Source: a virus
Direction: 5' to 3' (one strand)
Length of the DNA: 64,000 nucleotides
IMG/VR virus record: IMGVR_UViG_3300036760_000069
Span: 23,118 to 87,117 of that record
The notes under the pieces are model-generated. The model was not told the DNA's origin and made no database searches. It saw only the letters and a program-made list of their open reading frames with translations. Positions 1 to 64,000 of the stretch are shown one piece after another (within the stretch, counting starts at the first letter, position 1; each line of letters starts with the position of its first letter). A program made the position numbers and the translations under genes.

Positions 1-38
1 GATGGCCCCGGCGAGAAACTCCCCCTGTTCTGTATTCA

Positions 39-221
39 TCACGATGTCCTCCCAAACGTCTCGTCGACCAGCACCTTGACCTTGATGCTCAGGTTCTTCC
101 CGCGATACCCGACCAGCAACTCGGCGACCTGCTTGCGGAACTCCTCGCTGACCTCGAACGTGACTTTGGTGCCGCCCTCCGTGTCCGTAATCCGATCCAG
201 GGCGGCGGTAAATTCCATCAT
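39..221 (-). CDS. hypothetical protein (60 aa)
   Basis: MMEFTAALDRIT... portion of track ORF 39..485; ATGA overlap with the upstream initiator stop. Confidence 0.6.
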   Translation of the reverse strand: MMEFTAALDRITDTEGGTKVTFEVSEEFRKQVAELLVGYRGKNLSIKVKVLVDETFGRTS

Positions 222-1264
222 ACGGGGGCCTCCGTGCAGGTGGCGTAGATGTCGGGGAACATTTTCAGAAACTGCCCGCGCTTCACATCGAGCGAGGTGG
301 TGGTGATGTCCCCGGCGAAAATGCCCCCGATCGCCCGAGCTGTCACCTGAATTGCGGGATGGGTGTAGGGCACCTTGCCCCCTTGCCGGTGCGCTTCGAC
401 CTCGGCCCACGCGACCGCGGCAGTCAACGTGCCGGATGTCGGAGTGGCGCGGTGCGGGGTCTCCGGGGTCAGCCAGTCCCTCCACGGCTCGTTGCCCTTA
501 CCATCCCGCAGGAATCGCTTCGGGTCTTTCGTGGCCAGGCCCTGTGTGACGAGGTCGCTGGCGGCGTAGTGTGTAGCGGCGGTACAGGCGGCAGCCCGAT
601 CCTCGGCGGTGAGCAAGAGGAATCGCCGGCGGGTCTCCGTCTTCTCCAGCTTCTTGCCGTTCCGTGCCGGATAGGCTTTCCAGAACTGCTCGAACAGGGT
701 GTCCCCCTCACCAGAGGGGTGAGAGTTCTTCTGAGAACTCGATAGAGTCTTCTTCTGTTTCTGACTCTGACTCTGACTCTGACTCTGACTCTGTATGCGT
801 TGGCTATGCGTTCGCATATTCGTTCGCACTGCATTCGTATTACCGACATGATGCGGACGCACTCCATTCGTATCAGCCCACCGCTTCTTTGCACTCTCTC
901 GATTTTGCTGACATTTTCGATCTTCTTCGCATTGGATACCGTGGAGTTTCATGTTCACCATGCGGTCAAGTAGGTCTGGATGGGGAACAAAACACTGGGC
1001 GACCACCCCTGCAAGGTCATCGGCATTGTACGGGCGGGCGGTCTTGGCATAGGTGTCGCTGTCGAAGGGCATGACGGACGCAATGCGTTCGCATTGCGTG
1101 GGGATGCTCCCCTCCAGCCACTGAAAACACAGGAGCTTGATATAGATGCCCACCTGGGCATTGCTCATCATTTGGACTTTCTCATCGAACAAGAAGTCAC
1201 GGGCGTAGAGCTTGAACCACGGAAGTTTCGAGACCTTGCCGGTGCCGTTGGTGTGCCCCATCAT
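218..1264 (-). CDS. DUF1376/YdaU-family phage replication initiator
   Basis: N-terminal LPWFKLYARDFL..MSNAQVGIYIKLLCFQW motif; QSQSQS linker; FEQFWKAYP C-terminal domain. Confidence 0.8.
   Translation of the reverse strand: MMGHTNGTGKVSKLPWFKLYARDFLFDEKVQMMSNAQVGIYIKLLCFQWLEGSIPTQCERIASVMPFDSDTYAKTARPYNADDLAGVVAQCFVPHPDLLDRMVNMKLHGIQCEEDRKCQQNRESAKKRWADTNGVRPHHVGNTNAVRTNMRTHSQRIQSQSQSQSQSQKQKKTLSSSQKNSHPSGEGDTLFEQFWKAYPARNGKKLEKTETRRRFLLLTAEDRAAACTAATHYAASDLVTQGLATKDPKRFLRDGKGNEPWRDWLTPETPHRATPTSGTLTAAVAWAEVEAHRQGGKVPYTHPAIQVTARAIGGIFAGDITTTSLDVKRGQFLKMFPDIYATCTEAPV
761..792. repeat. (CTGACT)n microsatellite encoding a (QS)n linker
   Basis: About 5 tandem hexamers visible directly. Confidence 0.9.
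794..875. promoter_or_regulatory. candidate iterons / replication origin inside the initiator gene
   Basis: TATGCG-TT-CGCATA at 805-818 with degenerate copies nearby; related CAATGCG-TT-CGCATTG at 1081-1096; position analogous to lambdoid origins. Confidence 0.45.
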
Positions 1265-1413
1265 CGACTCCGCTTCCGCCGCGTGCCCCAGCGCGCCGCC
1301 GCCCCGGCCTTGCCGATCTGTGAGAGTTTCTGCTTGGTGTGGTTCTTGGTCCGTTGGAGACCGCCTTTGCGGCCCAGCGCGACGGCATGGGGGTTCTTCT
1401 TTACGGGCGGCAT
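1261..1413 (-). CDS. small basic protein with KGG-like motif (50 aa, not in ORF track)
   Basis: Hand translation MPPVKKNPHAVALGRKGGLQRTKNHTKQKLSQIGKAGAAARWGTRRKRSR; ATGA coupling to the initiator. Confidence 0.75.
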   Translation of the reverse strand: MPPVKKNPHAVALGRKGGLQRTKNHTKQKLSQIGKAGAAARWGTRRKRSR

Positions 1414-1419
1414 CCTGTC

Positions 1420-1449
1420 CTTCTATTCCTTTCGCTAGGTACTTGTCAA
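1420..1449 (-). promoter_or_regulatory. putative sigma70 promoter
   Basis: TTGACA-18 nt-TAGAAG, 6 nt before the ATG at 1413. Confidence 0.45.
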
Positions 1450-1456
1450 GCCCAAT

Positions 1457-1783
1457 TTATGCGGGCCACTTCTTGGACGCCGGATCCGCCTCCTGCCGGT
1501 CCTCGATCGCCTTGGCGATGCGGAGCGCGCCCTGCACCTTATGATCCGGCACGCCATGGATGGCGGCCTGGTTCGCCCAGCCCCGGATGATGCGCGGCGC
1601 GAGCGGGTCGGTGCCCCGCAGGACGAAGATGATCTCGTCGTCCTTGGCGCGCTTCAGCACCTGGCAGGTGGCCTTGGTCGGAAGATCACCCGTCGTTAGC
1701 AATCCCTCGTGAACCATTTTGGATACCGCCTCGCCGTAAGTACCAGCCTCACCTGCCACCGTCTTGTTTTCTTGTTCTGCCAT
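1457..1783 (-). CDS. conserved phage hypothetical protein
   Basis: AAGGAGAGAGG SD; DEIIFVLRGTDPLAP..IRGWA motif common in phage proteins. Confidence 0.7.
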   Translation of the reverse strand: MAEQENKTVAGEAGTYGEAVSKMVHEGLLTTGDLPTKATCQVLKRAKDDEIIFVLRGTDPLAPRIIRGWANQAAIHGVPDHKVQGALRIAKAIEDRQEADPASKKWPA

Positions 1784-1917
1784 TGTCCTCTCTCCTTGTT
1801 GTGGGGGTGGGGCCGGCTCCAGCAAGACCCGGCCCCACCGATCCAACCAAATCCCCCCGAGAGCCATCCCCCCAGCGCCAGCCGGGTCGGCCTCATCGGA
1901 CGTCGGGGGCGCGCCCG

Positions 1918-2274
1918 TTAGAACGTCTCCAGCCTGATCGTGACCCCTGCTAGCGCCTTACACGGGGGCAGGTTGGTCTGCACCTCCCACTGGATGATTT
2001 GGCTATCGTCCTTCACCACGCCGGCGCGTTCCAGCACATGACAGAGGGCATCCAGCATCCCCGGCACATCGCGCCGGCGCCGATCCGCATGGGTGAACAC
2101 CACCGAAATTTTCAGCAGCTCGGTGAGGGGTGTCGTAGGCGGGTGAATCTGTGTGAGCATTGCGTCCCGCCACACCGCCCAGCGCGGCAACGGGTAATGC
2201 CGCCCGGTCCGCGTGATCTGCATGTGGTTTTTCCCCGACAGGCACTGGCCTTTCAGCACATAGGTCAGGAGCAT
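1918..2274 (-). CDS. rusA: RusA-family Holliday junction resolvase
   Basis: RRRDVPGMLDAL...GVVKDDSQI catalytic pattern. Confidence 0.8.
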   Translation of the reverse strand: MLLTYVLKGQCLSGKNHMQITRTGRHYPLPRWAVWRDAMLTQIHPPTTPLTELLKISVVFTHADRRRRDVPGMLDALCHVLERAGVVKDDSQIIQWEVQTNLPPCKALAGVTIRLETF

Positions 2275-3005
2275 TAGGCGATCACCGGGAGGCCGTGAAC
2301 GCGCTCCTCCAAATACGCCTTGATTGCCAATACCGTCGTCATCTTCCAATGCCCCCCGTCAGCCTCGAACAGGGCGCAGACCGGGATCTGCCCCTCACCG
2401 GCAGGGCGCAGGCGGAAGACGAACTCTGAGGCGGGCTGGTCGATCTCCGGGAAGGTGCGATAAGGCGCCAGCGTCCACCGGGGACGCACCACCACCCCCT
2501 CCTTGAGCGTTACGCCCGTCTTCACAGCGGTCTTCTGGGAGATCCCATCGTCTTGGCTGGTCGTGATGGTCTCCCCGGTCAGGTTCGAGACCAGCTTGAG
2601 CAACTCTTGACACTCTGACGTCTGCACAAAGCAGGACTGCACCCAGATGATGAACGCTTCCTGTTCCAGAAACTTCGAGAACGGAAAGGGTTGCTCACCA
2701 AGACGGGCTTTGGCCTCGATATGCAGTTCCCGCTGGCCCCACTCATCGCAGAGCGTATTGCCGACGACGACATGCCCATAGCCGCGCACGACGACGATTT
2801 CGCTCCCGACTTCTTCGTGAATCCCGTTGAGGTGGTGTCCGATCAGATCACACAGGCCGGTCAACGTCTGCACGGTCACGGGTTCCGGCAACTGCATCTT
2901 GACCGGAAAGACGGGCTTCGTCGTGTACTTGTGCCCATCAATGTCCAGCTCATCCCCATGCCCGAGCTCGACAATCTTCTCAATCGCTTCCTTGGTTAGA
3001 TCCAT
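2274..3005 (-). CDS. conserved phage protein (243 aa)
   Basis: DDGISQ..VKTGV and LAPYRTFPEIDQPASEFVFR motifs; AAAGGAG SD. Confidence 0.75.
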   Translation of the reverse strand: MDLTKEAIEKIVELGHGDELDIDGHKYTTKPVFPVKMQLPEPVTVQTLTGLCDLIGHHLNGIHEEVGSEIVVVRGYGHVVVGNTLCDEWGQRELHIEAKARLGEQPFPFSKFLEQEAFIIWVQSCFVQTSECQELLKLVSNLTGETITTSQDDGISQKTAVKTGVTLKEGVVVRPRWTLAPYRTFPEIDQPASEFVFRLRPAGEGQIPVCALFEADGGHWKMTTVLAIKAYLEERVHGLPVIA

Positions 3006-3034
3006 GTGCGGTCTCCTTTGTGTGGTGGGGTCGA

Positions 3035-3394
3035 TTACCCCCGGATCGGGTGAACTTTGCCCTCTTTGTCGATGGCCTTCTCCTTGAACAGCTTTTCCTG
3101 CCGCTGGTCGGACGGGTAGGCGGTCACATGGCCGCCCTTGTCTGAGATGAAGATACTGGCCTTGACCGCCGGCACGGAGACCAGTTTCGAGGTACAGACA
3201 AACGAGACCTCCGCTACGCTCCGATCATTCGAGGGCGTGATGTCGAAGGTCAGCGTCACCCGGCGGGACTTTTTGGGGTCGGTGTTCACATCGGCGACGT
3301 TTTCCAGCACTTCCTGCAACACCCGACCGAAGACCTCCTCGGCCGCGCCGCCACAGATATTGCCCAGATTGAGGGTCTTGCTCTCTGCTCCCAT
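3035..3394 (-). CDS. conserved phage protein, usually paired with the downstream gene
   Basis: GGAAEEVF..LQEVLENVADVNTDPKKSRRVTLTF; AAAGGAG SD. Confidence 0.75.
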   Translation of the reverse strand: MGAESKTLNLGNICGGAAEEVFGRVLQEVLENVADVNTDPKKSRRVTLTFDITPSNDRSVAEVSFVCTSKLVSVPAVKASIFISDKGGHVTAYPSDQRQEKLFKEKAIDKEGKVHPIRG

Positions 3395-3445
3395 CAGCGT
3401 TGCTCCTTTCATTCGTAATAGCCCTAGCCCGTGTGTGATGCAGCA

Positions 3446-3646
3446 TCATGCCACTGTCTTTCTCGCCCACTCCTTTGCGGCGATCCGCATCTGGCGCGCC
3501 AGCCATTTCAGTTCGTCGTACTCCGCCATGGCGGCCCGATCAGCAGGTGTTCGCAGCACCCACTTGTTACATACGACATGGCTGGCCTTCAGCTCTTTCG
3601 CAAAGCCGTCCAACACCGCCGCGGCCCGGAGGAGGTCCGTCTTCAT
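3446..3646 (-). CDS. hypothetical protein
   Basis: Short ORF filling the operon gap. Confidence 0.5.
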   Translation of the reverse strand: MKTDLLRAAAVLDGFAKELKASHVVCNKWVLRTPADRAAMAEYDELKWLARQMRIAAKEWARKTVA

Positions 3647-3701
3647 CGCGGCATCTCGTCCCACGTCGCGTCCGTCCACTCGATCTTGGTGTTCGTGCCC
3701 A

Positions 3702-4007
3702 TTAGCTCACCTTCTTGAACTCGTGATACCAAATCGTTTGTTTGGGGTCATAGCCCTTGCGCGGATGGATTTTCTCCCAGATGGCGATGAAGGCCTCGGA
3801 AGTCTCGAACCCTTCCTGGCGGTATCGAGCCTGGGCGACAAAACCGAGAGAGTGCGGCCTGACCAGCGTGAACTCAAACTGCTGACCGAACACGTAAAAG
3901 ACATCGCCAGGCTTCCCCAACGGCTTCGTCCTGCTGGTAGCTGTCTTGCGTCCAGAGCACAGCCGCTCCTCGAACTCAGGCAGGAAGCGAATCACGCTCT
4001 GCTTCAT
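3702..4007 (-). CDS. ASCH/PUA-like domain protein
   Basis: F.PEF.ERL.SGRKTATSR...GDVF...EGF....F...W signature. Confidence 0.75.
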   Translation of the reverse strand: MKQSVIRFLPEFEERLCSGRKTATSRTKPLGKPGDVFYVFGQQFEFTLVRPHSLGFVAQARYRQEGFETSEAFIAIWEKIHPRKGYDPKQTIWYHEFKKVS

Positions 4008-5413
4008 CAGTTGCCTTTCCGCACGAACAACGGCGCAACGGCCGTGATGCGGGCGTCGGCCAGCGCGATGTAGTCTGGGTTCAGTTCGATGCCGACGAAC
4101 TCACGGCCGAGGCGGAGGGCGACCGCCCCAACAGTTCCACTGCCCGTAAAAGGATCGAAGACCACGCAGGGCACCGGCTCGCCCGCCTTCTTGCAGGCAC
4201 AGGTCGGGCGCCAGCCAGTCGTCATGGCCTGCGGGAACGCGTTATCGTGATCGTTGCCTCGCGCCCGCTTCTCTTGCCGTACCATCGCCAGCCTGTTCGC
4301 CGTCGAGCCCTTAGGGTAGGCCGTGCCGGTTGCGCCCTTGTGCGGGATGATCTCCTTCTCGACCACCCGCGCCCACGGCGCCATGCACTTACTACAGGCA
4401 CCGCGCTCGCTGGTGCCGGCGAGGATGCACGGCTCGACCAACTTCTCAGGGAAGGTGGCGAAGTGGGCCTCTTTGAACGGCATCGTGGGGATCGTCCAGA
4501 CGGTGCGCTTGTTGCGGGTCAGCGTTGGATAAGTGTCAGCTCGATCAGGTCGATGCGTACCGACGGTCTGCCCAGGATGCACTGCTGCTCGTTTTGAGTT
4601 TTCGCGTCGAAAGTTATCTCTCGCTGATGGCTTGCTGTACGTGGTGTCGGCATGGGTGCAGGGTTCAGCGATCGCCTCTGCATCGTAGTAGTACGTCTGG
4701 CTCTTGGTGAGCAGGAATAGGTACTCATGCGCCTTAGTTGGGCGGTCCGTCACCGACTCTGGCATGGGGTTGGGCTTGGCCCAGATAATGTCGCTCCGCA
4801 GCCACCAGCCGTCCGCTTGCAGCGCGAAGGCCACGCGCCAGGGGATGCCGACGAGGTCTTTGGACTTTAATTCCAAAAACTCTTTTTTCTCGCGGATGGA
4901 CGCCCCCGATTTTTTTGCAGCGTCGTTCTTCCCGCCCGATGAGCCGCCCCATTTACCAGTAGAAGCATACGTATCTCCGAGGTTCAGCCAGAGCGTGCCG
5001 TCGCTGCGGAGGACGCGGCGCACGTCGCGGAAGACTTCGACGACATGCTCGACGTAGAGGTCGACCGAGGATTCTAAGCCGAGCGAGCCCGCCCACGCCC
5101 CACAAGCTGAACAGACGGCTCCATGGCGAATCTCCTGCCGCTTCCAGCCGACCCGTTTCTCTGGTGCGACCTGCTCGTCCCGTCCGTTGCGCGTATGTTG
5201 CCACCGCCGCTTATCGGTGTAGTTCGTCTCCGAGGTAGCCACCACATCCCGCCAGTCGTGTTCGCAACTTTGTGCCCCCCCCCAGACCTGCGGCGGGATC
5301 TTGTAGTCGCGTAGACCCCAATACGGCGGGCTCGTACACACCATCTGCACCGACTCCGCCGGCATCGTCGCCAGCTCCGTCAGCACATGGCCCTGGTGGA
5401 GGGTGTAGTTCAC
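4007..5413 (-). CDS. DNA amino-methyltransferase (N4-C/N6-A, beta class)
   Basis: TSPPYW catalytic motif at the N-terminus; HFATFP and DPFTGSGT SAM motif at the C-terminus. Confidence 0.92.
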   Translation of the reverse strand: MNYTLHQGHVLTELATMPAESVQMVCTSPPYWGLRDYKIPPQVWGGAQSCEHDWRDVVATSETNYTDKRRWQHTRNGRDEQVAPEKRVGWKRQEIRHGAVCSACGAWAGSLGLESSVDLYVEHVVEVFRDVRRVLRSDGTLWLNLGDTYASTGKWGGSSGGKNDAAKKSGASIREKKEFLELKSKDLVGIPWRVAFALQADGWWLRSDIIWAKPNPMPESVTDRPTKAHEYLFLLTKSQTYYYDAEAIAEPCTHADTTYSKPSARDNFRRENSKRAAVHPGQTVGTHRPDRADTYPTLTRNKRTVWTIPTMPFKEAHFATFPEKLVEPCILAGTSERGACSKCMAPWARVVEKEIIPHKGATGTAYPKGSTANRLAMVRQEKRARGNDHDNAFPQAMTTGWRPTCACKKAGEPVPCVVFDPFTGSGTVGAVALRLGREFVGIELNPDYIALADARITAVAPLFVRKGN

Positions 5414-6990
5414 GCGATCAGCTCACGACACAGCGCCATCGCCAGGTTCACGGGAACCGCGTTCCCGATCTGTTTGACGCGCTGCTCCCGCGTCCCAGAG
5501 AATAGGTAGTCGTCGTCAAACGACATGGCCCGGGCAAGCTCGTGCGGCTGGAGCATCCGAAAGCGAATGTCGAGCGTCACCTCGTTCCCGTCCACGGTCA
5601 CCAGGGCGAAGCGGTCCTTGGCCGTGATCGTGTCCAGCGGCTCACTCACTGGCTTGGCCTTCCCGGTCCCGTAGTATTTCGAGATGAACGGTTCGACGAG
5701 TCCGCCGGCGCCGTGTGATGTAACAGTCGGTAACGGGTCGTCAACCGAGTGAACGCGAGGTAACTGACCGTCGCGCTCGCCAAAGAACGGCACAAGGAAA
5801 GGTTCGACAAGGCCGAACTGCTTGGAGCCGGTCAGGGTCGGAATAGGCTTGTCGGTAGAATGGGATCGGCGTCTGTACTGCCCAGGTCCTTCGCGCTTAT
5901 CCGTACCGTGGTTGGCCGTAACGAGAAACGGCTCGACCAAGGCGTGATGCGCGCCCGTCGTCGAAAGTGTCGACAATGGCTGCTCAATCGACCGTACCTT
6001 GGATTGACCGCGCAGGATCGCTACGAACGGCTGCACCAGCGAGATCGCTCCAGCCGTGGCAATCGTCGGGAGTGGTTTATTCACCGAACGCGGAGCCGCA
6101 CAGCTCTGCTGCCCAATCACGAACGGCTCGCAGAGGCCCATGTGTTCGCCGCCGGCCGTGAGCGTAGGAAGCGGCTGATCGACCGAGCGCCCGTTGCCAT
6201 GACGGCGGAGGACCGCGATGAACGGCTCGGCATTGGCCCCCCCGAACTTCCGCAGGCCCGCCTCGATCCGGGCCAGGGTCGCCGGCGCGAGCGGGCGCTT
6301 GCGGGTGAAGATGCTCTGACTGACGAGCGACCAGTCGATGATCTCCCGCGCCGCCTTCCACTTTTCCAGCCCCATCGGCAGCCGACCGTCGGCGGCATGG
6401 GACGCATCCGGCCAGGTGATCGGCCGGCGCCCACGACGGGCGATGATGAACAACCGCTCCCGCGTCGTCGGGTCGCCGTAGTTGGCCGCGTTCAGAATCC
6501 GATCCTCGACGACGTAACCGAGTGACCGCAGGGAATTGAGAAAGGCCCGGTAGGTGTCGCCGCGCTTGGTTTTGAGCGGCCGTCCGTTCGTGCCGATCGG
6601 CCCCCAATCGCGGAACTCCCGCACGTTTTCAATCAGGATGCTGTCGATCCGGAGCGCCTCGGCCCAGCGAAGCACATGCCAGGCTGTGGACCGGGATTGA
6701 TCGGACACCGGCTTGCCGCCGCGGGCGATGGAGTGATGGGTACATTCCGGGGACGCGACCAGCAGATGCAAATGGCCGGAAGGGACAACCTTGCGCGGGT
6801 CTACGCTGTCGAGCGACGTACAAAGATGCTGCGCCGTGGGATGGTTCGCCGTGTGCGTCTTGATGGCGATGTCCCAATGGTTCACGGCAATCAGACTGAG
6901 CCCCATCCCAAGGCTTTCACAGGCCCGCGCCAGCCCGGTCGACGTGCCGCCGGCACCACAGAACAAATCAGCCGCGTGGATGACCTTCAC
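5410..6990 (-). CDS. DNA cytosine-C5 methyltransferase with internal repeats
   Basis: DLFCGAGG, SPECTHHS, IENVREF, RERLF and QIGNAVP motifs; GTG start inferred. Confidence 0.92.
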   Translation of the reverse strand: MKVIHAADLFCGAGGTSTGLARACESLGMGLSLIAVNHWDIAIKTHTANHPTAQHLCTSLDSVDPRKVVPSGHLHLLVASPECTHHSIARGGKPVSDQSRSTAWHVLRWAEALRIDSILIENVREFRDWGPIGTNGRPLKTKRGDTYRAFLNSLRSLGYVVEDRILNAANYGDPTTRERLFIIARRGRRPITWPDASHAADGRLPMGLEKWKAAREIIDWSLVSQSIFTRKRPLAPATLARIEAGLRKFGGANAEPFIAVLRRHGNGRSVDQPLPTLTAGGEHMGLCEPFVIGQQSCAAPRSVNKPLPTIATAGAISLVQPFVAILRGQSKVRSIEQPLSTLSTTGAHHALVEPFLVTANHGTDKREGPGQYRRRSHSTDKPIPTLTGSKQFGLVEPFLVPFFGERDGQLPRVHSVDDPLPTVTSHGAGGLVEPFISKYYGTGKAKPVSEPLDTITAKDRFALVTVDGNEVTLDIRFRMLQPHELARAMSFDDDYLFSGTREQRVKQIGNAVPVNLAMALCRELIA

Positions 6991-6995
6991 CTCAG

Positions 6996-7007
6996 CCCCC
7001 CCCCCCC
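6996..7007. repeat. C12 homopolymer (G12 on the coding strand)
   Basis: Seen directly, 5 nt upstream of the C5-MTase GTG. Confidence 0.9.
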
Positions 7008-7087
7008 ACCTTGATTTCCCGCCGCCTATTAAAACGATCCATGCGCTCCTTCTGGCATTGCCGACAGACACGACGTTGCGGCGCGGC

Positions 7088-7402
7088 TTAGTTTCCGACA
7101 TACGCGAACACCTTAATTTCACGATGATGGTTCGTGACGATCACGCTTGGCCGCCGGTCAATGACGCGCCAGTGCGGCCCACGCAACACACAGCCCCACG
7201 CATTAGGATGAGCCGGTTTAAGCCCCCACTTGTCTGCTAGGACACGGAGGTCGTCGCAACTGACGGACCCGTAGGCCAGCGCTAGCTTCACCGCAACCGT
7301 CCGCATAGTGGCAACGAAGGGCGCGTTGTGAATCTCTACCAGGTCCAGGCCAAACGCCTTCTCCTTCGCGGCGAGCTCATCGTCGAGGGTGAGTTGGCTC
7401 AT
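7088..7402 (-). CDS. conserved phage hypothetical protein
   Basis: DDLR....PAHPNAWG motif; coupled to neighbours. Confidence 0.7.
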
Positions 7403-7704
7403 TTGTTCCCCGTCGGCTTCACATGGAAATAGGTGTGATAACCGAGAATTGCAAACTCGTTGAGGTCGATCCCTAACGCTTCACTTTCGAGCAGGCCCGG
7501 CCACCAGCCCGTCCAGCGGGCAAAGAGCGGGTCATGCGCCTTCTCGTGGTGGTGGGGTGCCCCCCAGCACATCAGACCCTGCTTACCGCAGACGCTACAG
7601 CGTTCGACATCGCATCCGTTGTGGTGCGGCTGGCCCGGCTTCACGCCACAGTCCGGACAGGGCGTCGGGTCACGGTCAATCTTCGTATCAGTCATGGGAG
7701 CCAT
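7399..7704 (-). CDS. Cys/His-rich putative zinc-binding protein
   Basis: [25 protein letters not shown]...RWTGWWPG; CAGGAGG SD. Confidence 0.75.
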
Positions 7705-7807
7705 ACTCGACCTCCTGTTTATTGGGCGAGCCCCGGACACCAGCGGCCCCTGCGGGACACCCCCCGGCATTTCGCAGGGGTGAAGCTGGGCCGGGACTCG
7801 CCGCCTG

Positions 7808-9160
7808 TCATGCGCCGACCTTCACATGAAGACGGTCAGCGACCTCGCGCAACTCCTCCAGATAATTCTGGCGGGCTTCGTGTCCCTCTGGCAGTTGCTG
7901 GAGAGCGACATTGAAATTCCGGCGGACGCCCCAGAGGGCATCATTGCCATCGCGTGTCTCCACCAGCGCGGCGACCAGCTTGCGGATCTCCGCCTCCTGC
8001 ATCGCACCTGCGTCGATGGCCTTAGCCGTATTCTTTGCACCGTGGGATGGTTTAGCGTGACCTTGCGCGGACGCGGTTGTCGTTGCAGGGGGAACATTCA
8101 CCGCCGCCTCCCTTGTCATGCGTCCATTCCGGAGACCGATCTCGGCATCAAGATGCGAGAGCAGGAGCATGTTGGCATCCCGCGCCATCGCCTTGAGCGG
8201 GTCGTTCGCTTCGACCTCGATGCTCTTGAGGTACTTCACCAGATCGTCAAGCGGCACGGCAGGGTCGTCGAGATGCCGTTTCCCAAACGGCCCGTAGGCC
8301 GGGAGCTGCGGCCCCTTGAACTTGGCGGGGGCGGTCTTCTCCTTCCGGGGATCCGGTTGAATCAGCCTCGCTCCTTCGGGCATGGGTTCATCTTCCCCCT
8401 CGCCTTCGATCTGCACATCCGCAGGGTCGAGCTTCGGGTTCTCCTCGATCGGGGCCGGGAGTTGCGGCAGTTGCTGAACGTACCCCAGCCCCTGCTGGCG
8501 ATAGGACGCCACCGCCTCCTCTTTCCCGGCAAAGGCCAGCTTGAGGGTGTAGTGGGTCTGCTTCTTCTGGTCGTGGTGCGTCTCGCGCTTCTCGCGCCAG
8601 AGCGTCAGCGGCACCATGGCAAGGCGTCCGCCCAAGAGGAGCTTCGTGTACTCCATGCCGCTGTTCAGATCGACGACTGAATGGAAGGACTTCGTCGTGA
8701 GCTGGTAGAGGCCGCCCATGTTGACCTCTGGGAGCATGAACAGGAGCGTGGCCTGTTCCGTACACTCCCCTCGCGGGTTTTCCTCGCTCTTGAGTTGCTC
8801 GCAGGGACAGGCCATCTCGCCCCAGACACCATCTTGACCGAGCCGTTCTGCCACTTCCCCGTCGCCGCGGCATTTAAGGCCTTTGCTCGACCCATACCAG
8901 GCGTAGCTCTGCGGGAAGTCGATCTCAATGTCGTCCGACAGGAGCATGATCGGGAGCGAGACGGGCTTGTCGCCGTGAATCGCTTGTACTTCAGGAGGAC
9001 AGACGAAGTAGTCGGTCTCCGTCGGGTACTCCACGATGCTCTTGTCCGGGCGGGTCTTCTGGACCTTCAGGCCCAAGCGAATCTTGCCGAGGATCGGCAA
9101 GCGCCGGTGTTCACTGAACCGGCCTTTGATCTTGGTGAAGCGTCGTCGAAAGTTCTCCAT
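7808..9160 (-). CDS. Gp3-like (recombination directionality factor-like) recombination protein
   Basis: [29 protein letters not shown] motifs; adjacent to an exonuclease. Confidence 0.7.
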
Positions 9161-9176
9161 CGGGGGCCTCCTTGGG

Positions 9177-9797
9177 TTAATAGCCGTGGTTCGCTCGCCA
9201 GTTCAGGACGGCCGCCATCGACAGGGCGGCGATCTCCGTGGCGGCGTCCGGGTACACGATCACTTCCTTGTAGTCGGTGGTGCGCCCGTCAATGTAGAGG
9301 ATCAGCAACTGGCGGGCCTTCTCGTAGCCCTCCAGAAAGCGGTACAGCATGACCTGCACCTTATGCTCCGGTTGCACCGTGCCGGTCTTGAGGTCGGGGA
9401 TCGTCAGGATCTGCTTCTTCCCGTACCAGCCATCACAATCCGGCGTGCCAGCGATGCCGTAGCGGTCGTTCTTTGAGGCCTGCTCGACCCAGCGCGGCTT
9501 GAAGCCGGTGTCGTTCACCCACTTGAGCATCGCGGCGTGAGCATAGTAGAGCCGCTCGTCTTCAAAGTTGACGGCGGGGGCATCACACAGCCCTTGCATC
9601 GAGGCTAAAAGCGTGGCGAATAATCTGTGCGCCTTGTTGCCAAACAGGATCGCGGCCTCCAGCGTGTCCTCATCCACAAAGGCGAACGGGTCGCGCCCTG
9701 TCAGCGCGTGCGTGATCGCCGACACCGGCCGGTAGATTTTTCCGGCCTCGTCTTGGTAGGCGCGGTTCTCGCGGTCTTCGTTAATTACTGTGAGCAT
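9177..9797 (-). CDS. PD-(D/E)XK exonuclease
   Basis: VEQ...GIAGTPD...IPDLKTG...VQVMLY. Confidence 0.8.
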
Positions 9798-10219
9798 CTA
9801 GCGTTCTTCATTCTTTGGTCGTAATCTCTGCATCGTTGCAACGTACAAGTTCTACAGTGGCGATTTCGCCTGCCCGTCTTGCTCCAATAGGTGTTCTTTT
9901 TGTCGTAGCGATGCCCCTTCGGACAGTACGTTTTAAGAATGTTCTTTGCTCCAACACCAACGCCGCGCATAATGTTAACTTTTCTAGTGACTGGTTCTAG
10001 ATGAGAGACATTAAGACAGGCTCTGTTGCGACAGAGATGGTCAAGCTCAAGTCCATCTGGAATTGGACCATGAGCCTGCTCGTAGGCGAAGCGATGAACC
10101 CGCACCATTTTCCCATTCAGTTTGAACCGCCCATATCCATTATCCAGTTTGCCTGTCCAGACGATGCACGCACCTTCGCAGCGCGTCTTCTCGTCGATTC
10201 GTTTAAGTCCGGTCAGCAT
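9785..10219 (-). CDS. HNH homing endonuclease
   Basis: [32 protein letters not shown]; CPKGH; lower GC than flanks. Confidence 0.92.
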
Positions 10220-10221
10220 CG

Positions 10222-10914
10222 CTATCCCTTGTTGGCGAGAGTCTTCACTTTACGAACCGTAATTCCTGAAATTGCACCGCCTTTGCCTGCCTTAACCAAT
10301 GTTCCGATCAGCGTGGTATCAAGCATCGGCTTGGTAAAGTAGTAATCGGTAATCTCTTTGAGATCAGTGTTCGCCCTGCTAAGATCAGCACCGGGCTGAA
10401 CTTTTCCAGCAATCACTACCGGCAAACAGTCCCATGTGGTCAGCTCCACGAAAGATACGCCAGCTTCTGACTTGGCGGGGGCCTGCACGATGGGCGGCGG
10501 TGCCACAGGGCGCACCGGCAGACCCTTCGCCTCGGCCTTTTTCTCCTCCTTCTCGATCTTCTTCTGGTACTCCGCATTGAGCCGATCCTGCTCCTTACGG
10601 GCCTCGGCGTCGGCGCGTTCTTGGTAAGCGATCAGCCCCGTCTTGAGCGTCGAGACGTTGTTCGCGCAGAGCGTCAACAGGACATTGGCCTTCTCCGTCT
10701 CGGTCTTGATGAAGGCCTTCGCGTCCTTGATGGTCTCGTCCAGATCCGCCTTGACCTTCTTGGCGTAGGCATCGCCCTGCTTCCAGAGTTCCTTGGCGAA
10801 GGTCGCCGTCTCCGGCGTGGTGATCGTCAGGGCCTTGACTTGGGCGTCAAGCTCTTGCAGGGCGGTGGGAATTGTAGACTTTGTCGCTGGGAGTGTAGTG
10901 GGGGGCGTCTCCAT
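10222..10914 (-). CDS. coiled-coil phage protein of the recombination module
   Basis: CAGGAGG SD; helical charged body; ends ISGITV. Confidence 0.7.
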
Positions 10915-11080
10915 GGTCGTCGATCCTCCTGGGTTGATTGAACATGATGATGGCAAAGACAGACAGAATCACCATCGCCCATGCAAGGCCGTGTAGGAAC
11001 CAGAGCATCCGAAGGCGGCTCCGCTGGCGCGAGGCATAGTAGAGGGCGAGATCGTCCTGACTGAAGCGGTTGCTTTTCAT
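10847..11080 (-). CDS. small membrane protein
   Basis: Single hydrophobic segment; GGAGGAGG SD. Confidence 0.55.
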   Translation of the reverse strand: MKSNRFSQDDLALYYASRQRSRLRMLWFLHGLAWAMVILSVFAIIMFNQPRRIDDHGDAPHYTPSDKVYNSHRPARA

Positions 11081-11292
11081 TGGCGGCCCTCCTCCTGGTC
11101 ATTCTCCCACTTGGCAATATCCGCCTCGCCCTTCTCGATGGTGGCCTCTGAGCGATACGGGGCAAAGAACCGAGGACGAAGCCTCGGGCGTTCATGGGCG
11201 GCACAAATGTAGGTGGGGATGCCCGTGGGCCCGTCCACGCGGCATCCACAGACCATGATCCGCTGGCGATCCTGCGCGTTCATCGCCGCCAC
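11077..11292 (-). CDS. hypothetical protein
   Basis: Coupled ORF with CGC...C..H. Confidence 0.5.
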   Translation of the reverse strand: MAAMNAQDRQRIMVCGCRVDGPTGIPTYICAAHERPRLRPRFFAPYRSEATIEKGEADIAKWENDQEEGRQ

Positions 11293-11552
11293 CTGAACGG
11301 TCTCTCAGATGTTGCGAATCTCTCCTGCACTGAGATCAGGCGGTGATTCAGTGCATGGGCGAACAGCTCAGGGAGGCTGGCGGTGTGCGTCTTGCGATAG
11401 ATCGCCACGCGATGCACTTCCACCGTGCGGTTACTGATGCCGAGGTTCGTCCCGGCCTCCTTGCTCGTATAACCGAGCCAGACCTGTTGCAGAACGTCCC
11501 GTTCCCGCTTCGTCAGGGGCGGCATCGTGCCGGTCGTCCGTGCGGCGATCAT
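11280..11552 (-). CDS. LuxR-type HTH regulator
   Basis: LTKRERDVL...GYTSKEAG..LGISNRTVEVHR. Confidence 0.88.
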   Translation of the reverse strand: MIAARTTGTMPPLTKRERDVLQQVWLGYTSKEAGTNLGISNRTVEVHRVAIYRKTHTASLPELFAHALNHRLISVQERFATSERPFRWRR

Positions 11553-11839
11553 CGCGTCGATCCCCCGTAGACAGAGTGAAAGCAATCGGGACAGAGGAGG
11601 GTGTAGTTGGGCTTGTCGCACCCTGGGTAGAGCGGCGTCCCGTTCTCGAAGTCGGGAAAGTCACGCTCAATTTTGTCGGTGCCGAGGGCGTAGAGTTCGC
11701 AGGCTTCTTCAGCGGCGAGCGCGATCAGATGCCCCTTCTCCGGCAGGAGTGATGTCCTCCCTTCGATGATGGCGTAGGCTTCCTTGAGGAAGTCGCGGGG
11801 CGGATCAGCTTGAACGTCTGTGGCGTGTGGTAGCGACAT
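11549..11839 (-). CDS. hypothetical protein
   Basis: GGAGG SD; ATGA coupling. Confidence 0.6.
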   Translation of the reverse strand: MSLPHATDVQADPPRDFLKEAYAIIEGRTSLLPEKGHLIALAAEEACELYALGTDKIERDFPDFENGTPLYPGCDKPNYTLLCPDCFHSVYGGSTR

Positions 11840-12161
11840 GGGGGGCGTCCTCCGGTTTGAGTTTATTTTGCCTGCACCGATTTATACGGTTGTTGCGATG
11901 GATATTCAGCGATGGGTTGAGTCGTTCAATCCAGTATCCTTCTCTGAAATAACGATCACCAAATTCGACTCGTTCTTCAAGGATTTCAAAAACTGGTCGT
12001 AGCTTTGCTCGTTGAAGATCACGGCACCACTGATTTATTCGTTTGTTGGCTGTACGCTTTGGCCGACTCATCCACACGATTCTACGCATCATGGGGCGGA
12101 TTGTCCTACCGATGTATACAACCTTGCTGGTGCGCGGATCTCGAAGGGCGTAGATCATCAT
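11805..12161 (-). CDS. GIY-YIG endonuclease
   Basis: IYALRDPR..VVYIGRT...R...E.YWI....LN; low GC. Confidence 0.82.
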   Translation of the reverse strand: MMIYALRDPRTSKVVYIGRTIRPMMRRIVWMSRPKRTANKRINQWCRDLQRAKLRPVFEILEERVEFGDRYFREGYWIERLNPSLNIHRNNRINRCRQNKLKPEDAPHVATTRHRRSS

Positions 12162-12165
12162 GGCA

Positions 12166-12336
12166 TTACTTTCCGTCGGTCTGGTTGCGATACTTGTCGA
12201 GCAGAGTTTCGCGCACGATTGCGGATGCTGATGTCCCGCGCCTATCTGCTTCGTCGTGGAGCTTTTTTAGGAGCGGAGCTGGGAGCTTGAACGTGAACGA
12301 TGGATCGAACGGCCCATGCTTTTTTCTGTATGCCAT
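12166..12336 (-). CDS. ribbon-helix-helix (CopG/Arc-like) regulator (56 aa, not in ORF track)
   Basis: Hand translation MAYRKKHGPFDPSFTFKLPAPLLKKLHDEADRRGTSASAIVRETLLDKYRNQTDGK. Confidence 0.8.
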   Translation of the reverse strand: MAYRKKHGPFDPSFTFKLPAPLLKKLHDEADRRGTSASAIVRETLLDKYRNQTDGK

Positions 12337-12338
12337 GG

Positions 12339-12371
12339 TTTGAGCCTACCATTTGCTCAAAACCGTGTCAA
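12339..12371 (-). promoter_or_regulatory. early sigma70 promoter with overlapping operator
   Basis: TTGACA(12371-12366)-17 nt-TAGGCT(12348-12343) with extended TG and AT-rich upstream; inverted repeat TTTGAGC-N9-GCTCAAA (12339-12361). Confidence 0.75.
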
Positions 12372-12429
12372 GTACAAAATAAGATTATTTTTTACTCTAT
12401 CCTTTTATGTACTGTTTCGCGTGGCACAA

Positions 12430-15400
12430 TTATGGAAAGACGCCCTCGCCAGCGGGGACGAGATCCGCCAGCAAGGGTTTAGCCGGCGTCAGCCAGTGGT
12501 GGGCTTTGAGTTTGGCGATGAAGGCGCGGCGGTCGCCCTCTGGGAGGACTTGGAGCATGGTGGTCGCGTAGTAATTCTCGGCCCGTTGCAGGATGCGCCG
12601 CTCCGCCGGCTCCAGTTGCTTGACCACGGCGTCCCGGTCATTCTTGGTCAGCCCCCAGAGGGGAGTCTTATCCCGGAGCGACTGGTGCATGGTCTTTGAG
12701 GTGCCGCCCAGCTCCTTGTACTCGGCGCGGTATTTCGCCTCGGCGGCCGTGTCTCCGTACTTGATCGAGAGCGCGATGTTCTGCAAGGCCTCGCCCTTGG
12801 GGGTGCGCCAGTAGAGCCCGCCGTCGTCCTTCCCAAGGCGTTGCTTGTACTTGGCCTCGATGTCCTGCCAGCTCTGGTAGGCCGCCTGGTCGGGGTTGAT
12901 CTTTCGGATCCCGAGGAAGCCCGTCAGGTTGTCCGATCCGAGGTAGGGCTTGGTCGGCTTGCCGGCGAGGGCGCGTGCCTCCTGCCCAACGGTCGCCTGC
13001 TGGGCCAGATAGTCCCCACGGCTCTGCATCGGGCGCGGGTTAAAGACATCCGGGTAGGTGTTGATACGGCCCACCAGATCCACCGTGTCCTTGACCAGCG
13101 GGGTGATCCCCTGCCAGACCTTGTTGATCGGGGCGTGCCACGTCTTCTGCCAGATCTCGCCCAGCGTCAGGCGCCCATGCAGGTAGTCCCCGACCAGCCC
13201 GGGGGCCTGGTCGAGGCCGAACCACGACAGGGCATCCCCCAGCGCACCCAGGCCGGTGAAGACCGGGATGCTCCCGTCCTCCCGTTTGCCACCCAGAATG
13301 ACATGGATGCGGTTGGCGATCGTGGGGTCCGTGTCCTGCAATTCCCGCTCCTCGTCGTCGAAGACGAAGTTATTCCAGACCTGGAGCATCGTCCACAGGG
13401 CGGCGGCCCGGATCAGGAAGGCGGCGACCTTCTTACCAGCGACACCGGCCCCCCTCGCCCCTGCCCCGTAGTCGGCGTCCTCGAAGGCGTTCCGCAAGAG
13501 ATGGGCGTACCGGCCCATATTGACCTCCTGCCAGCTCCAGAAGGGGTACCAGAACCGCCGCAGGGTCTGACCCGCCACAGAAACCCGGTCGTAGGCGCCC
13601 AGCAGCTCGTTGGAGAGCTTAAACGCCCGATCCCGGATGTCTGGCAAGGCCATGACGGTCTCGCGCCTGGAGGCCCCCCAGTTCGCCGGGCGGCCCTCTG
13701 TGTTACCCTGCATCTGCTCCAGATAGTCGAGGTAGGCAGCGTACCGGAGCATGGCCTCGCGGTAGTCCGTCCCTAACCTCGCGGCTTTCCAGTATTTATT
13801 GAACGCTTCGACGGGCAGAGCCAGCGCGCCACCCTTGCCTTCGCGGTCGATCGTGGCCCGGAAAGCCTTGAGTTCGTTGAGATCGCCCATCTCCTGCACC
13901 TGGAGGGTGGACCCGTAGCCCCCACGCTCTGCCCATTCCTTTGCCTCGCCGGTCAGGGGTTCATCCTTGAACATGACGGGCCACATCTCTTTGATGGCCT
14001 GCTGGACCTTCTTGAAAGCCCCCGGGTTGCCGACGAACAGGGCATCCGAGTCGCCGGACAGGTTCCGCAGGTTGTACCCGATCACCCGCCGCGGGGCGAT
14101 CAGCATGACCTGCTTCCAGTGGGATAGGGCCGCCCGGTTGAGATCGACAAACCAGTTCGGTGCCGGCTGGGCCAGCTCGTCGAGCGTGACCGCCACCTCG
14201 TCCTTGACGACATACTGCTCGCGGGGCCCGCCCTGGGCCATCATCGTCCGGAGCATCTCCTTGGTCAGGCCCACCTCCTCCAGCGCGTGTTCGTGCAGGG
14301 CCTTGGCGAGCTGGGCGGGGATCGTGTCCGCCATGTAGAAGATGTTGCCCTCGCGGGGCTGCCAGAGCGTGTACCCGTCCGGGACGAGATCCTGCCAGGT
14401 CTTGTACGCCTTCCCCAGCACGCCCTTGATGAACGCTTTGCGCTCGCCGATCGCCTTGAAGATCCCCAGCGCGTGCATCTGGCCGGGGGATTCCGGGTCG
14501 TTGGCGATGGCCTGAATCTGCTCCATCGTCAGCTTGTCGGCCGGTTGCAGATCGAGCGCGTCCCGGAGGCGGTGCTGGTGCATCCCCAACCGCTGGCGGA
14601 AGTGCTTCATCTGGACGTCAATGAGGCTCACCCCGCCGGGGGCCGCCAGCTCGGCGTCGATCCGCTTTTGAAGGGTCTGCTGGTTGGCGGCCCGCGCCTC
14701 CCCCTTGAGCCGTTGCCGGATGTTATGGGCCTCGTCGACGCCCTTGATGACCTTGGCGAGCTGGGTGTCGTAGGCCATCTGGGCCATGACCTCGAACTCG
14801 GCCTGGATGTAGTTCGCGTTGATGTCGAAGGTGGACCCCTCACGCTTCTTGAGGAACCCCCGACCGGTCGGCGTCCGGAGCCGCTTGCCAGACCCAGCAA
14901 TCAACCGTTGCTCACGGGCATAGTCCAGTACCTGATGCCGGAAGTAGTCCTCCTTGGTCAGCTTCTTGCTCACATCGAACCCGATGGCGTCCATGGCCTT
15001 CTTGTAGTCGGTCGTCAGGCCCTTCCAGAGTTCCTTTCGAGCGGCCCAGGCGGCTCGAATAGCGGGATCCTTCTGGACGCGATCATCAATCCGTTCCAGA
15101 TCGTGCGTGACCGAGTCCGGCGTGTACTCGAACGGGAGTTTGTTCCCCTTCGCCGCTTCGTGCGAGAGGTCGGTCAGCAACGCCTTCCATTCGAGGTCGT
15201 CGTATTGCATTGGCGAGAGGGGCTTGACGATCCGCGCCAGTTCGCGCTCGATCCGGTCTGCCTGGATGCCCTTCTGCTTCGAGAGCTTGAGGAGGTCGTT
15301 GCGGAGCCGGCTGAACTCGGCGGTATCCGGCAGATGCTCGAACTCGCGGGAGGTCAGGCGCCAGACCTGCTTGAGATGCTCTTTGGCCCACTCCTTCCAA

Positions 15401-18400
15401 GAGATCGGTTGCAGACCCTTCTTGGCCTTGCGAACGCGAGCATCAATAGTCGGATTGGCCGATCTGAACCAGCCAGGCTTTGGCCCCTCGTTCACCTCCT
15501 TCCCGAGCGGCACGCCGCCACGCTCATTGAAGCGGCGCATCTTGGAGATACCCTCGTTCGGCACCCAGGCGAGGATGGCCTTGACGCCCTTGTTGATCGC
15601 AGCGTACTGCCGGCGGCGGCCGTCGAGAGCTTCGCCGCCTTCGCCGTCAATGATGATCGGGTACTTCCCGGTCGGCGTCTCGGTGGTCAGCTCGAGTGTC
15701 TTAGGGTTGACCGCCTTCAGCGTCCACTTGTCGCCGTACCCGCTGATGCCGTGGAGGTCGTTATAGTCGAGCTTGCCGAAGGAGTCCTTCAGGGGGAGGG
15801 TGTCGAGGTAGTCCTCGAACTCGGCGCGGGTGAGCGTGTCGCCTTGGACAGGCTGGCCTCTCTTGGCGCGACGATCAGGTAGTGCGGCGCGGGATGATAC
15901 CGCTTGGGCCGGACGCTGACGGCGGCCTGGTAGAGGGATTTGGGATTGTGCCCCGCCGCCTTCGCCTCCTTCAGGATGTGCCGCACCGAGTCCGCGTCCA
16001 CGAAATCGTTCATGGCCGGTGCTAATCTTCTCAAAAACGTCATGTGATTCTTCACCCTGAAAGGGTTTGAGTGTGTCGACGTCAGCGGCAATTTGTGCAA
16101 GGAGAGTTTTGGCACCATTGGGGCCTCCCATGTCGCCCAGCATCACCTCAAGGGCGGCGGCGCTTTCCTTGATCGTGCGGGCTTGATTGTAACTGTTGAT
16201 GGCGGCGAACGCTTCATTGTGCGGGCGCACGGACTGATGACTGATTTCATGCACCGCCGTCGAGATCACCATGGCGGCAAACTCTTTCGCCAGATTCTCC
16301 GGCGGAATCCGTCCGTTCAGCACATGCCCATTGACATCCTGGTAGATGTCGTAGGGGTTGATGAGAATGTAGTTGCTCTGGTCGCCCTTGAAGATCGAAC
16401 TCCCGCCGATGTTCACGCCGAGGTACTTGCCGATTCCGATCCCCTGGAAGACGACCGATCCGTACTGATCTCCGTAGGGGATCAGCGCCTTCTGGAGTGG
16501 CGCAAAGGCGCGGGCCATCATCAGCGCGAGTTGCTTGACATGCGGTTGGTCCGCCATCTCCTTCAGGATCTCCGGCGGCACGGTCTGCTCGGTGTCCATG
16601 AACTGGAAGTCCGTGCCGGGGACATCCGGGGCCTCCTCGAACGCCTTGCGGAACGTCTCCCGCTCCACATCCAGCGCGTCGGTGACGAGGTCTTGGATCA
16701 GGTACTTGCGGATGACGTCCTTTACATCGCCGCGCAACTTCTCCCGGTTCGTCGTGAAGGGGTAGCCCGTCTGCCCCGGCGTGCGGCGCGACCGGATGTT
16801 GGCGAGGATGGTATGCGGGAGCTTGAGCTTGTGCCCTTTGCCGAAGCTGACGTTGATCGTGAACTGGTAGAGGCCGTTGTTCAGGATCTGCACCTTGCCT
16901 GTCTCCATCTCGGCGGTGCCTTCCGCTGCGGAGAAGTCCACCTCGCCGCCCTGGAACTCCAGCGTGCGTGTCCGGGCCACGCCCATCGCCTTCCAGTTCT
17001 TCTCGGGGTTGATCTCCAAGCCCCCGATCGAGGCCGAGAGCTTGAGCGGCATCTGGTGAAAGGCCGTGACGTTCTCCAGCCACTTGCGAATCGCCGGCGT
17101 ATCGAACTCCATCTTGTCCGGGTACTTGAGCCGGACACGGGTGCCTGGGGTCGCGTCGGGATCGGCCGCCTTGATCGTGGCGGTCAGGCCCTTCTCCTGG
17201 TTCAGCCAGTCGGCCCCGGACCCGCTTAGATGCGTCTCAACCATGCCACGGGCCGGATCGTAGGCGACCGTCTTGATGTCGATGTTGTCGGCCCCGGCGA
17301 AGATGACCACCTTGGCGACCCCGAACATGCCGGCGGCGTCTTCAGTCTTCTTGCTCCCGCCAAAGTCCACCAGCTCCTTGAACGCCACATCAGGGAGCAT
17401 CCCGGTTCCCGTGTCGTCAATCGTGATCTTGTGATCGTCCGGGAAGACCTCGATCCGCACCATGGCCCCCGCTTTGTCGGTCAGCCCGCGGGTGCCGTCC
17501 GTGGCGTTCTGCACCAGCTCCTTGACGATGACCTTGGAGGGATGCTCGGAGTACAGGCCCTCGCCCATGGCCTTGATGCGGTTCGGGTCGATGCCGGCGG
17601 CGGCCCCGTGCCCACCCTCCTCTTTGACGACCTTGATATAGGAAACATCAGCACGCCCATATTGTGTATCTAACACGACCATCGCTGGGAACGACTTCGC
17701 CCCCAGTAACTTCAGCGCGTCGAAGCGGTGGCCGCCTTCCAACACATACGGGCCTGCCTTACTCCCATCCTCGACGACGATCAGCGGTTCGATTTCACCA
17801 GACTCCTTGATCGTGTTCGCAAGAGCTTCGACCTTGTGCTTCTCTGTCCGGGAATAGAATGAAGGCTTTCCATCGTCTTGAAATGCGGAGATCGGCACCT
17901 CGCGTACACCGTCAAGTATTTCGTACTTCGTCAGGCTGGCCTTAATGGAGGACTGGTTGGACGCCTCGCCCACCACCCGGCGCCCATCAACCACATTACC
18001 GGCCCGCTTGAACTTTGTCTTGAACGCCTTCATGTGGCTGGTGATCTCGCCCTGCCCCATCTCGGAATCCACGATCTCGGCGACGGGGTGGTTCGCCACG
18101 ATCTTTTCAAAGGCCGAGGCCCCCTTCTCGCCCGTCGGGATGAAGATGCGCGTCTTGAACTGGATGATCTCGCGGAACGCCCCGGCGGCCTCCAGCTCCT
18201 TCCACGCCCGCTCGACCCCGTTGCCCACGATCTCGATGCGCGTCTCGCCGGCGACGGTCTTGCGCTCGAACCGCCACCCGTTGACCAGCGCGATCTTGCT
18301 CCGCTTCTTGAGGATGGTGTCCATGGCCTGCGCGGGCGTCAGCGTCGGCAAGTCCACCGAGGCCCCCAGCCGGCGGAGAACAGCCGACACATCGCCCTCC

Positions 18401-21400
18401 CGGACCACCCGCCCCAGATACCGCTTGCCGGTGTCGTCCTGGACGCGCATGACTCGGACATGGTCCTGCGGGAGCCTGTCCCATATCGGGAGCAAGGTGC
18501 CGGAAATCAGATGCAGGGGTTCCTCGCGGTAGGGTGGATGCGTGTCAATCGTCTTCTTCCAGAGGGCTTTGCCGGCGTCTGGATTGATCGCCGCGTAGTG
18601 CTTGCTCAGGCCGTCCTCGTCCACATAGTAGTACGTCTCGGCGACGGGGCTGATGAGGCGGAAGTGTTTGTTGACGCCTCCCGTTTTCGGGTCCGTGCGC
18701 GTTCCGGTATAGACCGAGGCGAAGACCTTCTCGGTCTTGTTGCTCTGGACGTACCCCTGAAAGCCCTCCTTCTTCTCGACCTCCTTGGTCTGGACGAAGT
18801 TCACATCATGCTTGGTGTCCATCGAGACCATCGACGTTGTGGCGCCGCTGATCGGATCGCGGTAGACCTGTTGTTCCTTGATCGTCTTCACGCTGCGAGC
18901 CTTGTACGTTTCGAGACCCACATCGAGTTGTCCGAGCGAGGCCGCGTGGTCGATCGCCTGCTCCATGCGCTCGCTGAAAGCATCGAACACGGCGTTTTGA
19001 TCGTGGATCTCCAAGGCCAGAATCCGATTAAGAAACTGCGGGACTTTCGGGATCTTGTCCTCGTTGATGGACCCATCATCGGCGACAAGGCCCGTCAGCC
19101 CCATCTTGCCCTCGATCATCTCCTTGAAGTCCACGGTCGGGACTTCCCCGCGATGGGCGTCCAACACCAGTGCCCGCACCGCGCCTTGCGCGTATTTGTT
19201 TTCAAGGTTGTCTTTGGCGTTGATGAGGCCTGAGCTGCCCGTCTTGCGCTCGCCCTTGGTCATGGCCCCAAGCTGATCCAACCGGCGGCCGATGGTCGAG
19301 ATAAACCGCTTGTGCCCTTTCAGGTTCGTCATCACCAGCACATAATGCGGGGCATTGGCCTCGTTCGTGCGGTGTGAACGGCCCAGCCCTTGAATGAACT
19401 TTTCCGCCCGCCAGCCAGGTTGCACGCCATAGTGCCAGCGTTGCCGCTGGTTCTTGATACGCCGATCCGAATGGAAGCTGCGCCCAGTGCCGCCGGCGTC
19501 TGAAAAGACAAGGATCGACTTCTTATCAGCAAGGTATTCGTCTACCTCATGGGCGGCGAGCGAGGGTGAACGAGACTGGATCACCGTCTTCTCGCGCCCC
19601 AGATTGTCTTTGAGGCGCACCACGCGGCGGCTCCGACCCGTGACTTCCGCCACGGCGTCCGGCCCAAAAGTGTTGATGATGAACTCCAGCGGGCCTTCGG
19701 GTACCTTCAGCGACCCGACCGAGAGAAGCATGTCCTGCTTGAGCTGGATGGCGTCCTGGTTCTGCACGGGGTTGCCATCATGGTCCAGCACGGGGCGAGA
19801 CCGGATGTTCCCTTGCTCGTCCTGGTACTGCTCGTACTGTTGCGTCGGAAAGGACTTCTCCAGAAACTGCATCAGGGCATCGCGTGGCGTGAGATCGAGA
19901 TTTTCCAGATCGCCGTCTTCTTGCTCGGCGTTTTGGATCTGCCGCTCCATGCCCGCCTCGTTGGTGTTGACGAGTTGAGCGATAATGGCCTTGCCATCCT
20001 TGATCTTCGCTTCCATATCGGCGATGACGGTGGGCATCTGCATGGCCGTCAGCACCTGATTGAAGAACCGGAGTTCCGTGCCCCAGAAATTGGAGAGCAA
20101 GGTGGACTTGGCGCCCGCGTTCTTGGCCTTCCCGCCCTCGGTGACGCCCGTGAGTTCGAGGGCCTGATTGATGTTTGCCAATACCACCTGCCATGCCCGC
20201 GCCAGTCCGTTGTAGATGTCTTCTTGTTCTGGCGTCAACACATGCTCAAGAGTGCTATATGTGACCTCTGAGAAGTCGAGCGAGCGAGCGATATAGACGC
20301 CCATGGCCTTCATGTCACGGGCGACCACTTCCATCGCACCCAAACCGCCTTCCGTGATCTTCGCCGAGAAATCATTCTGGTCAGGGAAGGCCGTACCGGG
20401 CCCCCACAGACCGAGCCGTTCAGCATACCCCAGCGTGTCTACCGAGTTCGCGCCGGTCGCCGAGGCATACACAATGCGAGCCTTCGGCACCTGCTTGCGG
20501 AGGTCAAGGGCCGCAAGAGCCTGGATGGAGGCTTGCTGGTGGATGCCACGCGCCCCCATCGACTGCGTGGTCTTTTGCATGTTATGGGCTTCGTCGAACA
20601 CGATCACGCCATCGAAGTCTTTGCCGAGCCACGCTAGGATCTGATTGACCCGCGATTGTTTGGGCTGGTTCGTTTTCTTGTCTGTAATGGGAATGACCTT
20701 GCCGGTCTTATCCGTCATTAAGTTGGAGCGGATCGTGGCATAGGTGGTGAACATAATGCCCTTGGGTTGGTCGATCGGTTCGCCGAGTTTGGTCTTGCCG
20801 AGTTCAAAAACTTGGCCCTTGTCGCCGCCAATATCCACCCAGTCGCGCTTGGCGTCGGCTATGAGCCTAGAAGACTCCGAGACCCAGATGGCTTTCTCGC
20901 GCCCGTTGCGGAAGTTATCCAGAATGACGGCGGAGATCTGCCGGCCCTTCCCGACCCCCGTGCCATCGCCCAAGAAGAAGCCCTTGCGCGTCCCGTCTGA
21001 CAGAAATAACTCATGGGCCTGTCCTGCGTACACGGGCGTCTCGAGCTGGGCCAGCGAGAGGGCGCCGGAATCAATCAGATCCTGCGGCAGGTTGGGCGTG
21101 TAGGTCGGATCGGGCGGGAGCGTGTCCGCCATGGCCGCCGACTCTACCAGTTTGCCAGGGTGCGGTTTGGCACCAGGAATCCGCACCTTGGGTGGTTGGT
21201 ACTCGTCGTAGACGGCGTCGGTGAGTTCTTTGGTCGTGCTGGGGAACTTGGATTCAGGTTCGCTGGAAGCGACGACCGTTATCCCGGACTGAACGGGTAT
21301 ATGGGCGGGTACGTTCCCTTCATCCGCGGGTCGTCCCGCAGGCGCAGGTCGAGGGCCTCCAGTACCTTCACCGCCGCCCGCCTTGGGCTCATGGCCTTGG

Positions 21401-24400
21401 ATAGGTCGCTCTCCTCCAGCAACGGGGAGTCCGGGCTCTCTGGGCTGTTGAGGAACCACTCCAGCGCCCTCTTTCCGTCCGGGTACGCGAGGAGGCCGTC
21501 CAGTTTCTGTCGCAGGATGTCGCTGTCCCCCCCCGGCGGTGTGGTCAACCGGCCGTGGTCGAGTCCCCACATCGCCAGTTGGAACAGGTACGGCAGATCC
21601 GGGTCCGGTTTGGCCCCCGCCACCTTCAGCCACCGCTTGGCCTCCACGTTGAGCGGGTGGTCGTTGTTCGTCTGGTCGGGTCGCTTGTCCTTCAACGCTG
21701 GGGCGGTCATCGCGCACCTCCTTGAGGAGATTGAGGGCTTCATAGGGGTTCTCGGCCTTCCCTGTTACCACCTCTACTGAAGGAGAGGGGGCCACTTTAT
21801 CGAAAATCAAGATGCGGTTGTCAAAATCAGTGCCGTATTTCTTGTACCCCTTGCCGGACATGACCACGCTGGCACGAAGCTGGTACTTCTTGGCGAGGGC
21901 GTCGATGGCGCGGGAGACCCCCTCGGACTGCCCCATGAACCCCTCGCCGATCAGGGCGACGAGTCGCCCATTCGGGGCCAGGAGCTTCAGGGCCTGGTCG
22001 ATGTGTTTGCTGATGGCGTTGGTACTCTTGCGCTCGCCCGTGATCCGGCCGGCCGTCGAGGAAAACGGCGGGTTCATCACGATCACCGTGGGCGTGACTT
22101 TGAGGATGTTGGCAATCTGTTCGGCGTTCTCCGTCGTCACCTTGTTGAAGACGATGGTATTGAGGAGTCCGGCCCGCCGCGGCGAAAGTTCGTTGACATC
22201 CACATCGGCCCCGAAGTTCTTGGCGAAGATCGCCAGCCCACCCAAGCCGGCACTTGGCTCCAGCATGACATCCTTGGGGGTGATGTGCGCCGCCCAGTTC
22301 ATCACGAACGCCAGATCCGGGGGGGTCGAGAACTGTTGGAACTCGACCATCTCCGGCGTGCGTCTCGTCCCCTGCGACGGGATCTTGTCCATGATCTGCT
22401 CACGCAGGTAGTTGAGCATCTCCCGCGCTTTTATGAGGCTATAGGTGGTGGGTCTGTAGACGCCATCAGGGCCCAGCATCTCGCCGATGAAGCGGTTGAT
22501 CCCCAGCTCGAGGGCATCATTCAGATCCTTGACGGTGTAGGTGCCGTCCGCCTGTGTGCCCCCAAAGTCCTCATTGGCTCGCGTGACCAGTTGATCCATG
22601 CTGAACGACAGTACACCAGGCGCCGTGTCCTCTTTCAGGCGTTCCTCGACAAAGTAGGCGATGTTCATACTCGCGCCGACGATCTTCTGCTCCGTGGTCG
22701 CTGGAGCTTCAACCGCCGGGATCGTGGGCTCGTCGGGTAAGACCGCGCCGCGCCCGCCCTTGGTGAGCAGGTCCGCCTTCTCCTGATCGGTCATGGCGGG
22801 CTTCGGAGCGGGCAGGCTGGGGGTCGTCGGGCTGGGCGTCTTCGGTTCGCTGGCCTTGACCTGTGAATCGTAGAAGGCATCCAACGCAGACTTCTCGCTC
22901 CCGATCGGACGATCAGGCGTCCCCGGCATGAAGCCCCATTTTGAGCCATCTGGGCGGTAGATGTTCCATTCCTTGCCGGTGCGCCGTGCAGTCCACCCTG
23001 CGGCGAGAAATTCATCCTTGGTCATGTCGGCAGGGTTGGCCGTTGGGACGGTCTTTGTCTCTGGCACCAGCCCAGGCGTCTGAGCTTCGGCCTTCTGCGG
23101 ATACTCGTCAGGGTGGTGCGCGAGCTTGTACTTCGCGTCCTCGATCGCCCGCTCCCATCGTGCCCAGTCGTCCGGGTAGCCGTGCGTTTCAAAGTCGTCG
23201 AGGCCGGCTTGCGCGACTTCGATGATTCGGTATGGATCGCCAGCATTCTCGGCCTTTGTCAGGGCGCGCTTGTGCTTGCGGTAGAGATCCTGCCGGAAGT
23301 CGCCCGTGGGGGCCTTGTCCTCGTCCTTCCAGCCGCCGGGAGGGGGCTTGTCGGCGACGGTCGGACGCTCAGGAGAAGGCAGGCCAGGAGCGGCATGGTG
23401 TTCGGCCTTGGGTGCTTCCGGTTTTGGCTCCTCTGGTGTTTTCTTGGCGACAGGTCGATAGACTTGGATCCCCTCATCCCCTCGTTGAATAGCTTCGTAG
23501 AGACGGTTATTGCCATCAATCACCTCGCCCGCATGATCCAGCACAATCGGGCCATTCGTCATTGACCCTCGCGGAACAAACTCGGCGCCATCCCAGAGCA
23601 TCTCGTTACCTTTACGAAGTGATTCGATCGGCACTCTTGCCTGTTCCCACTGTGAATCGGTGAGATGGGCGTCCTCGTTCTTGTTTGTTTTACGTCCCAG
23701 CTCCGTGTACCCGATAGCGTTCTGAGCGGACTCTGGGAGTTCCTTAAAAGCCAGCGTCTTTATCGATTTGATTTCCTGTTTGGGGATTGGGAATCCTGGT
23801 GCGGCAGGGCGTTCGGCTTTGACTTCTGGTTTTGGCTCCTCTTTTGAGGGCGCAGAACCGGAACCTGCCGGCATCGTCAGCGCATCCTGCACCTGCTTCT
23901 TCTGCTCATCGCTCAGGCCGTTGTACGGGCGCCCGAACAAACCACGTGCTGCCTCGTTCGGCGTGGCATACTTCTTGGGCGAGAGGGCCTCATTCGCCGT
24001 CTGCCCCTTCCCGACCGTGAAGTTCGCCTCGGCGGCGGCGGCGGCCTCCTCCATCGACGGGTAGGTGCCAAGCGTGTCCTTACCGCGAATGTCCCACGCC
24101 TCAAACTGCCCGTCGTCGCGCTCAATGACCATGGCCTTCGGCTTCTCAGGATTGCCGCCGGCCCAGATGTAGGTCGATTCGCCAGGTACGGCCCCATGTT
24201 CCCACCCCGCCGGCAAGCCTGTCGTTGGTTCATTCGCCGGAGCCACACCTTGCTCAGTTTGGGGGGCTGGCAGGCCAGGAACAGGGGTAGGTTGAATGTC
24301 GGAGACCCTATCCGCACGCTTCTTCAGGAACGGTTCGCGTTGAACTGGAGCCAATTCTGGCGGAATGGCGGCTACTTCGGCCTTGGCCCGCGCATTGACC

Positions 24401-26277
24401 TGATCGCCCACCCTGGGTGGACGGGCTTCGGGGCCAGCGGCAGGGGGTGGGGCTTCGATGCCGGGGACGGTTCCCGTAATCTGCTTCACTGAACCAGAAT
24501 CTGTCTCAGCGCGCCGCCCACTTTCTGCGGGGTTAGGCGGTTCTTGTCCTTCAGGTTGTCCTGGCGGTTGGACCGTCCGCCCGCCCTTCTGGGCCGCTTT
24601 GAGGGCGGTATTGTACGCCTCGGTCAGGTCCATGAAGGCCTTTGTCTTGGCGGCCTGCGCCTTTGGGTCTGGGTCTACAAGGTCCGGGCGCATGGACTTA
24701 ACCGCGTTTCGGTACGCGGCCTTCACATCGGCATCCGTCGCCGTGTCAGGGTCCAGCCCAAAGAACTCGAACGCCTTGGCATTGTATTGCTTGGTGGGTT
24801 CGCCGGCCTGGCTCTCCCATCTGGCCCGCACCCCCTCCATGGCGGCCGTCGGGATGCCGAACATCGCCGCCATCGAGACCACATCCTTCCAGTCGTCCCC
24901 AAAGGCAGCTCCGTAGGCGGCCCCCGTGGCGGTCTGGGCGGCAACATGGACGGCCTTTCCGAGTGGGCGTGTGACTTGTCCCACTACGCCTGGTACCGTA
25001 AAGAGCGCGGCGGTTTTAGCCGCTTCGGCGGGAGACTCCTCGGCACCCTTGGTGAATCCCACGATCCCAGGAGCGACGGTTGCGGCGGTCTTTCCGACCA
25101 TCCCGAGAGCGGTCAGTCCTTTGGTGACGGCGGACAACGGGATGCCATATTCAGCCGCGAATCCAGCCAGACCCGAGGCAACCCGATCTGCAATGTCGAG
25201 AGCATCCTGTGTGCTGGTGGTGGCTCCACTCTGCCGATTCGTCTTAGCAGGCAGGTACTTTTCGAGACCATCGGCATAGGAGTTCAAAATCTGGCTGAAC
25301 TCCGGGATGCGCGGATCCTCTGCCATCCGCCGTCGAGTGGCTTCAGGAAGACGGGTCAGGATGTCAGGGAGTGGACCTTCACCGGCTTCCTGTCGGCTCA
25401 TGGTGATGGCGTCGAGTTGTGCGCTGAGTGACCGCAGGAGATTCGCCCCACCCGAATTAACGGCCTGGGCAACTGAGAATGTGAAATTCTCAAGGCTTTG
25501 TGGAGAGGCTGGCCCTTGGCGTTGCGGGGTTGGCAGTCCTGGTACTTGGACGGTCGGACGCAGAACCTCCGGTTGCTCAATCGCCTGTCCGGTAACACGG
25601 GTGGTCGGGATTGCGTTTTTGTCAATCGTGGGCGCGGGTTCTTCAACCGGGTTGCCGGTGATCGTGTCGATCATCTGCCCGCTCTGGGTGACAAAGCGGT
25701 TGGGATGCTCCGGGAGCTTGAACCGCGACGGCCAATGCCCGCTGGCGTCCGGGGTGGCGCCGGCGGTGTAGGCTCCACGGTAGTCGTAGAAGTGTTGCGG
25801 GTCGTCCGGGTTGGGGTTCAGGCCCTGCGTGGCGGCGTGCCCCCCGTACCACTCCTGGAAGGCGGGTTCGTTGAAGGCGGGCTTGGCGGCAACGGGCGCG
25901 GGCGTCGGAGCCGGGCGTGGCTGCGGCACCAGATCCCCGTAGAAGGAGCCGACCTCCTTGGCGGTCTCAATCGGCGAGGTGATGACGTCGACCGCACTCT
26001 TGCCGAGGCTGGCGGCGCCGGTCTTGATGTCCTGCCAGAACCCTTGCGGCTGGGGCGTGGTCTCCAGCCCCTGCACCTGTTGCAGCTCGGCACGCCGTTT
26101 CTGGATATAGGCGTCGAAATCTGGTTTGGGGGCGGTCTGGAGGTGCTTGAGCCACCGCTCATCGCCGGGCAGAGACCCGACCTTCAGCTCGGCGATCGCC
26201 GCCTCGCGGGTCGAGGTGGGGACGAAGTCCCGGAGCCAGGTCGCCGTCTCGTCGTCTTCGAGGAGCGGCCGGGCCAC
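12430..26277 (-). CDS. giant polyvalent (DarB-like) protein: J-like domain, three ParB-like domains, methyltransferase, Strawberry-notch helicase, GHKL ATPase, HExxH motif, helical C-terminus
   Basis: QQFSTP, LEPSAGLG, MNPPFS; GDGTGVGKGR, DEAHN, QGLGRSHRTN; KELVQNATD, DTGTGM, GMFGVA; HEISH. Confidence 0.88.
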   Translation of the reverse strand: MARPLLEDDETATWLRDFVPTSTREAAIAELKVGSLPGDERWLKHLQTAPKPDFDAYIQKRRAELQQVQGLETTPQPQGFWQDIKTGAASLGKSAVDVITSPIETAKEVGSFYGDLVPQPRPAPTPAPVAAKPAFNEPAFQEWYGGHAATQGLNPNPDDPQHFYDYRGAYTAGATPDASGHWPSRFKLPEHPNRFVTQSGQMIDTITGNPVEEPAPTIDKNAIPTTRVTGQAIEQPEVLRPTVQVPGLPTPQRQGPASPQSLENFTFSVAQAVNSGGANLLRSLSAQLDAITMSRQEAGEGPLPDILTRLPEATRRRMAEDPRIPEFSQILNSYADGLEKYLPAKTNRQSGATTSTQDALDIADRVASGLAGFAAEYGIPLSAVTKGLTALGMVGKTAATVAPGIVGFTKGAEESPAEAAKTAALFTVPGVVGQVTRPLGKAVHVAAQTATGAAYGAAFGDDWKDVVSMAAMFGIPTAAMEGVRARWESQAGEPTKQYNAKAFEFFGLDPDTATDADVKAAYRNAVKSMRPDLVDPDPKAQAAKTKAFMDLTEAYNTALKAAQKGGRTVQPPGQPEGQEPPNPAESGRRAETDSGSVKQITGTVPGIEAPPPAAGPEARPPRVGDQVNARAKAEVAAIPPELAPVQREPFLKKRADRVSDIQPTPVPGLPAPQTEQGVAPANEPTTGLPAGWEHGAVPGESTYIWAGGNPEKPKAMVIERDDGQFEAWDIRGKDTLGTYPSMEEAAAAAEANFTVGKGQTANEALSPKKYATPNEAARGLFGRPYNGLSDEQKKQVQDALTMPAGSGSAPSKEEPKPEVKAERPAAPGFPIPKQEIKSIKTLAFKELPESAQNAIGYTELGRKTNKNEDAHLTDSQWEQARVPIESLRKGNEMLWDGAEFVPRGSMTNGPIVLDHAGEVIDGNNRLYEAIQRGDEGIQVYRPVAKKTPEEPKPEAPKAEHHAAPGLPSPERPTVADKPPPGGWKDEDKAPTGDFRQDLYRKHKRALTKAENAGDPYRIIEVAQAGLDDFETHGYPDDWARWERAIEDAKYKLAHHPDEYPQKAEAQTPGLVPETKTVPTANPADMTKDEFLAAGWTARRTGKEWNIYRPDGSKWGFMPGTPDRPIGSEKSALDAFYDSQVKASEPKTPSPTTPSLPAPKPAMTDQEKADLLTKGGRGAVLPDEPTIPAVEAPATTEQKIVGASMNIAYFVEERLKEDTAPGVLSFSMDQLVTRANEDFGGTQADGTYTVKDLNDALELGINRFIGEMLGPDGVYRPTTYSLIKAREMLNYLREQIMDKIPSQGTRRTPEMVEFQQFSTPPDLAFVMNWAAHITPKDVMLEPSAGLGGLAIFAKNFGADVDVNELSPRRAGLLNTIVFNKVTTENAEQIANILKVTPTVIVMNPPFSSTAGRITGERKSTNAISKHIDQALKLLAPNGRLVALIGEGFMGQSEGVSRAIDALAKKYQLRASVVMSGKGYKKYGTDFDNRILIFDKVAPSPSVEVVTGKAENPYEALNLLKEVRDDRPSVEGQATRPDEQRPPAQRGGQAVAEGGGGQTGPGSAVPVPTGDVGTRPRPVDHTAGGGQRHPATETGRPPRVPGRKEGAGVVPQQPREPGLPVAGGERPIQGHEPKAGGGEGTGGPRPAPAGRPADEGNVPAHIPVQSGITVVASSEPESKFPSTTKELTDAVYDEYQPPKVRIPGAKPHPGKLVESAAMADTLPPDPTYTPNLPQDLIDSGALSLAQLETPVYAGQAHELFLSDGTRKGFFLGDGTGVGKGRQISAVILDNFRNGREKAIWVSESSRLIADAKRDWVDIGGDKGQVFELGKTKLGEPIDQPKGIMFTTYATIRSNLMTDKTGKVIPITDKKTNQPKQSRVNQILAWLGKDFDGVIVFDEAHNMQKTTQSMGARGIHQQASIQALAALDLRKQVPKARIVYASATGANSVDTLGYAERLGLWGPGTAFPDQNDFSAKITEGGLGAMEVVARDMKAMGVYIARSLDFSEVTYSTLEHVLTPEQEDIYNGLARAWQVVLANINQALELTGVTEGGKAKNAGAKSTLLSNFWGTELRFFNQVLTAMQMPTVIADMEAKIKDGKAIIAQLVNTNEAGMERQIQNAEQEDGDLENLDLTPRDALMQFLEKSFPTQQYEQYQDEQGNIRSRPVLDHDGNPVQNQDAIQLKQDMLLSVGSLKVPEGPLEFIINTFGPDAVAEVTGRSRRVVRLKDNLGREKTVIQSRSPSLAAHEVDEYLADKKSILVFSDAGGTGRSFHSDRRIKNQRQRWHYGVQPGWRAEKFIQGLGRSHRTNEANAPHYVLVMTNLKGHKRFISTIGRRLDQLGAMTKGERKTGSSGLINAKDNLENKYAQGAVRALVLDAHRGEVPTVDFKEMIEGKMGLTGLVADDGSINEDKIPKVPQFLNRILALEIHDQNAVFDAFSERMEQAIDHAASLGQLDVGLETYKARSVKTIKEQQVYRDPISGATTSMVSMDTKHDVNFVQTKEVEKKEGFQGYVQSNKTEKVFASVYTGTRTDPKTGGVNKHFRLISPVAETYYYVDEDGLSKHYAAINPDAGKALWKKTIDTHPPYREEPLHLISGTLLPIWDRLPQDHVRVMRVQDDTGKRYLGRVVREGDVSAVLRRLGASVDLPTLTPAQAMDTILKKRSKIALVNGWRFERKTVAGETRIEIVGNGVERAWKELEAAGAFREIIQFKTRIFIPTGEKGASAFEKIVANHPVAEIVDSEMGQGEITSHMKAFKTKFKRAGNVVDGRRVVGEASNQSSIKASLTKYEILDGVREVPISAFQDDGKPSFYSRTEKHKVEALANTIKESGEIEPLIVVEDGSKAGPYVLEGGHRFDALKLLGAKSFPAMVVLDTQYGRADVSYIKVVKEEGGHGAAAGIDPNRIKAMGEGLYSEHPSKVIVKELVQNATDGTRGLTDKAGAMVRIEVFPDDHKITIDDTGTGMLPDVAFKELVDFGGSKKTEDAAGMFGVAKVVIFAGADNIDIKTVAYDPARGMVETHLSGSGADWLNQEKGLTATIKAADPDATPGTRVRLKYPDKMEFDTPAIRKWLENVTAFHQMPLKLSASIGGLEINPEKNWKAMGVARTRTLEFQGGEVDFSAAEGTAEMETGKVQILNNGLYQFTINVSFGKGHKLKLPHTILANIRSRRTPGQTGYPFTTNREKLRGDVKDVIRKYLIQDLVTDALDVERETFRKAFEEAPDVPGTDFQFMDTEQTVPPEILKEMADQPHVKQLALMMARAFAPLQKALIPYGDQYGSVVFQGIGIGKYLGVNIGGSSIFKGDQSNYILINPYDIYQDVNGHVLNGRIPPENLAKEFAAMVISTAVHEISHQSVRPHNEAFAAINSYNQARTIKESAAALEVMLGDMGGPNGAKTLLAQIAADVDTLKPFQGEESHDVFEKISTGHERFRGRGLGAAHPEGGEGGGAQSQIPLPGRRQRPAQAVSSRAALPDRRAKRGQPVQGDTLTRAEFEDYLDTLPLKDSFGKLDYNDLHGISGYGDKWTLKAVNPKTLELTTETPTGKYPIIIDGEGGEALDGRRRQYAAINKGVKAILAWVPNEGISKMRRFNERGGVPLGKEVNEGPKPGWFRSANPTIDARVRKAKKGLQPISWKEWAKEHLKQVWRLTSREFEHLPDTAEFSRLRNDLLKLSKQKGIQADRIERELARIVKPLSPMQYDDLEWKALLTDLSHEAAKGNKLPFEYTPDSVTHDLERIDDRVQKDPAIRAAWAARKELWKGLTTDYKKAMDAIGFDVSKKLTKEDYFRHQVLDYAREQRLIAGSGKRLRTPTGRGFLKKREGSTFDINANYIQAEFEVMAQMAYDTQLAKVIKGVDEAHNIRQRLKGEARAANQQTLQKRIDAELAAPGGVSLIDVQMKHFRQRLGMHQHRLRDALDLQPADKLTMEQIQAIANDPESPGQMHALGIFKAIGERKAFIKGVLGKAYKTWQDLVPDGYTLWQPREGNIFYMADTIPAQLAKALHEHALEEVGLTKEMLRTMMAQGGPREQYVVKDEVAVTLDELAQPAPNWFVDLNRAALSHWKQVMLIAPRRVIGYNLRNLSGDSDALFVGNPGAFKKVQQAIKEMWPVMFKDEPLTGEAKEWAERGGYGSTLQVQEMGDLNELKAFRATIDREGKGGALALPVEAFNKYWKAARLGTDYREAMLRYAAYLDYLEQMQGNTEGRPANWGASRRETVMALPDIRDRAFKLSNELLGAYDRVSVAGQTLRRFWYPFWSWQEVNMGRYAHLLRNAFEDADYGAGARGAGVAGKKVAAFLIRAAALWTMLQVWNNFVFDDEERELQDTDPTIANRIHVILGGKREDGSIPVFTGLGALGDALSWFGLDQAPGLVGDYLHGRLTLGEIWQKTWHAPINKVWQGITPLVKDTVDLVGRINTYPDVFNPRPMQSRGDYLAQQATVGQEARALAGKPTKPYLGSDNLTGFLGIRKINPDQAAYQSWQDIEAKYKQRLGKDDGGLYWRTPKGEALQNIALSIKYGDTAAEAKYRAEYKELGGTSKTMHQSLRDKTPLWGLTKNDRDAVVKQLEPAERRILQRAENYYATTMLQVLPEGDRRAFIAKLKAHHWLTPAKPLLADLVPAGEGVFP
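21279..21710 (-). CDS. overprinted 143-aa protein nested in the giant gene
   Basis: AAGGAGGT-GCGCG-ATG; globular-looking translation where the host frame is G/P/R-rich. Confidence 0.7.
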   Translation of the reverse strand: MTAPALKDKRPDQTNNDHPLNVEAKRWLKVAGAKPDPDLPYLFQLAMWGLDHGRLTTPPGGDSDILRQKLDGLLAYPDGKRALEWFLNSPESPDSPLLEESDLSKAMSPRRAAVKVLEALDLRLRDDPRMKGTYPPIYPFSPG

Positions 26278-26280
26278 GGC

Positions 26281-27480
26281 CTACCCTTGACGGCTACCGA
26301 GAATCGCCGGACTCACCAAGTCGGACTGGCGGCGCGCACGGGGAATACCAGACCCCCCGCCAGGAGCCGCTCGGAATCCACGCGGCTTGTGCGTGAAGTT
26401 CTGCTCAAGGACAGCGCGTTCGCCGCGGGTCGTCCCCTTGTCCAGCCAATGCGTCAAGCCAGCATGCAGATCCTTGTCGGTGATCTGCCCGTTCTCGTCC
26501 ATGGCGAGCCCCAGCACGTTCTGGCGGAAGTCCGCCAGTTGCTTTTCGTAATACTGTTGCGTGCCCTGCATCTCCAAGAGCTTCGCCTCGATCCCTGGCA
26601 CCTTCTCTGGATCGGCGTTCTTGGCAATGTCGAGTTGCTGTTTGAGGTGCCGCGCCTGATAGACATGCTGGGCAAGGCTCGACTCCAACCCCTTATAGCC
26701 CGCCATCTCCTCCTTGAGCTGGAGCATGAAGTTGTCCCGCGCCTTGGCTTGCTGGCCCATCTGCCGGTACTTGCTGATCGTGGCAGGGTCAGCTTTGTCC
26801 GGGAACTCCTCGGCCTGTTGGAGCGGTCCACCGCCAGCCAGGGTGGCCTCGGCGCCGCCCGTCGGTCCCTGCATCGCCAGCGTCTGCGGTTTCGCCGCCA
26901 GCACATCCGCTCGCGGGGGCGGCTCCATCGCCTGCGCCGCCTCCACGCCAGGGTTGTTGGGGTTCTCGTCCGCCGGAATCACTTCCTCGCCTTGATGAAG
27001 CATGGCCGGGCCGGTGCGCGGCACCAACGGCGTGCCCTGCGCGTAGGCAGGCATGTTTGACATGCCACCCATTTGCTCCGACGCCGTATTGTCAGGAGTC
27101 AGAGGGGCACCATCTCGATTCAACGTAAACTGAAACGGATCTTGGGGGGGCAACTGTGCGGGGCCCTCATCAACCTTTTCTGTCACAGGAGCGTCCGGCA
27201 CGCCGCCCATGGACGTTGCATCCGGTGCGCTGGTCGCCGGTTTAGGTCGGTACGTCTTTGACGGAGCTTGCGGATCTCGTCCGCCCGCCTCGAAATCAAA
27301 CTTGTCGCGGGCCAGCTTGTCCGCACTTTCACCCCGCGCTTTCAAGTCGTCAATGTGTTTCTGGTAGGCCTGGTTCCGCTTGTGCGCGAGGTAGAACTGC
27401 ATGATCTGTGGAACGGCGTGCGCGATCCCGCCGGCGATGGCATCCGCACGCGGCGGCTTTTTAAGCTGATACGGGGGCAT
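26281..27480 (-). CDS. putative DNA ejection protein (block B)
   Basis: Position; helical and Pro-rich; YAQGTPLVPRTGPAMLHQGEEVIP motif. Confidence 0.55.
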   Translation of the reverse strand: MPPYQLKKPPRADAIAGGIAHAVPQIMQFYLAHKRNQAYQKHIDDLKARGESADKLARDKFDFEAGGRDPQAPSKTYRPKPATSAPDATSMGGVPDAPVTEKVDEGPAQLPPQDPFQFTLNRDGAPLTPDNTASEQMGGMSNMPAYAQGTPLVPRTGPAMLHQGEEVIPADENPNNPGVEAAQAMEPPPRADVLAAKPQTLAMQGPTGGAEATLAGGGPLQQAEEFPDKADPATISKYRQMGQQAKARDNFMLQLKEEMAGYKGLESSLAQHVYQARHLKQQLDIAKNADPEKVPGIEAKLLEMQGTQQYYEKQLADFRQNVLGLAMDENGQITDKDLHAGLTHWLDKGTTRGERAVLEQNFTHKPRGFRAAPGGGSGIPRARRQSDLVSPAILGSRQG

Positions 27481-27772
27481 GGCTCACCTCCTCACGTTGC
27501 TCGACCTGAATAAACCGATACCCACATTCCGGCACCGTCGCAATTCCCACCGGCACCTGTGGAAAGATCCGACAGAGATCCGGGCGCGTCTCGTAGATGC
27601 GGCACTTCGCCATCCCGTTCTCCCAGATCAGTTCCGAACACTCACCGCTCCCGTCCGCCTTGAGGGCGGGAAACACCACCGACACCTGCGGGTTGCCTTG
27701 AAAGGCCGCCAGACTGCAGCAGCGCCCGCAGAAGCGTGAGCATGATCCGGTGCGCGTGAGCGGTTCAGGCAT
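27461..27772 (-). CDS. YkgJ-family CxxCxxCC cysteine-cluster protein
   Basis: CSRFCGRCC...C..L...CRIYETRPDLCRIFP. Confidence 0.85.
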   Translation of the reverse strand: MPEPLTRTGSCSRFCGRCCSLAAFQGNPQVSVVFPALKADGSGECSELIWENGMAKCRIYETRPDLCRIFPQVPVGIATVPECGYRFIQVEQREEVSHAPVSA

Positions 27773-28190
27773 TGGCCGCCCTCGATATTTGATGTCTATT
27801 CCGGTCGCACATTCGACATCGACGCCTCACTCCTTGATGGATAGCCGTATTGGCTTTGTCGTAAACGTGACCTTTCGGACACGCTTTTTTCGCTGCATTC
27901 ATAGCCGCAATCGTATCGCCTCGGAGGACGTTTACTTTTCCTGTCACAACCTCTAGATGATCTGGATTGACACAGCGGATGTTCCGACATAGATGGTCGA
28001 TCTGTAGGCCGTCAGGTATCGGCCCGTGCGCCAGTTCGTAAGCGAAGCGATGCGCGTATACCTGTCGCGTGCCGTTCCAAAATACGCCGTACCGGTTGCC
28101 ATTGGCAGCGCCTGTCCAGACATCGCAGTCCCTGATACTTTGTACGAACAAGGCAAAACGCTCTGCTGCTGGTTTATGTGGTCTGCTCAC
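27765..28190 (-). CDS. HNH homing endonuclease
   Basis: AHRFAYE..GPIPDGLQIDHLCRNIRCVNPDHLE; CPKGH. Confidence 0.92.
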   Translation of the reverse strand: MSRPHKPAAERFALFVQSIRDCDVWTGAANGNRYGVFWNGTRQVYAHRFAYELAHGPIPDGLQIDHLCRNIRCVNPDHLEVVTGKVNVLRGDTIAAMNAAKKACPKGHVYDKANTAIHQGVRRRCRMCDRNRHQISRAANA

Positions 28191-29019
28191 GCATTCCTTC
28201 TCCGACTGGGGTACAGTATTTCAGCGTCTTAAACAGAGCTGCACGGGTCGCTTCGTGCTCCTCAAAGGAGCGGGCAATGTTCGGAATCAGCGCCCCGTCG
28301 CGTTTGGGGCAGGATACTTGCTCACCACGATGGTTGGAATTTAAACAATTGTAGCATGTGACCATGCGATCAGGATTGACACTTTCGATATTATCTACAT
28401 ACCTGCGCCGATCGAATGGAAGATCGTAATGAGCGATATAGGCCCACACATCATCATCAGTCCAATCACTTAGCGGGAAGGCGACCATCGTGGTCGCGTA
28501 CTGCACGCAGGGCATCATCGGCCCCGACCGATCCGCCAAATGAAACGGGTCGCCTTCCTTCGATCCCATGATCGTCAAATCCCATGGGTAGTCGGTGGCG
28601 AGGGCCTTGGGGCGGAGCAGGAAATCGTCAATGGCGCAGAAGTACCGCTCGCCGTCCGACGGCTTGTACGCCCGGATGCCGTCCACCATGATGATGTTGT
28701 CGCTCAGGCCACACCGATAGAAGTCCAGAATCTCAAAGTAGTCCCCTTGCTGGTATTCGATGGTCGCCGACGGCATCAGGTCGAACACCTCCAGATCCCA
28801 CTCGCGGGCCACTTGGTAGGCATGTTCAAACTGCGCCTGAAACTTGGCGTGGCGAAAGAACAGCACCGGCACCTTCTTTTTGATCCGCAAGGCGAGATGC
28901 AGGGCGACAATGGAGTCCTTGCCGAAACTACAACAGACCACAGGCCGCGCCGACGTCGACAGATGGGCCGCCATCCGTGCGAGGGTCCGAGATTCCATCT
29001 CTTTCATCATCGTGTCCAT
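28174..29019 (-). CDS. PAPS-reductase-family (PP-loop) protein
   Basis: CSFGKDSIV PP-loop; FPLSDWTDDDVWAYI; C-terminal CYNC...CP. Confidence 0.85.
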   Translation of the reverse strand: MDTMMKEMESRTLARMAAHLSTSARPVVCCSFGKDSIVALHLALRIKKKVPVLFFRHAKFQAQFEHAYQVAREWDLEVFDLMPSATIEYQQGDYFEILDFYRCGLSDNIIMVDGIRAYKPSDGERYFCAIDDFLLRPKALATDYPWDLTIMGSKEGDPFHLADRSGPMMPCVQYATTMVAFPLSDWTDDDVWAYIAHYDLPFDRRRYVDNIESVNPDRMVTCYNCLNSNHRGEQVSCPKRDGALIPNIARSFEEHEATRAALFKTLKYCTPVGEGMREQTT

Positions 29020-29021
29020 GG

Positions 29022-29909
29022 TTATATCGCAATAATGCCCGCGCCGATGATTGCCCCGCCCGCGCCGATCCCGGCCCCCATCAACCCACTACTCCGACCA
29101 GACGCGGCCGAACTCAGCCCCGCATTGGTGTTATACATACCCATATTGAATTGGTCCTGCTGCCAGCGATCCTGTTGCCGCTGTTGAATCGCATTGCCCG
29201 TGATGTTGGCCGCGTTGGCGGTCAAAGCCGCCCCGCCTGTGTACTGTGCCGAGGTCACATTCGCGTTCCGTGCCAGCCGGTTCGTGAGTTCCATCTGGCG
29301 GTTGTTGACAATCGCTTCGGCGCCGGTGATCCGGCCCTCTCGGACGGCGTCCTCGGTACTGGTACGGGCCCGCCTGAACTCCGCCATGGCCCGCGATCCA
29401 CCCGTCGAGTTCTCCCATCCTGGCCCGAACTGTTCGGTCAGCCGGCTGATGAGTTGCTGTTCGCCGCGATCCCAGTCATTCGTGACGGCATCACCCACCG
29501 GGAGTCGGCCTTCCAGCCCCGCGATGGAGCGCGCATTCGCCAGCCGCCCGACCTTGAGAGTGTCTTGCACATCCTGCGGGAGTTCGGCTTCAGGAATGTC
29601 CTCAAAGGTGATGGCGCCGGTTGTGGGGTCCACCACTTTACGAATCCCTTGGTTCGCATAGTAACGTCCAGCGAACGCTTCCTGTTCTTTGCCCTGCGTA
29701 GCGGCTAGCTCATTCGACCGGCGCGCCTCGATCAGTTGCTCATGCTGAAGATCCAGCTCGTCCTGCGTCTTGGGGGTTGGTTGCGGTGTCGGTGGCGGAT
29801 CATCCCCTCCCCCGGCGCCGCACAGGATCGGCCACCAGCGGCCCGTGGACACCTCGACAAACCCGTCCAATCCGCGCCGGGTGGTCTGAATGAACGTAAT
29901 GAGCGGCAT
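29022..29909 (-). CDS. putative DNA pilot/ejection protein (block B)
   Basis: GGGDDPPP start, Q/N-rich helices, Gly/Ala hydrophobic C-terminus. Confidence 0.6.
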   Translation of the reverse strand: MPLITFIQTTRRGLDGFVEVSTGRWWPILCGAGGGDDPPPTPQPTPKTQDELDLQHEQLIEARRSNELAATQGKEQEAFAGRYYANQGIRKVVDPTTGAITFEDIPEAELPQDVQDTLKVGRLANARSIAGLEGRLPVGDAVTNDWDRGEQQLISRLTEQFGPGWENSTGGSRAMAEFRRARTSTEDAVREGRITGAEAIVNNRQMELTNRLARNANVTSAQYTGGAALTANAANITGNAIQQRQQDRWQQDQFNMGMYNTNAGLSSAASGRSSGLMGAGIGAGGAIIGAGIIAI

Positions 29910-30343
29910 CAGCGTCCCCCCCCACGAATCCGATCCACCATCTCCGCCAACGTCGGACAGACGGCCGGCGGGGCCTTGGTGATCGCCTTCATAAAAAACT
30001 GCTCCGTCTTGTTCTCACCGTACTGATGCGCTCCCAGTGCCGGATAGATGCGGAGCATCCGGTGGTTCGTCTTGTCGGTACTCGCCATCCAGCCGATCTT
30101 GCCTGACTTCCAGATTTCCCATTCCATCCTCCACCAGTCCTCGACCAGTGCCCGCATCTGGCTCATCCGGTTCCGGAGCGGCGGCATCTCCCGGATAACG
30201 TACCAACTCCGCAGGCCATCCAGCCGTTCATGCACCGAAAACACCCTCCGGCGGTCACGGTGGATGACGCTTTTAGAGCTTCTCGATAAAGCCGGTACGG
30301 GTAGCATGAGCGCGCCATCCCATCGGAACCGTCTCGCCGCCAA
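29909..30343 (-). CDS. putative GNAT-fold protein (start uncertain)
   Basis: STDKTNHRMLRIYPALGA resembles a GNAT motif; position like T7 gp13. Confidence 0.45.
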   Translation of the reverse strand: MAARRFRWDGALMLPVPALSRSSKSVIHRDRRRVFSVHERLDGLRSWYVIREMPPLRNRMSQMRALVEDWWRMEWEIWKSGKIGWMASTDKTNHRMLRIYPALGAHQYGENKTEQFFMKAITKAPPAVCPTLAEMVDRIRGGGR

Positions 30344-31076
30344 ACTCCACGATGACCCCCTTGGGCATCAGGGCCCGACGGGCCGCATCCTGGTCGAGTA
30401 TATACCCGGCAGCCGTGATTAACTCACCAGCAGCGGGTATTTTCTGGTGTGCGTCCATGATGTCCTCCGGTCGCACCTTTCCCACCAGATCGACTTGGCT
30501 CCAGCGGTACAGGTAGGTCGCCCAGCGTGACGGATGAAGATGCTGGGCCATGTTGTTGTTCCAGGCCGTCTGCAAGATGCCATCCACGCCGGCCCACTGG
30601 CAGGCCAGCACATCCAGCGCATCCTCCGTACGGATCTCACAGTCCGCGCAGTGCAGGGCGTTCATCGCCACGGTCTGCTTGATGAGCGGCAAGCGGTACA
30701 GAAAGGGGGTCGTCCGTAGATGCGGGAGCGGCAGGAGCGTGAAGGCCGTCGCCTCACCGAGCCCATCCTTGGAGGGCAACGTCACCCGGTTCCCCTCACC
30801 ATCAAGCATCATGCGCCACGCCTTCAGTGGGCGGTTGCATTTCCAGCAACCAACATGGGCGAGGATATGCCCGTCGTAGCGGTGGTGATCGGCCGGATAC
30901 CAGGGCTTGCCGTCGGCATCATCCTGCGCCTGCGCCTGCTTCGAGATCGTCCGCGGCAGAGCGCGCCAGCGTTCCCGCTTGCGGGTTTCGGTGACCATCG
31001 GCAGACCCGTCAAAGAGTCCACCTCCGACCCGCTCAGGCCGCCGCCACTAGGCACCTTTCTCAACTCCTCGCTCAT
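30273..31076 (-). CDS. hypothetical protein with CxxC pairs and a C-terminal tail-collar-like motif
   Basis: CWKC, CADC; MPKGVIVEFGGETVPMGW. Confidence 0.6.
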   Translation of the reverse strand: MSEELRKVPSGGGLSGSEVDSLTGLPMVTETRKRERWRALPRTISKQAQAQDDADGKPWYPADHHRYDGHILAHVGCWKCNRPLKAWRMMLDGEGNRVTLPSKDGLGEATAFTLLPLPHLRTTPFLYRLPLIKQTVAMNALHCADCEIRTEDALDVLACQWAGVDGILQTAWNNNMAQHLHPSRWATYLYRWSQVDLVGKVRPEDIMDAHQKIPAAGELITAAGYILDQDAARRALMPKGVIVEFGGETVPMGWRAHATRTGFIEKL

Positions 31077-31088
31077 GCCGCTCTCCCG

Positions 31089-31117
31089 TTGACGGTCAGA
31101 AATTTGCATAGTATAAT
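31089..31117 (+). promoter_or_regulatory. near-consensus sigma70 promoter of the HNH gene
   Basis: TTGACG-17 nt-TATAAT, 6 nt before the ATG at 31124. Confidence 0.85.
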
Positions 31118-31123
31118 AAAATT

Positions 31124-31660
31124 ATGGTAAAAATCTGTACAAAATGTAAACGAAAACTCACACTGAAGTCGTTTAATAAATCCTCCGGCAAACGCTTTGG
31201 CCGGCATAATCTTTGTAGAGTCTGTCATCGTATTGATTCTCAAAGGCGGTATATTCCACGCCCACGAATTAAGAAAACGCACTGCAAGCAGTGCGCTGTT
31301 CGCCTTACAAACGAGAACTGGGCTCCGTCTTGCAGGGATAGCCGTAGCTATTCGTGTAGAACGTGCCATAACGCGATGTGCAGGCAACGCAACCTTCGCA
31401 TGAGACTTGAGGTGTTGAGCGCTTACGGAGCTATATGCGTCTGTTGTGGAGAGACTCGGCAACAGTTCCTTGGGTTTGATCATATCAATGGGGGTGGTAC
31501 TCAGCACCGCAGAGAAGTTGGAGATGGCGACCAATTCTATAGGTGGTTGAGGCGTGAAGATTACCCTCTTGGCATTGTTCAGGTGATGTGCCACAACTGT
31601 AACATGGCAAAAGGCTTCTATGGCCAGTGCCCGCACGTTCTTGAACAGAAAACACATTAA
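31124..31660 (+). CDS. HNH/EndoVII-like zinc-finger endonuclease
   Basis: Multiple CxxC; CVCCGE...FDHINGGG...MCHNCNMAK; low GC. Confidence 0.85.
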   Translation: MVKICTKCKRKLTLKSFNKSSGKRFGRHNLCRVCHRIDSQRRYIPRPRIKKTHCKQCAVRLTNENWAPSCRDSRSYSCRTCHNAMCRQRNLRMRLEVLSAYGAICVCCGETRQQFLGFDHINGGGTQHRREVGDGDQFYRWLRREDYPLGIVQVMCHNCNMAKGFYGQCPHVLEQKTH

Positions 31661-33240
31661 GCAGCCCTTCCTGGAGTATATCGTATAGCCGTGTCCATCA
31701 CCGCGAAATTCTGCCCCGCTCCGCTGTTATACCCAATCAGTTTAGTGAAGATCGCCTCGCCAGTCAATTCATGTTTCACGGTCGAGACGGTCTTGCCGGC
31801 CATCACATCAGCGTCCAGCGACATCGACCCGACCGCCCCACCAGGGGTATTCATCGAATAGGCCAGCGTCTGACTCAGCACGCCATCCCGATGTACCTCC
31901 ATCGTCAGATCCCAATTCCCTTGCGGGTCCATGGTGAGCTGCAACTCATGCAGGTTCGAGAACTGCCCGACCCCACTGGGCGCGACCGGCGGACACTCGT
32001 ACTGTCCGTTGTACCCCGCCCCATTCTTGCTCCGTGTAGCCTGATCCATGTCGTAGAGATTCCCCGAGCTGTCGCCGAAGCAGGGTTTGAGGATCGCCGT
32101 GGTGGTCGCCCGACGCATCCCCAGCGCAGGGCAGGTGTCCCGGCTCGACCAGAAGAACTTCGGCGCGCCTGGCATGTGCAGGTCGAGGATGATCCGCGCA
32201 TCGCAGACGGTGCTGGTGCCGGACGGCACGGCGAAGTGCAATTGCCGTTTGGATCCATACCAGCGTCCACGGACAAGATCCAGCCGGCTCAGGTTCAGCT
32301 TTTCCTTGATGAACTGCGCGGTCTCCATCGGGAGGAAGGGTGGCACCGAGACCTGCCCCTGCGTCTGAATCTGCGAGAGCGAATAGAGAAAGCCGTCCGT
32401 GGCGAGCATGACAATATCGTCCTCGATCACCACCGCACTCTCGGGGCTGGCCACCCCGATGGCCTCGGTGATCTTCGGCACGCTCCAGTTGGCGATCGAG
32501 GGGTCCGTATCGTTCAGGACAAAAATGCCACGAGGGAACTTCCACAGGTAGAGGATTTCCCGCCAGGAGGCCCCGGCGACCAACCGTTCCCCTGAACCAG
32601 GATAGACGGGCTGGACAAACGATTCGCCTCCGTTATAATCGTTCTCGGAGCCGGGGACCGTGCCGTAGATGTTATGGGGAAAGTTGGCGTTGCCGAACCC
32701 GATCATGCGTGCCCGGTGTGAGACCGGCGTGGTCGGCCAGTTGGCTACCGTCCAGTCCAGCGGGAGTTGTCCGGGCCCGCCGCCACCCGTCAGTACCGTG
32801 GCCGTGGCCCCACCCGTGTACGACATAGGATTGTCGAGGTTGCTGAAAATGTAGAGCGTCTTAGTGGTGCCGTTCCATCCCTCGGAAAAGGTGATGTAGC
32901 TCCCCGTCGTCAAGCCGGAGATCAGCGTCTTCACAACCGCCCCCGATGCGGGCACGACCACGATGCTGACCGAGATGCCGTTGTCGATGGCGGTAATGTC
33001 CTCCTGCACACCTGCCCCAGAGATGAACTGCCAATGCGCCTTGACCGCCCAGGTGCCAGCCCCGCCCGAGAGAGGCGTGGTGTTGACCAACGCCGCACCG
33101 GGCTCCTTCTCGATGAGGTCACGCTCCACTGTCACAGTGTCGGCATAGGTCAGGTCGGAGGTTGGCATCCTGGTCAAGGCCTTGCTCCGATTGATCCCCC
33201 CGGCACCGCCAGGAATCGTGATGGTTTGCAGATCACGCAT
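31657..33240 (-). CDS. tail nozzle / DNA stabilization protein (block B)
   Basis: Beta-propeller-like composition; SHRARMIGF, IGVASPESAV..EDDIVML.TDG; follows the adaptor. Confidence 0.7.
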   Translation of the reverse strand: MRDLQTITIPGGAGGINRSKALTRMPTSDLTYADTVTVERDLIEKEPGAALVNTTPLSGGAGTWAVKAHWQFISGAGVQEDITAIDNGISVSIVVVPASGAVVKTLISGLTTGSYITFSEGWNGTTKTLYIFSNLDNPMSYTGGATATVLTGGGGPGQLPLDWTVANWPTTPVSHRARMIGFGNANFPHNIYGTVPGSENDYNGGESFVQPVYPGSGERLVAGASWREILYLWKFPRGIFVLNDTDPSIANWSVPKITEAIGVASPESAVVIEDDIVMLATDGFLYSLSQIQTQGQVSVPPFLPMETAQFIKEKLNLSRLDLVRGRWYGSKRQLHFAVPSGTSTVCDARIILDLHMPGAPKFFWSSRDTCPALGMRRATTTAILKPCFGDSSGNLYDMDQATRSKNGAGYNGQYECPPVAPSGVGQFSNLHELQLTMDPQGNWDLTMEVHRDGVLSQTLAYSMNTPGGAVGSMSLDADVMAGKTVSTVKHELTGEAIFTKLIGYNSGAGQNFAVMDTAIRYTPGRAA

Positions 33241-33243
33241 AAA

Positions 33244-34152
33244 TCAGACCCCCAACCCGAATCGCGGACGGAACCAGAGCCGTTGCTTCGAGGTCGGCTT
33301 GAGGTAGGTGTCGACCATCTGGGCAATCTTCTGGTCGGCGCGGATCCACGCCGAGTCCGCAAGGTTGTCGTTCTTCCCCCGCCAGAGATGCCACTTGGCC
33401 CGCTCGGCGATCACCCACCGATCTTGGAGCGGGAGGACCGGCGTATCCGTCCCTGCCACCCCGTCATAGGTCAACGTCTGGAACTTTGTAAACTCGTATT
33501 CCATATTGACCTGCAACTCCGTCCAGGGGGCAATCTGGATCTGGATAGACTTCGCCGCCCCGCCGCCTGGATCGTAGTCGCGGATGATCGTTGCCACTTC
33601 CGTCAGACCTACGGCCGCGACCCGTGCCCAACCGTACTTGGCCTTAAACTCGTTTTCGTTGATGAGCGCGACTTCCCCCTCATACTGCCCGCGCAGATAG
33701 AGCGGCCCCCAGACCTTCATGGCCGACGAGTCCAGCGCGTATTCGTCCTGATAGATGACCCCCGCCCCGGATGCCTGTGTCTCTACATAGGTCGCGTCCA
33801 GCGTCAGCACCGCCGTCCCCGCTGTGTGCGCGCTGATGCGGTACATGGCCTGGTTCGCCGTGACGTAGAACTTTCTCCCGGCCTGCGAGGTCGCAATCAC
33901 GGCCGACAGCGTGACCGTCGTTCCGACAATGCTGGAGACGGTGACATTCTGGCTGGCAACCGTCGTCACCACCTTGGGGGGGTGCCCCAGCGCGAACCGC
34001 CACTTGTTCAGGCACAGGATCTCCCAGTAGTTGAGATTGAGGGCCGCTTTGGCGCGGGTCGCATAATCGTCTGAGGTGGACGTACTCTGTCCCACATCCT
34101 TCATCAGGTACTGAAAGAGGTCAAGCCCGGTGGCGAGGTCGTCGAGGGCCAT
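33244..34152 (-). CDS. head-tail adaptor (block B)
   Basis: ALNLNYWEIL..KWRF, EYAL, IQIAPW, DTPVLP pattern with a beta-rich insert. Confidence 0.7.
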   Translation of the reverse strand: MALDDLATGLDLFQYLMKDVGQSTSTSDDYATRAKAALNLNYWEILCLNKWRFALGHPPKVVTTVASQNVTVSSIVGTTVTLSAVIATSQAGRKFYVTANQAMYRISAHTAGTAVLTLDATYVETQASGAGVIYQDEYALDSSAMKVWGPLYLRGQYEGEVALINENEFKAKYGWARVAAVGLTEVATIIRDYDPGGGAAKSIQIQIAPWTELQVNMEYEFTKFQTLTYDGVAGTDTPVLPLQDRWVIAERAKWHLWRGKNDNLADSAWIRADQKIAQMVDTYLKPTSKQRLWFRPRFGLGV

Positions 34153-34475
34153 CAGTCAAGCTGCAGCCCCTTCTCGGCCTTATCAGCCGTGCGGCTTTCC
34201 TTGGCCTCCTCCAGATCCCCCTCGATGCCGTGATCGCACTCGCAGGAGTTGACCTCCATGGAGATATTCGCCGGCCCGTACTGGTCGCTGGCGCGCACGC
34301 TCTTGATCCGCCCCGTCAGCGTCACCGTGACCTTCTTGCCGACGTGGATGGCGGGCAATGTCGTGCCGTCCGGGAAGTCAATGTTCGCGCTCGGTTTAGA
34401 CTTCATCGGCATCGAGGCCATCGCCCCGCCGCCGCTCCGATGCTCCACGATCACCCGACGAGTTTTTTCTGCCAT
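34152..34475 (-). CDS. staple-like small virion protein (block B)
   Basis: LPAIHVGKKVTVTLTGRIKSVRAS...ISMEV resembles 50524-50895. Confidence 0.5.
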   Translation of the reverse strand: MAEKTRRVIVEHRSGGGAMASMPMKSKPSANIDFPDGTTLPAIHVGKKVTVTLTGRIKSVRASDQYGPANISMEVNSCECDHGIEGDLEEAKESRTADKAEKGLQLD

Positions 34476-34789
34476 GCTGGCGACTCCTCTTTATGAGACG
34501 GCTCCATGCCGCAGTAGACACGATCTCCCGTTAAGGTAAAACAAGCCGCCTTCATCCACTTGATGAGATAGAGCTGGTCGGCCTTCCGAATGACCAGGCA
34601 CCGCTCCGTGCCGCACGGAATCTCGATCGGGGCCATCTCGTACTCAGGGAACGCGGGGAGCAAGGCCGGGTCCAGCTTCGACACGGCGTTCTGGGGCGCG
34701 CACCCGCAGATCACCCCCAGCATCGCCGCTCTCAGCCATCCACTTGCCTGCCTCCGCCACCCGCCGGAGTCCTGCGTTTTCCAGTTCAC
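34451..34789 (-). CDS. putative o-spanin lipoprotein (cassette B)
   Basis: AMLGVICG-C lipobox-like, Pro-rich, overlaps the 3' half of the upstream TM gene. Confidence 0.55.
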   Translation of the reverse strand: MNWKTQDSGGWRRQASGWLRAAMLGVICGCAPQNAVSKLDPALLPAFPEYEMAPIEIPCGTERCLVIRKADQLYLIKWMKAACFTLTGDRVYCGMEPSHKEESPAWQKKLVG

Positions 34790-34895
34790 GCTCGACCAGC
34801 TCCTTAAAGTCCGCCCGTCCCTGATAATACTGCACCGTGGCGACCGCCAGCCGGATCAGGAGGGCTTGTACGGCCGCCCACGCTGCCGCCCCCAC
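34644..34895 (-). CDS. putative i-spanin (cassette B)
   Basis: N-terminal hydrophobic helix then coiled coil; follows the holin. Confidence 0.5.
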   Translation of the reverse strand: MGAAAWAAVQALLIRLAVATVQYYQGRADFKELVERELENAGLRRVAEAGKWMAESGDAGGDLRVRAPERRVEAGPGLAPRVP

Positions 34896-35108
34896 TTAGC
34901 CGACCTTGGTGGCCTCGCCCGGCTTCTGCGCGTTGCTCACGTTGCCGTCCTTGGCCGCGATCAGCCCAAAAGCAATGGCGAGAGCGCATAGCGAGTGGAG
35001 CAGAACATTGTACTTCTCCGGCAACACGCCCGAGAGTTCGGTGCCGGAACAGACCAGCACGACTACCCCGGCGAGGGTCGTCCAGATGTTGGTAAAGATC
35101 GTTTTCAT
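34896..35108 (-). CDS. holin-like two-TM protein (cassette B)
   Basis: WTTLAG...GLIAAKDGNV motif; AAGGAG SD. Confidence 0.65.
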   Translation of the reverse strand: MKTIFTNIWTTLAGVVVLVCSGTELSGVLPEKYNVLLHSLCALAIAFGLIAAKDGNVSNAQKPGEATKVG

Positions 35109-35129
35109 AATGTTCTCCTTGGGTTATTT

Positions 35130-35484
35130 GGGAATTATCCCTTTAACTCCCTTACTCAAGAATTGCGCCAAGATTCTCGATCTTTAGGCTGTGCGTGCTG
35201 ATACGCAATGGATCGGGAACACCATTCGGCGCGTATTGGCTACCGGACGCCTCAACCCTCACGATTTGGTTGTCAGGATAGACAGCCAATGTCGCCGCGA
35301 TGGTCGCCGCAGCGTTGTTCTTGGCAAGTTGTTCAGGATTTTCCATGTTCATCCGATCAATATTCGCTAAATCAGCCGCCAGTTTCACCGCTACTGCCTT
35401 GGGCTTTCCTAATGCGCTTACACTCCAACTCATTTTGTACCTCCTGGTTGCCCCTCGCTTGAGGGAGTTAACGATATAATTCCC
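35130..35484. repeat. 23-bp imperfect inverted repeats (35130-35152 and 35462-35484) enclosing one gene
   Basis: GGGAATTATCCCTTTAACTCCCT and AGGGAGTTAACGATATAATTCCC, 20/23 complementary. Confidence 0.85.
35152..35433 (-). CDS. hypothetical moron-like protein (93 aa)
   Basis: CAGGAGGT SD; lower GC. Confidence 0.8.
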   Translation of the reverse strand: MSWSVSALGKPKAVAVKLAADLANIDRMNMENPEQLAKNNAAATIAATLAVYPDNQIVRVEASGSQYAPNGVPDPLRISTHSLKIENLGAILE

Positions 35485-35486
35485 GG

Positions 35487-35756
35487 TTATTTCCGTTGCC
35501 GCAATTTCTCGATGCCCCGTGGCTCCTTTGTCCAGAGATCCTTCGCCTTCTCTGGGTTGGCATGAACGTAGGTGAGCGCGTCCATGCTGTCAATCATCTC
35601 CTCATGCTGAACATAGCTGAAATACGTCATCGCGGCCAACAAGAGCATGACCATCAGCATCATCATGCCGCGCATCCCGCGAGCTTCCATCTGGAGCTTA
35701 CCGAACTTGACCCCAAAACTCTGCCCGCCATGAATGTCGACCGTCTTCTCAGCCAA
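35487..35756 (-). CDS. single-TM membrane protein
   Basis: GGAGGT SD with TTG start; hydrophobic segment. Confidence 0.6.
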   Translation of the reverse strand: MAEKTVDIHGGQSFGVKFGKLQMEARGMRGMMMLMVMLLLAAMTYFSYVQHEEMIDSMDALTYVHANPEKAKDLWTKEPRGIEKLRQRK

Positions 35757-35758
35757 AG

Positions 35759-36244
35759 TTAGACCTCCACGACCTTGATGTTGGACAATGTGGCGCATTC
35801 CAAATGGCACTTGGGGAGACCGCCCTCCTCCCACAGCACCACGACGATCACCCCTTCACGTTGATAACTCTCGATCGCCTCTCGCACCTGCGCGTTGACG
35901 GATGATGGTTGGAGATCCACGCAGGGGCACGGCAGTAAAAGATGGTGCGAAATAGCCCTCGCCAACTCAGGGTTCAGCGTCATCGCCTGAAACAACTCCT
36001 CGCCGATCCGCTCCACCGTCACCCATTCCGGGTGGGCGTCAACCAGCGCCTGCAACGCCTGTCCATGCCGGTAGGTCTTGCCGATAAAGTTGCGCCGTTG
36101 CACCACATTGACCGCCATGGCTCGCGCCTGCCCCGCCACGCTCCGGTGCCCACTGGTCGGCACCGCTCCCAGGCGTACCAAGTCGGCACAAACCGATTCG
36201 GCGTCGGTGGTAAGACTCATTTCGTCGCCGTCTTGCGTGAGCAT
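35759..36244 (-). CDS. putative M15-like Zn peptidase endolysin (cassette B)
   Basis: TSGHRS..QA, SHH...CVDL, C-terminal CHLE pattern; next to holin/spanin genes. Confidence 0.55.
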   Translation of the reverse strand: MLTQDGDEMSLTTDAESVCADLVRLGAVPTSGHRSVAGQARAMAVNVVQRRNFIGKTYRHGQALQALVDAHPEWVTVERIGEELFQAMTLNPELARAISHHLLLPCPCVDLQPSSVNAQVREAIESYQREGVIVVVLWEEGGLPKCHLECATLSNIKVVEV

Positions 36245-36266
36245 GGGGTCACCCTGCCAACAGCAT

Positions 36267-37781
36267 TTAGTCGTCCCTCCCGCGCCGATCAATCCAGCCG
36301 GTTGTAGCAATCACCAAGGCATCGGAGCCTGCACTCGCACTAAATCGAGACCGAATAGACGCACTGGTGTCTGTCCATATCCCCAGTTGTGCGAACGGGC
36401 CTCCCGTGAGATTCCCCCCGTATCCCATATTCCCTAATGGAGCCACCGTGAGACTGGCGGCGGCATCCGTAATAGCCAAATCCGACAAGAGGCAGTTAAG
36501 TCCTGCCGTCGTGACACTTTTGGCTTGGGCATTCATCACGGCCTTGACGCGCACACCTGTGGGCACCGTCAAGACTCGCGTGACCGCCGCCGTCCCTGGG
36601 TTCGTCACATTCACGTCAAGGATGGCTACGTCCCAGGTAAAGTCGTCGCTCACCTGCGAGAACTTCACCCACTGGGCCGAGCCGTTGGTCAGCCCCGAGC
36701 CGATCCGACGCTTGTAATCGTAGTTGGCGGGCATCGTCGGCGCGGTCGCACTCAACGAGATCAGCACGTCAGTCACGCCTGTATTGCTGCGCAGAATGGC
36801 CCAGAAGTGATACCAGGTCGAGTTCGCAATCGCGCCGGTGTCGAGGCCCCCCGCTGCCGTGCCGACAGACCACGCCGAGGTCGTTTTCGCAATCGCGGCG
36901 ACCGTGATATTCTTGGCGTTCGTGCTGTCCAGACAGGTTCCAGCGGCAATGGACATGGTGGCAGAACTGCCCGCCGTCGACATGCCCAACCCGGCGAGAT
37001 AGGAGCGCGGCAGCGACACAATGTCCGACACCAGCGTCTTCTTCTTTTTGTTTGAGTCTGAGACATCGGCGATGGCGACATAATCACCTGATGCCGCTAT
37101 TACCGTCGTCAGATCGTTGACCACCGAATCATTCAGCATCGCGCCGGTAATGGCCCCCGCCACGACGCCCACCGCGTTCTCGCTCGTCCCCAATGCCCCC
37201 AACGTCGCCCGCGCCGCCGCCGCCGTGGTGTCGTCCAGCACCGTCGTCATAAACGCCGTCACGGGCGGGCTGGTCAGGCCCCCGCTACTGGCAATCGGAT
37301 TGCCGGAGGCGTCGAACGCCAGGAACTTGCTCGCCCGATCCGTCGCCGACGGCAGGGTCGTCTTCGCCGCTGTCCCCACCTCCGTCTCCGGCAGATGCAA
37401 CGAGCGGTTCACCATATCCTCGATCTGCTGGACCATCCGCACGCTCTGATCGAACGTGTCCTCGATCGTCTCCAGGTTGAACGCGCCCTGGTTGCGAAGG
37501 TCCGCGCTCTGCTGCGTGGTGCGCTTGAAGCGCAGCGTCAACAGGTAGTTCAACGTGAGATTGCCCGCGACCAGGGTAATGGTCCCGCCGTTCGGGTTGT
37601 TGATGTCCGCCGCCGGGATTGTAAAGTCCGTGGTGTAGACGAGCGTCGTCTCCACGCCAGCCGTATCGGCCTTCGTGACCAGCAGGTCCGTTGCGGCAAA
37701 GATTTTAAAGCCAAAGGCATAGGCCGCCAGGGCGCCCGTGCCGATGTAGTCGTTGCGGGGAGGGGTCGTGGAGAAGGACAT
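36267..37781 (-). CDS. tail fibre with T7-gp17-like N-terminal anchor
   Basis: YIGTGA..YAFGFKIF..TDLLV...IEDTFD...QQ; C-terminal PANYDYKRRIG module. Confidence 0.85.
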   Translation of the reverse strand: MSFSTTPPRNDYIGTGALAAYAFGFKIFAATDLLVTKADTAGVETTLVYTTDFTIPAADINNPNGGTITLVAGNLTLNYLLTLRFKRTTQQSADLRNQGAFNLETIEDTFDQSVRMVQQIEDMVNRSLHLPETEVGTAAKTTLPSATDRASKFLAFDASGNPIASSGGLTSPPVTAFMTTVLDDTTAAAARATLGALGTSENAVGVVAGAITGAMLNDSVVNDLTTVIAASGDYVAIADVSDSNKKKKTLVSDIVSLPRSYLAGLGMSTAGSSATMSIAAGTCLDSTNAKNITVAAIAKTTSAWSVGTAAGGLDTGAIANSTWYHFWAILRSNTGVTDVLISLSATAPTMPANYDYKRRIGSGLTNGSAQWVKFSQVSDDFTWDVAILDVNVTNPGTAAVTRVLTVPTGVRVKAVMNAQAKSVTTAGLNCLLSDLAITDAAASLTVAPLGNMGYGGNLTGGPFAQLGIWTDTSASIRSRFSASAGSDALVIATTGWIDRRGRDD

Positions 37782-37822
37782 GGGTTACCTCTCGTCTTTC
37801 GGTCGTTTGTAGAGCATTTCTT

Positions 37823-40800
37823 TCACGGGTGCGGCATCCCTCGCTTGGGGACTGGCCCCAGCCGACTAGAGGAGGGCCGCTCCCCTGTCAGATTTTCGCG
37901 GGTCGTTCCCAGCTTCTCTAAATATCGCTTGGTAAAGTCTTGATGTGAGTCCATGAACAACTTAAAAGCTTGCTGGCGATAGAGCGTGGACAGATCCTCG
38001 ATCAGTGTCTTTTTTCCGGTTCCGCCCGTGGCGCTATCCGTGCGGGCTGTATAGGTCGGCCCCATCTGATCGTCGAATAAGGCCTTCATGCCGTCATGGA
38101 GCGTCAGGCCCTTGATGGTTGCTTCCTTCCCGAAGATATGCACGAGATCGTGATACTCGTCCGAGGTCAACCGAATGCCATCAATCACGTGCGGCGGCAT
38201 CGACGGCGAGGCTTTCTGTTTCACCATTTCCTCGGCCACTGGATCAGTCTTGGCACGCTTGAGAAAGACCGGCGAGACGAGATCAACGGGCCAGCCTTCC
38301 GTCAGAATCGGGTCGCCGAAGAAGTCCAGTTTTGGCTTGAGGGTGGCGCTGACGCTGGGAATGCGCGACTCGACACTCTCCAGAGCCGTGTTGACTTCTC
38401 GCTGCTGCGTTTCAAAGAAGGCCTTATTGATACCTGAGACGATACCGGGAATCAGCACCGACGCATGTTCCTTCTCGCGCTTGGCGATGATCTGGCCGGT
38501 CTGATCCGGATTACGGGCCGCTTCCTCGATGGCGTCAATGTACTTCGCAATGCCCTGCACGTAGGTTTTGGATGTGATGATCCGCGCATTCGCCACGATC
38601 AGGACCGACGGGACGGACTCCCATGCAGATTGATCCGTCGCCTCTTGCATCAACATCACCGCGTCGGCCGCTTCGCCCAAACTCATGGCAATCGGATCGA
38701 GGCGGTTATAGCCCACCCACTGATCCCCGATCTTGACGGCATAGGGCTGGTGGGTCTGCAACCAGAGCTTGCGCGTGTCGGGATCGCTCGGCCCTTTGCC
38801 GGTGATATAACCTCCGGATGCCAATGTGGCGCCGATGCCGGCCAGCCCAGCCCCCATGACGATCTTAGCTTGGGCGAGTTGAGCGCGTGTCCCGCCAGCG
38901 GTCAGATCATCCCGGAGGCTTTTTGCGGCTAGGTTGAGAATGGGCGTCCGTTCCCAGTAGTAATGGGCGATGTTGACCGGCGTTTTCACGAACGGGGCCA
39001 CGCTGATTTTCAGCAGCGGATGCTCTTGCAGAAACGACTGAAGGCCCTGCCCGCCCCGGCTGAGTTCATCGGTAAACGTCTGCACGGCACCAAACTGCTG
39101 CGCGGAGAGCTGAGCCTTGACTGACGGGCGCATAGTGAGATCAGCAATAGAGGAATTGATGGTGGCGGCATCGGTCAAGCTTTTTGCCGCCGTTTCCCGC
39201 ACGGCCTGCGCCGCTATTTCCATGTTGTAGTTGATGCCGCGCATGAGGGCATCTTCGGTCTGGAGGGCCTTCGTCGGCACACGCAGCAGCATGCCAACAC
39301 CTTGGGCGACACTGCCCAACCATCCAGCCCGGAGCGATTCAGGCACGTTCTGTCTGGCAAAGGCCGGCATGATGCCGCGATCGAGCTTGCTCTGCTGCCC
39401 TTGGGTCACACGATCCAGTAACTCCATGACGCCTGCTTTACCGTCCGTGCGGTAGGAATCGGCCACGGCCCGCCAGGCATTCTGCATGGTGCTGACCCAG
39501 GCCCGCCCCATCGCCAGCGCCTCCGTGGCCCGCACGCCTTCTCCGGGCAGCAAGCCAGCGATCTGGCGTTCCATGATGGCCTGCAACGGCGTCAGAAAGA
39601 CCGAGCCGGTCAGGTTGACCGCATGGGTCGCCGGGTTCGAGAGATAGGAGAAATACACATACTCCTGCAGGAAGTCCGTCCAGTGCGGTTTGCTCAGGAC
39701 TTCCGCGACGACGTTCTTGTCCACGTTCAGCATGATGTCGGCCAAGGCTTCCATTTCGCCGTCTTTGCCGACCGCTACGCCCGCTTTCTCCAGATCCCGC
39801 ATCGCGGCGCGGTAGCGTTTCAACGGGTGCTGAATGGCGTCCTCGCGCATGATCCGAAGGGTTTGAGCCGCGTCCGTGCCCTTGCCGGCCGTGGCCTTGC
39901 CGATGGCCTGGTAGCGCGTCACGGCATCCAGGAATCCATCCTGCGACAACGTGCCCGCCTTGAACGCTGCGGCGGCCGTCTCGGCCTCCCGTTCTGACGC
40001 CTCTAGGAACAGCGCGTTCTTGTAGATTTCCTCCATCTTGACCTGCTGGCCGCGTAGCTCGGCGAGTAGATCGTCCGGCGTGGTCCGGCTCCAGGCGGCC
40101 ATGAGCTTGGCGTCCTCAATCGGAATCGGCTTGGTGCCGCGTTCGAGTTCTCCCATCGTTTTCGTGCCGAATTGGGCCTTTTTCGTCTCCCACAGTGTTT
40201 GCTTGGCCTGCTCGATGGCCTCCGGCGTGGTGAGCGCATTGAAATCGATCTTCACCTGCTTGGTGCCCATCGGCACGGCTTGCGGATCGGCGGGAGACTT
40301 AGCCGAGATCGGCGTGACGGTGACGGCTGGATAGCGTTTCTCAATGTCGGCGAGTTGCGCCTGAAGTGCAGATTTCTGTGCAGGATCATTCGTCGCCTCA
40401 AGTTGCTGCTGGAGCGTGGCCCGCTGTTCGTTGGCACCTTGGCGTTCCAGTTTACTGATTTCGCTTTGCAACACAGTCTTGGCTGCATCATCCGGCGCGG
40501 CGGCCATCTGCTCGCGTAGGCTCTTGAGTTCAAGGTCACGGCCTTGCGTGATAATGTCCTGAGAGACAGACCCTTCTCCGGTGATCCCTTTGGTGAAGGC
40601 AGAAGAAAACTGCTCGTTCAACGGACCCATATCTTTCTGCACGCTGGAGGTATAGGGTCGGGTCAGTGTTTCCGGTTGAACGTCACCGGAAATCCGATCC
40701 CACACCAGTTGCTCCTTGGGCGTAGATGGTGCTGTCCCTTCGGCAAACTTGTTTAAGGCGGCATCCACATCCTTGCGCGTCAATCGAATGGCTTCCGCAC

Positions 40801-41695
40801 CTTTCGGCAGTGGTCCCGTGAGGTCCTTATACCACTCCGGAGCTGTAGACTTGAATCCGGTCACATCGGGCGCTCCACCTTTGTCTGCTTCTGTAAAGAC
40901 TCGATAGCCGCCTCGCTCGGAATCATAGGTCTGAAGCTCAAACTTGGCCTGCTGTGCGGCAGTCTGATATTCGTTCAACTCAACAGTTTCAGTCTTGGTG
41001 GTTCGCTCTACATCTGTCGCGGGAGCCGTCTGCCGAGCAAGTGCATCGGCCTTCTGGCTTGTAAGTTGATCTGCTGTGTATACGGGCTTAATAGGTTCAG
41101 TAGACACGCCAGTTTCAGCCGGTTTCGCTGCGGCTTTTCCACCCTTCGCCCCTGCCAGCGCACGCGGCAACCCGCCAAGCAGTACATTGATCGGCGTGAC
41201 AAACTCAGCGGCGGTATGCGCCGCGGCGGCCCACGCCTGGCCGCCCGGCTGTTGCAACACCATATCGAGCGCGGTCAGGCCGTCGTGGATCTTCCCCTTC
41301 ACTCGATCCGCCGCCATCTTCTCGACCATCTGCTCGGCGGTCATCGGCTCGGTCGTGCCCGCCATCAGCCCTTTCATATAGGTCCCAATCGTGGCATCAG
41401 CCTCAAAGACCGGACGGGCGCCAGGGACCTTATCAATGGCCGCTGAGATTTTGCCCTGAATGCCGCGCACTGTGTCCGCGATTTTCTCCAGCATCGTAGG
41501 GGCCGGCGGCTGTGCGGCAGCAGCTTCCGCCGCGACCTTTTCAGGCGTCAACGCCTCAGTTGGAGCTGGCGCATTGGAGGAGGTGGCAGCCGGAGGCCCC
41601 GCCATCGAATTGAGCCGCCGCGCCATCGCGTCCTGATCCCGCGCATCGGCCACAACCAAGAATTGTGATTCGGCGTTATCGTGCGGGTCCAGCAT
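37823..41695 (-). CDS. large internal virion/ejection protein (block A)
   Basis: LSNPATHAVN, PFVKTPVNI, ITGKGP, YNRLDP motifs; position before the fibre. Confidence 0.75.
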   Translation of the reverse strand: MLDPHDNAESQFLVVADARDQDAMARRLNSMAGPPAATSSNAPAPTEALTPEKVAAEAAAAQPPAPTMLEKIADTVRGIQGKISAAIDKVPGARPVFEADATIGTYMKGLMAGTTEPMTAEQMVEKMAADRVKGKIHDGLTALDMVLQQPGGQAWAAAAHTAAEFVTPINVLLGGLPRALAGAKGGKAAAKPAETGVSTEPIKPVYTADQLTSQKADALARQTAPATDVERTTKTETVELNEYQTAAQQAKFELQTYDSERGGYRVFTEADKGGAPDVTGFKSTAPEWYKDLTGPLPKGAEAIRLTRKDVDAALNKFAEGTAPSTPKEQLVWDRISGDVQPETLTRPYTSSVQKDMGPLNEQFSSAFTKGITGEGSVSQDIITQGRDLELKSLREQMAAAPDDAAKTVLQSEISKLERQGANEQRATLQQQLEATNDPAQKSALQAQLADIEKRYPAVTVTPISAKSPADPQAVPMGTKQVKIDFNALTTPEAIEQAKQTLWETKKAQFGTKTMGELERGTKPIPIEDAKLMAAWSRTTPDDLLAELRGQQVKMEEIYKNALFLEASEREAETAAAAFKAGTLSQDGFLDAVTRYQAIGKATAGKGTDAAQTLRIMREDAIQHPLKRYRAAMRDLEKAGVAVGKDGEMEALADIMLNVDKNVVAEVLSKPHWTDFLQEYVYFSYLSNPATHAVNLTGSVFLTPLQAIMERQIAGLLPGEGVRATEALAMGRAWVSTMQNAWRAVADSYRTDGKAGVMELLDRVTQGQQSKLDRGIMPAFARQNVPESLRAGWLGSVAQGVGMLLRVPTKALQTEDALMRGINYNMEIAAQAVRETAAKSLTDAATINSSIADLTMRPSVKAQLSAQQFGAVQTFTDELSRGGQGLQSFLQEHPLLKISVAPFVKTPVNIAHYYWERTPILNLAAKSLRDDLTAGGTRAQLAQAKIVMGAGLAGIGATLASGGYITGKGPSDPDTRKLWLQTHQPYAVKIGDQWVGYNRLDPIAMSLGEAADAVMLMQEATDQSAWESVPSVLIVANARIITSKTYVQGIAKYIDAIEEAARNPDQTGQIIAKREKEHASVLIPGIVSGINKAFFETQQREVNTALESVESRIPSVSATLKPKLDFFGDPILTEGWPVDLVSPVFLKRAKTDPVAEEMVKQKASPSMPPHVIDGIRLTSDEYHDLVHIFGKEATIKGLTLHDGMKALFDDQMGPTYTARTDSATGGTGKKTLIEDLSTLYRQQAFKLFMDSHQDFTKRYLEKLGTTRENLTGERPSSSRLGPVPKRGMPHP

Positions 41696-43547
41696 TCACG
41701 GGCTCCTGTGTTTGGGGCATGACATCGAGAATATCCAAGAAGCGTCCAACTTGTTCCCGCGTGGTCGGGTCTGACAAGTTTAACTGCCCGCTCTGCACCA
41801 TGCGCTGCACAGACTGGGCGGCCTGTTTCGGCGAGAGCTTGGTTTTCGCGTTCGGATTCGTCACCGACTCCAGCCACGGCTTGAGCGCGGATGAGGTCGG
41901 CTGCGGAAGGTCCTTCCAGCCATGTTGCTCGGGGAAGGCGGCATCGATCATCTTCACCGCCTTTTCAGCCGCAGGCCCTAGCGGCTCTTTGCGTGCCGCC
42001 GCCGCGTCCATGAGGTCCGTCCACATCTTTTGCACGTTGCCTACGCGAGGCGGGGGATTGTCCAAGAACAGGGAGTTCGAGATTTTGTGCTTGCGGTCGA
42101 TGATCTTGTACTGCGCTTCGACTTCCGGCTGGCGGGACCAGTGATCGGCCCGAGCCTTGCCCAACAGCTTCTCGTTGAGGTCAAGGTTCGCTTGCTGCTG
42201 ATCCCAATTCAGGCGCGGATCGGTAAGTTGGGTCGGCTTGTAGGGCACGCCCATATACAGCCCGCGCTGGATGCGGTTGAACACATCCACATCACCGACG
42301 CCGCCAGCCTTCTTTTGCGCCTCCAATCCGTTTAGGAGTGCCCGGTACTCGTCCCGATGCTCGGTAAAGGTGCCCTGACGGACTAACCCCTCCAAGGTTT
42401 CCGTGTTGAGTTCACCATTTTTCAAGGCGGTGTAGGCGTCGTTGATCTGTTCACCTTCGCGCTGCATGACCGCCTTCTCCTGTTCCTTGTCCTTCCGTTC
42501 ATGGTCGAGCCTGATGCGGTCCTGTGTCGAGTGAATCGTCCCCAGTACCTTGCCGTAGGCTTCCGGCGAGAGGTCCTGGTTCGCCAAATCATCCTCAGAG
42601 AGCCGATTCGCCACAGCCAGCTTCATTAGACTGACTTCCTTCTGCTTCCCGCGCTGCTCTTGGAGCTTCAAATATCCGCCAGAACTGATCCGCCCGGTCG
42701 CCATCGCCACATCGAGATCAGCATCGATCACATCTCTTTTCATCGCAATACGTGCAGTCAGTCCTTGTTCGTTCGCTTTCTGATGTTCCTCGATTGCGGT
42801 CTGGCGTTCCGTCAAGGTCAGTCCGGCCAGTTCTGGACTGTCCACGGTGAGGCCGGACAGCCGTGCGAGCACGCCCGTGGGATTACGCTGGACCTCTTTG
42901 TCGCCCAAGCCCTGCACCATGTGGACCGTGGATTCCGCCATCCCATCATGCACCGCCTGATCGCTCATGGCGTTTCCGCGCAGGCCCGTATAGGCACTGT
43001 TCATACGTTCAATGCCAGCTGCTTGCACGTTCGGATTGTCCGCATTCACGATGTCCTGGACCGCTTGGTCTGCTGACATCTTGGCGGTCGCCCTTGCGTT
43101 CTCGCTGATGGCCTTGGTCGCCCGCAGTTCCAGATGGGGCGTGCGGACGGCATCATGTTGAGCGAGCGACGCAGCGATATTAGCCCCCAGAAGTTCATCG
43201 TCGCCGCCGTATTGACTGATGACCCTCTGCCGTTCCTTTGCCCATCCAGCGTAGGTGTCTTTTTTGGCGAGATCAGGCCGAAGCTGATTGCCATGAAATA
43301 TCTGCTCAGTCATCTCACTCGTGGACTGGATATAATCAGCCGTTGCTTGAGCCGTGACGGTATGGGCAAGGGCTTGTTGGGTCAAATAGTCGCGGTGCGC
43401 CTGAATCTTGACGACATCCACTCCGACCCGTGATGCCGTCTCCCCGATCTGTGATCCGAACGCCTCCGCCGTGGGCGCCGCCGTCAGCCGCGCACTCGGA
43501 ATCGGCCTGAGCTCTTCCCGTGCTTGTTCTGCTGGAACTCTTGGCAC
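41676..43547 (-). CDS. internal virion/ejection protein (block A)
   Basis: MPRVP start, helical; position like T7 gp15. Confidence 0.7.
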   Translation of the reverse strand: MPRVPAEQAREELRPIPSARLTAAPTAEAFGSQIGETASRVGVDVVKIQAHRDYLTQQALAHTVTAQATADYIQSTSEMTEQIFHGNQLRPDLAKKDTYAGWAKERQRVISQYGGDDELLGANIAASLAQHDAVRTPHLELRATKAISENARATAKMSADQAVQDIVNADNPNVQAAGIERMNSAYTGLRGNAMSDQAVHDGMAESTVHMVQGLGDKEVQRNPTGVLARLSGLTVDSPELAGLTLTERQTAIEEHQKANEQGLTARIAMKRDVIDADLDVAMATGRISSGGYLKLQEQRGKQKEVSLMKLAVANRLSEDDLANQDLSPEAYGKVLGTIHSTQDRIRLDHERKDKEQEKAVMQREGEQINDAYTALKNGELNTETLEGLVRQGTFTEHRDEYRALLNGLEAQKKAGGVGDVDVFNRIQRGLYMGVPYKPTQLTDPRLNWDQQQANLDLNEKLLGKARADHWSRQPEVEAQYKIIDRKHKISNSLFLDNPPPRVGNVQKMWTDLMDAAAARKEPLGPAAEKAVKMIDAAFPEQHGWKDLPQPTSSALKPWLESVTNPNAKTKLSPKQAAQSVQRMVQSGQLNLSDPTTREQVGRFLDILDVMPQTQEPVNAGPAR

Positions 43548-43551
43548 CGGC

Positions 43552-44082
43552 TTATCCCTTCATCCCGTACTTCGCCAGCAGCAGCGACGAGCCCGCCGTC
43601 AGGAGCGTGTTGGACGCTTGGTTGGTCCCCGTCATTTCCGCGTAGCGCCCACGGTTCCGATAGTCCTGCGCCTGCACCTTGAACCCCCACGCCTCCCGCG
43701 CCGCGTTGTTTTTGATCGTCATGGCGTCCAGTTCGCCGAGATAGGCCGCGTCCGCCTGCACGTCCACGGCCGAGCTGCCGGGGTCGTTGATGTCCACGTT
43801 CTGTGCGGCGAGTCCCGCCCGCTGGGATCCGATGACTTGCTTCGTGATCCGCCCACGTCGCTTCGCCGCGACCACCCCGCGCTCGATCGCGTCCGTCGCC
43901 TGGTACTCCGCCGCCTGCGCGTTGTAGTCGTACATCTCGCGCTGGGCCCCGCCAGCCTTCGACTGTGCAAAGGCGCTGCTCCCCGCGCCCAGCAGCGTGG
44001 CGAACGGCCCCAGCCAGGACAAGTCGAACCCGCCACCAGCCGCCGCTGATCCACCCTGTGTATCCGGCCAGTTTGCGGCCAT
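43552..44082 (-). CDS. internal virion protein, gp14-like (block A)
   Basis: QRAGLAAQNVD..GS..DV...ELDAMTIKNNAAREAWG. Confidence 0.8.
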   Translation of the reverse strand: MAANWPDTQGGSAAAGGGFDLSWLGPFATLLGAGSSAFAQSKAGGAQREMYDYNAQAAEYQATDAIERGVVAAKRRGRITKQVIGSQRAGLAAQNVDINDPGSSAVDVQADAAYLGELDAMTIKNNAAREAWGFKVQAQDYRNRGRYAEMTGTNQASNTLLTAGSSLLLAKYGMKG

Positions 44083-44085
44083 GCG

Positions 44086-46983
44086 TTACCCTCCTGCCAC
44101 GAGATGCGGCACAATACTGAGGATCGTGATGGGTAAAGGATTGGTCTGCCGCACGAACACCCGCCCCCCCGTATTCCATGCGGCCTTCGTGATGATCTCC
44201 GGCTTGCCGGTGAGCAGCAGCATGAGCGGATTGAACACGCTCGTCGTGCGCTGCTTGTACTCCGTCAGATGATCCACTTCCTGCCCAGCCCAGATGCCCC
44301 GCGAGGCCTCCACATTGAGTGTCACCGACGTAATCAGCTTCTTCTTGTCGAGCAGCGTTTCCGTGCCGATGAGTTCCATGTCCAGCGTTTCAAAATCCGC
44401 CGTGATCGGGAGCCCCGCATGCACCACCACCGCCGGGCTGCTGATCGAAAACGCGCCCGCCGTTACCGTGGTCAACGGCGCATCCACCCCGTTCGTGACC
44501 ACCCCCCCGTCCGCCAGAATCCCAATGGACTTCGCTTCCAGGTGGTCGACCCCCGAAAATTCGTCCACCGCCTTCCCCCACGTCGTTTTCGCGACCGCCC
44601 GCAGGCCCGCCGGCACCGTCTTATCCGAGCGCCCTGTCACGACCGTTACGGACGAATAGGCGGTAATCGTCAAGCGGATTGAGTCTGTCACTTCCCCATA
44701 CGTCTCGCTGTCCACGTCCGCATCTACGATGTCCAGCACAATCACGTTGTCCACGTCGCCCGCCACGAAGTAGCCCACGCTCGCCGTCAGGGTCAGCGTT
44801 TCGTCATACGTCCAGTTCGTCCCGCCCGAGAGCATCATCGTGGTCGCGCCGGTGTTCCGACCGTCGTAGGTGAGGAACGAGTCCAGGAACAGCGCGTCCG
44901 TCACGACATTGGTGATGGCGCGGCTCGCCGACCGCTCCAGGGATCGCCTGACCACCCCGTTGATGGTGCGGTTGACCAACCAGTAGAGCGCATCCTCTCC
45001 GCCCTCCGGCACAACGCAGATATCCTCGTAGTCCCCGTCCGTGTCGTGGCGATGCCAGCCCCAGACATCGTGATCGGGCAGGTAGGTGAGCCCGATCACG
45101 CCCCCGTCGGCCCGTGTCACCCAGACGATGGAGTTGGGAATCTGGGCGTAGTCCATGTGCTCAATCGTGAGCCCGTCGAACAGGTGCGGCGCAAAGATGC
45201 TCAGTTCCTTGCTCTTGGTGCCTTCCACCAAGTCCTTGCGGAAGTCGCGGATGATCGAGCCGCGGGCCTGCACATAGAGCAGGGAGCTGCCAATAATGAC
45301 GGGGGCCACTTCGGCTGACCCGTAGTACGTCTTTTGCTTGGGGTTCGGCGATTGCGGCACCAGGACCCCGTTCGCGTCCCCCTGCACGATCCACTCCCCC
45401 CCGGAGGTCAGCAGCACGAAGTCATCCACCTCCACCATGTGGCGCACTTCATTGACCTTGCGCCCCACCGCCGAGAACGTCACTGCGTCGTCGTCCTGGA
45501 GTGGCGAGCGAATGGTAAAGTTCTTGAACGCCCCCGAGCGCGAGCCCCACACCTTTTCCGGCTCGTTCAACGTGCTGGCATACAGCTTGCGCTGCTGGAA
45601 ATAGCCTGAGGTGGCCGGATACGCCCCGCTGATGCTCAGGCGCCCCTGCACGGCCTGTGTGGGGGCCGTCGTGGCCCGCAGGCGCACGTTGTAGGCGGTG
45701 GCCGGCACGTTCGTCCCCGACCCGGCAATCGCCCAGGCCCCCGCCGGTCGGTACTTGCCGATGGTGTTCCCCGTTGCCAGAAAGGACGGGGCGGTGGAGA
45801 TGGTCCCCGCCGTCCACGCCGCGCCGTCCCAGAATTCCACCACATAGACCGGCGAACCCGTCTGAATCTGGGACACGGCAAAGTTGATCGGCACCGGCAA
45901 GGTCGGCTTGACCGTGAAGCTGGCAATGCAGCCGTCGTTGGCCGTGGTCGAGAACAGCGTGAAGTTGTCGCTGGCCGAGAGGGTTTCCGTCGTCGTCCCG
46001 TTGTTCCACGACCCCTGGCTGATCAGATCCCCGAACGGCGCCCGTGGAATGGGCGGCGTGTTGAGAAAGTCCGGCTGGACGGCGTTGTTGTCGTTGAAGG
46101 TGGTCTCACTGGCCGTGCCGACGTACCCATAGATGCCGTCTCCTGCCGTCGTCGTCGGGATGGCCTTCTGCCGGTAGACGTTGTATTCCTGGGCCCCCGG
46201 CACCGCCGTCCACGTCACCACGTTGGGCGCGGCGGATGTCGGATCGGCCTTGTCCGTGATCGTCGCCGCCGCCGAGGGCTCGCTCTCCTCGAACGTTTCC
46301 TCTTTGATCGCCGTCACCTTGTAGAGAAAGTCCTTACCGACCCCGGTGCCGCCAGCGACGGACGGGCTGGCCGGCGCCGCCATGCTCGGGGCCGTCGTCA
46401 CGACCGTCAACGTCCAGGCCGTGTGCCCGGTCCGCGCCAGATCACGCGGGGCATAGTTGCGATGCGTGATCGTCACAATGTCGCCAGACTGCGAGATTTG
46501 CAGCGTCTGGAGATCGGCCTCGACGTAGGGTGTGGGGATTTCGTAGATCGAGCCGGTGAGCGGATACCAGTAGGTCGTGTTCGGCGGCGCGTTGCCCGTT
46601 GTCGCCGCCACGCAGTAGTAGTTCACGCCGCCCGACGAGGCCAGGTCGCCGATCACGTAGGCCGTACCCGCGCCGTAGGCCGCGATGCCGGACACCAGCA
46701 CCAGCGCCCCGTCCCGCACGACCCGCATGGACAGGTCCTCAAACCACAGCACGTAGGTCTGCTCGTCGTTAAAGACAAACTTCAGCAGGCGGCCCCGCTT
46801 CGAGGAGTCCTTTTGCACGTCGATGTACTTGGTGCCGGGACGGTTCGACACGCCGCCATGCCGGCGCACAATGAAGTTCCGGCAGGTCCGCAGCCCAGTC
46901 TGGTACTTGACGAGATCAGCCCGTCCAAATAATGCGGGGGCGACTTCCCCGCCGGCAAAACTTCGCTGGATTAAACTGGGCAC
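44086..46983 (-). CDS. tail tubular protein B / nozzle (block A)
   Basis: QRSFAGGEVAP.L.GR.D, GGVSNRPGT, YP...YFQQR, WGWHRHDTDG. Confidence 0.9.
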   Translation of the reverse strand: MPSLIQRSFAGGEVAPALFGRADLVKYQTGLRTCRNFIVRRHGGVSNRPGTKYIDVQKDSSKRGRLLKFVFNDEQTYVLWFEDLSMRVVRDGALVLVSGIAAYGAGTAYVIGDLASSGGVNYYCVAATTGNAPPNTTYWYPLTGSIYEIPTPYVEADLQTLQISQSGDIVTITHRNYAPRDLARTGHTAWTLTVVTTAPSMAAPASPSVAGGTGVGKDFLYKVTAIKEETFEESEPSAAATITDKADPTSAAPNVVTWTAVPGAQEYNVYRQKAIPTTTAGDGIYGYVGTASETTFNDNNAVQPDFLNTPPIPRAPFGDLISQGSWNNGTTTETLSASDNFTLFSTTANDGCIASFTVKPTLPVPINFAVSQIQTGSPVYVVEFWDGAAWTAGTISTAPSFLATGNTIGKYRPAGAWAIAGSGTNVPATAYNVRLRATTAPTQAVQGRLSISGAYPATSGYFQQRKLYASTLNEPEKVWGSRSGAFKNFTIRSPLQDDDAVTFSAVGRKVNEVRHMVEVDDFVLLTSGGEWIVQGDANGVLVPQSPNPKQKTYYGSAEVAPVIIGSSLLYVQARGSIIRDFRKDLVEGTKSKELSIFAPHLFDGLTIEHMDYAQIPNSIVWVTRADGGVIGLTYLPDHDVWGWHRHDTDGDYEDICVVPEGGEDALYWLVNRTINGVVRRSLERSASRAITNVVTDALFLDSFLTYDGRNTGATTMMLSGGTNWTYDETLTLTASVGYFVAGDVDNVIVLDIVDADVDSETYGEVTDSIRLTITAYSSVTVVTGRSDKTVPAGLRAVAKTTWGKAVDEFSGVDHLEAKSIGILADGGVVTNGVDAPLTTVTAGAFSISSPAVVVHAGLPITADFETLDMELIGTETLLDKKKLITSVTLNVEASRGIWAGQEVDHLTEYKQRTTSVFNPLMLLLTGKPEIITKAAWNTGGRVFVRQTNPLPITILSIVPHLVAGG

Positions 46984-46989
46984 GGGCGG

Positions 46990-47598
46990 TTATTCTCTCG
47001 CCCTGATGAAAGCACTTTCCGGCTCCTCCGACTGTTGCTGTTCGTTCCCGGCCTGCACCTTCGCCTTGCCGAGTATCGCCACGTAAATCCCCATGGCCGT
47101 CTGATCCATCTTGGGGATGCGTGAGAGCGACGGCGCAATGTACGCCGCCAGCCGCCACGACACGGCATCCACGAACAAGGGCGAGAACAGGTTGACATCC
47201 GTGACGCGCTGCGTGTACTCGATGATCGTGTCCTGCACGTCCGTCCAAATCAGCCGGCCCTGATCGTCCAGCCCGGGCCGCCACGGCGGCGGGTTCGGGT
47301 CGTTCCGCCCCAGCACCGTCACAATGCGGCGCACATGAATGCAGTCCGTCGGGTAGCGATACCCGTAGAGCCAGTCGTAGGGCGTTGTCACGTCGGAGTT
47401 GTCCGTCACCAGCGCGAGCGTGCCGTACTTCGTCGCCAGCGGCCACGGGAAGTCCTCCAGCGTCGTTTCCACCGCCTGATCGAAGTACAGGTTGCACTGC
47501 TGCGCCTCGGTCGAGAGTTCGGTGAGCAGGCTGATGAGCTGCGAGCTGCCGGTATGCCCGATCGCCATGTTGGCGATTTGGACCTTTGTTATCGCCAT
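46990..47598 (-). CDS. tail tubular protein A / head-tail adaptor (block A)
   Basis: VQIANMAI, WPLATK, YRYPTDC, F..AVSWRLAA. Confidence 0.88.
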   Translation of the reverse strand: MAITKVQIANMAIGHTGSSQLISLLTELSTEAQQCNLYFDQAVETTLEDFPWPLATKYGTLALVTDNSDVTTPYDWLYGYRYPTDCIHVRRIVTVLGRNDPNPPPWRPGLDDQGRLIWTDVQDTIIEYTQRVTDVNLFSPLFVDAVSWRLAAYIAPSLSRIPKMDQTAMGIYVAILGKAKVQAGNEQQQSEEPESAFIRARE

Positions 47599-47601
47599 GG
47601 G

Positions 47602-47928
47602 TTACCTCCGTCCGCGCCGCCGATGGCGCGTCAACCAGTCGCTGATGCCGCCGACACTCGCCGGCTTCCCCGCAAAGCTGCCGTACCGCCTGCCCGTCGC
47701 CATCTGCGGATGGAGTTGGGTGAGCAGCCCAACCGGATGAATCCCTCCTCCGCCGCCTGCTGCAGGCTTGCCTGCAAACGACCCGTACCGACCGCCCGTT
47801 GCGTGCTGCGGATGGAGTTGGGTGAGTCTTCCGACAGGATGCGTCCCACCAGATGATGCAGGCTTGCCCGCAAAGCTGCCGTACCGCCTGCCCGTCGCGG
47901 TCTGCGGATGTAGTTGGGTGGTTGCCAT
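47602..47928 (-). CDS. 108-aa protein with three TQLHPQxATGxRYGSFAGKPA repeats
   Basis: Repeats visible in DNA and protein, with synonymous variation. Confidence 0.8.
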   Translation of the reverse strand: MATTQLHPQTATGRRYGSFAGKPASSGGTHPVGRLTQLHPQHATGGRYGSFAGKPAAGGGGGIHPVGLLTQLHPQMATGRRYGSFAGKPASVGGISDWLTRHRRRGRR

Positions 47929-47934
47929 GGCAGC

Positions 47935-48843
47935 CTAGATAATGACATAGGTCGCACCCGTGGGAGCCTGCGTCGTCGCCGTAAAGGTCAACTTATCAGT
48001 CGCCGGGTCGAACCCCGTGATTTCGGTTGCTTGCAACGTAATGACGGACGTGAAGAGGATGATCCGCCCCTTCCACCAGTCCGTGTCCGCCTGTGTCAGG
48101 CCGGAGTCGATCAGTGTGGTGGTGGTCGCCGCGCCCGTCACCGCGCCGGAGTAGACCACCGCCGCTCCGTTCAGAATCGCCAGCGTCGCCGCCGCCGCCG
48201 CAACGCCATTAATACGAAGCACATTGCTGTCCAGCACGTTCGCCACCGTGAACGTCAGCTTGTCCGTCTGCGTCTTAATCGCCGACACCTCGGTATCGAC
48301 AAAATCATCGACCGCCGTAATCATGGCCGGGACATCGCCCGGCGTTTGGAGTGTTCCGCCCACGTGCAGGGTATCCGCCTTGATGTTGCCGTCGGCGGTC
48401 AGCGCGGCCGGGAGGCGTGCCTGAATATCCGCAATTTCGGTGTCCACAAAATTATCCACGGCATCGATCAGCGTCTTGAGCGCCCCAAGCCCGTCGGTTG
48501 CGTTCGCCAAGTCCACCGCCGCGGCCGAGGTTTGAATCGTGAACTGCCCCACGACTTCCCCGACAACCGATACCCCACCAACTGTCCCGGTAGAAATATA
48601 GAGGCTGTAGCTTTTCCCAACCTCGTAGCCGTTCGCAGCGGTGGCGACAACCGTAGCTTGATTGAGTCCCGTGACCGAGGCGCGGTCCACGCTGACGCTC
48701 ACACCAGCCGTAATCGGCGTGGCGTTATTCGACTCCAACACAGACAGCACCGGCGTCCCCGCGAGCGTTGTTGGGACTCCGGTCGAGAATGCCCGCGTGG
48801 TAAAGTTGAGATAGATCGTATCCTCAAGCGTGATATCTCTCAT
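47935..48843 (-). CDS. putative virion fibre/decoration protein
   Basis: Thr/Ala/Val-rich; repeated AVDxFVDTE; structural context. Confidence 0.6.
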   Translation of the reverse strand: MRDITLEDTIYLNFTTRAFSTGVPTTLAGTPVLSVLESNNATPITAGVSVSVDRASVTGLNQATVVATAANGYEVGKSYSLYISTGTVGGVSVVGEVVGQFTIQTSAAAVDLANATDGLGALKTLIDAVDNFVDTEIADIQARLPAALTADGNIKADTLHVGGTLQTPGDVPAMITAVDDFVDTEVSAIKTQTDKLTFTVANVLDSNVLRINGVAAAAATLAILNGAAVVYSGAVTGAATTTTLIDSGLTQADTDWWKGRIILFTSVITLQATEITGFDPATDKLTFTATTQAPTGATYVII

Positions 48844-49898
48844 GCCGCCAACCCTCCATGCCCGGCCAGGCGCAGGCCCCCGCCCCCGCCCGTCTCAACC
48901 CCATCGAAGATCGGCCAAATGTCCATGACCCGAGTCGTCGTGTCGGCCCAGGCCCCCGCGCCCGTCTTCGTCGTCATGTAGTACTCGATCCCTCCATCCA
49001 CAAAGGCGAGGTCGGCGTTGGCCTGCACCTCACGGTACGCCATCTGCACATTCGATGCTTCCGTGGCCTCGGCCACCACGCGATAGAGCGTACCGGCCGC
49101 CAGCGTGACGCCAGGAGGAAACGTGTGACGAAAAGGAGCTGCCCCCGCACCGGATTTCATATCCTTATCGAACGTCGGCGACGTAATGAGGTCCGTGTCG
49201 CTCCCGTCGTACAGATGGAATTTCCAGTTCCCCGCATACGTGGTAAAGTGCCGGAACCCGATCCCGATGCACCGCTTCTGGATCGCCAGCTTGAACCGAT
49301 TGCCCATCTGGTTCAGCCCGCTGCTGATCGCGTTTTGCGTCGCGGTATCGACAAACGGGAAGCCCGGATTGACCGGATAGGTCACCCCATCGATCACGAC
49401 GGCGAACGACGCATGACGGGTGGAGACCGCCCTCGTTGGGACCTCCAGAATCGAATACGGATGCCCTACCACGATCATCGTGTTGGGGCTGTAGAGCGTC
49501 ATGTTCCCGAAACTGGTCGCCGGATTGACGACCCTGATGCCGAGATTATCTCCCGCCGTCACCGCAGCCGCCGCCGTCAGCGTGGCGGTGATGATCACCT
49601 TATCGTTCGCGGTATTTTGCGTGTGCGCGGCATTCGTATTGGCGGCGACGAGCGTGCCGTCAGGCAGGCCGTCCGTCACTCCCACATTTTCCAACCGCAC
49701 GTCCACCGGGTTCGCCCCCGCCGTCACCGTCGCCTGCACCCCAAACTTGATCGCCGTGAGCGAGCCTGTGACCGGCGCTTTGAACACGCACCCGGCGGCT
49801 TCGCTCGCGCCATCCAAGACCGCGCCCATGCCGGTCCCGCTATGGATAGACTCCTGGTTCAGGTAATCAATCTGTGCGCCTAAAGCGACAATGCTCAT
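48840..49898 (-). CDS. putative virion beta-sandwich (receptor-binding?) protein
   Basis: Beta-rich; Gly linker and short C-terminal tag. Confidence 0.55.
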   Translation of the reverse strand: MSIVALGAQIDYLNQESIHSGTGMGAVLDGASEAAGCVFKAPVTGSLTAIKFGVQATVTAGANPVDVRLENVGVTDGLPDGTLVAANTNAAHTQNTANDKVIITATLTAAAAVTAGDNLGIRVVNPATSFGNMTLYSPNTMIVVGHPYSILEVPTRAVSTRHASFAVVIDGVTYPVNPGFPFVDTATQNAISSGLNQMGNRFKLAIQKRCIGIGFRHFTTYAGNWKFHLYDGSDTDLITSPTFDKDMKSGAGAAPFRHTFPPGVTLAAGTLYRVVAEATEASNVQMAYREVQANADLAFVDGGIEYYMTTKTGAGAWADTTTRVMDIWPIFDGVETGGGGGLRLAGHGGLAA

Positions 49899-49902
49899 GC
49901 CT

Positions 49903-50142
49903 CTACTCCGTGTACGTCCGGCTCTCGATGGCCGTCTTCATCGCCGCAAAGGTTTTCGCGCCGTCTGTTTTTGCCGCGAGCCGCATCGTGATTTTCAGCC
50001 ACGATTGAATGTCGTCATCGGTAATCGGCTCGCGGAGCTCGCTCCACGCCACGTCCTCGCGGCGCACTCCCGCGAGGGCCGACCACTCAACCGTGAGGTG
50101 CTCGCCCCCCGCGCACCGGCTCAGAATGCGGATCGTCGCCAT
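49903..50142 (-). CDS. hypothetical protein
   Basis: Compact ORF in the operon. Confidence 0.65.
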   Translation of the reverse strand: MATIRILSRCAGGEHLTVEWSALAGVRREDVAWSELREPITDDDIQSWLKITMRLAAKTDGAKTFAAMKTAIESRTYTE

Positions 50143-50146
50143 CAGC

Positions 50147-50524
50147 TCACCGTATCTGCGAAAACGTCCGCCGCATGAGCAGCTTGCCCGTCATGGAGGT
50201 CGTCCCATCCCCCGCGCTCACCCGCGGGCGGATTTTATAGACCAGCTCCGTCACCGTTTCACATTTCCCAGCGGTCGTAAGCGACAGCGCATTGCCCTGC
50301 GGGTCCGTCAGCGTCCCCCAGGTCGTCTCCGTGGTCTCCAGCGTACCCTCAAACACCATCGCCCCCGGACCGGGTGTGCCGATCATCTGCACGGTCCGGT
50401 CGGCCATGTGCGCGTGAATCACCGGCTGCCCGTCGTCGCCGGCCTGCATGTTCGGCCAGGTAAAGATGATCAGCTCGCCCTGAATCCGGCCGACCCGCTG
50501 CTCGGCGTAGGCAATCGTCGCCAT
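50147..50524 (-). CDS. putative small virion structural protein
   Basis: TW..M..GDDGQP..ADRTVQ..G....EG...W..LTDPQG...IRP. Confidence 0.65.
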   Translation of the reverse strand: MATIAYAEQRVGRIQGELIIFTWPNMQAGDDGQPVIHAHMADRTVQMIGTPGPGAMVFEGTLETTETTWGTLTDPQGNALSLTTAGKCETVTELVYKIRPRVSAGDGTTSMTGKLLMRRTFSQIR

Positions 50525-50895
50525 CAGCCTTCAAGCACGATCTGATCGCTGCTGCCGTGGTGCTGGTCGCCGCCGTAGAGTACCTCCGCCGTGTCCTGCT
50601 TCTTCGCGGCTGCGGACGGCTCCAGCGCCATGTCCGTAATCTGCAACTCCAGCGAGCGATACAACTCGTCCCCGCGCTGCGAGGCCGAGACGGATTTGAC
50701 TTCCACGCTGGCCATGAGCATCATCGTCTGCCCCACGGTCGGCAGCGCCGGCAGGCCCAACTTCTCCAGCGCGTCGTCGTCCACGGTCAGGCACAGGCCC
50801 CACGGATAGCTCGGCGCGTCCGGCCCCGTCACCAAGGACGGCTGCGCGTACTCCTTCTGCTCCGCCGGCGACATCTTCATGCTCTTGAGTTCCAT
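50524..50895 (-). CDS. capsid staple-like protein (block A)
   Basis: YPWGLCLTVDDDALEKLGL..LP.VG...LELQITDM...AEVLYG. Confidence 0.7.
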   Translation of the reverse strand: MELKSMKMSPAEQKEYAQPSLVTGPDAPSYPWGLCLTVDDDALEKLGLPALPTVGQTMMLMASVEVKSVSASQRGDELYRSLELQITDMALEPSAAAKKQDTAEVLYGGDQHHGSSDQIVLEG

Positions 50896-50914
50896 TAGGT
50901 CTCCCTCCGGTGTG

Positions 50915-51235
50915 TTATCCGTGCTCGATCGGGCCGTACTCGACCGCGATGCTCTGCGTGCCGAGGTAGGCCACGCCGTAGCCCCAGAGGTAGTAGAAGC
51001 GCGTCCATCCGCGTAGGGTGGGCGGGATGTCCAGTTCGACACGCCAGGCCCCGGAGAGAATGGTGATATGCCGTTCGAAGCGGAGAATCCGCAGGTTGCA
51101 GAAGTCCGGCGCCGTCACGATGAGCTCGACTTCCGCCGCTTCGTCCGTGCCATAGACCATCCCCCGCACGACACAATCCGTCGCCGATATGGGCATCGCG
51201 CCAGCCAGCCAGAGCGTGAGGAGCAGGCCGATCAC
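50915..51235 (-). CDS. secreted-looking hypothetical protein
   Basis: N-terminal hydrophobic signal; GTGA coupling. Confidence 0.55.
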   Translation of the reverse strand: MIGLLLTLWLAGAMPISATDCVVRGMVYGTDEAAEVELIVTAPDFCNLRILRFERHITILSGAWRVELDIPPTLRGWTRFYYLWGYGVAYLGTQSIAVEYGPIEHG

Positions 51236-51741
51236 CGCCCCGCGCCTTCCTTCTGGATCGCATAGGTCGTCTTGACCCATTCGACTAACGCGGCGTAGCG
51301 GTCCCGGAGGTCGGCGAAGGCGCGGGCGTCCCCGGCATGGGCGCGTAGGACCGTAGCGGCTTCAAGGTCGGCGGCTCCTGCAGCAGTTCCGCCGGCGGGA
51401 CCGGCGGCGGCGGACAGACGGTTCGCGTCGTCCCACACGCGCTCAAACTCACGATCAAGCAGACAGGCAGGATGAGGCGAATCCACATATTTGACGACCT
51501 CCTTTTCGACCGTCTCGGTGATCACTTGCGTCTCGCCCTTCACTCGGATGTACCGCGTCACGACGGATGCCGTGTTCTCTTCCGCCTTGATGACGTTCTC
51601 CGCCGCCTGCACGGCCTGGACGGCAATCGCCGCGTCCCACTCGATCTGCTTCCGATGCTCGCCATAGGCGATCAAGCCCAAACAGAACGCCGCGAACGCC
51701 AGTACGATCAGGCCATACTTGATCAGCGGTCCGTAGCCCAT
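51232..51741 (-). CDS. i-spanin (Rz-like)
   Basis: N-terminal TM; ITETVEKEVVKYV...CLLD. Confidence 0.75.
   Translation of the reverse strand: MGYGPLIKYGLIVLAFAAFCLGLIAYGEHRKQIEWDAAIAVQAVQAAENVIKAEENTASVVTRYIRVKGETQVITETVEKEVVKYVDSPHPACLLDREFERVWDDANRLSAAAGPAGGTAAGAADLEAATVLRAHAGDARAFADLRDRYAALVEWVKTTYAIQKEGAGR
51285..51488 (-). CDS. embedded o-spanin lipoprotein (Rz1-like)
   Basis: LIVSLSA-C lipobox; Pro-rich PPAELLQEPP; AAGGAGG SD inside Rz. Confidence 0.8.
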   Translation of the reverse strand: MWIRLILPVCLIVSLSACGTTRTVCPPPPVPPAELLQEPPTLKPLRSYAPMPGTPAPSPTSGTATPR

Positions 51742-51744
51742 GGC

Positions 51745-51894
51745 CTAGAACAGCTTGCCGACCGCGAACCCCACTACGACGCCCGCGAGGCCCCAGACCA
51801 GCGACCCGCCGTGCGCGGCCATCCAGCCGTTCGCCTCCACCCACTTCTCCCGCGCCTTGTGGTAGTCCGCTTCGATCTTCTCCATGGCCGTCAT
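51745..51894 (-). CDS. small protein with a C-terminal TM (not in ORF track)
   Basis: MTAMEKIEADYHKAREKWVEANGWMAAHGGSLVWGLAGVVVGFAVGKLF; AAAGGAG SD. Confidence 0.6.
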   Translation of the reverse strand: MTAMEKIEADYHKAREKWVEANGWMAAHGGSLVWGLAGVVVGFAVGKLF

Positions 51895-51907
51895 GCGTCG
51901 TCTCCTT

Positions 51908-52018
51908 TCATCGGTGCAGCACCAACAGCACCAGCCCCACGATCACACTCAGCAGACCCGCCGCCAGGCTCACTGCCGCTACCTTGCCGTCCGTCGTCAG
52001 CTCGCGCCAGCGCGTCAT
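51908..52018 (-). CDS. small TM peptide
   Basis: GGGAGG SD; TAATG coupling. Confidence 0.5.
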   Translation of the reverse strand: MTRWRELTTDGKVAAVSLAAGLLSVIVGLVLLVLHR

Positions 52019-52536
52019 TACGCCTCCCTCGTGATCGGCGGCAGCAGCGTTCTGTAATTCAGCGCTTGGAAGTGGCACGGATCGAAGCTCGCGTACTCGT
52101 CCCCGGGCCGGTCCGGGCGGGGATGCCCCAGCGCGTCGATCCCGCACATCTCTGCAATTCCCCACATCGTCGTGATCGTCCCGGTCCAGTTAGGGTGATC
52201 CTGGGACATCAGCGCATGCCCGTTCAGCGGGTACACGTCCCCCGCCAGACCGAACGGATGCGGCCCCTTGCCGGAGCCGGGAGGCACCTGCGTGACCACC
52301 AGCTTGGGCGCGTACACCGTCCACGCATGCGGATCTGACGAATCCTCCCCGACCGGACAGTGCCGCCCGATCTTCCAGACCTCCCACTCCCGATCGCGGT
52401 CCCGGACCGTGTCGCCCAGCGCGAACGGGATGCCCGCCAGGTCCAGGTTGTCGAGGAACATCTCGAACGGAACGCGAAAGCCTTGGGCGAGCCGCGCCGT
52501 TTTCTCGGCATACCCTGGCTGGGCTCGCCAGTTCAC
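52018..52536 (-). CDS. M15-family peptidase endolysin (cassette A)
   Basis: HPFGLAGDV and FDPCHFQ Zn-ligand motifs. Confidence 0.8.
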   Translation of the reverse strand: MNWRAQPGYAEKTARLAQGFRVPFEMFLDNLDLAGIPFALGDTVRDRDREWEVWKIGRHCPVGEDSSDPHAWTVYAPKLVVTQVPPGSGKGPHPFGLAGDVYPLNGHALMSQDHPNWTGTITTMWGIAEMCGIDALGHPRPDRPGDEYASFDPCHFQALNYRTLLPPITREA

Positions 52537-52925
52537 GGCTTGACCTCCGGCACCGACACCGGATCAGCCGGCGCATCGATGCCGAGCAGCTTACACACCC
52601 ACCGCGTGATGATCTTGGAGCCCAGCTCCTCGATCTGAAAGATCAGCCGCCCGCCCATGTGTCCGGCCACGGCCACCAAGGCCGACGTGAGCGCCGGCTT
52701 CATCCCGGCGGCGTCGCACAGAAAGAACGTGACCATGCCCGCAAAGATCGCAATCGCGCACTCCGCCGTGAACTCGATCAGCGACACCCGATCAATGATG
52801 CCGCGCTTCAGCTTCTGGATGTAGGACACCACGTTCCCGAGCACGCTCAGGAAGATCACCCACAGCCACGCCGCAATGCCGTAGCCGGTCGTCGTTTTGA
52901 TGCTGTCGAATACCTGTAGGTCCAT
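52533..52925 (-). CDS. holin (cassette A)
   Basis: Three hydrophobic segments; FAGMVTFFLC...AVAGHMGGR; AAGGAG SD. Confidence 0.8.
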   Translation of the reverse strand: MDLQVFDSIKTTTGYGIAAWLWVIFLSVLGNVVSYIQKLKRGIIDRVSLIEFTAECAIAIFAGMVTFFLCDAAGMKPALTSALVAVAGHMGGRLIFQIEELGSKIITRWVCKLLGIDAPADPVSVPEVKP

Positions 52926-52996
52926 CACGTCTCCTTGTCCAACCGAGGAGGGGACGCGGCCTGATTGCCGCGCCCCCGAGCGCATCCGCTCGCCGC

Positions 52997-53932
52997 TTAG
53001 GTAATGACCGTGACGAGCGTCGAGCCCGTCCCACCCCCGATGGTCGCCGTGTAGTTGTTCACGATCTCCGCATGTGAGGTCGTGGCAAAGCCATCGACGA
53101 GCAGCGTGACCAGCACGCCCTTGTGGCAGTTCCTGAACACCACCCCCGCAATGACCGTCGTGCCGGACCCGGTGAAGCAGGCCGTCATGGCCGTGCCGCC
53201 GCACGTCGCCAGGTCGCCGTCCACCACCAGCTCGTCGATCGCGGCCAGATTGACCGCCGACGCCCAGGTGCCCGCATTCACATGGTAGTGGTTGTTCTTG
53301 AGCTTGCCGTTCAGCATGACGCCCGCGATGTCCAGCGCCGCGCCCTGCGCCCCGTCAGACAGGGCGTAGTTACACTCGAACAGCAGGTTGTCGATGGCCG
53401 CCCCCGACAACGTCACGAACCCCGCCGTGGCGATGTTCACGACCGGCGTGGCGAGATCGATATGACAGCCCTTGACCGTGAGCCCGTCCGCCGTGGCCGT
53501 GAAGTCTGCAAACGACTTCGCCGTAATCGGCACACAGGTCAGCCCGTAGAAATTCATGTCCGCGCCGGTGATGTTGAACGCCTCGTCCGCCGCCGGTCCG
53601 ACGATGATGCTGGTGGGCTTGCGCACCCACTCGCCCATCCAGGCCTCCGAGCCCCAGATCGTGATCCGGTCCTTGCTCGCCGCGATCGAGGCCGTGGGCG
53701 TGTGCGTCCCCGGCCAGATCACCATGTGATCCCCGCGCCCGCTCACCATGTCCGCATACGCCAGGTCGATCGTCGCGTAGGCGTTCCGGTGCAGGGTCCG
53801 GATGAACGTGATGTGCGTGGCCGACGCGCCCGGGTAGACGTGGAACACTTCCCCCATGACATTATGGGAGCGCCCCGCCAGCTTCTCCCGCTTCATCTGT
53901 TCCCGAATGTACCGCTCTCGAATGGAAGCCAT
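52997..53932 (-). CDS. putative beta-helix virion protein
   Basis: YATIDLA....GRGD.MVIWPGTH pectin-lyase-like start. Confidence 0.6.
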   Translation of the reverse strand: MASIRERYIREQMKREKLAGRSHNVMGEVFHVYPGASATHITFIRTLHRNAYATIDLAYADMVSGRGDHMVIWPGTHTPTASIAASKDRITIWGSEAWMGEWVRKPTSIIVGPAADEAFNITGADMNFYGLTCVPITAKSFADFTATADGLTVKGCHIDLATPVVNIATAGFVTLSGAAIDNLLFECNYALSDGAQGAALDIAGVMLNGKLKNNHYHVNAGTWASAVNLAAIDELVVDGDLATCGGTAMTACFTGSGTTVIAGVVFRNCHKGVLVTLLVDGFATTSHAEIVNNYTATIGGGTGSTLVTVIT

Positions 53933-54002
53933 GGATGGCTCCTTTCTCTAGGGCTGGCGTGAACGAAAGCCCACGCCTTACCGCGCCTAGACGTTGCGCC
54001 CG

Positions 54003-54215
54003 TTAGATGACACTGCGGCCGGCGGTCTTGCCGGCCTTCTTCTTCTCCTGCCCATCCTCGTCGTGTGCGGCACTCGCCTTCTTGGTGGGTGCCTTGCCAT
54101 CAACCCGCTGCATCCACTTCGCACTGAAGTCCTTGTCGGACGCGATCTCGAACACCTCGCCCACCCGCCGCCGCAGCAGCCCGTAGTACCCCAGCTGTAT
54201 CGCTTCGACCTTCAT
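54003..54215 (-). CDS. conserved small phage protein
   Basis: MKVEAIQLGYY...RR.GEVFEI....FSAKWM. Confidence 0.7.
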   Translation of the reverse strand: MKVEAIQLGYYGLLRRRVGEVFEIASDKDFSAKWMQRVDGKAPTKKASAAHDEDGQEKKKAGKTAGRSVI

Positions 54216-54289
54216 ACCGCCCTCCGTGATGAGGGGCGGCGCCACGTCGTTACCTGAGCGGCGCCGCCCCGTCTGGTTGTCCACTCAGG

Positions 54290-54766
54290 CTATCCCGTGA
54301 TGGTGTAGCCCTTGGCATAGGTCGCCGACTTCTGCGCCATCGACAGCGGAATCAGCGCCGCCGTCACCGTGATGGTCGGCGTCGTCCCGGTCGTGTCGTA
54401 CCGAATCCCCAGGTACCGCTCGTCCTCGGAGCGGTCGGTCGGAGGAATCGGAATGTAGAACTGGTAGCCCGCCACCAGCAGATCCGCGTCCTGCGCGGGC
54501 GCGTCCGGCGTCCCCGACTCAAACGTCCGGCGCCCAATGCGTTGCCGCCCCGTCGTCTGCGCGGCGTCCGTGGCGAACTCCACGTCGAACGAATAGTCCT
54601 CGTCGCCGGTCGTCTGATCCGCCGCCACATCGACCGAAAACAGCACCGCCATCGGTTCGCCGGTTCCAATGCAGCGGGCGATTGACAGGTCAATCACGTT
54701 GGTCCCGACGGCATCGGTCGTGACCGCCTGTGCGTCCGAAAACAGTAATTGTGCATCCAAAATCAT
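54290..54766 (-). CDS. capsid cement protein (Bbp16-like)
   Basis: MILDAQLLFSDAQAVT...TNVIDL...RYLGIRY; follows the major capsid gene. Confidence 0.85.
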   Translation of the reverse strand: MILDAQLLFSDAQAVTTDAVGTNVIDLSIARCIGTGEPMAVLFSVDVAADQTTGDEDYSFDVEFATDAAQTTGRQRIGRRTFESGTPDAPAQDADLLVAGYQFYIPIPPTDRSEDERYLGIRYDTTGTTPTITVTAALIPLSMAQKSATYAKGYTITG

Positions 54767-54813
54767 GGTCGTGATCCTTTCGTTCGTTCGGTTAAGTCCA
54801 TGGGCCAGCCGCC

Positions 54814-55806
54814 TTAGGTGATGGTTGCTTCCGTCTCCAGAAGCTGATCCACTTTGCGGATCGGAATGCTCCGGAAGGTCGGCGTCATGATCCCGTCCAC
54901 CTGCTCGTAGCGCAGCCCGCCGCCGGCGATCACATCGTCCCGGCGCTGAATGTCCAACATCTGAAAGCACGTCCGATTCATGTAGAACACGGGCATGCCC
55001 AGCTTCATCGTCGGAATGCGATGAATGGCCTTGATCATCAACTCGATCAGGTCCGCCGCCGACACGTCCGCCACGAGGTCGGACACATCGATGTTGGCGA
55101 TCCGCACCACGTACCGCCAGTCGCGGAGCGCGATGCCGCACTTCCACTGCCAGTGGTCCATGTACGCCCGGTAGCGGTTGTTGCTGCCGTCGAACGCGTC
55201 CCCCAGGCCCAGGTCCTCATGCGTGAGGCCCGCCTTGCTCGCCTTCGGATAGATGCCGTGAACGGTGTTCGGTCCCCAGCACGTCAGCCAGATCGAGGAA
55301 TTGTCCGACCCGGACCCGCCACCGCTCAACACATGCGAGCCGTTGGTCGCGCCCGAAATCGCCGAGTACCGGGCCGCCAACCCGACAAACTCCTCCGGTG
55401 CCGCCGCCGCGCCGTAAAACAGCGTCTGTGCCATCTCCTGGTTCATGGCCTCAATGAAGGCCTGCCCCTCCAGCAGCCGGTAGGCCGCCGTGTTGCCGTT
55501 CAGCTCCGCCAGGTCCTTGTCCACCTGGCTCCGGGCCTCCAGCATCCCGCACTGCTCATCGATCTGCGCCGTCGTGGACTTGCTCGACGCCACACCTTGA
55601 TTCAGCAGGCGCCAGGTGGCCGACGGCAGGCCCGTCCGCACGGTCGTCCGGTGGCCGGTCGGCAGATTGCCCTCCAGCCAGCGCATGTCCGTCAGGACCT
55701 CGTTGGTCTGTGAGAGCAGTTCTGCCACGCGGGCGGGCCTGCCATCCGGGTCCCAGGTTTTGGCGATGTCCGCCAGGGTGGGTAAAGAACTTCCAATCGT
55801 CGCCAT
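54814..55806 (-). CDS. major capsid protein (BPP-1-like)
   Basis: EGNLPTGHRTTVRTGLP..TWR..NQG; DWRYVVRIANID. Confidence 0.93.
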   Translation of the reverse strand: MATIGSSLPTLADIAKTWDPDGRPARVAELLSQTNEVLTDMRWLEGNLPTGHRTTVRTGLPSATWRLLNQGVASSKSTTAQIDEQCGMLEARSQVDKDLAELNGNTAAYRLLEGQAFIEAMNQEMAQTLFYGAAAAPEEFVGLAARYSAISGATNGSHVLSGGGSGSDNSSIWLTCWGPNTVHGIYPKASKAGLTHEDLGLGDAFDGSNNRYRAYMDHWQWKCGIALRDWRYVVRIANIDVSDLVADVSAADLIELMIKAIHRIPTMKLGMPVFYMNRTCFQMLDIQRRDDVIAGGGLRYEQVDGIMTPTFRSIPIRKVDQLLETEATIT

Positions 55807-55898
55807 GTCGTGTCTCCTTCGTTGGAATCCCAAGGAGGCATGGAGGCGACGAGGCGTGAAGCGAGGTCGTCTGCGAGCTTAGGGTGTGAGTGAACTGT

Positions 55899-56012
55899 TT
55901 AGTCGGTCGTCTTCAGTCTCCGTTGGTCGTCCAGCCACTCTTCCCATGCCGAGAGCATGCCCTTCAGCAGGCGGATCAGCTTCTCGTGCAGGGTGATGGT
56001 GGCTGGGGTCAT
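55899..56012 (-). CDS. 37-aa peptide between scaffold and capsid genes (not in ORF track)
   Basis: MTPATITLHEKLIRLLKGMLSAWEEWLDDQRRLKTTD; ATGA coupling. Confidence 0.55.
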   Translation of the reverse strand: MTPATITLHEKLIRLLKGMLSAWEEWLDDQRRLKTTD

Positions 56013-56689
56013 TCTGCTTTCTTCTCGTGCTCGCCGTACAGCACATCGGCGGTCGATTTCCTGGCCGGCCCGCCCCCGTCCGCGCCCGGCCGGACCATCG
56101 TGTCGTCGCCCATGGCTCGCCCGATGCGGGCAAACCCCCGCACCAGCTCGGGATGATTCCCGAACCCGGTGTCACTCAGCGCCTTCTTGAACGCCGGTGT
56201 GAAGAACCTATCGATGGGCTTCGCGGCGTCCTTGATCGTGGCGGCGAACTTGTCGCCGCCCATCTCGGGATCAGCCTTCACCACCTCGACCCAGCCCTTC
56301 GTCGTGGCCGCAAACGCCACCTGTTGCTCCTGCACAAACGTCTGCACTTCGGCGCTCACCTGCTCGACCGCCTTCTGCGCGTGCTCTTGCGACAGGCCGC
56401 TGGCCGTGGCCGCGTCCGTCATCCGCTTGAGTGCGTCAGGCGAGAGCTGAGAGCCCTCCGGAAGCGTCAAGGTCAAGGGCACCGGAGCCGCAGCCGGAGC
56501 CGCGGGCGGGGCCTCACCTGACGCCGGAGGGGCCGATGCCGCCGGAGCGGGCGGCGAAGTCACTGCCGGAACGACTACCGGAGCGGCGGCAGCCGGAGGA
56601 GCCGGAACTGCGCCTGGAACCGGAGCCGGTGGGACAGGCGCGGCTGCGGGTACGGGTGGTGCCGCAGGCGCCGTGGGTGTCTCAGTCAT
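56009..56689 (-). CDS. capsid scaffolding protein
   Basis: Pro/Ala-rich N-terminus; DPEMGG, TGFGNHPELVR, ADVLYG. Confidence 0.82.
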   Translation of the reverse strand: MTETPTAPAAPPVPAAAPVPPAPVPGAVPAPPAAAAPVVVPAVTSPPAPAASAPPASGEAPPAAPAAAPVPLTLTLPEGSQLSPDALKRMTDAATASGLSQEHAQKAVEQVSAEVQTFVQEQQVAFAATTKGWVEVVKADPEMGGDKFAATIKDAAKPIDRFFTPAFKKALSDTGFGNHPELVRGFARIGRAMGDDTMVRPGADGGGPARKSTADVLYGEHEKKAE

Positions 56690-56707
56690 CGCGTCATCCT
56701 TTCGTGA

Positions 56708-57037
56708 TTACGACGAGGGCTGCTTGGCCTCGTCCTGTTGTGCTTCCGTGGCCATCGTCATGTACGCCGACGGGTCCGCCTCCATCACGTCCGCCAGCAG
56801 CGTGAGGCCCATCTGCCGCTTGCCCTCATTCCAAAAGACCACGGACCCACTCTGATGAAACGAGGACCGGAACACGCCCGCCTCCGAGAGATACCGCCAC
56901 ACGAACCGGCGCCCCTCCCGATCCGTGAGGACGTGGAGGAGGTCGCGCAGTTCCGTTTGTCGCGTGAGCTTGGCCCGCTCGCCTGCCTTCTTGACCTGCC
57001 CTGGGTCTGCGGTCTTGCCAACGTGATCCTCCGCCAT
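56708..57037 (-). CDS. Bbp19-like head-region protein
   Basis: EGRRFVWRYL..AGVFRSSF...NEGKRQMGL. Confidence 0.8.
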   Translation of the reverse strand: MAEDHVGKTADPGQVKKAGERAKLTRQTELRDLLHVLTDREGRRFVWRYLSEAGVFRSSFHQSGSVVFWNEGKRQMGLTLLADVMEADPSAYMTMATEAQQDEAKQPSS

Positions 57038-57039
57038 CC

Positions 57040-57216
57040 CTACCTCTTTTTCTTGGGATACTTCGTCATCGTGCGTTCCAGATTGATAACGCGCTTGAAG
57101 ATCACATCTACCCGCTGTTCAATCTTTTCGACCGCTCGCACCACAACTAAGTCGATACAGTCATCGTTCTCATTTTTTCTCGACCCGCATTCTTTGCAAA
57201 ACGTATAGTTACTCAC
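57040..57216 (-). CDS. small low-GC inserted gene (58 aa, not in ORF track)
   Basis: AAGGAGG SD; MSNYTFCKECGSRKNENDDC...KKKR. Confidence 0.6.
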   Translation of the reverse strand: MSNYTFCKECGSRKNENDDCIDLVVVRAVEKIEQRVDVIFKRVINLERTMTKYPKKKR

Positions 57217-57282
57217 TAGAACCTCCTTCGCTGCTAGATTGGTGTCGTCGCAGCCAGTTGAAGTGTGTGATTGCTCCTGCCA

Positions 57283-59034
57283 TTACGCCCCCTGGAGCAC
57301 GCGGTTGAGGGCGCTATCGTCCGTCATCTTCGTTTCGCTCAGGACCTTCGCCCCTTGCGCGGCCTGCAACGCCATCTGGTCAGAGGCCATCTGCGCCTGC
57401 TGCTTCGCTCGCTGGAGCCGGATGGCTTGGACCCGATCGTCCGATACGATGGTCTTGGACGACACCCCCATCCGGTCGCCGTAATCGTCCACGATGTGAT
57501 CCGCATCGAGCTTGTCCAGCACCTGCGGGACGGCCCCCGCCATGTTGCCCACAAAGGCCACGAACCGCTCCAAGCCGGACACGCCCACCAGCTTCTGCGC
57601 CTGCGCCATGATCGAGATGTACTCAACTCGCAGATCCATCCCGGCAATCTCCTCCGGCGCGGGCGGAATCAGCCCCGCCTCCAGCATCTTGCTGAATAAC
57701 AGATCGGTGTGCGGGTCGAGAAACTCGTCGTTTAACCCTTCCATCACCGGCCCCAGCGCCAACAGCTTCTCCTCATGCCGCTCGGCAATCTCGGCCACGT
57801 TGCGCGGCTGAATGCCCTCCATGCGGTCCAGCATCAGGAACAGGTCCTCGTAGAACACCCGTGAAATACGCTGCTCCTTGCGTTCGATGTCGGCGCTCAC
57901 GTCGGCAATGGACAGGTTCGTTTCGTGGATCGGCTTGAGCCCACCACGGCCCTCCCGCTCATCAACGTAGGTGATGTCGCCAGCCAGTAGGGACGCCTTC
58001 TGGTTCCTGAGCGCCGTCGGCCCCTGGAGCGGGGGATTCAGTTGCTTCTCCAGCGCCCGCGACTTCTTTTTTTCCTGCGCCTGTGTCTCCTTCACGCACG
58101 GCAGCCCCTGCATGCCGGGGCAGTTTGTGCCGTAGATGTCCTCGCCCGTGACCTCCCAGCGTGGCGCCAGCACAGGAAAGCGGTCGTAGCCGGATTCGCG
58201 CAGGAACCGATTGTCGCTCATTGAGGCCAGGTCCGTGAGCGCCCCCGCGCCCGTCATGCCGGTTGCGCCTTGCTCGAAATAGCAGGAGAGAAACCGCTTG
58301 TACTTCGCGTCCAACATGGTCGGATCGTAGTCGGGATTTGGCACGATGAAGTTCAGGACCGCCATGGCCTGCTCGTAGTTGCCGTTGTCCCAGGCCGTCC
58401 GCACCGGCCAACTAAACTTCTCCCACCGCTGGGACGGCCCCGCCTCCGGGTCGCCGAACCTCGTCACGAGCTGCCGCACCGTCATCGTGAATTCCCGCAT
58501 GAACGTATCGACCACGCCGCGCTGATTGCAGGCCAGCCAGTACGACCCAATCGGATGTGTGTAGTAGCGCACCAGGTCCTCGTCGTCCTCGACCATCTGC
58601 ATCGCCGCCGTGCCGAACACCCCGTCATCGCCGTACAAGGTCGGCACCGCCCCGTAGAAGTTCGAGCGCAGGTCAATCGTCGTCATGCGCTTGTTCACCA
58701 CGTCCAGCCAGGCCTTCACGCGGCCAAAGTCAGCCAGGTCCGGGTCGGGGGTCGTGAGCCGACGCCAGGGCCGCGCCGGGGAGGTAATGCCCGCCGTCAT
58801 GCCCGCCCGGAGCGTCCGCGCCGCCAGCATGCCCGCCTCGTTGATGATCTTCTGGTTGCGCTTGTCGCCCCGGTTGCGGTCCTGATCGAAGAACCGCGTC
58901 CTCCGGGGCGCATAGTGTTCTCCGAGCTCCCGATAGTGGGCGTCGAACGAGTCGCGCTCCTGCTTCATCTGCGCCCCCAGCCGGTACAGGCGCTGCTTCT
59001 TCGATTCGTAGGTGGTTTGGGGATACGCCATCAT
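57283..59034 (-). CDS. portal (head-tail connector)
   Basis: TSPARPW, PRWEV...YG, EIAERHEEKL..LGPV, VEYISIMAQAQK. Confidence 0.93.
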   Translation of the reverse strand: MMAYPQTTYESKKQRLYRLGAQMKQERDSFDAHYRELGEHYAPRRTRFFDQDRNRGDKRNQKIINEAGMLAARTLRAGMTAGITSPARPWRRLTTPDPDLADFGRVKAWLDVVNKRMTTIDLRSNFYGAVPTLYGDDGVFGTAAMQMVEDDEDLVRYYTHPIGSYWLACNQRGVVDTFMREFTMTVRQLVTRFGDPEAGPSQRWEKFSWPVRTAWDNGNYEQAMAVLNFIVPNPDYDPTMLDAKYKRFLSCYFEQGATGMTGAGALTDLASMSDNRFLRESGYDRFPVLAPRWEVTGEDIYGTNCPGMQGLPCVKETQAQEKKKSRALEKQLNPPLQGPTALRNQKASLLAGDITYVDEREGRGGLKPIHETNLSIADVSADIERKEQRISRVFYEDLFLMLDRMEGIQPRNVAEIAERHEEKLLALGPVMEGLNDEFLDPHTDLLFSKMLEAGLIPPAPEEIAGMDLRVEYISIMAQAQKLVGVSGLERFVAFVGNMAGAVPQVLDKLDADHIVDDYGDRMGVSSKTIVSDDRVQAIRLQRAKQQAQMASDQMALQAAQGAKVLSETKMTDDSALNRVLQGA

Positions 59035-59339
59035 TCTCCCAACAGTGTGCGCGGCTGCGTGTTCACGGCGCCGACATTGCCGAGCCCGCCCGTCAGGATC
59101 GTGTCGCTGCGCCCGCCCGCTGCCGCCGCGATCTGCCGCTGCTCCTGCTGCTTCTTGCGAGCCGCCACCTCCGCCGCTTGATCGGCCGCCGCCGCGCCAG
59201 GGGGCGTCGTCGGCATCCCGCCTGTACCGCCCCCACCGCCACCCGGATTGTCCGTCATCGACTTGATCGTCGTGGCAATCGTCCCCGCCGCCGCAATCGC
59301 CGCCGATACCGCCAGAATCGTGGCCGTCGCAAACGCCAT
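59031..59339 (-). CDS. small virion-associated protein upstream of the portal
   Basis: Hydrophobic N-terminus; GRSDTILTG...TLLG. Confidence 0.7.
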   Translation of the reverse strand: MAFATATILAVSAAIAAAGTIATTIKSMTDNPGGGGGGTGGMPTTPPGAAAADQAAEVAARKKQQEQRQIAAAAGGRSDTILTGGLGNVGAVNTQPRTLLGE

Positions 59340-59341
59340 GG

Positions 59342-59914
59342 TCAGCTCTCCTTTGTCCAGGTCGTTTCAAGCCGCCGGTACCCGAGCTTGTCGTACAGTC
59401 GGCCGACCGCCTCATCGTTCATGCTCGCTAACGCCGCCATCCGAACATCCGCAGAGGCCACCCCTTGGCTTACCGCCCACGCCTCATACGCCCGGATCAA
59501 CCGTACCGGCACCGTGCCACGCCGGTACTCCGGGCGCACATACCAAAAGAACTCACTCGCAATCGGCCGCCCGTCGTAGATATCCGGCGCCACCATCGCG
59601 GCCAGTGCTCCCACGCACTCCGCGCCTTCGTACACGCCCAGAATGACCCCTTGCCCGCTCGTGATCAGCGTCGTCCACAAGGACACGAAGAACGCCGGCA
59701 GAAAGCGCCCTGGAGCCTTCGCCTCCGCGTAGAAATCCTGCCCATACGGCGCGATCCCTGGCAGTTCCTCCACCGTGAGCGCCCGGATGGTCGAGGGTGT
59801 CGTCAGTCGCGGGGTAGGACACGCGGCCGCAGGCACGGCAGGGGTCGCCTTCACGCCGGCCGGCTCATCCACATCCAGCTCGCCCAAGTCGTCCACGGCC
59901 ACGACCTCGCTCAT
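59342..59914 (-). CDS. GNAT acetyltransferase
   Basis: EFFWYVRPEYRRG...LYDKLGY. Confidence 0.85.
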   Translation of the reverse strand: MSEVVAVDDLGELDVDEPAGVKATPAVPAAACPTPRLTTPSTIRALTVEELPGIAPYGQDFYAEAKAPGRFLPAFFVSLWTTLITSGQGVILGVYEGAECVGALAAMVAPDIYDGRPIASEFFWYVRPEYRRGTVPVRLIRAYEAWAVSQGVASADVRMAALASMNDEAVGRLYDKLGYRRLETTWTKES

Positions 59915-61392
59915 ACCCGCGCCATCCTCTCCTCGTAGTCCCGCTCATCATCCGGCTCCGTTTTTGCGTGCGCCCGCCGCTCGTCTAACCACGGGATGCC
60001 AGTACGAGGCGCCACGGGTTGCGCAAAGGTCAGCACAAAGGCATCGTAGAGGTCCGGGCTTTCCCCGTTCAACTTCGTCATGACCTGGTCCTTCTCTTCC
60101 ACCTGAAAGACGCCCTTGCGGAACCAGTAGTTGGAGGCCGTCGCCTCACGCTGGAGCTCCGGCAGGTACGGCAGGCCCCCCCCGGCCTTGATATGCTCCG
60201 CCGCTTTGAAATACATCTCCGCCCGTCGGTTCAGGTAGCGCGGGTCCAGCGCCTTGCCGCTGAAGTTGACGGGAATGAGCGTGTAGCCCGTGTTGTTCAG
60301 CTCGTCGATCACGCCGCCCGCCCAGCCGCCCGTGTCGTCGATGAACGCGGCGTCCGGGTGCCAGCGATCAATCGCCTGCGCAATGCGGGAGGCAAACTTG
60401 CCCGTCCAGTCCCGCTCGGACCGATCTGGGCGCATCACCACCGGCTCAAACGCCATCAGCCCTTGACGTGGGAAGATCACCGACCGCGCTCCGCCCATGC
60501 GGCCACAGTCGATGCCGAGGATCTTGGCCGACCGGATGTACTGCGACTCTGTGATCGCCAGGTGCATCGCGGCCGAGACCTGATCCGGTCCCAGGAGTCC
60601 TTGCAGACTGGACGGCGGGAACTTCCCGAACACGTTGACCAGCACCCAGGGATTGTCGGCGCCGTATGTCGTGATCTGTTCGCGTGCCCATTGGACGGAT
60701 ACTCGACTGGAACGCTTCGGATCGTCAGGGTCGCCCGTGATCTCAATCAGGTGCCAGCGATCACGCTCAGACGTACAGGCGCGATAGAGCGGGCCTGCCA
60801 CATCGGTCGGATTGCCCGCCATGACAATCTTGTGCTCGCCGCCGGTTGTGGCGAGTGTGGCTTCAGCGGTCGCCAGTACACCGTCAGGGATGCCCCCTAC
60901 CTCGTCGAATTCCGCGAGCGTGAACGCAGAATGCAGCCCGGCCATCGTATTCGCCTGCTGTTGCGCGTCCGCTGACCGAGGCCATTGCCGCGCCGACATC
61001 CACCATGTCTCCGGGTGGTCCTTGGCGAAGATGCGCGTTTTCGTCCAGACAAAGGCGGCTGAGAGAAAGGGAGACTTCGCCAGCCACTTTGCCATTTCAG
61101 GCCAGAGATTGTCCGCGAGGTTGTCACCGCTGATGGACGTGGCCACCACTTTCGGATGTGGTCGGGTCGCCAGAAAGTTCCACGCACACCAAGCGAGAGT
61201 CGTGGTTTTTCCTGGACCCTTTCCGCTTTTCATGGCAATACGCTGTATCTCTGGATCAGCGAAGGCTCGGAGCGCGTCAACCTGAAACGGATCTGGCTCA
61301 GCGTGAAACTGTGACTGCACGAACCGCACGGGATCGCGCCGCCACGCTTGGATGTTGGAATGAGCTTGGCGGGCGGTGTTACTCTGTGGCAT
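59911..61392 (-). CDS. terL: terminase large subunit
   Basis: SGKGPGKT Walker A, FDEVG, GNPT, GIDCGR nuclease, SPDLYDA. Confidence 0.93.
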   Translation of the reverse strand: MPQSNTARQAHSNIQAWRRDPVRFVQSQFHAEPDPFQVDALRAFADPEIQRIAMKSGKGPGKTTTLAWCAWNFLATRPHPKVVATSISGDNLADNLWPEMAKWLAKSPFLSAAFVWTKTRIFAKDHPETWWMSARQWPRSADAQQQANTMAGLHSAFTLAEFDEVGGIPDGVLATAEATLATTGGEHKIVMAGNPTDVAGPLYRACTSERDRWHLIEITGDPDDPKRSSRVSVQWAREQITTYGADNPWVLVNVFGKFPPSSLQGLLGPDQVSAAMHLAITESQYIRSAKILGIDCGRMGGARSVIFPRQGLMAFEPVVMRPDRSERDWTGKFASRIAQAIDRWHPDAAFIDDTGGWAGGVIDELNNTGYTLIPVNFSGKALDPRYLNRRAEMYFKAAEHIKAGGGLPYLPELQREATASNYWFRKGVFQVEEKDQVMTKLNGESPDLYDAFVLTFAQPVAPRTGIPWLDERRAHAKTEPDDERDYEERMARV

Positions 61393-61930
61393 TCGATAAC
61401 CCCTCTCCCGTGACTAACTTCTCCAGCGTCATGGTCCCGGACAGCTCCCGCTTCTCGACGTAGTACCCGACGACCTTCATAAACAGCTCAACGGCCTTGT
61501 GCTTGTCGGCCAGCTTGAACTTCTTCGTGTAGCCGCAGGCCACGCGCTTCGTGTCACCAGCCGGGTCCTTGGCGTTGAGAAAGTCCTCGGTGAACTCAAA
61601 GCCCACGACCGCCCGCCGGCTGTCCTCGTCCAGCAGGGGAATCTCAATCGGGTTGCCGTGGGCGTCGTAGAACTTGCCGGGATCGTAGAAGGCGAGGCGC
61701 TTGAGCTCAAGCAGGCAGCGTTCTCGCGTGACGCCACAGGTTTCGGCGAGCTTGTTCTGTTCGGCCTTGATGGCAGCTTGGATGTTAGGCTTTGTTAGGA
61801 GTTTGGAAGCGGTGATCCGCGCTGATCCTTTGGCGTAGCCCGCACGAATCGCGGCCTGCGCGCCGTTCAGATCAATGCTGTATTCGGCGATGAACCGTTG
61901 TTCTTTCAGCGCCGACGCACGTGCAGCCAT
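61379..61930 (-). CDS. terS: terminase small subunit
   Basis: RFIAEY.IDLNGAQAAIRAGY. Confidence 0.93.
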   Translation of the reverse strand: MAARASALKEQRFIAEYSIDLNGAQAAIRAGYAKGSARITASKLLTKPNIQAAIKAEQNKLAETCGVTRERCLLELKRLAFYDPGKFYDAHGNPIEIPLLDEDSRRAVVGFEFTEDFLNAKDPAGDTKRVACGYTKKFKLADKHKAVELFMKVVGYYVEKRELSGTMTLEKLVTGEGLSNATE

Positions 61931-61964
61931 GTCCAAGGAGTACAAGACCGCAGGCAGGAAAGCA

Positions 61965-61990
61965 AAAAGTAGACTTAGCGTTTGCTAAGT
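61965..61990 (-). terminator. possible weak terminator or operator hairpin before terS
   Basis: ACTTAGC-AAAC-GCTAAGT followed by CTACTTTTT. Confidence 0.35.
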
Positions 61991-62089
61991 GAGAAAGAAG
62001 TTAGTGACGACGGGAAGGCAACACGACGGTCAAAACAAAAACACAACCTGCGACAACCAACGCCAGAATAGAAAAGGCCAACGAAAAAC

Positions 62090-62542
62090 TCATACCGGCC
62101 ACGCACCTTGCGCAATCATTTGGGCGCGTCGCTCGTTGACAATCTTCACCGCGTGCTGTTGATCGGTGGCCCACACACAAGCCGTTAAACAATCCGGTAC
62201 ACCCGTGCCAGCATAGATCAGCACTCGTGTACGCTGCCAGATGGCAACCGTTGTATTTTCGCACTTTAAAAATTCTCGTGGGGTCACATCTTCGACTGTC
62301 CCATCACGCTGCATTCTGACATTAAATTGGACACGTCCTGCATTGAGGTCTTCAATACACGGATTAAGCGGCCACTCCGCCACTGTCGCCTCATCGGCAC
62401 CTATTTTATTTACCTGATCCGCAATCACCTGCGCGTATCGTTTTTCCGTGAACACACCAACCACGCGGTAGTCAGAATACGACCCCTGCTCCACAACCCA
62501 TACAGTGTCGATCTGATCCATGATGATCATCGCCAAACCCAC
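62090..62542 (-). CDS. conserved hypothetical protein
   Basis: VWVVEQGSYSDYRVVGVF; VWATDQQHAVKI. Confidence 0.75.
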   Translation of the reverse strand: MGLAMIIMDQIDTVWVVEQGSYSDYRVVGVFTEKRYAQVIADQVNKIGADEATVAEWPLNPCIEDLNAGRVQFNVRMQRDGTVEDVTPREFLKCENTTVAIWQRTRVLIYAGTGVPDCLTACVWATDQQHAVKIVNERRAQMIAQGAWPV

Positions 62543-62686
62543 CCGGTCACCACTGAGGCAACCAACAAATGGAAGGACAAGATGACTCCGATCGGGCCTT
62601 CAGTTCGTCTGACCAGGAACGGCCACATAAAGAAACTGCTCCAGACCGCCACCGTTGCTATCCCTTGATTCATCGCGTTCATCCTT

Positions 62687-62908
62687 TCACAAGTCAATAC
62701 GGCAGTGCAAGTACTCGCGGCAGAACCGGACCAGTTCGTCCCGATCAATGCGAGGGTTGCCGCGAAAATTCTCCCGCTTGTGCAGCTTGCCGGACTTCAT
62801 CCAGTAGTCCACGTTGGCCGTGTCCACACTCAGCAGCGCGGCCACATCCGCCGGCGAGAAGTCCGGCTCATCCGGAATGTGGGTCGGACAGCGCGGGTCG
62901 GCGTTCAC
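62687..62908 (-). CDS. excisionase/MerR-like HTH protein
   Basis: FSPADVAALLSV...V.YWMKSGKL.....RIDRDEL. Confidence 0.75.
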   Translation of the reverse strand: MNADPRCPTHIPDEPDFSPADVAALLSVDTANVDYWMKSGKLHKRENFRGNPRIDRDELVRFCREYLHCRIDL

Positions 62909-62910
62909 GC

Positions 62911-63303
62911 TCACAGTTCCTTCATCGCCAGCTTCTCCGCCACCTGTGCGGCCATCGTGGACGGTGAGCGTGGCCGTTCCGACGGTTCCGCTGGCACCGA
63001 ACATCTCACGCCTCGATGCACCCGAACCCCTGCATCCTTGGCTGCGGACTCCAGCAGGATCGGCGCGGCCTGATACCGGGGCTTCACGCCGGACAGCCAG
63101 CTTGCCGGATCGCCGTGGACACGGCACACGAACCTGATCCCCTCCCCCTCGAAGTCCACCCACTGCGTCACCCAAGGCGCCGGGCAGAAGTCGCAGGGGG
63201 CACGAGAGTAAGATCGCTCGCGGGCAGCCTTGACGGCCGTGTAGCCACACGCACAGCGCGAGCCGGAGAAGATGCGGTCACAGATCGGACAGGTCGTGTT
63301 CAC
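62911..63303 (-). CDS. Cys-rich hypothetical protein
   Basis: CPIC, CACG, CDFC, CRVH. Confidence 0.6.
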   Translation of the reverse strand: MNTTCPICDRIFSGSRCACGYTAVKAARERSYSRAPCDFCPAPWVTQWVDFEGEGIRFVCRVHGDPASWLSGVKPRYQAAPILLESAAKDAGVRVHRGVRCSVPAEPSERPRSPSTMAAQVAEKLAMKEL

Positions 63304-64000
63304 AACGCCAACACCTCCTGCGTGAGCCGCTTCAGGCTCAGGTCGATATAATCCTTATTCAGTTCAATGCCGAGGCAGTGGCGGTTGTATTGCTTGGCGA
63401 CGAGCGCCGTTGTCCCTGCGCCGTAAAAACAATCCATCACAAGGTCGCCTGCCTTACTACCAGCCAGCACGCACGGCTCAATTAACTTCGGCGGGAACGT
63501 GGCGAAGTGGGCCTCCTTGAACGGCATCGTGGGGATCGTCCAGACGCTTTTTTTATTCGCCATGACTCCGCAAAGCGGCTTTCCGTCCTTATCGAAATAT
63601 CCACTATGGCCATTTTTATAAGACGTACCCCCCCCCGCCATTGAAGGATTCCATTCCTTGCCTGATTGAAGGCGTGTATCCGGGCATGGGTTGTTACCAC
63701 CAAACTTGACGGCTTTCATTTTGCCATTTGTTTTTCCTGGCACGCGTTCGCTGCCTTCTTGATTTTCAACATCCTGAATCAGCCGCGCAATACTGGCTTC
63801 CTTGATCGGTTCTTTGATGGCCTCGGCGTCGTAGTAGTACGTCTGGCTCTTGGTGAGCAGGAATAGGTACTCGTGCGCCTTAGTTGGGCGGTCCGTCACC
63901 GACTCTGGCATGGGGTTGGGCTTGGCCCAGATAATGTCGCTCCGCAGCCACCAGCCGTCCGCTTGCAGCGCGAAGGCCACGCGCCAGGGGATGCCGACGA
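63300..64000 (-). CDS. second DNA amino-methyltransferase (5' end outside the window)
   Basis: IIWAKPNPMPESV.DRPT, HFATFP, DCFYGAGTT. Confidence 0.9.
   Translation of the reverse strand, partial: VGIPWRVAFALQADGWWLRSDIIWAKPNPMPESVTDRPTKAHEYLFLLTKSQTYYYDAEAIKEPIKEASIARLIQDVENQEGSERVPGKTNGKMKAVKFGGNNPCPDTRLQSGKEWNPSMAGGGTSYKNGHSGYFDKDGKPLCGVMANKKSVWTIPTMPFKEAHFATFPPKLIEPCVLAGSKAGDLVMDCFYGAGTTALVAKQYNRHCLGIELNKDYIDLSLKRLTQEVLAL
63829..64000. repeat. direct repeat of 4683-4854 (171/172 identical); second block 63499-63546 matches 4455-4502 (47/48)
   Basis: Base-by-base comparison by eye. Confidence 0.9.

Follow-up and report, generated by a model that had tools for sequence, protein, structure and literature searches.

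Two tail modules behind one head module in a viral record most probably reflect misassembly of two podophages

Does a single phage carry two complete tail modules behind one head module? The window analysed here, a 64,000-nucleotide stretch (bases 23118 to 87117 of an 87,117-bp IMG/VR record), was described in a first-pass annotation as holding two divergent lysis, tail and ejection blocks, A and B, with only one set of terminase, portal, scaffold and capsid genes. Two readings were offered: a phage able to assemble two kinds of virion or to exchange tails on a single head, or a recombinant or assembly chimera with its junction within the fibre gene or directly behind it. A phage with one head and two tails would be remarkable; the evidence described below points to a chimeric database record. 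All of the named ORFs were confirmed in position, minus-strand orientation and open frame.

Block A, together with the head and packaging genes that follow it, belongs to a phage termed X (window coordinates):

36267–37781, minus strand, chimeric fibre ORF of 504 codons with a T7/epsilon15-type N-terminal anchor (phrog_1640)
37823–44082, minus strand, internal virion (ejection) proteins of 1290, 623 and 176 aa
37823–41695, minus strand, the 1290-aa internal virion protein (phrog_6651)
43552–44082, minus strand, the 176-aa internal virion protein (phrog_418)
44086–46983, minus strand, nozzle of the tail tubular protein B type, 965 aa (phrog_376, E 2e-193)
46990–47598, minus strand, adaptor of the tail tubular protein A type, 202 aa (phrog_394, E 1e-41)
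50524–51042, minus strand, epsilon15 Gp10-like staple (PF21628)
51232–51741, minus strand, Rz-like spanin
within 52533–53204, minus strand, LydA-type holin (PF16083)
54814–55833, minus strand, MCP
56009–56689, minus strand, scaffold/protease-like protein
57283–59415, minus strand, portal
59911–61392, minus strand, TerL
61379–61945, minus strand, TerS

The 623-aa ejection protein has no family match. The 42-kb Purivirus PfDIW6 genome has matches to nine record proteins, all nine encoded in this arm and in the same order, and X-type portals or nozzles are carried by approximately 200 of 50,697 phage records.

Block B belongs to a second phage, termed Y:

34152–36310, minus strand, small genes between fibre and adaptor (183, 115, 93, 70, 112 and 107 aa)
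33244–34152, minus strand, adaptor, 302 aa, with a podovirus adaptor fold in the AlphaFold model
31657–33240, minus strand, nozzle or tail hub, 527 aa, with a P22 gp10/Pa223/SU10-type fold in the model
26281–31109, minus strand, genes past the nozzle (278, 144 and 295 aa, PAPS reductase, HNH, CxxCxxCC, 399 aa)
28174–29019, minus strand, PAPS reductase
27765–28190, minus strand, HNH endonuclease
27461–27772, minus strand, CxxCxxCC protein
12430–26277, minus strand, giant polyvalent protein, 4615 aa, with AAA_34 and Helicase_C_4 (Sbno/DarB-like helicase), ParB_N and DnaJ domains

The 302-aa protein has no Pfam or PHROG match at E ≤ 0.01, the 527-aa protein belongs to no Pfam or PHROG family, and the latter has no tblastn match in the 50,697 phage records. 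The model of the 302-aa protein (pLDDT 88.6) matches 9k09_d (E 4e-8), 8zkk_B, 7z47_A, 8jov_G and 5mu4_B in Foldseek, and that of the 527-aa protein (pLDDT 76.8) matches 9nwi_Y (E 6e-18), 8eap_D (P22 gp10, E 1e-14), 7sg7_S and 7ey7_s. Based on these predicted folds, the two proteins are a podovirus adaptor and nozzle. The window thus holds two divergent adaptor and nozzle sets, as had been claimed, identified by PHROG matches in block A and by AlphaFold and Foldseek in block B. The block-B ORFs encoding 183, 115, 93, 70, 112, 107, 194, 278, 144, 295 and 399 aa match no PHROG or Pfam family. The proposed M15-like peptidase (183 aa) and GNAT of this block are thus unsupported, having no family match, and the genes past the nozzle include the PAPS reductase, HNH and CxxCxxCC genes. 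Judged by sequence features, the small genes between fibre and adaptor may be lysis genes: the 70-aa protein with two TM segments (34896–35108) could be a holin, and the 112-aa lipobox-like protein (34451–34789) could be an o-spanin. The 295-aa protein has a Gly-rich, hydrophobic C-terminal tail. The 194-aa ORF (31073–31657) resembles a non-coding frame.

The claim of a single terminase, portal, scaffold and capsid set holds within the window and fails for the record, in which a second head module of the Y type lies upstream:

record 10187–11131, major head protein (phrog_1357)
record 13214–15235, portal (phrog_1216)
record 18320–19846, TerL-size ORF (weak PHROG match, E 0.0086)
within record 1–23117, TerS-like ORF

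The TerL-size ORF is 33% identical to an ORF adjoining the portal in a relative (G004, below), and by sequence it is probably a second terminase. Portal, MCP, TerL-size ORF, adaptor and nozzle are thereby each present twice in the record, with no blastp similarity between the two hallmark gene sets. The fibre genes of Y lie beyond the window, where the record begins, and the last of them overruns the first base; this explains why block B had seemed to lack an obvious full fibre gene.

The architecture of the record is R1-S1-R2-S2-R1′-S3-R2′, in which R denotes a repeat and S a segment:

record 216–27844, S1
window 4728–4854, R2, 127 bp, inside a 468-aa DNA methyltransferase gene (4007–5413)
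window 4855–36481 (record 27972–59598), S2
window 36482–36696, R1′, the join, located distally in the fibre ORF (codons 362–434 of 504)
window 36697–63873, S3
window 63874–64000, R2′, the record end, inside a truncated methyltransferase ORF (63300–63998)

R1′ is identical to record bases 1–214 at 212 of 214 positions, the first 115 without exception, and R2 is an exact match to the final 127 bases of the record. The distance from R1 to R2 is 27,971 bases and that from R1′ to R2′ is 27,518 bases. Both ends of the record are therefore sequences that recur internally, in truncated genes that copy internal genes, which is the pattern of a de Bruijn graph assembly stopping at shared repeats; metagenome assemblers commonly use 127 as their largest k-mer. 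The fibre ORF is itself composite: codons 1 to ~361 derive from phage X, codons 362–434 are the common stretch and codons 435–504 are contiguous with S2 of phage Y. Beyond the fibre tip, one 310-aa gene and the methyltransferase, the proteins of S1 and S3 are unrelated.

These features make it very likely that two different podophages from a single sediment metagenome were misassembled, through the repeats, into the 87,117-bp record. S1 and S2 together would make up phage Y, a genome of ~59.6 kb that closes as a circular map, and this closure yields an open fibre frame of 538 codons. Its gene order would run from a TerS-like gene through tRNA-Thr and tRNA-Met, TerL, portal, MCP, small structural genes and fibres to the small, possibly lysis, genes, adaptor, nozzle, PAPS reductase and HNH, and would end with the giant polyvalent protein followed by replication and methylase genes. 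Phage X would be present only as S3, the structural, lysis and packaging arm (27.5 kb) of an epsilon15/Purivirus-like podophage. The two phages would share two short, near-identical patches, the fibre tip (R1) and the methyltransferase (R2), and the assembler would have circled Y once, passed from Y to X at R1 and halted on meeting R2 again. The chimera that had been proposed in or after the fibre gene is thereby located at window 36482–36696, and we infer that the S2-to-S3 join exists in no real molecule.

A point against this reading is that the S1-to-R2-to-S2 join also crosses a repeat, so the contig by itself does not establish the pairing of S1 with S2, which draws on relatives and gene content. 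Neither adaptor nor nozzle is encoded in S1, and no head in S2, such that the two complement each other exactly. Relatives were recovered from IMG/VR by an alignment-based scan only; single-protein scans with the Y portal, Y nozzle and X portal returned none. On one strand of G003 (40 kb), the portal, the MCP and four more S1-type genes are followed by a 9-kb gap and then by the S2-type 302, 527, 144, 295, giant-protein and exonuclease genes; its giant protein is 55% identical to that of Y over the C-terminal 1000 aa. The order in G004 (23 kb) is the 450-aa gene of S2, the TerL, portal and MCP of S1, and the 107, 302 and giant-protein N-terminus of S2, so that S1 is connected to S2 at either flank. 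In G002, a run of five S1 genes precedes five from S2. In relatives, the adaptor and nozzle have homologues of the 278, 144, 295, PAPS reductase and CxxCxxCC genes as neighbours, and a homologue of the 107-aa gene adjoins the adaptor in G004. Among records with block-B-type genes, a Y-type portal is present in three of five and an X-type portal in none of the five. The idea of two virion types, or of tails swapped on one head, is not supported: there are two head modules, and in relatives each tail travels with its own head, block-B homologues always accompanying a head module other than that of the window. The contigs that carry Y-adaptor homologues measure 52–67 kb, which fits a 59.6-kb genome. 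In megablast searches, neither block matched any of the 50,697 phage records. The nearest cultured relative of the Y portal, in Roseobacter phage CRP-212, has diverged too far (~22% identity) for a comparison of synteny. An exact 40-mer from R1 has no match in metagenome contigs, and the remainder of phage X (S4) was not recovered, which counts against a misassembly. A 19.8-kb IMG/VR contig, G001, which has an exact match to an R2 49-mer, was considered as S4 and rejected, as only ~184 bases of methyltransferase are common, at 83% identity.

Read depth bears on the alternatives. Logan contigs from the probable source run have depths of 14.6 for S1, 12.0 for S2 and 11.7 for S3. No clear coverage step is seen at the join, and the depth of S2 is nearer that of S3 than that of S1, which counts against a misassembly. 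In favour of one, the Logan contigs of this run are interrupted to both sides of the join: one of 31,323 bp corresponds to window 4967–36289 (S2) and ends at the fibre stop codon, and the S1 contig touches window 36666–36740 with seven mismatches. None of the listed Logan contigs spans window 36289–40779, which they leave nearly uncovered, but with only 73% of the run read this gap cannot be taken as a break. For a pair-using assembler, read pairs supporting the S2-to-R1-to-S3 path may have existed, which would also weigh against a misassembly.

There is a small chance that S2 and S3 form a real recombinant phage, a circle of ~59 kb, with S1 derived from another Y-family phage whose other half was left unassembled. 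Such a recombinant, with an epsilon15-like head and tail arm, a Y-family adaptor, nozzle and giant protein, and exchange at the fibre-tip and methyltransferase patches, would be a genuine genome with two tail sets and one head. The near-equal depths of S2 and S3, with S1 higher, speak for it, the S2-to-R1-to-S3 path is the one that the assembler chose, and both R1 and R2 are possible recombination points. In addition, a 311-aa gene of X is 61% identical to a Y-family homologue, indicating that the two lineages exchange genes. However, the recombinant requires an unseen second Y-family half with another adaptor, nozzle and giant protein, even though S1 and S2 already fit together precisely, and it pairs block B with a portal type that never accompanies it in relatives. 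Further, a run from a second study contains S3 without S2: eight of eight fully placed, mismatch-free unitigs fall in 37276–44914 (S3) and none in an equally long part of S2. Composition likewise places S2 with S1 (tetranucleotide profile correlations of 0.94 for S1–S2 and 0.87 for S2–S3). The tetranucleotide difference is modest, and the first 9 kb of S1 are slightly nearer S3, a point on the side of those opposing misassembly.

A real single genome of at least 87 kb with both full structural sets (two terminases, portals, capsid genes and tails) is highly improbable: the depth is roughly equal across the three segments and CheckV gives the record a completeness of 100%, but it ends in truncated copies of internal genes, its closure needs yet more duplication, its halves match different phage families with genome sizes of 39–45 kb and 52–67 kb, and, to our knowledge, no tailed phage has two unrelated packaging and head sets. 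Equally hard to credit is a pair of phages with an identical 31.6-kb core (S2) and a differing arm, S1 or S3; although R1-S1-R2-S2-R1-S3-R2 is how such an assembly bubble would appear once linearised, the S2 depth of 12 in the Logan contigs is that of one arm and not the sum of two (~26), so S2 is not a core common to two phages, and the objections to the recombinant hold here too.

With misassembly of X and Y as the favoured reading, the record, which IMG/VR presents as a single virus of 87 kb, should be split at window 36482–36696 into a novel, complete podophage of ~59.6 kb and a 27.5-kb fragment, a point of importance to all its users. Phage Y represents a barely described podophage lineage in which the adaptor and nozzle are recognisable by fold only. 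The near-identical fibre tip and methyltransferase patch in otherwise unrelated sediment podophages suggest a common host and recent exchange.

Like chimeric contigs that arise from repeats in de Bruijn assembly of metagenomes, this record has ends that recur inside it, one repeat of 127 bases, and two full hallmark sets, each half matching another virus family. It differs from typical examples in having no clear coverage step, because both phages are present at ~12–15x, and from a simple end-to-end join in that one partner is complete, such that the whole resembles a single oversized genome. Phage X is comparable to the epsilon15, phiV10 and Purivirus podophages (39–45 kb): its portal is ~45% identical to epsilon15-type portals, its nozzle is ~39–42% identical to its best matches, it has a Gp10-like staple, and it shares with Pseudomonas phage UFJF_PfDIW6 the gene arrangement TerS, TerL, portal, scaffold, MCP, adaptor, nozzle, fibre anchor. 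Unlike the epsilon15/Purivirus type, X has a lysis cassette between the capsid and tail genes, an extra 311-aa gene that also occurs in the Y family, and a fibre tip found in Y as well. In its predicted folds, phage Y resembles podophages whose adaptor is of the T7 gp11 type and whose nozzle is of the P22 gp10/Pa223/VP1/SU10 type, but its adaptor and nozzle are only 6–15% identical to the solved chains and its adaptor is ~90 aa longer than the solved ones. In contrast to the podophages in which these components have been solved, the genome of Y encodes a 4615-aa polyvalent protein.

The window does contain two divergent sets of tail genes; the best explanation for their side-by-side placement is that a fibre-tip sequence common to both sources caused a misassembly. 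The parent record (G000; 87,117 bp, of which the window is bases 23118-87117) is an IMG/VR virus record listed as linear with a CheckV completeness of 100, and its minus strand carries all substantial ORFs. Self-comparison and base-level alignments revealed that G000 both starts and stops inside sequences that have further internal copies. The segment order is R1-S1-R2-S2-R1'-S3-R2':

G000 1-214: R1, first copy of the fibre-tip repeat
G000 216-27844: S1
G000 27845-27971 (window 4728-4854): R2, within a DNA methyltransferase gene
window 4855-36481: S2, including block B (12430-36244)
G000 59599-59812 (window 36482-36696): R1', codons 362-434 of a 504-codon "fibre" ORF
window 36697-63873: S3
final 127 bases of G000: R2', an exact copy of R2

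R1 and R1' agree at 212 of 214 positions, with no difference in the leading 115 bases; further on, the similarity falls to 86% across 423 bases. The two R1-to-R2 paths have near-equal lengths (27,971 and 27,518 bases), and the last ORF of G000 is a truncated paralogue of the R2 methyltransferase gene (53% protein identity). A de Bruijn graph assembler whose path terminates at a shared node leaves just such a pattern: identity from the very first base, identity up to the very last, and one repeat whose length is exactly 127 bases, a value often used as the largest k-mer. Both the fibre-tip and the methyltransferase identities were confirmed, and this layout explains both.

The first-pass annotation proposed either a phage that makes two virion types or exchanges tails on its one head, or a recombinant or assembly chimera joined in or just after the fibre gene. 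The single head is an effect of the window boundary: S1 has its own portal (673 aa, phrog_1216) and major head protein (314 aa, phrog_1357), which lie in the first 23 kb of G000, outside the window. S1 also encodes a 508-aa TerL-size ORF, a TerS-like ORF, two tRNAs, a series of small structural genes and fibre genes, the final one extending past base 1 of G000; no adaptor or nozzle is apparent from family matches and ORF sizes. The tRNAs, tRNA-Thr(CGT) and tRNA-Met(CAT), lie outside the window (L004:4935-5139; G000 19935-20139), immediately upstream of the TerL-size ORF. S2 contains methylases, nuclease-like genes, a 4615-aa polyvalent protein, a CxxCxxCC protein, an HNH endonuclease, a PAPS reductase and block B, with no head genes. 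The two segments are complementary, S1 with a head and without adaptor or nozzle, S2 the reverse. Joining base 1 after G000 59598 closes them into a circle of about 59.6 kb (phage Y) and creates an open 538-codon fibre frame with no interruption.

Neither the 302-aa nor the 527-aa protein of block B has a Pfam or PHROG family. Each has metagenome homologues, on alignments of which both were modelled by AlphaFold2. Structural matches of the 302-aa model (pLDDT 88.6) are podovirus adaptors of solved structure, among them those of cyanophage A4 (E 4e-8), VP1, SU10 and GP4, as well as KP32 tail tubular protein A. For the 527-aa model (pLDDT 76.8) the matches are solved nozzle or tail-hub structures, among them those of Pa223 (E 6e-18), SU10 and VP1, P22 gp10, Sf6 gp8 and T7 gp12. 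Because both models match solved structures, the earlier adaptor and nozzle calls hold. No support emerged for four other labels in block B (M15-like peptidase, GNAT, pilot, ejection protein); among the genes that follow the nozzle are the PAPS reductase and an HNH endonuclease. Further features of phage Y are as follows:

window 12430-26277, minus strand: 4615-aa polyvalent protein
window 9785-10219 and 27765-28190, minus strand: a pair of HNH endonuclease paralogues, 144 and 141 aa long, with 55% identity
window 29022-29909, minus strand: 295-aa protein with a C-terminal Gly-rich hydrophobic tail (GAGIGAGGAIIGAGIIAI)
window 31073-31657, minus strand: 194-aa ORF after the nozzle, of implausible sequence, local GC about 0.57

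The polyvalent protein contains an Sbno/DarB-like helicase (AAA_34 and Helicase_C_4, residues 1705-2457), a ParB_N domain (residues 2792-2867) and a weak DnaJ match. It is conserved in the Y family (55% identity across the last 1000 residues in G003, a related IMG/VR record), and its domain set is reminiscent of the very large virion proteins in Bcep22-like phages. Several relatives conserve the 295-aa protein next to the nozzle, which makes it a candidate for an ejection protein that inserts into membranes. The 194-aa ORF has no homologue in the relatives, and this stretch may be non-coding.

To place S2, the 11 loci from an alignment-based IMG/VR scan with the 302-aa family, and three of their full records, were compared with all G000 proteins. 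In G003 (40 kb), a portal, an MCP and four further S1-type genes share one strand with homologues of the giant protein, of an S2 exonuclease and of the genes for the 302-, 527-, 144- and 295-aa proteins, which follow after roughly 9 kb of variable genes. In G004 (23 kb), an S2-type 450-aa gene is followed by S1-type TerL, portal and MCP and then by an S2-type 107-aa gene, adaptor and giant-protein N-terminus, an order that joins S2 to S1 at both sides, matching the prediction of the Y circle. In G002, five S1-type genes precede five S2-type genes. The Y-type portal is present in three of five such records and the X-type portal, that of S3, in none. The Y nozzle had no tblastn match among 50,697 phage records, about 200 of them with X-type portals or nozzles. 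Y adaptor homologues occur on 52-67 kb contigs, a range that the 59.6 kb of S1 and S2 fits. These relatives settle the partner of S2 as S1. Block B homologues accompany another head module, an outcome that the first-pass annotation had itself listed as refuting its two tail modules behind a single head; its chimera at the fibre gene is the best explanation, and the G000 record should be split at window 36482-36696.

Read-level evidence came from Logan contigs, an independent k=31 assembly of the probable source run. One contig of 31,323 bp (depth 12.0) corresponds to window 4967-36289 of S2 and ends with the stop codon of the fibre gene; another, of 19,909 bp (depth 14.6), represents S1 and touches window 36666-36740 with seven mismatches; and a third, of 6,920 bp (depth 11.7), is part of S3. 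This assembly thus breaks either side of the join. A genuine S2 and S3 recombinant phage would agree with these depths, which are close, show no coverage step and place S2 numerically nearer S3 than S1. It is nonetheless highly improbable, as it needs an unseen second Y-family half with another adaptor, nozzle and giant protein and contradicts every relative examined. S2 as a core common to two phages is ruled out, its depth not being the sum of two arms. A second run, belonging to another study, has eight unitigs that could be placed over their full length with no mismatch; every one lies in window 37276-44914 (S3) and none in the equally long S2 stretch, so S3 is present in that run without S2. 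Weak agreement with the pairing of S1 and S2 also comes from tetranucleotide profiles (correlation of 0.94, against 0.87 for S2 and S3).

Nearly identical fibre-tip (window 36482-36696) and methyltransferase (window 4728-4854) stretches are common to phage Y and phage X, the podophage represented by S3, which are unrelated and co-occur. A third patch of 41 bp (97.6% identity) links G000 5853-5893 and window 50105-50145. These patches suggest a host in common and recent exchange.

S3 takes in block A (window 36267-52925) plus the remainder of the window to the right of it, and forms a structural arm of standard podophage type, complete in itself:

head and packaging: TerS, TerL, portal, scaffold/protease-like protein, MCP (phrog_212)
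lysis and staple: LydA-type holin, Rz-like spanin, epsilon15 Gp10-like staple
tail: adaptor (phrog_394), nozzle (phrog_376, E 2e-193), internal virion proteins, fibre with a T7-type N-terminal anchor

Exact-sequence searches from R1 and R2 did not find the remainder of phage X. Between the MCP and the holin lies a 311-aa protein (window 52997-53932, minus strand) with no family match, which is 61% identical to a gene of G003, only 39% identical to the phage Y copy (G000 8445-9377) and missing from the Purivirus relative; it looks like a structural accessory gene swapped between the two podophage lineages. The portals of epsilon15, phiV10 and Tyrion share about 45% identity with that of S3; for the S3 nozzle the figure is about 39-42%, against nozzles of Pseudomonas and uncultured podophages with lengths of 39-45 kb. 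Finally, the 42-kb genome of Purivirus UFJF_PfDIW6 has no match to any S1 or S2 protein and matches nine S3 proteins in conserved order.

What the first reader, a model, noticed from the sequence alone, without database searches (positions are those of the whole stretch)
21279..21722. Overprinted gene with a perfect Shine-Dalgarno hidden inside the giant protein
Seen: AAGGAGGT-GCGCG-ATG at 21710 opens a 143-codon same-strand, shifted-frame ORF that reads like a folded helical protein (LPYLFQLAMWGL, KRALEWFLN, AVKVLEALDLRL). The host frame over the same interval is a G/P/R/Q-rich linker between the methyltransferase and helicase domains. Inference: a separately translated partner (chaperone, inhibitor, antitoxin or packaging guide) is encoded in the linker, which would be a little-noticed design in polyvalent proteins.
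Basis: partly seen in the sequence, partly recalled or inferred. Interest (0 to 1): 0.75.

Follow-up and report, generated by a model that had tools for sequence, protein, structure and literature searches.

The report
Conserved gene hidden in giant-protein linker
The 143-codon shifted-frame ORF inside this phage's 4,615-residue multi-enzyme protein is a real, unannotated gene for a small folded helical protein, kept in about 140 related phage, prophage and plasmid genes from many bacterial phyla, while the giant protein reads the same DNA only as a floppy spacer.

Summary
Observation confirmed. AAGGAGGT, a 5-nt spacer and ATG at 21710 (minus strand) open a 143-codon ORF ending in TAA at 21279-21281. 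It lies in the +1 frame of the 4,615-aa gene 12430-26277.

ORF length alone proves nothing at 61% GC: the giant gene holds eight same-strand alternative ORFs over 100 aa. Comparison settles it.
- Of 160 homologous MTase/strawberry-notch-helicase loci, 137 have a profile match to this protein ("X"), always in the +1 frame.
- The host frame is open across X in 120 of 121 loci, and the third frame in 0 of 121.
- The start is ATG in 116 and GTG in 5 of 121. The host codon under it is xAT in 109 of 113, never xAC. An SD core is present in 82%, against an 11.7% background.
- X's third codon position varies most.
- X folds confidently (pLDDT 87). The host reading is disordered (pLDDT about 30-39) and not conserved.
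- Five alphaproteobacterial plasmid homologues without X also lack most of the linker.

X matches no Pfam, PHROG, NCBIfam, PADLOC or PDB entry, and I found no paper on it. Its function is unknown; a trans-acting partner of the MTase-helicase module is an inference. Codon usage suggests the linker was overprinted on X, not the reverse. Earlier follow-ups of this scan reached the same conclusion on other genomes.

The parts
21279..21710 (-). Embedded gene X: 143 codons plus TAA, in the +1 frame relative to the giant gene. It encodes a small six-helix protein of an undescribed family.
   Evidence: Homologues in the +1 frame in 121 (iteration 2: 137) of 160 loci. 106 protein clusters by phmmer. 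AF2 pLDDT 87.1, pTM 0.81. Codon-position pattern.
21716..21723 (-). Shine-Dalgarno AAGGAGGT, 5 nt upstream of the X start. It is encoded by host residues K-E-V in the last helix of the MTase module.
   Evidence: An SD core lies 5-12 nt upstream of the start in 93 of 113 unique loci, against 11.7% of all +1-frame ATGs.
12430..26277 (-). Host gene: a 4,615-aa polyvalent protein. Pfam finds a weak J-domain, a ParB-N domain and the strawberry-notch helicase; the NPPF adenine MTase is visible in the translation. The further ParB-like, GHKL and zincin parts named in first-reader notes were not re-tested here.
   Evidence: Earlier notes e1-6054040 and e1-6054047 for the untested parts.
21292..21669 (-). 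Host-frame reading of the overlap (host residues about 1537-1662): a disordered, unconserved G/P/R/S-rich linker.
   Evidence: AF2 of the host segment gives pLDDT below 50 and no secondary structure for segment residues 311-436. No tblastn similarity in the host frame. Composition: G 19.5%, almost no hydrophobic residues.
21709..22599 (-). MTase module (host residues about 1227-1523, NPPF motif). Its last helix carries X's SD and start codon.
   Evidence: helix at segment residues 285-297.
18907..21165 (-). Strawberry-notch-type helicase (AAA_34 at residues 1705-2023, Helicase_C_4 at 2197-2457), starting just after the X stop.

Best explanation
X is a genuine protein-coding gene lying wholly inside the giant polyvalent gene, on the same strand in the +1 frame. 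It is translated on its own from an internal Shine-Dalgarno and ATG that sit in the last helix of the methyltransferase module. It ends exactly where the next conserved host segment begins. Its product is a small (median 121 aa), mostly acidic, compact six-helix protein of a family with no annotation. The giant protein reads the same roughly 430 nt only as a disordered spacer that must stay free of stops.

Shown by sequence comparison: two-frame maintenance, start and RBS conservation, amino-acid-level purifying selection on X, and a confident fold.

Inferred, not shown: X acts in trans as a non-enzymatic partner (regulator, adaptor or chaperone) of the MTase/strawberry-notch-helicase module. 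The reasons are that it has no conserved catalytic-type residues and that it travels with that module in both phage and conjugative-plasmid proteins whose other domains differ. I put this functional part at about 0.4. Codon usage and conservation suggest X is the older reading and the linker the overprinted one.
For: Frames:
- X-profile hits occur in 121 (iteration 2: 137) of 160 homologous loci, all in the +1 frame.
- The host frame is open across X in 120 of 121 loci, and the third frame in 0 of 121.
- Most of the 23 loci without a hit still hold a +1 ORF at the same spot. In the 49%-GC locus L117 it is the only alternative ORF of at least 90 aa in 6 kb.

Start site:
- ATG in 116 and GTG in 5 of 121 loci.
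- The host codon under A-T is AAT, GAT, CAT or TAT in 109 of 113 unique loci, never xAC. The next host codon always begins with G while its amino acid varies (D, E, A, G, V).
- An SD core is present in 93 of 113, against an 11.7% background.
- An X-frame stop lies at most 1 codon upstream of the start in 19 of 113 loci.

Selection:
- For pairs at 60-80% X identity, nucleotide identity at X codon positions 1/2/3 is 0.73/0.83/0.56. X amino-acid identity is 0.69 against 0.43 for the host frame on the same bases.
- The flanking domains show the normal host pattern, 0.63/0.72/0.355.
- X-frame synonymous codon usage fits the flanks better than the host-linker frame does, in 79 of 113 loci, p=2e-10.

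Protein:
- phmmer finds 106 clusters at E<=1e-3, mostly 110-150 aa.
- AF2 gives pLDDT 87.1 and pTM 0.81. The host reading of the same DNA gives pLDDT about 30-39.

Link to the module:
- X is embedded and unannotated in the 2,547-aa Methylotuvimicrobium alcaliphilum conjugative-plasmid protein. That protein shares only the MTase-helicase part with the phage protein.
- Five X-less alphaproteobacterial plasmid homologues have a junction 90-150 codons shorter.
Against: - There is no direct evidence of translation: no proteomics and no ribosome profiling.
- The function is wholly inferred. No fold or family match gives a hint.
- X-less MTase-helicase proteins exist, so X is not essential to the dyad.
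- X evolves fast: about 25% mean identity against about 55% for the flanking domains.
- The X alignment was built in the X frame, which favours X in the identity comparison. The codon-position pattern in close pairs does not depend on this.
- The codon-usage method for dating overlapping frames is only moderately reliable.
Confidence: 0.88

Rival explanations
1. X is not initiated independently. It is the C-terminal extension of a truncated trans-frame product (N-terminus, MTase, then X) made by programmed +1 ribosomal frameshifting, with the SD-like element acting as a frameshift stimulator.
For: Internal SD-like elements stimulate frameshifting in prfB and dnaX (established knowledge). The X frame is open for 18 codons upstream of the ATG in the window.
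Against: A start codon (ATG or GTG) sits at the equivalent position in all 121 loci, and synonymous host sites are constrained to keep it. The SD spacing of 6-10 nt is typical of initiation. In 19 of 113 loci an X-frame stop lies at most 1 codon before the start, leaving no room for a shift site. No conserved slippery run or zero-frame stop is visible in the start contexts.
Confidence: 0.03
2. The ORF is a chance open frame in GC-rich DNA. Alternatively, the region is conserved at the nucleotide or RNA level rather than as a protein.
For: At 61% GC the giant gene contains eight same-strand alternative ORFs of at least 100 aa, one of 278 aa.
Against: The ORF is kept at the same place in loci with 44-50% GC. 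The third frame is never open. Codon-position periodicity is in the X frame. A profile-detectable protein family exists. The predicted fold is confident. One protein carries the X domain in frame behind a real HTH_3 domain (P0027).
Confidence: 0.02
3. X is a real gene but an autonomous effector rather than a partner of the host protein. For example, it could be an acidic anti-restriction or anti-defence protein (DNA-mimic-like) or a small regulator. It would be lodged in the linker only for compact co-expression with the anti-restriction module.
For: Family median pI is 4.8 and net charge -6. The surrounding module is the DarB-type anti-restriction dyad (PMC5512222). The plasmid version sits with ArdC-N. 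The X domain occurs once fused to an XRE-type HTH.
Against: The window's own X is nearly neutral (pI 6.1, charge -1). There is no fold similarity to Ocr, ArdA or other known mimics at Z>3.1 and no PADLOC or Pfam hit. The HTH-X fusion is a singleton.
Confidence: 0.25
4. X is a delivery chaperone. It would be a small acidic protein that keeps the giant protein competent for capsid packaging and ejection, or for type IV secretion, in the way secretion chaperones are encoded next to their cargo.
For: X is small, acidic and helical, and is encoded within its putative cargo. It is present both in phage virion-type polyvalent proteins and in a conjugative-plasmid transfer-region protein.
Against: No structural or sequence similarity to known chaperones. 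Plasmid homologues in conjugative contexts manage without X. Packaging or transfer of these proteins was not tested.
Confidence: 0.15

Closest known systems
Lambda Rz/Rz1 embedded spanin genes (established knowledge; PMC5295617 listed)
   Same: A complete gene with its own start lies wholly inside another gene, on the same strand in the +1 frame, in a dsDNA phage. Both products are made from one mRNA.
   Different: Rz1 is an outer-membrane lipoprotein that pairs with Rz in lysis. X has no lipobox or signal sequence, is a cytoplasmic-type helical bundle, and is unrelated in sequence. Here the outer frame is only a disordered interdomain spacer of a 4,615-aa enzyme fusion, and the arrangement spans many phyla and both phages and plasmids.
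traH inside traI of IncP plasmid RP4 (recalled from memory, not checked here)
   Same: A small acidic protein is encoded in another frame within a large DNA-processing gene of a conjugative transfer region, and is reported to stabilise the complex formed by the host gene's product. This is the model for the partner hypothesis.
   Different: No sequence relationship was tested. TraI is a relaxase, not an MTase-helicase. The RP4 case is confined to one plasmid group.
DarB-type MTase-helicase dyad of polyvalent proteins, strawberry-notch subtype (Iyer et al. 2017, PMC5512222)
   Same: The host gene belongs to this class: an adenine MTase (NPPF) fused to a Sno-type SWI2/SNF2 ATPase within a polyvalent protein of a phage or plasmid.
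   Different: The paper's text has no occurrence of 'overlap' or 'frameshift' and describes no embedded gene. P1 darB, the archetype, has only a junk-like 177-codon +1 frame before the helicase and no X-profile hit.
Overprinted genes of viruses (reviews PMC8227390 and PMC3494269, listed)
   Same: Two proteins come from one DNA stretch. One reading is ordered and conserved, the other disordered and compositionally biased.
   Different: In the usual case the embedded small ORF is the young, disordered one. Here the embedded ORF is the ordered, conserved reading, and the enclosing giant gene contributes the disordered one.

Membership tests
Embedded same-strand out-of-frame gene (Rz1-in-Rz type architecture) | ORF lies entirely within another CDS, on the same strand, in a different frame | tested here: met
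   21279-21710 lies within 12430-26277, in the +1 frame. The same holds in 120 of 121 homologous loci.
Embedded same-strand out-of-frame gene (Rz1-in-Rz type architecture) | Own start codon and ribosome-binding site, conserved among relatives | tested here: met
   ATG in 116 and GTG in 5 of 121 loci. An SD core in 93 of 113 against an 11.7% background. The host codon is xAT in 109 of 113, never xAC.
Embedded same-strand out-of-frame gene (Rz1-in-Rz type architecture) | Purifying selection on the embedded reading frame | tested here: met
   X codon position 3 is the most variable. X identity is 0.69 against 0.43 for the host frame on the same bases. Flank control.
Embedded same-strand out-of-frame gene (Rz1-in-Rz type architecture) | Product detected experimentally | not testable with these tools
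   No proteomics or ribosome profiling is available for this uncultured phage.
Rz1 / o-spanin protein family | Signal peptidase II lipobox with Cys; proline-rich periplasmic lipoprotein | tested here: not met
   The X translation contains no Cys at all, so it has no lipobox Cys, and it is predicted as a six-helix bundle. No PHROG hit.
Programmed +1 frameshift product | Conserved shift site, no need for an own start codon, and an open frame upstream of the junction | tested here: not met
   A start codon is always present. An X-frame stop lies at most 1 codon upstream in 19 of 113 loci. No conserved slippery motif.
Polyvalent-protein MTase/Sno-helicase dyad (host gene) | Sno-type SWI2/SNF2 ATPase (Pfam AAA_34 plus Helicase_C_4) | tested here: met
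   E=1e-111 and E=9e-81.
Polyvalent-protein MTase/Sno-helicase dyad (host gene) | EcoKI/TaqI-like adenine MTase with an NPP(Y/F) motif N-terminal to the helicase | tested here: met
   NPPF and the EFQQFSTPP helix are visible in the translation and invariant in 51 homologues. No Pfam MTase model reached E<=0.01, so the subfamily assignment rests on PMC5512222.
Any described small-protein family (Pfam, PHROGs, NCBIfam, PADLOC, PDB sequences) | Profile match at or near the family threshold | tested here: not met
   No recurrent hit for 50 members at E<=1 in Pfam. None in PHROGs, NCBIfam or PADLOC. The best PDB profile hit has E=0.19.
   Absent from the Pfam scans of 50 X members at E<=1.
Known helical folds in the PDB | Structural match clearly above the background for helical bundles | tested here: inconclusive
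   Foldseek against PDB and BFVD: nothing at E<=1e-3. VIA-align wide: best Z 3.1.

The most novel reading that the evidence does not exclude
Two enzyme modules (adenine MTase and Sno helicase) became one polypeptide by reading straight through an older intervening gene in another frame, a 'fusion over a gene'. The interdomain linker would then be the overprinted product. The trapped gene X survives as a dedicated trans-acting regulator or chaperone of the very protein that encloses it, and its synthesis is tied to ribosome traffic on the giant ORF.
Probability: 0.3. Interest if true: 0.85.

Novelty: new variant of a known kind. Interest (0 to 1): 0.72.

Why it matters
- A roughly 430-nt same-strand dual-coding region conserved across many bacterial phyla, phages and conjugative plasmids is rare outside small viruses.
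- Standard annotation misses it. RefSeq does not list it in the M. alcaliphilum plasmid.
- It adds an uncharacterised protein family to the anti-restriction 'polyvalent protein' systems.
- It offers a clean genetic handle: host-synonymous changes can switch X off.
- It gives a counter-example to the usual rule that the embedded ORF is the young, disordered one.
- It also warns that 'low-complexity linkers' in giant mobile-element proteins may exist because of genes hidden beneath them.

Tried and rejected
- tblastn of X against INPHARED phages and PLSDB plasmids gave only chance-level hits. The host segment has no relative in cultured-phage records.
- The search for related loci with X alignments failed because no stretch was conserved enough.
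The genomic contexts of the called X-family proteins could therefore not be read. This includes the odd architectures P0027 (HTH_3 plus X), P0017 (two X copies), P0004 and P0113.
- Scans for those proteins in viral and metagenome contigs found nothing, or only ordinary X relatives whose embedding was not checked.
- The HTH-X fusion is a singleton. The 'longer' search gave one hit.
- Most N-terminally extended database entries look like upstream alternative-frame read-in, not real domains.
- The second subfamily, ending ...LQPAASELS, is also embedded in a giant ORF.
- Foldseek (PDB, BFVD), VIA-align wide, the ESM Atlas and the PDB sequence profile gave no usable match.
- P1 darB was checked for an equivalent gene and none was recognisable.
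- The promoter and terminator scan around X found nothing.
PADLOC gave no hit.
- No tree was built to decide between gain and loss of X in the X-less plasmid clade.
Full report
**Observation.** On the minus strand, AAGGAGGT (21723-21716) is followed by GCGCG and then ATG at 21710. The frame runs 143 codons to TAA at 21281-21279. It lies inside the 4,615-aa ORF 12430-26277 on the same strand, shifted by +1. The host reading of the interval is the G/P/R/Q-rich stretch between an NPPF methyltransferase and a strawberry-notch-type helicase (AAA_34 E=1e-111, Helicase_C_4 E=9e-81). The window belongs to an 87-kb IMG/VR virus record rated complete by CheckV. ORF length is no argument here. At about 61% GC the giant gene alone holds eight same-strand alternative-frame ORFs of at least 100 aa, one of 278 aa.

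**Conservation.** The first six IMG/VR homologues showed the key asymmetry. The shifted-frame peptide is found by tblastn in the +1 frame (43% identity over 150 aa, E=5e-28). The host-frame linker finds nothing. The +1 frame is open at the same place in five of the six loci.

I then collected 160 loci carrying the MTase/Sno-helicase core: 79 viral contigs and 80 genome contigs, plus the window itself. The genome contigs come from Pseudomonadota, Bacillota, Desulfobacterota, Verrucomicrobiota, Planctomycetota, Spirochaetota and others. A profile of the small protein ("X") hits 121 of them, and 137 after one iteration, always in the +1 frame. The host frame is open across X in 120 of 121 loci; the exception contains a masked run of N. 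The third frame is open in 0 of 121. Most of the 23 loci without a profile hit still have a +1 ORF at the same position. This includes loci at 44-50% GC, where alternative ORFs are scarce; in L117 it is the only one of at least 90 aa in 6 kb.

**Start and stop.** The start is ATG in 116 and GTG in 5 of 121 loci. In 113 unique sequences the host codon supplying A-T is AAT (67), GAT (33), CAT (6) or TAT (3), and never the synonymous xAC. The next host codon always begins with G, although its amino acid varies (D, E, A, G, V). So the ATG is what is being kept, not the host residues.

An SD core lies 5-12 nt upstream in 93 of 113 loci, against 11.7% of all +1-frame ATGs in the same loci. It is encoded by the host motif L-E-G, or K-E-V in the window, in the last MTase helix. 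In the one X-less homologue that aligns through this helix, the motif is LLAPVR-RT, with neither GGAGG nor ATG. X's stop falls at the first residues of the next conserved host segment.

In 19 of 113 loci an X-frame stop lies at most one codon before the start. That leaves no room for entry by frameshifting.

**Selection.** In pairs with 60-80% X identity, nucleotide identity at X codon positions 1/2/3 is 0.73/0.83/0.56. At 40-60% identity it is 0.57/0.67/0.44. X amino-acid identity is 0.69 where the host reading of the same bases is 0.43. X position 2 is host position 3, so the host's 'silent' position is the best conserved. This is the reverse of the flanking MTase and helicase domains, which show 0.63/0.72/0.355. 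Synonymous codon usage in the X frame matches the flanking domains better than the host-linker frame does (79 of 113 loci, p=2e-10).

**The two proteins.** X belongs to a family of 106 clusters at 50% identity in 1.8 billion representatives, mostly 110-150 aa. The nearly invariant positions are an N in a PLN motif, L-x-x-W in the second helix, and a P before the last helix. There are no conserved catalytic-type residues. AlphaFold2 with 50 sequences gives pLDDT 87.1 and pTM 0.81 for a six-helix bundle. The family is Leu-rich, with median length 121 aa, pI 4.8 and net charge -6; the window's copy is nearly neutral.

The host reading has 19.5% Gly and almost no hydrophobic residues. Within a model of the 733-aa MTase-helicase segment it has pLDDT about 30-39 and no secondary structure over residues 311-436, between confidently folded domains.

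**Comparison with what is known.** X has no match in Pfam, PHROGs, NCBIfam, PADLOC or PDB sequences. No structural match stands out: Foldseek found nothing at E<=1e-3, and the best VIA-align Z is 3.1. The Atlas gave no lead.

The paper that defined polyvalent proteins describes the MTase-helicase dyad and its Sno variant, but no overlapping gene (PMC5512222). Four literature searches found nothing on such a gene. RefSeq does not annotate X in the Methylotuvimicrobium alcaliphilum 20Z conjugative plasmid, where it is embedded (E=2e-25) in a 2,547-aa protein next to traI, the coupling protein, traF and topoisomerase III. That protein shares only the MTase-linker-helicase part with the phage protein, and continues with ArdC-N, a zincin and Toprim. 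X therefore goes with the dyad, not with the other domains.

Five alphaproteobacterial plasmid Sno proteins have no X. Their MTase-to-helicase junction is 90-150 codons shorter. P1 darB has no recognisable X.

**Interpretation.** The core claim is that X is a real, independently initiated, selected gene in the +1 frame, while the giant gene uses the same DNA as a stop-free floppy spacer. It rests on several independent lines of evidence, and I rate it at about 0.9.

This follows from conservation, order versus disorder, codon usage, and the absence of the long linker where X is absent.

Function is unknown. I favour a trans-acting, non-enzymatic partner of the MTase-helicase module (about 0.4). 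The alternatives are an autonomous acidic anti-defence protein (about 0.25) and a delivery chaperone (about 0.15). 

**Earlier notes.** Several earlier follow-ups of this scan, on other genomes, describe the same gene-within-the-linker and reached the same verdict. I treat them as leads only.

Noticed in passing
L177:5803-6300 (NC_016108.1, M. alcaliphilum 20Z plasmid): The Sno polyvalent gene carries an in-frame stop inside the conserved LPTQT...EFQQFSTPP motif (it reads LPT*TRR). RefSeq therefore annotates a 133-aa 'hypothetical protein' and a 2,547-aa protein starting at MEEFQQ. This is either a nonsense mutation or a natural split.
   Followed up: partly
window 16247-17083 (-): The longest same-strand alternative-frame ORF inside the giant gene (278 aa) lies in the GHKL/zincin region. 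It was not tested for conservation because the fetched loci do not reach it.
   Followed up: no
window 21743 (-): An upstream in-frame ATG would extend X to 154 aa. It has no SD and no counterpart in relatives, so 21710 is the conserved start.
   Followed up: yes
P0027, P0017, P0113 (database proteins): The X domain also appears behind a genuine XRE-type HTH_3 domain (P0027), as a tandem duplicate (P0017), and ahead of an unknown 165-aa domain (P0113). These may be non-embedded copies. Each is a singleton, and their contigs could not be read.
   Followed up: partly
L179:10469-17236 (phage P1 darB): P1 darB has a 177-codon +1 open frame (host residues 646-823) just before the helicase Walker A. 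It reads like out-of-frame junk and has no X-profile hit. The P1 record annotates iddB, an antisense gene inside ddrB.
   Followed up: partly
window 4007-7122 (-) and 28174-29019 (-): Two further stand-alone DNA methyltransferase genes (PHROG 67 and 116) and a PAPS-reductase-like gene (PHROG 424) lie in the same phage. An internal-virion-protein homologue lies at 37823-41695.
   Followed up: no
PLSDB: 591 plasmid records, 303 of them typed conjugative, carry MTase/Sno-helicase proteins. In the top 30 listed, only the three Methylococcales records have spans long enough to hold X.
   Followed up: partly
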